Source: Thermovirgaceae bacterium
Lineage (GTDB): Bacteria > Synergistota > Synergistia > Synergistales > Thermovirgaceae
Reading direction: 5' to 3'
Length of the DNA: 21,896 nt
NCBI GenBank assembly: GCA_046542505.1
Contig: JBKHBH010000028.1
Span: forward strand, 1 to 21,896
In this document: one piece after another, positions 1 to 21,896 of the stretch
Position numbering within the stretch: position 1 is the stretch's first letter
Layout of the letters: each line of letters opens with the position of its first letter
Made by a program: the position numbers and the translations under genes
Notes under the pieces: model-generated
Seen by the model: the letters and a program-made list of their open reading frames with translations, nothing else
Told to the model about the DNA's origin: nothing
Databases searched by the model: none

Positions 1-2
1 TG

Positions 3-332
3 CTGCTTTTTTTCCACCTTGGGTGGCTTGAAACCTCGAAAGTTCTGCCCGTGGTGTGGGTACTGGCGGCAACTATCGCCGTCTACCTGTCGGGGCACCT
101 TGTCATTGCCTGGCCGCCGGGGAAGGCTTTTTCAGGAATTGAGGAATGGTCCCGCAACCCTTATGTTTACATAATGTCAGGTGTCTTTATCCTCGCGATG
201 GATTACTGGAACTGGCAAAAGACCGGTCCTGCCTTTTTGGGGATCCCCTTCTGGGTTTGGTATTTTGCTGGCTTGTCGGCCCTTCAGACCTTCGTCATGT
301 TCAAGCTCGTCAGCAAAGGCAGTCCGGAATGA
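3..332 (+). CDS. 3' end of an integral membrane protein (possibly sodium:solute symporter-like), truncated by the window edge
   Basis: Frame is open from position 3 (LLFFHLGWLETSKVLPVVWVL...) to TGA at 330-332. It has several hydrophobic helices and a DYWNW..PAFLGIPFWVWYF tail resembling small symporter-associated membrane domains. Confidence 0.55.
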   Translation: MLFFHLGWLETSKVLPVVWVLAATIAVYLSGHLVIAWPPGKAFSGIEEWSRNPYVYIMSGVFILAMDYWNWQKTGPAFLGIPFWVWYFAGLSALQTFVMFKLVSKGSPE

Positions 333-439
333 AGAAAAGGGAAATGACTGAAGCCTGTAAAACCTGGTTTTGACGTACCGGGGGCGTTGGGCGAGGCAAA
401 AGCATACGTAAAAACCCAGGTACATGTGGACGCCGCGCC

Positions 440-685
440 TTCATGAACGGCATCAGGGACATCAATTCTCCGAAGGTCGAAAAGGTCCGGGGCAAGGGGC
501 TTTTGATCGGCGTGGTCATGAAGGAATCCGCCGGTAAGGCCCGTAAATACACCACAGCCCTCAAGGAAAAGGGACTCCTCTGCAAGGAGACCCACGACTG
601 GATCATCCGCTTCGCCCCTCCCCTGGTGATCACGAAGGAAGAGATCGACCAGGCGCTGGGAATCATCCGCGAAGTCTTGGCCTAG
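440..685 (+). pseudogene. rocD: C-terminal fragment of a class III aminotransferase (ornithine aminotransferase, RocD-like)
   Basis: VRGKGLLIGV...GLLCKETHDWIIRFAPPLVITKEEID is the typical OAT C-terminus. Only ~80 aa are present; an in-frame TGA at 371-373 leaves no room for the PLP-binding core. Confidence 0.8.
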
Positions 686-718
686 AAGGGCATCTCGAAA
701 AAAAAAAGATGAAACCCG

Positions 719-750
719 AAAGACGGCGGTTTAGACCGCCGTCTTTTCTT
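719..750 (+). terminator. Rho-independent terminator
   Basis: Perfect 12-bp stem AAAGACGGCGGT-ttag-ACCGCCGTCTTT with T-rich tail, downstream of the rocD fragment. Confidence 0.85.
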
Positions 751-885
751 GTGCTGTTCTCTATCGTGACATATACATGACAATTTGCCTCGTTGTTGTG
801 ATATAACAATTTTGTAATTTCTTATATTCCCTGAGCCCCGCATTTCGTCTTTTTCATAGCATCGGGTTGAAAGAAGGCGATTGTC

Positions 886-1599
886 ATGAAGGGAAGGTTT
901 TATAATCCTTTGTTCCCGAAAGGTGCCCTGCTGCTTTTGCTGGCCCTTTGGATTTACCCGGTTCAAAGCTCCTTCGCCACAGGCCCGCCGGAAACCATCC
1001 CCGTTTCTATAGCCGCCACCGCCCGGTGGGACGAAATCGTCAAAAGCGAAGACGGTGAAGAACTCAAGCAATACACTGGGTCTCTCCTGATGTTCGTCAA
1101 CGGGACCATGACGCTTGACCGCGAAGGCAGCCCCGTCGTCAGCCGCAAGGGAGCCATGGTCATGCCGACGGAAAGCTACATTCCAGACAGTCTTTCTTTC
1201 TGGTGCGTCTACAACGAGGAAAACTACTCTCTCGACAAGGATTACAAGTGCCGCGACAACCTTCTCTCCCGGTACCACGGCAGCGACGGCGGCACCATTA
1301 CCGACGGCCCCCGCCTGGTGATCACCAGTTTTTCATCGGCGGCGGCCCCTTTCATGGAGAACCTGTCGGAACAGGAAAAGCAATTTGCGGCCCAGCTTCA
1401 GTCCCAGCTGGGAAATCAGATGCCCGACTGGTACCAGTTCGCCGTCGGAGGAGGGACACCAGGTGCTCTTCCCCGGGAGTTCAAACTGAAAGGGATCGGC
1501 GCCAAGGGACCGCCTGACTGCGACTTCGAGGACACGGAAAAAAGCTTTCCCGGGTTCTTGCTGGGAATGCAGATGCAGCTTCCCTCGGGGGGACGATGA
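886..1599 (+). CDS. Secreted hypothetical protein, probably the N-terminal part of a gene split at a G6 run
   Basis: 237-aa ORF with a Sec-type signal peptide (MKGR...ALLLLLALW...SSFA/T) and AGAAGG upstream. It ends ...PSGGR* just after G6 at 1587-1592. Confidence 0.75.
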   Translation: MKGRFYNPLFPKGALLLLLALWIYPVQSSFATGPPETIPVSIAATARWDEIVKSEDGEELKQYTGSLLMFVNGTMTLDREGSPVVSRKGAMVMPTESYIPDSLSFWCVYNEENYSLDKDYKCRDNLLSRYHGSDGGTITDGPRLVITSFSSAAAPFMENLSEQEKQFAAQLQSQLGNQMPDWYQFAVGGGTPGALPREFKLKGIGAKGPPDCDFEDTEKSFPGFLLGMQMQLPSGGR

Positions 1600-2501
1600 C
1601 AGGCTACCGGAGTTGGAAAGCCGACTGCGACGGGTGTTTCCCGCCTTCCTTCGGGCTGTCCGTCTCGGATATGGCGGAATTCGGTGGCGAAAGGCCCTCC
1701 GGCCCGCCCGAAGGCGGAAAGAAAAACGTCACCTACACCATGAGCTGGTACCTGGGCGTGGCCCCCGAACCGGTCACGACAGATCCGGATAAAGAGGAAA
1801 AAGACGATGACTGCGAGAAGCTGCAGAGGGACCTGGCGTTCATCTCCCTCAAGATGGCGGCCTACTCGAACAAGTCTATACGGGAATACTGCAAGAGCCT
1901 TGACTGTGACGCAAAGACCCAAAAAAGTGTTTACCAGGATTCCGTAGAAAAAGCCGTGATGGATGCGATCAACAACAACAAGGACAACTACATGGACCAG
2001 TTGAAGGGCGTTGTGGACGCCAAGGGAGAGGACGTGGCTCCCCAATGGGAGCCGGACTGGACGGAGCAACCGGAAGATCCCGATGAGCCCCTCTGTCCAA
2101 GCGAAAGCCTCGACAACGCAACTGCAACAACCGACATGAAAGCAACGGCATGGGGTTCTGAAGACGGCACGCTCAACAATTTCGACCAACCGCTGGGGGG
2201 AACCAAAATCACCGATTTTTGCACCGGTGGTGTGACGGTCCAGACAACTGACGGGAACGGGAATCCCGCGCTTGGTGACCTGCAAACCATCATGGAATGC
2301 TGGGAAGAAGCTGCCGGCAGCAAACAAGTCGGTGATGCGCGTTTTGAAAGCAAACTGGAGCATGAACGGACCCACGTCGAGGATTATGTCGTCAAGGGGG
2401 AGACCAAGGATGTTGATGACCTAGCAGACAGGGAGCTCAAGGCCACGCAGAAAGAACACGATGTGATCCGCGATAAAATGCAGAAAATGGGCTGTCCGTA
2501 A
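1596..2501 (+). CDS. Acidic, Cys-rich hypothetical protein with C-terminal HExxH motif (putative zinc metallopeptidase domain)
   Basis: 301-aa ORF with ATGA overlap to the upstream ORF and no signal peptide. Contains LEHERTHVEDY...DRELKA near the C-terminus. Confidence 0.7.
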   Translation: MTGYRSWKADCDGCFPPSFGLSVSDMAEFGGERPSGPPEGGKKNVTYTMSWYLGVAPEPVTTDPDKEEKDDDCEKLQRDLAFISLKMAAYSNKSIREYCKSLDCDAKTQKSVYQDSVEKAVMDAINNNKDNYMDQLKGVVDAKGEDVAPQWEPDWTEQPEDPDEPLCPSESLDNATATTDMKATAWGSEDGTLNNFDQPLGGTKITDFCTGGVTVQTTDGNGNPALGDLQTIMECWEEAAGSKQVGDARFESKLEHERTHVEDYVVKGETKDVDDLADRELKATQKEHDVIRDKMQKMGCP

Positions 2502-2509
2502 AGGCCTTG

Positions 2510-2544
2510 CAGGCCCCTCGTTCATGACGCAGGGGCCTGTTTTT
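2510..2544 (+). terminator. Rho-independent terminator
   Basis: Stem CAGGCCCCT (2510-2518) / AGGGGCCTG (2531-2539) followed by TTTTT, just after the stop at 2501. Confidence 0.8.
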
Positions 2545-2575
2545 CCCTCCATAACGGCAGGATCTTACCAAAGGA

Positions 2576-2683
2576 CTCCAGCGCAGGCCGGAGGAGTTGC
2601 CGGTTTCCTTCATAAAGGTCGACGATAACGACAGGGTCCGGGTTCAAGTGGGCCATGACGGGACGGATCGCTTCGTTGTCATC
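2576..2683 (-). pseudogene. Decayed copy of the 3' end of the 3978-4478 gene
   Basis: Gap-free alignment to 3981-4088: 76/108 nt and 18/36 aa identical by hand count (DDNEAIRPVMAHLNPDPVVIVDLYEGNRQLLRPALE vs DDNDVVRAAMAYMNQDPVPDLTLYDENRELIWSALE). An in-frame TAG precedes it. Confidence 0.85.
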
Positions 2684-2832
2684 CTATTCGGCAAACGCGC
2701 CTCCAAGTGCCTCACGAGGACCGCAGGAGTCTTTGAAGCAACCCGCCCGAGACTTTTCCCTGCCGGGCAAAAGTTCTCTTCAAATTCGCCCACTCCCAAA
2801 AAGCAATGCCTTGGCACGTTACATAAGCTGCC

Positions 2833-2861
2833 TTGACGATTTATATTATTTTTCTTACGCT
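2833..2861 (+). promoter_or_regulatory. Putative sigma70 promoter for the 2917 gene
   Basis: TTGACG-17 bp AT-rich spacer-TACGCT, followed by an AAGGAG ribosome-binding site before ATG 2917. Confidence 0.6.
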
Positions 2862-2916
2862 GTATTAAAGAGTTGTAGTTTTTGTCACCTCATTTTGTTG
2901 AAAAGGAGAAAATCAG

Positions 2917-3906
2917 ATGCGTTATATGATCTCCTGCATGATTCTGCTTGTGACCATCTTTTCCGCCGGGCTTGCGTTCGCCGGGGAACAGGATGATTGC
3001 GCAGAGCTCGAAGCCCGGATAGAAGAACTTAGCCAGGAAATCGAGGACTCGACGGACATGAGTGAACTGGCCGCGCTACAAAGCGAATTGAGTGAATTGA
3101 CCGCAGAATATATGGAGCGATGCCTGGGCGGCGGGAGTATCCCATCGTTGCCCTCGCAGTTGACGCTGCTCCCATCTTCTCCCGCCTCTACGCCGGAGAA
3201 GGAAATCGAACGGCAAAGAACAATCATCAACAGCCAGAGGCAGCAAATCGAGCAAAGTCTGGCCTTTATGGAGAGTGACGGTGAAGAACAACTGGTGCCG
3301 GTTCCGCGGGCCCTTCCGGTAAGGGGATCGGTTTTTATAGACGGAGGATTTAAAAGCAAGCCCTATCGAGGTTGGGTCTGGCATGAAATCACCTACGAGG
3401 TTAAGGAATCATTCGTCGGCAACTTGATCATTACAGAATATTTCAGTACGCAAACCGGGGAATACACAGGGGATGTGGATTACAGCATCGCCACCCTGTC
3501 CACCGGCATCGATGTGTTGCAATTCGGGGGTCGGGAATGCCTGAAAGCTTCTGCGGGACTGCCCGGCCGCTGCGTGAAATGGGAATACTACGATGTGTAC
3601 GAGATAGACGAAAGCGAAATCTATCCAGGTTCCCATGCGGAAGTCGTCTTCTCGGAAAAAGAAAAGGATGAGGTCGTGCTGCGCACCAAATCACCCACAG
3701 TCCTCTTCAAGTCCATCAACGGAGAGGCTGTGGATCGGCTTGGCTGTTTCGGTGTCGAAAAGGCCTATTCAGCCGATCTGTTCCAATCGCTGATAGACGG
3801 GGGCAGAATCCAGTTCACCGAGCAGACAGGATCCGACAGCCAGGCGACGCCAGGCTGCAGCGTTGGTTCGATCATCTCCCTGGAAATGAACATCGACAGC
3901 CTGTGA
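2917..3906 (+). CDS. Secreted hypothetical protein (signal peptide, N-terminal helical/coiled region, beta-rich Cys-containing C-terminal domain)
   Basis: 329-aa ORF with strong RBS, signal peptide ending AFA/G, and heptad-like ELEARIEELSQEIE segment. Confidence 0.8.
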   Translation: MRYMISCMILLVTIFSAGLAFAGEQDDCAELEARIEELSQEIEDSTDMSELAALQSELSELTAEYMERCLGGGSIPSLPSQLTLLPSSPASTPEKEIERQRTIINSQRQQIEQSLAFMESDGEEQLVPVPRALPVRGSVFIDGGFKSKPYRGWVWHEITYEVKESFVGNLIITEYFSTQTGEYTGDVDYSIATLSTGIDVLQFGGRECLKASAGLPGRCVKWEYYDVYEIDESEIYPGSHAEVVFSEKEKDEVVLRTKSPTVLFKSINGEAVDRLGCFGVEKAYSADLFQSLIDGGRIQFTEQTGSDSQATPGCSVGSIISLEMNIDSL

Positions 3907-3977
3907 TTGCCGAGATCTCGCATATCCCAAAGCTGTTCATATAAGAGCGGGCATGGTTGTTTTAAGAACACCGTCTT

Positions 3978-4478
3978 TCATTCCAGCGCCGACCAGATGA
4001 GTTCCCTGTTTTCGTCGTAGAGCGTGAGGTCCGGGACAGGGTCCTGGTTCATATAGGCCATGGCGGCGCGAACCACATCATTGTCATCGAAGACATTGAT
4101 GCCCGATCCGTCGCTGTCGACGGACAGGAGCAACCTGGTCTGCCCCCGGCCGTTGTTGAGAACCAAAAAAGACCCGTCGCCGTAGGCGGCAAGGATAGCT
4201 TTGGCCTTTCCATCCTTGCCCATGAGGGCCAAACCCGGCTGGTCCTGGGACGCCCCCAGACGGACCCGGGCGTCGCCGTCTTCGTCAACGAGAAGGATCT
4301 CCCGCGCAACCAGCTGGCTATCGTTTTGCGCCTGGGCGCCACCGAGGGGGCCCATAAGGACAAATGTAAAGACCATGGCGAGAGAAAGGGCTGCCACAGC
4401 CGCCATCAGGCCCTTGTTGTGTCTCTTCTGTTTCCCGAGTTCCTGTTCGATTTGCCTGAGTCTTTCTTCGGTACTCAT
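3978..4478 (-). CDS. Membrane-anchored hypothetical protein with ~22-aa beta-type tandem repeats
   Basis: AAGGAGGA RBS precedes ATG 4478 (MSTEERL...). Short coiled coil, one TM helix, then about five imperfect LxLxDxxGxxRxxL units. Confidence 0.8.
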   Translation of the reverse strand: MSTEERLRQIEQELGKQKRHNKGLMAAVAALSLAMVFTFVLMGPLGGAQAQNDSQLVAREILLVDEDGDARVRLGASQDQPGLALMGKDGKAKAILAAYGDGSFLVLNNGRGQTRLLLSVDSDGSGINVFDDNDVVRAAMAYMNQDPVPDLTLYDENRELIWSALE

Positions 4479-4513
4479 CCGTTTCGTCCTCCTTCGGGTT
4501 TCGGGCACTGTAT

Positions 4514-4714
4514 GAGTCAGGTGTCTGCACTTTTTGTTTTTTCAGTTTTCCTGTTAGCCTCTGGTGCCATTACACCAGGTTCTTGTCCTTCCCCAGCACG
4601 TTCTCAGATCTCCAACAGGCACGATTCCCCCGATTCGGATAGCCCGTAAAGTCTCCCTATCTTTTGGAGCTTCGCGCCGCTGAAACACCAGAGTCAAATG
4701 TACAGATTTGCCCC
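4514..4714 (-). mobile_element. Miniature non-autonomous element, copy 1 (possible Y1/RAYT-like transposase 3' remnant between inverted terminal motifs)
   Basis: Direct repeat of ~5530-5697. Minus strand reads FSGAKLQKIGRLYGLSESG / frameshift / NRACWRSENVLGKDKNLV*. Ends are GAGTCAGGTGTCTGCACTTTTTG (+) and GGGGCAAATCTGTACATTTGAC (-). Confidence 0.55.
4541..4708. repeat. Direct repeat copy 1 (partner 5530-5697)
   Basis: Gap-free, 134/168 nt identical by hand count. Core 4601-4708 is 95/108, with a 31-nt exact match at 4671-4701 = 5660-5690. Confidence 0.95.
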
Positions 4715-4785
4715 CTGGATACTGGAGACTGGCCATTACAGGGTCATGTTTTCGATTTCCAGATGTTTTGGACAGCTATGATCCG

Positions 4786-5133
4786 CTATATTTTTTCGTT
4801 CGCCAAAAGATCTTTCAATCTTTGGATCAGGGTAGGAAGATCTTCTTGGATAATATCCCAGAGAATATCCAGATCGACAGCATCATAACCATGGATCAGC
4901 CGGTTTCTGAGCCCGATCATTTCGGTCCACGGAATATCCGGATATTGTTCTCGGGTCTGGGAAGAAACTTTTGCCGCTGCCTCCCCAATTATTTCGACCA
5001 GTCTTGTGAGGGCCAACTCAAGCTTCCGGTCTGTCGCAAGCGCCTCTCTTGTTGTCTCGCTTGCAAGATTTTTCGCTTCTTCAGCATATTCCATCATATG
5101 TTTCAGTCTTGTGTGATCCTTAGGCTGCATCAT
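4786..5133 (-). CDS. hepT: HEPN/DUF86 (HepT-like) ribonuclease toxin
   Basis: EIIGEAA...IPWTEMIGLRNRLIHGY with an intact Rx4H motif plus the downstream Tyr. Start overlaps the MNT 3' end. Confidence 0.92.
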   Translation of the reverse strand: MMQPKDHTRLKHMMEYAEEAKNLASETTREALATDRKLELALTRLVEIIGEAAAKVSSQTREQYPDIPWTEMIGLRNRLIHGYDAVDLDILWDIIQEDLPTLIQRLKDLLANEKI

Positions 5134-5419
5134 AAATGACCTCGGCATGGAGCTGGACTTCCTCCCGGAAGTCTTTGCTCAGGAATCCTGGAGTATTAAG
5201 ATCTACCTTTCGTCCCAGAAGCTCCGACAACTCCTGTTCCAGAGCAAAAAACCTCAGGCCGACACGTTCCCCGGGCTCAAACTCAACCAGAACATCAACA
5301 TCGCTTTCGGGAGTGAAATCATCTCTCAGGACAGACCCGAAAAGGGCAAGACGACGGATTTTATTCCTCCGGCAGAACCTTACTATCTGCTCCTGTGGAA
5401 TTGTGATCTGGAGACCCAT
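5120..5419 (-). CDS. mntA: Minimal nucleotidyltransferase (MntA-like) antitoxin
   Basis: LFGSVLRDDFTPESDVDVLVEF (GSx10DxD) and LLGRKVDL. GAGGAGGT RBS lies upstream of ATG 5419. Confidence 0.92.
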   Translation of the reverse strand: MGLQITIPQEQIVRFCRRNKIRRLALFGSVLRDDFTPESDVDVLVEFEPGERVGLRFFALEQELSELLGRKVDLNTPGFLSKDFREEVQLHAEVIYDAA

Positions 5420-5451
5420 GGGGCGTGTCACCTCCTCTTTCTTGTTTCTTC

Positions 5452-5481
5452 AGTATATACAAGGTTTGTCAGCCTTGGTAA
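5452..5481 (-). promoter_or_regulatory. Possible promoter of the mntA-hepT operon
   Basis: Minus strand TTACCA-18 bp-TATACT upstream of the RBS. Confidence 0.4.
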
Positions 5482-5497
5482 TAATCCCGGCCAGCTA

Positions 5498-5703
5498 TCA
5501 GGTGTTAGACGACCTACGCCATTTACTGCTTTAGTTTTTCCATTAGCCTCTTGAGGCTTTTCCTCAGATCCTTGCCTGTTTCCACCATATTCTCAAATCT
5601 CCAGCAGCCACGTGTCCCCCGGTTCGGATAGCCCGTAGCGTCTCCCGATCTTTTGAAGATTCGCGCCGCTGAAACACCAGAGTCAAATGTGCAGGTTCCG
5701 TAC
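5498..5703 (-). mobile_element. Miniature non-autonomous element, copy 2 (more degenerate ends)
   Basis: Minus strand reads FSGANLQKIGRRYGLSEPG / same frameshift / TRGCWRFENMVETGKDLRKSLKRLMEKLKQ*. Ends are TCAGGTGT (5498-5505, shared with 4517-4524) and ...ACCTGCACATTTGAC (-). Confidence 0.5.
5530..5697. repeat. Direct repeat copy 2 (partner 4541-4708)
   Basis: Same alignment as copy 1, offset 989 nt. Confidence 0.95.
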
Positions 5704-5941
5704 ATTGGTAGTGTGCAGAGACTGTACCTGATATCCATCAAGGGCACACTCCCGAAATGTCGTTTTTGCTTCATCCATGCTGGCCAGATGGCTTTACACA
5801 GACAAATATATCATGGAGCACCCGGACACGCTGCCACGGCAGGATATATCAAAGTTCCGGGAACGACCCCCGCCTGGACTGAAGCTATGCCTGCCTTTAT
5901 GATGCACATGCACAAGTTCTGATTTTGATACGGAGGCTTGC

Positions 5942-6793
5942 ATGTTTTCAAAGGTCATTTGGCCCCTGAACCTGGAGGAACCCCAAAGCCGGCTCGACGG
6001 CGTGTTCGGCATGCTGAACACTCTTCCGGCTGATCATGTGTCGCTGCTTTACGTCGGAGAGGGGCGACACAACAATAATTCTTCCAGTGAAGATAAACTC
6101 AGAAGACTTCGCGACAGGCTCAGGGGGCACGGATTTAACGTGGAAACCGCCTTCAGAACGGGGCATGTCGCCACCGCTATATGTGGATTCGCAGAAAAAC
6201 AGGATGCCGATTTCATCATCATGCCCTGGAAGCCCAAATCCAGCATCCGCATCGCCCTTTTGGGAAGTGTGGTGCAAGATGTGGTCCGCCTCTCGAACAG
6301 AGCCGTAGCCGTCTGGAAATCAGGGACCCTTTCATTGAAATCCCCGGCAAAAGGTGTGAAAAACATCATGTACGCCACGGCTTTTCAGGCAATCGACAGA
6401 GACGTCATTCATTACCTCGGCCACAAAGCCATGAATGCCGAAAAACTTGTTCTCCTGCACGTGGGTGAAAGAGCTCCCGATCCCAGGGCAGAAGAAAACC
6501 GCCAAAGGAAGGTGCGGGACAACCTCGACCGCCTGGCCGGCGAGTGCTCCCTGCAATACGGACGGATAGAGACAATCTCAGTTCTAGGAAAACCCTCCCG
6601 CCAGATCGTCAAACAGGCACGATCGAAAGAGATCGACCTCGTCGTGGTTGGAAAACTGAACAATCCTGATACCTTCGGGGCAATGATGGGGTCCACGGCG
6701 GAGCAGCTTGTGCACAGTTCGCCATGTTCGCTGCTGGTCATTCCCAGGGGGGCGGCGGAAAAACGTGTGGATGATTCTCGAGAAAAGGACTGA
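5942..6793 (+). CDS. Universal stress protein with two USP domains
   Basis: GHVATAIC...ADFII...ALLGSVVQDVVR and GKPSRQIV...IDLVVVG...MMGSTAEQLVHSSPCSLLVIP. GGAGG RBS. Confidence 0.92.
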   Translation: MFSKVIWPLNLEEPQSRLDGVFGMLNTLPADHVSLLYVGEGRHNNNSSSEDKLRRLRDRLRGHGFNVETAFRTGHVATAICGFAEKQDADFIIMPWKPKSSIRIALLGSVVQDVVRLSNRAVAVWKSGTLSLKSPAKGVKNIMYATAFQAIDRDVIHYLGHKAMNAEKLVLLHVGERAPDPRAEENRQRKVRDNLDRLAGECSLQYGRIETISVLGKPSRQIVKQARSKEIDLVVVGKLNNPDTFGAMMGSTAEQLVHSSPCSLLVIPRGAAEKRVDDSREKD

Positions 6794-6798
6794 ACACG

Positions 6799-8322
6799 AT
6801 GTGGATCAAAGAGAACATGGTCTTTATTGTTTCACTCGTCATGGTGGGATTCGTCATAACCTTTGGAGTCGCAAGCCCGAAGGAATTTGATTTCATCTCA
6901 TCCATGATCCACGAGGGAATCCTCGACTATTTCAGCTGGGGTTACACGGTAGCCCCTTTCATCTTCCTGGTCTTCAGCCTCGTTCTGGCTTTCAGCAAAT
7001 ACGGATCCACGAAACTGGGCAAGGACAGCGAAAAACCACAGTACAGCTATTTCGCCTGGTTCAGCATGCTCTTTGCCGCCGGAATGGGGATCGGGCTCGT
7101 TTTCTGGAGCGTATCGGAACCCCTCATGCATTATGCCAACCCGCCGGCGGGAATCGCCGGATCATCGGCGGAATCGGCACGCTTTGCCATGAAGCACGTT
7201 TTCTTTCACTGGGGTCTGCAGCCCTGGGCTATTTATGTCGTCATGAGCCTGGCTATCGCCTATTTCTGTTTCCGCCGGGGGATGCCCACGCTTATCTCGA
7301 GCGCTCTTTATCCACTTTTGGGGGACAGAATCCATGGTTTCTGGGGTCAAGCCGTAGATATTCTGGCCGTTTTCGCCGTGGTGTTCGGTATCGCCACCTC
7401 TCTCGGTCTGGGAACCATGCAGATTTCCAGTGGCCTCGCCTACGTCTTTCCCTCCATCCAGGATACGCAGATTACGTGGTTTGCCATCATCGCCGTGGTT
7501 ACCGTCATGTACATGATATCCGCCATGCGGGGTCTCGACAGGGGCATACAGGTCCTCAGCCGAGCCAATATCGGCGTCGCGGCGACCCTGCTTCTGGCGA
7601 TGCTTTTCATCGGACCGACCACCTTTATCCTCAACGTTTTGATTACAACCCTGGGTGACTATTTTTCGTCACTTTTGTCCATGAGTCTCAACGCCAACCC
7701 TTACGAAGGGTATCGGTGGACCAAAAACTGGACGCTGTTTTTCTGGGCTACCTGGATCTCCTGGGCCCCTTTCGTAGGGCTTTTCGTGGCAAGCATTTCA
7801 AGGGGCCGGACGATTCGGGAATTTGTCCTGGGGGCCTTGCTGGTTCCGTCCCTTTTGACGTTTATCTGGTTTGCCGTTTTCGGCGGCGCCGCCTTCGACC
7901 TCCAGCTCAACCAGGGGTACGAAATAGCCGCAGAGACGGCCCAAAACGTATCCACAGGACTTTTCAGTGTCTTTGCCTACTTCCCGGCAAGCTGGCTTTT
8001 GACAGGCGTCGCCCTGCTTCTTCTCACCATATTCTTTGTAACCTCCGCCGATTCATCGACCCTTGTCCTTGCCATGATGACATCAAGGGGAGACCTGACC
8101 CCCCCGACTTACCGAAAGTTCGTCTGGGGCATCCTGCAGTCTTCCGTGGCGGCTATCCTGCTGGCCTCGGGAGGACTTGACGCCCTCCGCAAGATGGCAA
8201 TCTCCTCCGCACTGCCCTTTACGCTCATCATGCTCGTGCTCTGTTACTCCCTTCTCAAGGCCCTTCGCTACGAATACACCCATGAGCGGAAGCTCGCCAA
8301 TTACTCCGATCTTCAAGACTAG
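6799..8322 (+). CDS. BCCT family (betaine/carnitine/choline) transporter
   Basis: WFSMLFAAGMGIGLVFW, FFHWG.PWAIY, GIATSLG, WISWAPFVGLFVASISRGRTIREF, FFVTSADS. Confidence 0.96.
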   Translation: MWIKENMVFIVSLVMVGFVITFGVASPKEFDFISSMIHEGILDYFSWGYTVAPFIFLVFSLVLAFSKYGSTKLGKDSEKPQYSYFAWFSMLFAAGMGIGLVFWSVSEPLMHYANPPAGIAGSSAESARFAMKHVFFHWGLQPWAIYVVMSLAIAYFCFRRGMPTLISSALYPLLGDRIHGFWGQAVDILAVFAVVFGIATSLGLGTMQISSGLAYVFPSIQDTQITWFAIIAVVTVMYMISAMRGLDRGIQVLSRANIGVAATLLLAMLFIGPTTFILNVLITTLGDYFSSLLSMSLNANPYEGYRWTKNWTLFFWATWISWAPFVGLFVASISRGRTIREFVLGALLVPSLLTFIWFAVFGGAAFDLQLNQGYEIAAETAQNVSTGLFSVFAYFPASWLLTGVALLLLTIFFVTSADSSTLVLAMMTSRGDLTPPTYRKFVWGILQSSVAAILLASGGLDALRKMAISSALPFTLIMLVLCYSLLKALRYEYTHERKLANYSDLQD

Positions 8323-8388
8323 CTGTTTTTCCTTTCACGACTGAATTGCCCCGGAGCTCGCAGGCCTGAATTTTCCGAAAAATGCATC

Positions 8389-8417
8389 TTGACAGAGCGG
8401 TGCCACGCTCGTATGAT
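8389..8417 (+). promoter_or_regulatory. Sigma70 promoter of the GntR gene
   Basis: TTGACA-17 bp-TATGAT, near consensus. It lies downstream of the ORF-track ATG at 8382, so that ATG is probably not the start. Confidence 0.85.
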
Positions 8418-8421
8418 CATT

Positions 8422-8443
8422 TTGAATCCATTACTGGATACAA
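8422..8443. promoter_or_regulatory. Putative GntR operator
   Basis: TTGAATCCA-ttac-TGGATACAA, an 8/9 inverted repeat over the predicted transcription start. Confidence 0.6.
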
Positions 8444-8465
8444 CTTTGTGAAGAAGGTGGACTAC

Positions 8466-9179
8466 TTGCCCCGAATCACGGCTGAGCAGAAAGCCTATGA
8501 CGGGATCATCGATCTCATGCTCTCCAAGACTTTTGCGCCGGGAGACCGGCTCATGGAGACAGAACTTGCCGAGAAGCTCCAGGTCAGCCGGACGCCGGTC
8601 CGAAACGCACTCAGACAGCTTATCGCCGAAGGACTCCTGGAAACGGACCATCACAGGGGATGCCACATCCCGAGGCTCAACGCCCTTGACATGCAGCAGA
8701 CCTTCCAGGCCAGGATCTTCCTTGAAGGCAAGGCCGCCATGGAGGCGGCTCACCTTCGAACCGACGAAGACGTGTCAACTCTCAGAAGACTTCTCCAGCA
8801 GGAAAAAGAATTTTACAAAAACGGCGAAGTCAAGCTCTATACAGACGTCAACAAGAAGCTCCACCTCACCGTCGCCGCATTGAGCCGAAACACTTATATC
8901 GAAAAATTCGTCCGCCAGACTTTCTGGAGATCCGAACTCTATATTTTCTACTTTGACCGTTTCTACGCTCCGGAACTGTCCAAAGAACTCCTCAGGGACC
9001 CCCACAAATCCATCAGTTGCATCGAACACGAAAAGATCGTTTCCGCCATCGAAGCCCGTGACTCCACCGCGGCGGAAGTAGTCATGAAAGCCCATCTCCA
9101 GAGCACCCTTGATTACCTGTATCCCCGTTTCCGCGTGTACGGCACGACCGGCGCGGTCGGCCTTACCACGCAGGAATAG
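8466..9179 (+). CDS. GntR family transcriptional regulator (FCD domain)
   Basis: wHTH PGDRLMETELAEKLQVSRTPVRNALRQL; FCD LH...EHEKIVSAI...HL. Start taken as TTG 8466 after AAGGTGG; GTG 8448 is an alternative. Confidence 0.92.
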   Translation: MPRITAEQKAYDGIIDLMLSKTFAPGDRLMETELAEKLQVSRTPVRNALRQLIAEGLLETDHHRGCHIPRLNALDMQQTFQARIFLEGKAAMEAAHLRTDEDVSTLRRLLQQEKEFYKNGEVKLYTDVNKKLHLTVAALSRNTYIEKFVRQTFWRSELYIFYFDRFYAPELSKELLRDPHKSISCIEHEKIVSAIEARDSTAAEVVMKAHLQSTLDYLYPRFRVYGTTGAVGLTTQE

Positions 9180-9275
9180 ACATCAAATTCCCAAAAGACG
9201 GGAGGTGGGAAAGACACCCGACGCTCTCATGCACCTCACTGGAAAGGCCAAATCAGAAAGGAGAGTTTTCAGCTG

Positions 9276-10820
9276 ATGGATCATTACGGATTTTTATCTA
9301 TCCTCCCCCCGCTTGTTGCGGTCATACTGGCCGTCAAGTACAAGAACGTCATCATGGCCCTTTTCACGGGGTCTCTTCTCGGGACCTTCGTCCTGGCGAA
9401 GTGGAACCCCATTACCGCTCTTTCAATGCTCATCAAGGACTACATTTTCGTCCAGGCTGCCAGTTCCTATAACTCGAGCCTGCTGGTCATGATGGTCTTC
9501 ATCGGGGGCTTCGTCGGCGTGGTAACCCATTCCGGCGGTGCTGCGGCCTTTGCCAACTCCGTCGCCCACTGGATCAACAACCGCTTCAAGGCCCATCTTG
9601 CAGTGTGGTTCGCCGGCATAGCCATCTTTTTCAGTGATTCGGGGAATCCCCTGATCCTGGGCCCGACCTTTCAGCCCATTACGGACAAACTCAGGATGAG
9701 CCGCGAGAAACTGGCCTGGCTTCTGGACAGCACGGCGTCTCCGGTCTGCATCCTCATCCCCTTCATCGGGTGGGGAATCTACATCATGGGACTGATCAAG
9801 GAAGAATTCGACGGCGCGGGGATCGCCGAGTCGGAGTTCACGGCCTTTTTGAACGTCATCCCCTTTCAGTTCTACGCCCTGGGAACGTTGTTCATGATTC
9901 CCCTTGTGGCATACCTTGGATTCGAATTCAGCGCCATGTACCGGGCGGAGAAACGGACCATCGAGACAGGCCAGCCACTGTGGCCCGATGCCAAGCCAAC
10001 CAGGCCCGCCGTTGAAATAGACGAAAAGACGGGCGCCAAGGCCAGGGCATCCATGATGGTGCTCCCCTTGATCGTTCTTTTCGTCTGCCTTTTCGGTTTG
10101 CTTATTCCCCACGGGTTCCCCTTCAAGGCACCTCCCGGCGATGTTCTTCGCATGGCCCTCTGTTTCGGCTACTTCATGGGAGCCATTACCTGTATCGGGC
10201 TGATGGTGAAACACAAGGTCAAGACCGGCTCGGAAGCCTTCAAGATGTACATGGACGGCGCCAAGGAGATCGTGTTCATCCTGATGATCCTGGTATTGGC
10301 CTGGTCGCTGGGTTCGGTCTGCAAAGCCCTTGGTACGGCAAACTACATCGTCATGCTTACCCATGGGACGGTTCCCGGCTGGATCGTACCAGCACTGATC
10401 TTCATCACCGGCGCGGCCATCAGCTTCGCCACGGGATCATCCTGGGGAACCTTCGCCATCCTGATGCCACTGGCGATCCCCATGTCCATCTCTTTAGGTG
10501 CGCCCCTCTATGCGTCAATCGCAGCGGTTTTGAGCGGCGGCCTCTTCGGCGATCACTGTTCGCCGATTTCGGACACTACGGTTCTCTCGTCCATGGGTGC
10601 AGCCTGTGACCACATCGATCACGTCAAGACCCAGGTCCCCTACGCTCTTACCGTAGGCCTGGCAAGCGTCATAAGCTACCTCGTCGCCGGCTTCACAGGC
10701 ACGGCGATTACACTGGTGCTCGCCCTCGCACTGGTTCTGGTGTTTACCGTTCTTTTCAGCAAAATCTGGGGGGCCAGGATGCACAACCTTGTCTATACGG
10801 GAAGTCCGAGGGATAATTAG
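9276..10820 (+). CDS. NhaC-family Na+/H+ antiporter-like transporter (probable amino acid or derivative transporter)
   Basis: SILPPLVAV, SREKLAWLLDSTASP, ISFATGSSWGTFAIL, GGLFGDHCSPISDTTVLSS...HIDHVKTQVPYA. AAGGAG RBS. Confidence 0.93.
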   Translation: MDHYGFLSILPPLVAVILAVKYKNVIMALFTGSLLGTFVLAKWNPITALSMLIKDYIFVQAASSYNSSLLVMMVFIGGFVGVVTHSGGAAAFANSVAHWINNRFKAHLAVWFAGIAIFFSDSGNPLILGPTFQPITDKLRMSREKLAWLLDSTASPVCILIPFIGWGIYIMGLIKEEFDGAGIAESEFTAFLNVIPFQFYALGTLFMIPLVAYLGFEFSAMYRAEKRTIETGQPLWPDAKPTRPAVEIDEKTGAKARASMMVLPLIVLFVCLFGLLIPHGFPFKAPPGDVLRMALCFGYFMGAITCIGLMVKHKVKTGSEAFKMYMDGAKEIVFILMILVLAWSLGSVCKALGTANYIVMLTHGTVPGWIVPALIFITGAAISFATGSSWGTFAILMPLAIPMSISLGAPLYASIAAVLSGGLFGDHCSPISDTTVLSSMGAACDHIDHVKTQVPYALTVGLASVISYLVAGFTGTAITLVLALALVLVFTVLFSKIWGARMHNLVYTGSPRDN

Positions 10821-10835
10821 AATTACAAGCGTATC

Positions 10836-10875
10836 GGGCGGATGCGGCCAGAACGACGCCGCTTCCGCCTTTTTT
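10836..10875 (+). terminator. Rho-independent terminator-like hairpin between transporter and dehydrogenase
   Basis: GGGCGGAtGCGGC-loop-GCCGCtTCCGCCT followed by TTTTT. Confidence 0.7.
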
Positions 10876-10910
10876 CAGACTTTTTAAGACCCTCAAGGAA
10901 GGTGTTTATT

Positions 10911-12236
10911 GTGAAAGAAATTCTCGTATTGGGAGCCGGGCGGGTAGCCAAACCGTGCGTGCAGTATCTGCTCCGGAACACACCCCATCATGTCACCGTT
11001 GTCGACATCGACGACAGGAACTTCGAGAGGGTGACGGAAAATCATGAACGAAGCACCGCTTTCATCGGAGACGCTGCACAGGACACCCAAGGCATCATCG
11101 AAAAGGTCAAACCCGACATCCTGATCAACCTGCTCCCTCCACATCTCATGGCTCCCGTGGCCGCCCTCTGTGTCGAGACCGGCGTCAATTACATCAACCC
11201 CTCCTACATCAAGGACGACATGCGGGAACTGGACGCCCCGGCCAAAGAAAAGGGGCTCCTGCTTTTGTGCGAACTGGGACTGGATCCCGGCATCGACCAC
11301 ATGTCCGCCGCCAAGACCGTCAGGGAAATCCACGACGAAGGCGGAACGGTGGAATCTTTCTGGTCCTGCTGCGGAGCCCTTCCCTCACTCAAGGACAACA
11401 CGAACCCCTTCGGATACAAGCTGTCCTGGGCGCCGGGGTCGCTGATCGGAGCCAGCAAACGGACCGCCCGGATCATGGAAGACGGGGAAACCGTCGTGAT
11501 GCCTGACGGAGAGACCTTCAGGCACCCCCACATGGTTCACGTGGAAGGTCTCGGCTGGTTCGAGGAATACGCCAATGCCGATTCCCTTCCCTACGTCGAT
11601 CTCTATGGAATGCCGGAAGTGAAAAACGTCTACCGCGGAACTTTCCGCTACGTGGGATGGTCGGAAACCATCGCCAAGATGAACGAACTGGGCCTTTTTG
11701 AAGAGGAAAGAAGCGACCTCAGCGGTCTTACCTATAGAAAGTTCACGGCAAAGCTTGCCGGGGCAAAAGACGGAGAGGCCGCCGAAGACGCGCTGCTTCG
11801 TTTTACGGGACGCGAGTCCTTCTCTTCGGTGGCACTCAAACTCAAGTGGCTCGGGCTCCTGGACGACAGGAAAATTCCATTCGAATCGGGAAGCCCCAGG
11901 GATGTGGTGACCTCGCTCTATGCGGAAAAACTCGTCTACAGCGAGGGCGAACAGGACCTGGTGGTCATGGAGCACCGCTACGTGGCTCATTTCCCGGAAA
12001 CCGGCAAGCGCATGCAGATCAAGTCGACGCTGATCGATCATGGCCAGGCCGATGGAGAAACATCCATCGCCCGCACCACGGGAATTCCCCCGGCCATCGG
12101 GACCGCACTGTTCCTCGACGGCAAAATCTCCGCGAAGGGCGTCCAGGCGCCTGTTCTGCCCGAGATTTACGAGCCCTCGCTGAAGCTGCTGGAAAACGAG
12201 GGGATCCGGTTCACCGAGCGAAGGAAAGAAATCTAG
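10911..12236 (+). CDS. Saccharopine dehydrogenase (glutamate-forming, Lys9/AASS-SDH-like) family protein
   Basis: Rossmann ILVLGAGRVA; ELGLDPGIDHM; CGALP...NPFGYKLSW; YANADSLPY; RGTFRY; IARTTGIP. GTG start after AAGGAAGGTG. Confidence 0.93.
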   Translation: MKEILVLGAGRVAKPCVQYLLRNTPHHVTVVDIDDRNFERVTENHERSTAFIGDAAQDTQGIIEKVKPDILINLLPPHLMAPVAALCVETGVNYINPSYIKDDMRELDAPAKEKGLLLLCELGLDPGIDHMSAAKTVREIHDEGGTVESFWSCCGALPSLKDNTNPFGYKLSWAPGSLIGASKRTARIMEDGETVVMPDGETFRHPHMVHVEGLGWFEEYANADSLPYVDLYGMPEVKNVYRGTFRYVGWSETIAKMNELGLFEEERSDLSGLTYRKFTAKLAGAKDGEAAEDALLRFTGRESFSSVALKLKWLGLLDDRKIPFESGSPRDVVTSLYAEKLVYSEGEQDLVVMEHRYVAHFPETGKRMQIKSTLIDHGQADGETSIARTTGIPPAIGTALFLDGKISAKGVQAPVLPEIYEPSLKLLENEGIRFTERRKEI

Positions 12237-12266
12237 TCCCGCTTCGGATCAAAGACATTCATCAAT

Positions 12267-12302
12267 AAAAAGGGGCCTTCTGCAAACGGGAAGGCCCTTT
12301 TT
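12267..12302. terminator. Rho-independent terminator, possibly bidirectional
   Basis: AAAAAGGGGCCTTC-loop-GAAGGCCCTTTTT. Confidence 0.85.
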
Positions 12303-12328
12303 GGTGCAATCCGTTCCATTCCTTTCCA

Positions 12329-12406
12329 CCCGTTGATCTTGTAACCTCGGAATCACTGCACCCCCAACTCAAGGAGGGAATTCTGAGTGAGGCCTATTAT
12401 GTCGCC
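12329..12406 (+). pseudogene. C-terminal remnant of an MNT antitoxin gene
   Basis: Reads PVDLVTSESLHPQLKEGILSEAYYVA, a typical MNT C-terminus, overlapping the HEPN ATG. No start codon or GS/DxD region lies between it and the upstream terminator. Confidence 0.8.
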
Positions 12407-12746
12407 CAGGAACTGGGCCTTCAGAATTCAGGATATCCTCAAAGCTGTTGAGAAAATTGAAACCTGCACCCAGGGTATGTCTTTTGAGGAATTTGTGGAA
12501 GACCGCAAGACCGTCGATGCCGTAATCAGGAACCTTACAACCATTGGTGAGGCTGCGATTCATATACCCGAAGAAGTAATTTTGAAATATCCCTATGTCC
12601 ACTGGAAAGAAATGAAAGGCATGAGGAACATAGTCGTACATGAATATTTTGGAGTCTCTGACCGGATAATCTGGGCCACAATTCAAAAGGATCCGCCTGT
12701 CGTAAATCAACAACTCCTGGATTTACAAGAAAAAATCGAGGAATAA
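12399..12746 (+). CDS. HEPN/DUF86 (HepT-like) toxin, orphan
   Basis: MSPRNWAFRIQDIL...DAVIRNLTTIGEAA...WKEMKGMRNIVVHEYFG with intact Rx4H. Confidence 0.9.
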   Translation: MSPRNWAFRIQDILKAVEKIETCTQGMSFEEFVEDRKTVDAVIRNLTTIGEAAIHIPEEVILKYPYVHWKEMKGMRNIVVHEYFGVSDRIIWATIQKDPPVVNQQLLDLQEKIEE

Positions 12747-12783
12747 CCTGTCCGTCAGTATTACGTGGCAATGTGATGATCGC

Positions 12784-13776
12784 TCACGAGAAAAGCAGTT
12801 CCAGGAAGGCCTTTTTATCCATGCCCCGGATGTAATGGCCAAGCTGGAGTCCCTCCACCTTTCGTGCCACATCCACCTCGCGGAAGGGCACACCCTTGAA
12901 GTTCTCCTGCAGGGTCCTGATGTCACCGTTTCCGAAGAAGTCCCCGTAAATCCGGCAATCCGTCACAATCCCTTTCTGGACGTTGAGCCTGACGTCGACT
13001 TTCCCGAAGTCGAAGCGTTTGTTCCGCCTCACGTCGAATTCAGGCGACCTGCCGTAGTTCCATTCCCAGGTCCCGTATTTTTGCTCCGCCAGTTTTCGGG
13101 CTTTTTCGAAGATTCCGGGACCAGCTTCCACGATCCTGAATCCGGAACGCCAGGTCTTCATGGTTTCGATAACGGCCTCCCAGAAATCCTCCAGCGTGAC
13201 CTTTTCCGGAAGCCAGGGCCGGACGTTGGTCACCCGGCTTTTTATGGACTTGACGCCCTTGGACTGGTATTTTCCCGGTTCCGTCTGGAGCACCTTGCCG
13301 AGGACCTCGAGGTCGCTGTCAAAGAGGATGGTCCCGTGGTGAAGGAAACGCCCCTTTCTCATGTACTGGGCGTTGCCGGAAAATTTCCTGTCCTCGATGA
13401 CAAGGTCGTTGCGGCTGTTGAATCCGGCATTGACGCCGAATTCCCTGAGTGCCAGGACAACGGGTTCCGTCATGCGCCTGAAGTCCAGCCGGCGGGGATC
13501 TTCGCTTTTGAGGATAAAGGTGAAGTTCAGGTTCCCAAGGTCGTGATAGACGGCGCCGCCGCCGGACATGCGCCGGACCACGTTGACGCCGAGTTCTCTC
13601 ACCGACTCGGCGTTGATCTCCTCCAGGGTGTTCTGGAACCGCCCGATGATGATCGACGGCTCATTGCGCCAGAGGAGAAAATAGCCGTCGTCCTCACTGT
13701 CCACGGAGTGGAAAAGCACCTCTTCCAGAGCCAGATTAAAGCGCGGGTCGTTGCTGGAATTTTCGATATATTTCAC
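12784..13776 (-). CDS. lplA: Lipoate-protein ligase A
   Basis: NLALEE, IIIGRFQN, VRRMSGGGAVYHDLGNLNF, RNDL...KFSGNAQ, HHGT, WEWNYG, IYGDFF. GGAGGGAG RBS before GTG 13776. Confidence 0.96.
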   Translation of the reverse strand: MKYIENSSNDPRFNLALEEVLFHSVDSEDDGYFLLWRNEPSIIIGRFQNTLEEINAESVRELGVNVVRRMSGGGAVYHDLGNLNFTFILKSEDPRRLDFRRMTEPVVLALREFGVNAGFNSRNDLVIEDRKFSGNAQYMRKGRFLHHGTILFDSDLEVLGKVLQTEPGKYQSKGVKSIKSRVTNVRPWLPEKVTLEDFWEAVIETMKTWRSGFRIVEAGPGIFEKARKLAEQKYGTWEWNYGRSPEFDVRRNKRFDFGKVDVRLNVQKGIVTDCRIYGDFFGNGDIRTLQENFKGVPFREVDVARKVEGLQLGHYIRGMDKKAFLELLFS

Positions 13777-13916
13777 GGCAGCTCCCTCCATCCCTCCAAA
13801 AACCGCTTCAGCGACAGGCAAAACATGTCCCGTTCCATTTACTCCATTTTATACTTTGCGGCCGGTCCCGCCCTGCCGGATTCGGGCTCAGGAAACACCG
13901 AAGGGTCGGTCCCTGC

Positions 13917-13945
13917 TTGCGGGCTTTCATGGACCATGATATAAG
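13917..13945 (+). promoter_or_regulatory. Putative promoter of the LysE gene
   Basis: TTGCGG-17 bp-TATAAG with an extended -10 TG. Confidence 0.5.
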
Positions 13946-13984
13946 CAGTCCGTGGAGGTTCAAGCCTCTGCAGGAGGAATCCCG

Positions 13985-14578
13985 ATGGAGCCGGATATAT
14001 TTGCTTTCCTGTCGTACGTAATCGTCGTTTCCTTCACGCCCGGACCCAACAACATCCTCGTCATGTCCTTCGCGGCGAAGTTGGGATATCGAAAGACTCT
14101 GCATTATATTGCCGGTGTCTTCGTCGGCTTCGCCACCTTGACACTCACAGCGGCCTATTTCAACATCTTTTTGTCCAGGCTTCTGCCGGCGCTGGCCCCG
14201 TACCTGAAAACAGCGGGCGCCTTTTACGTGCTCTTTCTGATGTACAAGGTCCTGACCTCCAGACCCGGCGGGGAATCAAAAGTCCTTTCGAAACTCTGTT
14301 CCTTTCCGGCGGGAGTGGGGCTCCAGTTTCTGAATGTCAAGGGGATCCTCTATGCCCTCACCGTGACCTCGGCCTTTATCCTGCCTTTTTCCGAATCCGC
14401 GACGGTGATCGCTTTCGCCGCCCTTTTTCTGGCCGGAGTGGCAATCACGAGCAACATTCTCTGGGCCCTGTTCGGCACGGTCTTCCAGGTGGCCCTTGCC
14501 AGGCATTACAAGATCTTCAACGGCATCATGGGGCTTCTGCTCCTCTACGTGGCCTTGTCAATCCTCGGCTGGGTCTAG
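13985..14578 (+). CDS. LysE/RhtB family amino acid exporter
   Basis: SFTPGPNNIL and GLQFLNVKG motifs, about six TM helices, AGGAGG RBS before ATG 13985. Confidence 0.92.
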   Translation: MEPDIFAFLSYVIVVSFTPGPNNILVMSFAAKLGYRKTLHYIAGVFVGFATLTLTAAYFNIFLSRLLPALAPYLKTAGAFYVLFLMYKVLTSRPGGESKVLSKLCSFPAGVGLQFLNVKGILYALTVTSAFILPFSESATVIAFAALFLAGVAITSNILWALFGTVFQVALARHYKIFNGIMGLLLLYVALSILGWV

Positions 14579-14595
14579 GAAACCCTACCTCCGGT

Positions 14596-17500
14596 TCACC
14601 CTTTCACCCGCCTCACCAGGTCATCGAGAGTGACATAAACCACCGGGACGAAGACCATGGTGAGCACCGTCCCGAAAATGAGTCCCGTGGCGGCGACAAT
14701 ACCCAGGGGACTCATGCGCTCCAGACCCACGGCCCACTCCATTACAAGCGGCGTGAGTCCAACGATGGTGGACGTGGCCGTCATGAGGATCGGGCGGGTC
14801 CGGACCTTCACCGAACGCATCACGGCGAGCGCCCTGGAAGCTCCCCGTTTCCGGGACTCGATGATGAAATCCAGAAGAAGGATGCTGTTGTTGACGATGG
14901 TTCCCGAAAGCAGGATGAACCCCATGGCGGCGTTCATGGACATTGACTTGTCGAAAAGAAGCAGGCCCCAAAGACCGCCGGCCACAGCCGGAGGCACGAT
15001 GGACAGGATGGTCAGAGGTATGGAGAATGAATGGAAAAGCGACACCAGCAAAAAATACAAAAGCACCACACCCAGAAGCAGGGCCTTGCCGAGCATCCCG
15101 ATGCTTTCGCCGAGGTCGGCCGCGCTTCCGGCAAGCCCTATTTCGTACCCGTCGGGAAGTTCCATGCCCTCGAGGCGGTTTCCGGCCTCCGACGTGACGT
15201 GACTGATCGTCCTCCCCCGGTTCACGCCGGTGACATCGATGGTGTTTTTGAGATTCTCCCTGGTAATCATGGGCGCCTCGGGTGCGGAAGAAACCTTTGC
15301 CAGAGCCGAAAGCGGGACCGGCCCCTGATTCGTGGCTACCAGGATTCGCTGCACATCCCTTTCTGTTTCGAGAAAAGATTTCCCGTAAAAGACCCTGACA
15401 GGAATGTCGGAAAAATCCGGAAGCCTCATGAAAGTGGCCGTCCGGCCGTCGATGGCCGAGGAAACCTCCCCCGCCACCTTCACCGGGGATGTGCCGTATC
15501 CGGCGGCAAGGAGGGGGTCCACGGTGATGTGGCGCATTTCCTTTTCGACGTGCCAGGTCCGCTGGACATCCGTCAGCCCTGCCGTACCCTCAAGAGCCGA
15601 CATGACTTTTTCCGCGAGGCTGTCGAGAACCATGGTATCGGGCCCGCTGATGATGATATCCAGCGGAGCCTTCGTAGTGGCCTTGGGGGTCGCGCCGTAT
15701 TCCGTGAGACGTGACCAGCGAAGCCCCTCGATGTCTTCAAAGTCCTCCCTCCACCGTCCGAGGATCTCCCAGATGGTTTCATCCCTTTTGGTGCGGTCAA
15801 CCATCTTGACCTTGATCCGTCCCGACTGGGGCGTCGAGCCGCCGCCGAAACTCACCGCCTGTGGCTCGGATCCAACCTCGGATGAGACGGCCAGAACGGT
15901 TTCGTCGGCAAGGATGCGTCGCTCCATGGCTGAAAGGGTTTTCTCCACGGCCTGCGGAGACCTCCCAGCCGGCGTCTCGAACTGAATGAAGGCGACCCCC
16001 GTATCCATGGACGGCATCATTTCGCCCCCCAGAAGGGGCATCACCAGTTTGAAGGTGAGCACCACGAAGAGGCCGAAGGCCGCCAGGGTGACGAGGCTGT
16101 GCCGCAGGGCGAGCTTGAGGAGATCCAGGTAGAACCTGACGAGCCTCTTCAGGATGGCGTCGAAGCGGGCGGCTGTCCTTTCGAGCACTCCTACTGCCTT
16201 TGGTCGTTCTTTCTTCAAGACGAAAGTTGCCAAAAGCGGGATGACCGTCAGTGCCGCCACGAGCGAGGCCGTCAGGGTGGCGAAGATCACCATGTTGAGG
16301 GGCCTCAGGACACGGCTGGTGTACCCCGAGGAACCCATGACGGGAAGCAGGACGATGACAGTGGTCATCATACCCGCCGTGATCGAGAGGGCCACTTCCT
16401 TCGCGCCCGTCACGGCTGAGGCCCTGATGTCTTTTTGACCGGTGGCGGCGTGCACCCTGTAGAGGTTTTCCAGCACCACCACCGAGGCGTCCACCACCAT
16501 GCCGACGGCCACGATCATGCCCGTCAGGGTCACCATGTCAATGTTGTAGGGGCTCGCCCAGAGCACGCCGAGGCTGAACAAAAAGGACAGGGCGATGCTC
16601 ACCGACGAGATCAGGGCGGCCCGGAGGTTCGCCAGGAAAAGGAAGATGACCACCACCATGAGGATGATGGCCTGTACCAGTGACTTGTACATCCCGGAGA
16701 TGTTGAGCTCGATCAGGGGTTTCTGGTTGTCGGTAACCTCGACGCCGATGTTCCGGTAGCGCGCTTCAATTTCGGGGATCTTCCCGAGCACCCTGTCGAC
16801 GGTGCGGATGGTGTCAGACCCTTCACTGCGAAGCACGTTCAGCGCTATGGCCGCCTTGCCGTTTCCATGATAGAGGCTCCTCCTCGGAATTTCCCCCAGG
16901 GAAATTTCCGCCACGTCTCCCAGAAGGATGGAACCTCCAGGCGCGGAACCCACAACAGTGTTTTCTATTTCCCCGGTATCGGAAAAAAGCGACGACATCG
17001 TGAAATGGATTTCCGAATCGTCCAGGGTCAATCGGCCCGACGGGATGGAGACATTCTGCGCGGCCAATGCTCCTGCAACGGATTCGAGTGACAGCCCCGT
17101 TGCGGCAAGGCGGTCACGGTCAAGGGCCACTTCCATCGACGGCTGGTGCCCTCCGAAGACCTCTACGTCGGCGACGCCCGCAGTGGACAGAAGCTCATCC
17201 CTTATGGGGTTTTCGGCAAGCAGCCGTATCTCCTGGAGTGTCGGTGCATTGTCACCCTCGGGGAAAAGGGCAATGGTCATGATGGGAGCCGTGCGGTTCG
17301 TCACGCTGTATACGAGGGGTTCCGCCGTTCCCGAGGGAAAGCGGGCCGTCACGGCGGCAAGGGCGTTTCGGACTTCGGTGACGGCCTCGGAGACGTCCTT
17401 TTCGTAGCGAAATTCCGCCCGGACCGAAGAGACCCCGTCAGCGGTGGTGCTGGTGATATTGACGAGGCCCTCCAGGCCGCTGAGCTCACGCTCAAGAGGC

Positions 17501-17694
17501 TCCGTCACCGTCTGCGTCATGTCAGGCGCCGATGCTCCCTGCCTCACTGTGACCACCAGGACCTGGGGTGGCGTGGTATCTGGAAAAAGGTCTCTTGGAG
17601 TGCTGAAAGCTCCGGCCAGACCCAGGACGGCCACAGCACAGGCAATGGCTGTAACAAGATACGGATGTTCCACGGACCACCTGGTGAGGTTCAT
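14596..17694 (-). CDS. RND efflux transporter permease subunit (AcrB/AcrD/AcrF-like)
   Basis: 1032 aa; DLFPD..PP, GMVVDASVVVLEN, GTIVNNSILLLDF, RTRPILMT. Confidence 0.96.
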   Translation of the reverse strand: MNLTRWSVEHPYLVTAIACAVAVLGLAGAFSTPRDLFPDTTPPQVLVVTVRQGASAPDMTQTVTEPLERELSGLEGLVNITSTTADGVSSVRAEFRYEKDVSEAVTEVRNALAAVTARFPSGTAEPLVYSVTNRTAPIMTIALFPEGDNAPTLQEIRLLAENPIRDELLSTAGVADVEVFGGHQPSMEVALDRDRLAATGLSLESVAGALAAQNVSIPSGRLTLDDSEIHFTMSSLFSDTGEIENTVVGSAPGGSILLGDVAEISLGEIPRRSLYHGNGKAAIALNVLRSEGSDTIRTVDRVLGKIPEIEARYRNIGVEVTDNQKPLIELNISGMYKSLVQAIILMVVVIFLFLANLRAALISSVSIALSFLFSLGVLWASPYNIDMVTLTGMIVAVGMVVDASVVVLENLYRVHAATGQKDIRASAVTGAKEVALSITAGMMTTVIVLLPVMGSSGYTSRVLRPLNMVIFATLTASLVAALTVIPLLATFVLKKERPKAVGVLERTAARFDAILKRLVRFYLDLLKLALRHSLVTLAAFGLFVVLTFKLVMPLLGGEMMPSMDTGVAFIQFETPAGRSPQAVEKTLSAMERRILADETVLAVSSEVGSEPQAVSFGGGSTPQSGRIKVKMVDRTKRDETIWEILGRWREDFEDIEGLRWSRLTEYGATPKATTKAPLDIIISGPDTMVLDSLAEKVMSALEGTAGLTDVQRTWHVEKEMRHITVDPLLAAGYGTSPVKVAGEVSSAIDGRTATFMRLPDFSDIPVRVFYGKSFLETERDVQRILVATNQGPVPLSALAKVSSAPEAPMITRENLKNTIDVTGVNRGRTISHVTSEAGNRLEGMELPDGYEIGLAGSAADLGESIGMLGKALLLGVVLLYFLLVSLFHSFSIPLTILSIVPPAVAGGLWGLLLFDKSMSMNAAMGFILLSGTIVNNSILLLDFIIESRKRGASRALAVMRSVKVRTRPILMTATSTIVGLTPLVMEWAVGLERMSPLGIVAATGLIFGTVLTMVFVPVVYVTLDDLVRRVKG

Positions 17695-18887
17695 TCAGCC
17701 GTCACCTCGCGTCCCTCGGAAAGTTCCGCCCACCCATAAGGACTGTGGACAACCACCACGTCGCCCTCGGCAAGTCCTTCCACGGCAGCGGTCTTCCCGC
17801 TTATTGCCAGCACCTGAACCCCCTGTCGTTTCAGGCTTCCGTCGGAAACAACGTAGACAAAGGGTTTTTCATGGCCGGGAATGACAGCTTCCTTGGGGAC
17901 GAGAAGGACATTTTCATACCTTCCTGTCGCAACGTTGACCGTCATGGAGACACCGCGGCCAAGAGCGACTTCGGCACCTCCTGTGACCTCAAGAACTTCC
18001 GCTTCCGCCCTTGCCATCCTGGATCCGTCCACCGAGGGGGAAACCCTGCGGACTTCGCCGGTCACCTTCCCCTCGCCAAGACGTCCCCAGACGGTCCGAC
18101 CCTTTTTGATGAGGGGCAAATCCTCCTGGGGAACCCTGAAAACCAGTTCCCAACCATCCCTGCTCTCAACGGAAAAAAGCGGTGCGCCGATTGTCGCAAG
18201 GTTCCCGGGTTCCGCCCCGCTTTTTGTGACAACGCCGTCAAAGGGGCTTCTGATGGTGTAATAGCCGACCCGCTCCTTCAGAACCTCTGCCTCCGCCTGG
18301 AGAGAGGCCCGTCTCGACGCCAGGGCCTTGATACGATTTTCAGCTTCGCCTAGGCCTGATTTCGCCTCGACTTGCCTTACCCTGGCCGCCTCTGCATCGG
18401 ACTTCGGAATGGCTCCCTCGGCAACGAGATATTCCGCGCGATCAGCTTCTTTTGCCCAGTATTGGGCGTTGGCCTGCAGCGAGAATTCGCGCGCCCTGAG
18501 TCCTTCAAGCTCCGATGCGGCCTCGGATATTCTCGCGTCCAATGCATCCAGCTGGTGGTGAATCTCGCTGCCGTCAAGAACAGCCAGGACGTCTCCCGTG
18601 GAAACCTCGTCACCGATATCGGCCTTGACCTCGAGAATCGTGGCCGTCACCTTCGGCGCGATTTCCGCCGACTTGGCCGGTTCGAGGAAGGCAAGATACT
18701 GATTGGTTACCTGCAGGTTTCCTCGCAACACCTTTTGCGTCAGGACCCTCAATGGCCTGGGGCGGTATTCCCCCGCTTCTTCGAGTTGTCCGGCACGGAG
18801 GCGGAGCAAGAGGAACGCGCCGACAAGCAGGAGAACCAATACAAACAGCCATCGTCCCAGGTGTTGTCTTTTCTTCGATTTACTCAT
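17691..18887 (-). CDS. RND periplasmic adaptor (membrane fusion protein)
   Basis: N-terminal TM, lipoyl half-motifs (VKADIGDEVSTGDVLA; IRSPFDGVV), long helical hairpin, LLVPKEAV. ATG 18887 overlaps the TolC 3' end. Confidence 0.94.
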   Translation of the reverse strand: MSKSKKRQHLGRWLFVLVLLLVGAFLLLRLRAGQLEEAGEYRPRPLRVLTQKVLRGNLQVTNQYLAFLEPAKSAEIAPKVTATILEVKADIGDEVSTGDVLAVLDGSEIHHQLDALDARISEAASELEGLRAREFSLQANAQYWAKEADRAEYLVAEGAIPKSDAEAARVRQVEAKSGLGEAENRIKALASRRASLQAEAEVLKERVGYYTIRSPFDGVVTKSGAEPGNLATIGAPLFSVESRDGWELVFRVPQEDLPLIKKGRTVWGRLGEGKVTGEVRRVSPSVDGSRMARAEAEVLEVTGGAEVALGRGVSMTVNVATGRYENVLLVPKEAVIPGHEKPFVYVVSDGSLKRQGVQVLAISGKTAAVEGLAEGDVVVVHSPYGWAELSEGREVTAE

Positions 18888-20208
18888 TGCCCCGACCCCC
18901 TGTGACAAAAGCTATCCGTGCATCGGCAAGAGCCGTTTCCGCCCTGGCCGCTGAAAGATTCGCCATGGCCGAAAGCCAGGCCGCATGGGCCGAGAGCACG
19001 TCGGTGGTGGTCCCCTTCCCCGCACGGAACTTGAGCTTTTCTATCCGGAGCCCTTCCTCGGCCGATTCGAGAGCGGTCCGGGTGACGGCTGTCTTTCGCT
19101 CAGCAACGTCGTAGGCCCTCAGGGCCTCCGAAATTTCATACTCTATCTGTGTCGCAAGTCCGCGTGCTTCTGCTTCGGCAGCCGCCTTTTCGGACTTCGC
19201 CTGGCGGGCCCTGGCGCTTGAAATACCTCCATCCCAAAGGGGAAATTCGACGTAAAGTTCCGCATCGGTTCTGGACTCGTTGCTCCCGCCGCCGGTGCTC
19301 CTGTAGGCATGAACACCCCTGAGGGAAATTTCCGGATTTGTGGCGGCTTTCGCCGCACGCAGGCCGTACTCCCTGGCATCTATGGTGCGAAGGGCCGAGA
19401 TGTAATCGCTTCTGGACCGGAGGGCCTTTTCAGTGAGGTCCTGTTCATCCGGAACAGTCCCGACTTCGGGAAACTTCCCGGAAAGATCGTAGTTTTCGGC
19501 CTTTTCCCTTTCCCCCATGACAAGCAGGAGGTCTTCCTTCAGGCTTTCCAGCTCGTGGCGCCGGGTCAAAAGCTGTTCCTCCGCCGAAGCTGCTTCGGCT
19601 GCGACGCGGAGTGCATCGACCCGGGCGGCCTTGCCCGCCTCAAGCATGGCCAGTACGTCCTTTTCGTGAAGCCTGAGCGACTCCAGAGCCGTCTCGAGAG
19701 CCGAGACGGCCTCTTTCTGGGCAAGGATCAGGTAAAAAAGCCTCGTCACGTCATAGCGGAGACGTTCTTCAAGACGCTCAAGGGACGCCTCGGCGGCTTC
19801 CTGCAGTTTCCTTTCCGACTTCGTCATGTTCCTGGTTTTACCGCCGTCAGAGAGGGGTATCTCAAGAATGGCTGTCCCCTCGGCGAATTCATCGTCATAA
19901 ATACCCCGTTCTCCGTCATACCTGGCCGGCCAGAGCCGCTGCTCTTCCCCGGCCCAGAGGTACTTCCCCGCCAGCGAAACCTTGGGCTTCAACCCCGCCG
20001 CAGCTTCATCAACCCGGGCAGAAGCCGCTTCAACCCGATTCCGCAGGGCTTCGAGCTCGTGATTGCCCTCCAGGGTCCTTTCGAGGCACTCCTCGAGGGT
20101 CAGCGTCTCCTGAGCCATGACCCTGCCGGACATCACCACGAAAAGAAAGACCAGGATCATCAATATATTTGGAATGTTTCTGTTCTTTTTGTGGATCACC
20201 CGTTCCAT
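18880..20208 (-). CDS. TolC family outer membrane efflux protein
   Basis: Signal peptide then LTLEECLERTLEGN, PLSDGG / PLWDGG, KFRAGKGTTTDVLSA. Start chosen at ATG 20208 after GGGGG; exact start uncertain. Confidence 0.92.
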   Translation of the reverse strand: MERVIHKKNRNIPNILMILVFLFVVMSGRVMAQETLTLEECLERTLEGNHELEALRNRVEAASARVDEAAAGLKPKVSLAGKYLWAGEEQRLWPARYDGERGIYDDEFAEGTAILEIPLSDGGKTRNMTKSERKLQEAAEASLERLEERLRYDVTRLFYLILAQKEAVSALETALESLRLHEKDVLAMLEAGKAARVDALRVAAEAASAEEQLLTRRHELESLKEDLLLVMGEREKAENYDLSGKFPEVGTVPDEQDLTEKALRSRSDYISALRTIDAREYGLRAAKAATNPEISLRGVHAYRSTGGGSNESRTDAELYVEFPLWDGGISSARARQAKSEKAAAEAEARGLATQIEYEISEALRAYDVAERKTAVTRTALESAEEGLRIEKLKFRAGKGTTTDVLSAHAAWLSAMANLSAARAETALADARIAFVTGGRGNE

Positions 20209-20233
20209 ATCCCCCACGCTCCCGCAACACTTT

Positions 20234-20250
20234 TGTGATTTACAATTCAC
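20234..20250. promoter_or_regulatory. Putative TetR operator, copy 2 (between tetR and tolC)
   Basis: TGTGATTTACAATTCAC, 14/17 identical to 20874-20890. Confidence 0.55.
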
Positions 20251-20265
20251 CAGGGTGAAAAATTT

Positions 20266-20859
20266 TTATGCCCCGACACCATCGATAAATTCTTCCCAGG
20301 CTCTTTTGGCCGTTTGCCCCATGTCGACCCCTCCCCCGCTTATGGCAAGGAGCAGGGCCGTGTGCTGGATAAGGCTGACGTAAACCATGGCCGCCGCTTC
20401 GGAGTTTGTTTTTCCGCAAAGCTGGCCTCCCGCCTTTGCTTCTTCTATAAGCCCGGCGACGGCCTCCCTGAGAAACCTGTGGATATCCAGTATGAGGCGG
20501 CGCATTTTCGCGTCGCCGAAGGCGGCGTCCTCTGAAAGAACGATAAGGGGCATCACCGGCGACTCTCTCATGATGTCCAGATGCCTTTCCATGATGGTCC
20601 TGAGCCTCTGGAGGGGATCGGCCGCCTCTTTTTTTGAAACCGCCAGATGATTTTCCAGGGTCGCTCGAATGCGTCCCACCAGGGCCAGGACAAGCTCCTG
20701 CTTGCCCGAAAAATGTCTGTAAAAGGCCGACGGTACCAGCCCGACCTTGCTCGCCACGTCGGGGATGCGCAGGTTTCTGAGTCCTTTTTTCCTGACGATG
20801 TCCATCGCCGCCTGGAGGATCTGTTCCCGCCTGACTTCCGTATCAAGCCGCTCCGCCAT
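20266..20859 (-). CDS. TetR/AcrR family transcriptional regulator
   Basis: RREQILQAAMDIV...VASKVGLVPSAFYRHFSGKQEL. AGGAGTG RBS before ATG 20859. Confidence 0.95.
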   Translation of the reverse strand: MAERLDTEVRREQILQAAMDIVRKKGLRNLRIPDVASKVGLVPSAFYRHFSGKQELVLALVGRIRATLENHLAVSKKEAADPLQRLRTIMERHLDIMRESPVMPLIVLSEDAAFGDAKMRRLILDIHRFLREAVAGLIEEAKAGGQLCGKTNSEAAAMVYVSLIQHTALLLAISGGGVDMGQTAKRAWEEFIDGVGA

Positions 20860-20872
20860 ATTTTTCACTCCT

Positions 20873-20920
20873 ATGTGAGTTATTATTCACATCATAGCAA
20901 AGAGTCTTCGTTTTCGCGAA
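20873..20920 (-). promoter_or_regulatory. tetR promoter with overlapping palindromic operator
   Basis: Palindrome ATGTGAGT-tatt-ATTCACAT (20873-20892) abuts a minus-strand extended -10 TGcTATGAT (20891-20899). The -35 (TTCGCG) is weak. Confidence 0.7.
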
Positions 20921-20932
20921 CACCCAGAGATC

Positions 20933-21039
20933 GGGGTCACCTGTACATTTGACAAAATCAATGTGAGAGAAGAACACCCAAAGGAGGAACTTACTGATTT
21001 CCGGAGCCCGGGAATCTGCAAAAGTCCAGGTCTGGCACC
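20933..21039. repeat. Short segment bounded by inverted GGGGTCA-type motifs
   Basis: GGGGTCACCTGTACATTTGACA (+, 20933-20954) faces GGTGCCAGACCTGGACTTTTGC (-, 21018-21039). The same motif occurs at 4693-4714 and 5682-5703. Confidence 0.5.
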
Positions 21040-21201
21040 GTAAATTTGGGACTCTGTGAGTTTGGGTACTGAAAGTGCACCGATCTTTTTTCCTCGAACT
21101 GACGTGTTCTCGTTAGAATACAGAAGAAAGGCTCTGTCTGTAGTGATAACGTTTGCTTTCGGCAGCCCGGATTGTAATTTTAAAAAAGGAGCGCGAAGCT
21201 C

Positions 21202-21747
21202 ATGGACAATATCGCAGATCTTGAGATCCGAATGCCGGTAACAGAAGAAGAAATTGATGCATGCTCACTGCTGATGAGCCGGACCGACCCCTGGCTGACC
21301 CTGGGACGGACATATGACGAGTCCCGCAAACTGTTCACCGATCCACAAAAGGAGGTTTTCATCGCTGTTGAAAGCAATCGGCTGGCCGGTTTTCTCGTTC
21401 TCGATCTCAACGGGCCGTTCAAAGGCTATATCCAGTCCCTTTGCATTGTTCCCTCCAGACGGAGTGCAGGATTGGGCAGCAAGATGATCAAATTTGCAGA
21501 GAACCTGATTTTTGAGATCTCCCCTAACGCCTTTATTTGCGTGTCCGATTTCAATCCACGGGCAAAAGCCCTTTACCAGCGGCTTGGATACAAGGCAGTC
21601 GGGGAACTGCCTGATTTCTTCGTATCGGGAAAAACAGAGATTCTCATGAGAAAGACTACAGGCCCGATACAGTCCTTCCGTCCAAGGAGCAAGAGAGCGG
21701 GGTTCAAAGGTCCAGGAAACACGAGAGGAATGCACATGGAATGTTAA
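21202..21747 (+). CDS. GNAT family N-acetyltransferase
   Basis: Motif A LCIVPSRRSAGLGSKMI and motif B VSDFNPRAKALYQRLGY. AAGGAG RBS. Confidence 0.92.
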   Translation: MDNIADLEIRMPVTEEEIDACSLLMSRTDPWLTLGRTYDESRKLFTDPQKEVFIAVESNRLAGFLVLDLNGPFKGYIQSLCIVPSRRSAGLGSKMIKFAENLIFEISPNAFICVSDFNPRAKALYQRLGYKAVGELPDFFVSGKTEILMRKTTGPIQSFRPRSKRAGFKGPGNTRGMHMEC

Positions 21748-21851
21748 ATGTTCAGACTTACTGTTTTTGGAAATAGAGTCATTGCGACATCCCTCGATCA
21801 TTTGAAAGAACATCGGGGTCAGACACTCTTTCAAAAATTCAGGCCTGAACA
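21742..21851. repeat. Cluster of degenerate GGGGTCA-type motifs downstream of the GNAT gene
   Basis: AGTAAGTCTGAACATTTAACA (-, 21742-21762), GGGGTCAGACACTCTTTCAAA (+, 21815-21835), TGTTCAGGCCTGAATTTTT (-, 21833-21851). ATCGGGGTCA occurs at both 20930 and 21812. Confidence 0.4.
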
Positions 21852-21896
21852 TTCCACTTATATTTTCAAGAGGTTACGACAGATTCTGGAGGATTC

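Follow-up and report, generated by a model that had tools for sequence, protein, structure and literature searches.

The window, a stretch of 21,896 nt covering positions 1 to 21,896 of contig JBKHBH010000028.1 (assembly GCA_046542505.1, Thermovirgaceae bacterium), contains at 4506..5726 a 1.2-kb block in the minus orientation, which consists of mini-element 2, an MNT/HepT gene pair, an unrelated short repeat and mini-element 1. The HepT-like toxin gene (4786..5148, minus strand, 120 aa) matched Pfam PF01934 with 95.4 bits, and the MNT-type nucleotidyltransferase antitoxin gene (5120..5431, minus strand, 103 aa) matched PF01909 (54.5 bits) and PF18765. The two genes overlapped by 29 nt, and the pair was identified as an MNT/HepT toxin-antitoxin (TA) module.

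Each of the two mini-elements flanking this module is about 200 nt long and is composed of a terminal inverted repeat (TIR), the last ~165 nt of a transposase gene, and a second TIR. In mini-element 1, the frameshifted remnant at 4541..4692 (minus strand) corresponds to the last ~55 codons, the HTH tail, of a TIRYT gene. It was 74-77% identical in nucleotides to the 3' ends of the full-length genes of relatives G009, G006, G015 and G007, and its tblastn matches were split between two frames. The 5' TIR of this element (site 4714-; 4693..4716, minus strand) is the best-preserved copy. The 3' TIR (4514..4536, plus strand) has the forward form, is degenerate with a small insertion, and was assigned by position only, since it is placed where the repeat of relatives follows the transposase stop codon, while its model scores were at noise (10.2 bits, E 1.7, with one model and 4.2 bits with another). 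In mini-element 2, what remains of the 3' end of the transposase gene (5530..5681, minus strand) was recognized by homology to the genes of relatives, and the 5' TIR lies at 5682..5708 (site 5703-, minus strand). A degenerate 3' TIR at 5497..5527 (plus strand), absent from the sites listed by the original prediction, precedes the MNT start by ~70 nt. In G009 and G015, which have an intact transposase gene upstream of this TA pair, the repeat following that gene is its homologue. The window copy lay below detection by the repeat models, and its membership is by position and alignment only. The 3' TIRs of both mini-elements were too decayed for scoring and were placed by positional homology alone.

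Next to mini-element 2, the first ~16 codons of a DUF488 gene remain as a stub (5727..5774, minus strand), the whole gene being present in G002 (C44:626-1015). The "hypothetical" open reading frames at 4554-4736(-) and 5523-5774(-) are artefacts of the transposase and DUF488 remnants. The short repeat at 4731..4790 (plus strand) is a solo copy of a different dispersed repeat of 55-60 nt and includes the weak site 4741+, which was rejected as a member of the TIR family. Copies of this other repeat were found in G001, G002, G005, G007 and G000 (contig C135), the second copy of the own genome lying at C135:9187-9242, and it was multi-copy in metagenome contigs with differing flanks.

At the other end of the window, a decayed gene-less doublet of ~110 nt (20930..21044, plus strand) lies between the TetR and GNAT genes, upstream of the latter. 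Its 5' repeat (20933+; 20933-20953, plus strand) and 3' repeat (21039-; 21018-21041, minus strand), separated by a spacer of ~64 nt, were both confirmed. The DNA fold of the doublet was no better than that of shuffled sequences (z -0.76). Site 21762- was unsupported as a family member (2.3 bits), and in 21815+ the outer half alone matched (4.3 bits, E 1.3). The last stretch, 21827..21896, combines a repeat-like segment (21827-21854) with the terminus of an IS110-family element running from ~21846 to the contig end. Because site 21851- straddles the terminus or target of this element, its membership is ambiguous in spite of a score of 14.9 bits. The window contains no intact transposase gene and holds three non-autonomous relics instead; the contig was flagged as a mosaic accessory region.

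The repeat family and its transposase in relatives

The motif in the window is a worn TIR of ~26 nt whose outer end fits GGGGWSAS. That a motif family exists here, as originally predicted, was borne out by both a weight matrix and 13-mer counts, far above chance. The matrix was built from 25 instances in relatives with the window rows excluded, and 300 Markov-1 windows served as the null; three window matches exceeded 10 bits against 0.043 expected. These were 4690-4717(-) with 22.1 bits and 5679-5706(-) with 14.0 bits, which cover the 5' TIRs of mini-elements 1 and 2, and 21827-21854(-) with 14.9 bits. The doublet repeats followed with 9.0 bits (21014-21041, minus strand) and 7.7 bits (20929-20956, plus strand), the latter score being low because ungapped scoring penalised a 2-nt deletion. 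The 13-mer core named in the original prediction occurred three times in the 2,142,610-base assembly, each time on this contig, against ~0.13 expected genome-wide by our own arithmetic. Two of these copies lie within a 168-nt direct repeat (4541-4708 and 5530-5697, 80% identical) and thus the independent occurrences are two, not three. The nine sites had been taken as one family; five of them (4514+, 4714-, 5703-, 20933+ and 21039-) belong to it, not all nine, and all confirmed sites are indeed intergenic and arranged in inverted pairs. Over the whole assembly the matrix gave five matches above 10 bits, three of them on this contig. Five is about the Markov expectation genome-wide, and the non-random part is the concentration on this contig alone. 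The motif in this genome is a set of relics, not a dispersed family.

In sister genera of this Thermovirgaceae (Synergistales) genome, inverted copies of this ~26-nt motif stand on either side of a RAYT-like Y1/HUH transposase of 320-333 aa. Inverted copies were present at both ends of the gene in G009, G006, G015, G007 and G025; the 168-nt repeats of the window, taken in the minus orientation, align with the 3' ends of these reading frames, in which the motif, in its reverse form, comes directly after the stop codon. The proteins matched Pfam Y1_Tnp (PF01797) with 41.7-58.7 bits (cut-off 23). The best NCBIfam model was the REP-associated tyrosine transposase (NF047646), which scored 73.8-78.8 bits, below its cut-off of 80, in all four proteins scanned. 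The HUH histidines (H-x-H), the tyrosine and the N-P of R-Y-x-x-L-N-P, and W-S-S were invariant in ten of ten aligned homologues. The AlphaFold model (mean pLDDT 80.4) had as its top fold match the E. coli RAYT 4er8 (E 1.1e-6, target-normalised TM 0.73), followed by the ISDra2, IS200 and IS608 transposases. Its tail matched the DnaA DNA-binding domain 3pvp (TM 0.76, rmsd 2.2 over 95 columns), and by sequence Bac_DnaA_C was sub-threshold (12.5-13.3 bits). Transposase paralogues inside one genome shared 65-86% identity with the query, and identical multi-copy genes did not turn up.

The original prediction that the sites belong to an HUH-type enzyme was supported by relatives, where the motif-flanked gene has the Y1_Tnp domain, and by the homologous loci and the indel described below. 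In the own genome, the cognate full-length gene was not found in the assembly (93.5% complete), the nearest observation being a 41%-identical paralogue at C28:803-1672, which argues that the window copies are relics.

Inverted TIRs flanked the gene in all 22 loci examined out of 69 homologous loci returned, from Synergistota, Geobacter/Desulfuromonadales, Aminicenantes, Omnitrophota, Planctomycetota, Dethiobacter and others. The arms were 12-37 nt long, and most started with (G)GGGTCA; the GGGGWSAS outer end was found in alignment A3 (29 instances) and in the TIR arms of the 22 loci. Within the family, a sequence-only model found the motif in 16 of 19 genomes. Nine genomes with a transposase match of at least 280 aa (G002, G006, G007, G009, G013, G015, G016, G017 and G018), together with G008, in which halves of the gene lie at contig ends, had 8-28 motif matches each, and nine genomes lacking such a match had 0-6 each. 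Repeat number thus tracks the presence of the full-length gene across the 19 family genomes, which as kin are non-independent. The repeats of relatives occur as gene-less doublets and tandem clusters in intergenic DNA and border an RND pump operon and LeuA-like, SAICAR synthase, M20 peptidase, TRAP transporter and OmpA genes. Their doublets form perfect DNA hairpins of 24-25 bp (z about -12), and single TIRs folded as DNA no better than shuffles (z -0.2 to -2).

We consider it probable, at about 85%, that the Thermovirgaceae (Synergistales) have a resident TIRtron family whose TIR is this motif and that the window holds decayed, non-autonomous derivatives of it. A TIRtron consists of a single TIRYT gene, a RAYT-like Y1/HUH transposase with a C-terminal DnaA-type HTH, between two inverted TIRs, the 3' TIR beginning at the transposase stop codon. 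These TIRs also occur in intergenic DNA without a gene, either as doublets in which a short spacer separates the 5' TIR from the 3' TIR or as clusters, like REPIN/BIME elements. By analogy with RAYT and IS200/IS605 biochemistry, TIRYT may nick and rejoin single-stranded DNA at the TIR ends, while its HTH tail may bind the TIR. In this genome the cognate gene was either lost or missed in assembly, and what is left in the window is one short doublet and two MITE-like mini-elements, in each of which the TIRs enclose the final ~165 nt of the gene.

GGGGTCA-type-end homologues in Synergistota, Geobacter, Aminicenantes, Omnitrophota, Planctomycetota and Bacillota make TIRYT elements widespread, and a full-text literature search for TIRYT and TIRtron returned computational studies and no bench work among the matches listed. 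For bench work the Thermovirgaceae family offers clean material, the sister genomes having intact genes, doublets that form hairpins and perfect TIRs of 25-26 nt, and it also provides a natural decay series from the full gene through the 3'-remnant mini-element and the doublet to the solo TIR.

The toxin-antitoxin block and alternative explanations

Comparison with the congener G002 gave one strain-to-strain indel for the breakpoint check that had been proposed. G002 was collinear with window positions 3982-4505 and 5727-14582 at 83-89% identity and lacked 4506-5726, having at that site 365 nt of its intact DUF488 gene. The breakpoints fell close to the motif, 8 and ~18 nt outside the outermost repeats, and the hexamer ACTGTA stood at both block edges (4507-4512 and 5721-5726). 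Within the TIRtron reading, the ancestor would have had MNT/HepT directly downstream of a TIRtron, an arrangement still seen in G009 and G015, and the pair now sits between two mini-elements in a TIR-bounded 1.2-kb block that replaces most of the DUF488 gene.

A possible if somewhat unlikely alternative is that the surroundings of the TA pair, a variable island rich in junk, were rearranged by illegitimate joining or by ordinary recombination, with the TIR relics marking old insertions as mere bystanders. The mosaic nature of the region speaks for this, G004 lacking window 4482-12783 entirely; in G002 a second, truncated HepT encloses the TA pair, with a ~45-nt duplication; an IS110 element and part of another repeat are close by; and the loss of 365 nt shows that the insertion was not clean. 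It fits less well that the breakpoints lie so close to the outermost, inversely oriented TIRs and that both edges carry ACTGTA. Another conceivable origin is a composite TIR-bounded transposon at 4506-5726, in which TIRYT, acting on the outermost inverted TIRs, would have moved both mini-elements together with MNT/HepT into DUF488 and left ACTGTA as a 6-bp direct repeat. We regard this origin as unlikely; because the block replaced 365 nt, which is no simple insertion, transposition is not the sole possible route. If it were true, TIRtrons would carry passenger genes and shuffle small accessory modules, and the TA pair might stabilise the element. The locus is a single candidate example of TIR ends carrying a TA module along as a passenger.

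More doubtful still is the idea of the original prediction, that each motif bounds a small mobile gene cassette captured or shuffled by an HUH enzyme in the manner of integrons. In its favour, MNT/HepT pairs of 81-92% nucleotide identity have the motif upstream in different contexts (G000, G002, G008 and G009/G015/G012), the pair of G008 is flanked by direct copies of ~32 nt, and arrays in relatives have TA-like, Fic, GNAT, methyltransferase and AAA_14/DUF4143 genes between motifs. However, a 6-kb RND pump operon, multi-gene metabolic blocks and housekeeping genes have the motifs at their borders just as often, a REP/REPIN-like distribution known from published TIR families that leaves integron-like capture of small genes unsupported, and the basic unit is an inverted gene-less doublet (MITE), not one site per cassette. 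TIR clusters occupy orthologous places in two ~94%-identical congeners, which indicates vertical inheritance. The TA pair adjoins the transposase gene in only two of 69 homologous loci, and these (G009:C91 and G015:C1) are 99.87% identical across two genera, through either recent transfer or binning error, so that they count as one observation and reduce the independent contexts. Furthermore, two TIR-flanked GNATs were only 29% identical, the TA unit of G002 has the motif on one side only and inside a complex duplication, and the own genome has no integron integrase (best TIGR02249 score 60.3 bits, cut-off 265).

A role of the motif ahead of genes as a protein-binding operator or promoter element, or within a structured leader RNA, is highly improbable: inspection of the letters shows a -35-like hexamer and a short palindrome, and each 168-nt repeat, in minus orientation, precedes a gene, but these repeats are coding remnants, match no Rfam family and fold as RNA no better than shuffles (z -1.58 and -0.28), and the motif flanks a transposase gene on both sides, inverted, across phyla.

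Comparison with known systems

Integron cassettes with attC resemble the repeats described here in having short imperfect inverted repeats between small accessory genes, often TA genes, in chromosomal arrays. They differ in that no IntI is found in this genome, that the TIRs flank their own Y1 gene, and that the TIRs border operons and housekeeping genes as well, with no one-site-per-cassette order. The IS200/IS605 elements share the HUH/Y1 catalytic fold, are also known as miniature non-autonomous deletion derivatives, and occur in several near-identical copies per genome. According to passages of PMC3333891 they have no terminal inverted repeats and carry subterminal hairpins on one strand, whereas TIR ends are present here and the gene copies within one genome are diverged.

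REPtrons (RAYT/TnpA-REP with REP/BIME/REPIN), as described in parts of Ton-Hoang et al. 2012 (PMC3333891) and Bertels and Rainey 2011 (PMC3116915), provide the closest solved fold, 4er8, and in some E. coli strains a hicAB TA operon stands in place of the REPtron locus (PMC3333891). They are alike in having one or few gene copies per genome and dispersed intergenic repeats, with hairpin-forming inverted doublets, tandem clusters and repeats that outlive the loss of the gene. REP units are self-complementary palindromes and share a conserved 5' GTAG. The single TIR here is no such palindrome, hairpins arising from inverted pairs only; the protein of relatives is twice as long, has an HTH tail and misses the NF047646 cut-off; and the repeat copies number tens, not hundreds.

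The closest agreement is with TIRtrons. Passages of Di Nocera, De Gregorio and Rocco 2013 (PMC3733652) describe a TIRYT/TIRtron class whose GGGGWSAS TIRs occur singly, as dimers and in clusters and make up moderately abundant families, and those of Quentin et al. 2018 (PMC6006769) describe TnpA-Y1 subclass 2.1, to which TIRYTs mostly correspond, with Bac_DnaA_C/HTH tails; the GGGGWSAS consensus is quoted from both. The excerpts of the two papers do not mention 3'-remnant mini-elements or Synergistales members, and "Synergist" had 0 matches in PMC3733652. Like these elements, whose C-terminal HTH is of the Bac_DnaA_C, HTH_23 or HTH_28-like type, the genes of relatives have a RAYT-like Y1/HUH core and a C-terminal Bac_DnaA_C-like HTH, are framed by GGGGWSAS-type inverted repeats rather than REP hairpins, and are accompanied by moderately abundant singles, dimers and clusters (8-28 matches per gene-bearing relative). 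The window differs in having no intact gene and in carrying internally deleted derivatives (last ~165 nt) and a gene-less doublet, and one Thermovirgaceae lineage has a TA pair joined to the 3' TIR; since only the last ~55 codons are kept, frameshifted, these copies are derivatives and not TIRtrons themselves. The TIRtron is thus a known, little-studied class of element, of which the window is a decayed member and not a new gene-cassette system.

Mini-elements and the transposase gene

A repeat scan showed a 168-nt direct repeat at 4541-4708 and 5530-5697 (80% identical), with one copy on each side of the MNT/HepT toxin-antitoxin (TA) pair, and its edges coincided with two of the best motif sites of the original prediction. 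The 13-mer core of the motif occurred three times in the entire assembly (2.14 Mb, 142 contigs), always within the window, which is one complete contig (C64) of 21,896 bases. When 61 related genomes were searched at the DNA level, the 168-nt repeat turned up in sister genera at 71-77% identity, and these matches, aligned and translated, were the 3' ends of ORFs of 320-333 aa, each with the reverse complement of the motif directly after its stop codon. Each of the window copies had a sharp start at a forward copy of the motif and ended at a reverse one; therefore, each is a mini-element (4514-4716 and 5497-5708) consisting of the repeat, the last ~165 nt of the gene and the inverted repeat. The coding remnant carries a frameshift. 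A similar mini-element was found in the congener G001, where the junction lay no more than about 6 nt from that in the window, and another deletion variant was present in G009 (C50). A structured RNA or riboswitch leader was also considered for the 168-nt repeat; Rfam was empty at gathering and at E up to 10, the RNA folded no better than shuffles, and the idea was abandoned when the repeats turned out to be remnants of a gene.

The full-length protein contained the Pfam Y1_Tnp domain (41.7-58.7 bits; cut-off 23), and its best NCBIfam family was the REP-associated tyrosine transposase (73.8-78.8 bits), the equivalog cut-off of 80 being narrowly missed. An alignment of 10 homologues showed no variation in the HUH histidines, in the catalytic tyrosine and its N-P, or in the W-S-S motif. 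Since the PDB yielded no meaningful match when searched by sequence with the transposase, the fold was searched with a structure model built from this alignment (mean pLDDT 80.4). The best match was the E. coli RAYT structure 4er8 (E 1.1e-6), followed by the ISDra2, IS200 and IS608 transposases, and the C-terminal domain resembled the DnaA DNA-binding domain 3pvp. A second paralogue, 38-44% identical (68% in two congeners), was present in many family genomes, including the genome of the window (C28), and the motif model found no copies beside it.

In the relatives, the gene had a forward motif copy just 5' of its start codon and an inverted one at its stop codon. The species-wide genome collection returned 69 homologous loci, of which 22 with a near full-length match and flanks on both sides were examined; inverted arms of 12-37 nt were found at the gene ends in all 22, most of them starting with (G)GGGTCA. 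The hosts ranged from Thermovirgaceae and Synergistaceae to Geobacter, Desulfuromonadales, Aminicenantes, Omnitrophota, Planctomycetia, Scalindua and Dethiobacter. The motif observation was largely right, and so was the guess of an HUH-type enzyme, as the copies frame a Y1_Tnp gene in relatives.

A matrix built from 25 instances, all from relatives, gave three window matches above 10 bits against 0.043 expected; of the five genome-wide, these three lay in the window contig. By this matrix and model scoring, the sites 4714-, 5703-, 20933+ and 21039- belong to the motif family. Site 4514+ joins them on positional grounds only, just half of 21815+ matches, and 21762- proved to be noise. Reading the motif as a sigma-70 -35 or a sigma-54 promoter was rejected by sequence inspection, the spacing and the -10 region being poor.

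Site 4741+ is part of a separate dispersed repeat of 55-60 nt (4731-4790), which also starts with GGGTCA and has further copies at G000:C135:9187-9242 and at loci L117-L122; at least seven copies occur in G001, several at contig ends, and the flanks differ in metagenome contigs. It showed a weak likeness to the 3' flank of the 41%-identical Y1 paralogue in C28 (best 5.3 bits, E 0.24), and a possible link to the end of that paralogue is a lead only. Site 21851- is fused to the end of the IS110-family element (DEDD_Tnp_IS110 and Transposase_20) that closes the contig, 21846-21896 being the terminus of this multi-copy element. Four near-identical copies were found in G004 (L037, L039, L041, L042) and others at L038 (G003) and L040 (G000:C134). 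The DNA just beyond the element end was alike in all copies and faintly resembled the TIR motif (the ~26-nt GGGGTCA-type repeat); therefore, judged by this likeness, the element may target TIR-like repeats.

The 1.2-kb block and the variable region

The Pfam assignments in the window comprised the MNT/HepT pair (MNT at 5120-5431 and HepT at 4786-5148, both on the minus strand), a second HepT (12387-12746), an RND efflux operon together with TetR (14596-20868), a GNAT gene (21202-21747), and genes for transport and metabolism. G002 aligned collinearly, at 83-89% identity, with 3982-4505 and with 5727-14582. The interval in G002 consisted of 365 nt belonging to an intact DUF488 gene (by Pfam), whereas the window contained a 1,221-nt block composed of a mini-element, the TA pair and a mini-element. 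Both breakpoints lay outside the repeats: on the left (4505/4506), 8 nt separated the breakpoint from the 3' repeat of mini-element 1, and on the right (5726/5727), about 18 nt separated it from the 5' repeat of mini-element 2. These outermost two repeats were inverted. This locus is the single case in favour of gene movement. The hexamer ACTGTA was present at both inner edges of the block (4507-4512 and 5721-5726), which may be a target duplication or chance; owing to the 365-nt difference at the G002 site, no single ACTGTA is seen in it.

G002 also has this TA pair (92% identical), ~7 kb away and nested in a second HepT that is truncated; a degenerate repeat lies upstream only, and there is a ~45-nt local duplication. 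In G009 and G015, the pair came after an intact transposase gene, with the order matching that of mini-element 2, MNT and HepT of the window, and in G008 it lay between two direct motif copies. By this co-occurrence, the TA pair has moved along with the 3' repeat, and the enzyme may have moved it. Ordinary recombination is allowed as an explanation of the rearrangement, in that the block replaced 365 nt and the region is mosaic overall, with 4482-12783 absent from G004. Among contigs of public runs, none joined 4505 to 5727, hence the empty-site allele was not seen; one short oil-field contig joined 4698 to 5060 via 29 other TIR-like letters, but one of its sides had only 30 letters and the likeness threshold was 90%, too little to support a conclusion.

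The 8.3 kb missing in G004 contained both TA pairs, Usp, BCCT, GntR, a Na+/H+ antiporter-family gene and saccharopine dehydrogenase. In this closed congener genome (L019, G004:C1:162703-166202), the 176-aa ORF (3978-4508) immediately adjoins the 369-aa ORF (12835-13944), and therefore the intervening DNA is a variable island. At the second MNT/HepT locus (12329-12746), HepT is whole and MNT is reduced to its last ~60 nt, so that this HepT would be an orphan toxin gene; in G002 (C44:7545-8925), MNT is complete and HepT is halved by the first TA pair. A 107-nt direct repeat (2577-2683 and 3982-4088, 71% identical) was also observed, a fragment resembling the 3' end of the membrane-anchored 176-aa ORF lying 1.4 kb off amid unannotated ORFs with no Pfam match. 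At the TetR/GNAT end, which includes the gene-less inverted TIR doublet (20930-21044), 19500-21830 was found in no relative at the DNA level.

Dispersal among family genomes

Using a sequence-only motif model from 29 instances (E <= 0.1), the motif was found in 16 of 19 family genomes. The matches numbered 4 in G000 (the genome of the window), 6 in G001, 18 in G002, 0 in G003, 1 each in G004 and G005, 21 in G006, 14 in G007, 22 in G008, 21 in G009, 0 in G010, 6 in G011, 2 in G012, 10 in G013, 0 in G014, 10 in G015, 25 in G016, 8 in G017 and 28 in G018. A cognate transposase match of at least 280 aa was present in nine genomes (G002, G006, G007, G009, G013, G015, G016, G017 and G018), and G008 contained the gene as halves at contig ends. 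These ten gene-bearing genomes had at least 8 motif matches each, and the nine without such a match had at most 6. Motif copy number followed the presence of the gene, a pattern rather than a test, the genomes being kin and many incomplete.

In DNA folding, inverted doublets of the relatives formed perfect 24-25-bp hairpins (z about -12), and single copies did not fold. Two congeners ~94% identical had their motif clusters at orthologous positions, and the clusters differed internally by small indels. By eye, no target-site duplications were seen at the doublet 20930-21044, the G001 mini-element or two perfect doublets of relatives. At L046 (G002:C47:3519-3840), a TIR-bearing unit is repeated three times in tandem at a period of 144 nt; each copy is similar to the mini-element interior of the window (71%), which looks like BIME-like local amplification of mini-elements.

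Cassette boundaries or a known element class

The motif had been proposed to mark boundaries in an integron-like cassette system. In relatives, the genes between motif copies included TA-like, Fic, GNAT, methyltransferase and AAA_14/DUF4143 genes. Motif copies also enclosed an entire RND pump operon, a redox block of four genes and a molybdopterin enzyme, together with formamidase, LeuA-like, SAICAR synthase, M20 peptidase, TRAP transporter and OmpA genes. This is how REP/REPIN-type intergenic repeats are distributed, and not how cassette boundaries are. The MNT/HepT pair adjoined the transposase gene in 2 of the 69 loci, and those two were 99.87% identical over 5,256 nt. The stretch (L027 in G009:C91; L030, G015:C1:404286-409541) carries the TIRtron (the transposase gene between inverted TIRs), MNT/HepT, GNAT, methyltransferase and Fic genes in genomes filed in two genera, and its near-identity reflects either a recent island transfer or a binning error. 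GNAT was rejected as a second shared cassette, the window GNAT being only 29% identical to that of G009. No integron integrase was found above cut-off. With motifs also bordering operons and housekeeping genes, the cassette system was not supported except by a single suggestive composite.

The element belongs to the published TIRtron/TIRYT class. Di Nocera et al. 2013 (PMC3733652) described RAYT-like genes between TIRs having GGGGWSAS in common, with TIR families occurring as singles, dimers or clusters, and Quentin et al. 2018 (PMC6006769) assigned most TIRtrons/TIRYTs to subclass 2.1, which has Bac_DnaA_C/HTH tails. No bench work on this class was seen among the papers that a full-text literature search listed. 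The window repeats are decayed non-autonomous derivatives of this known, unstudied class of elements.
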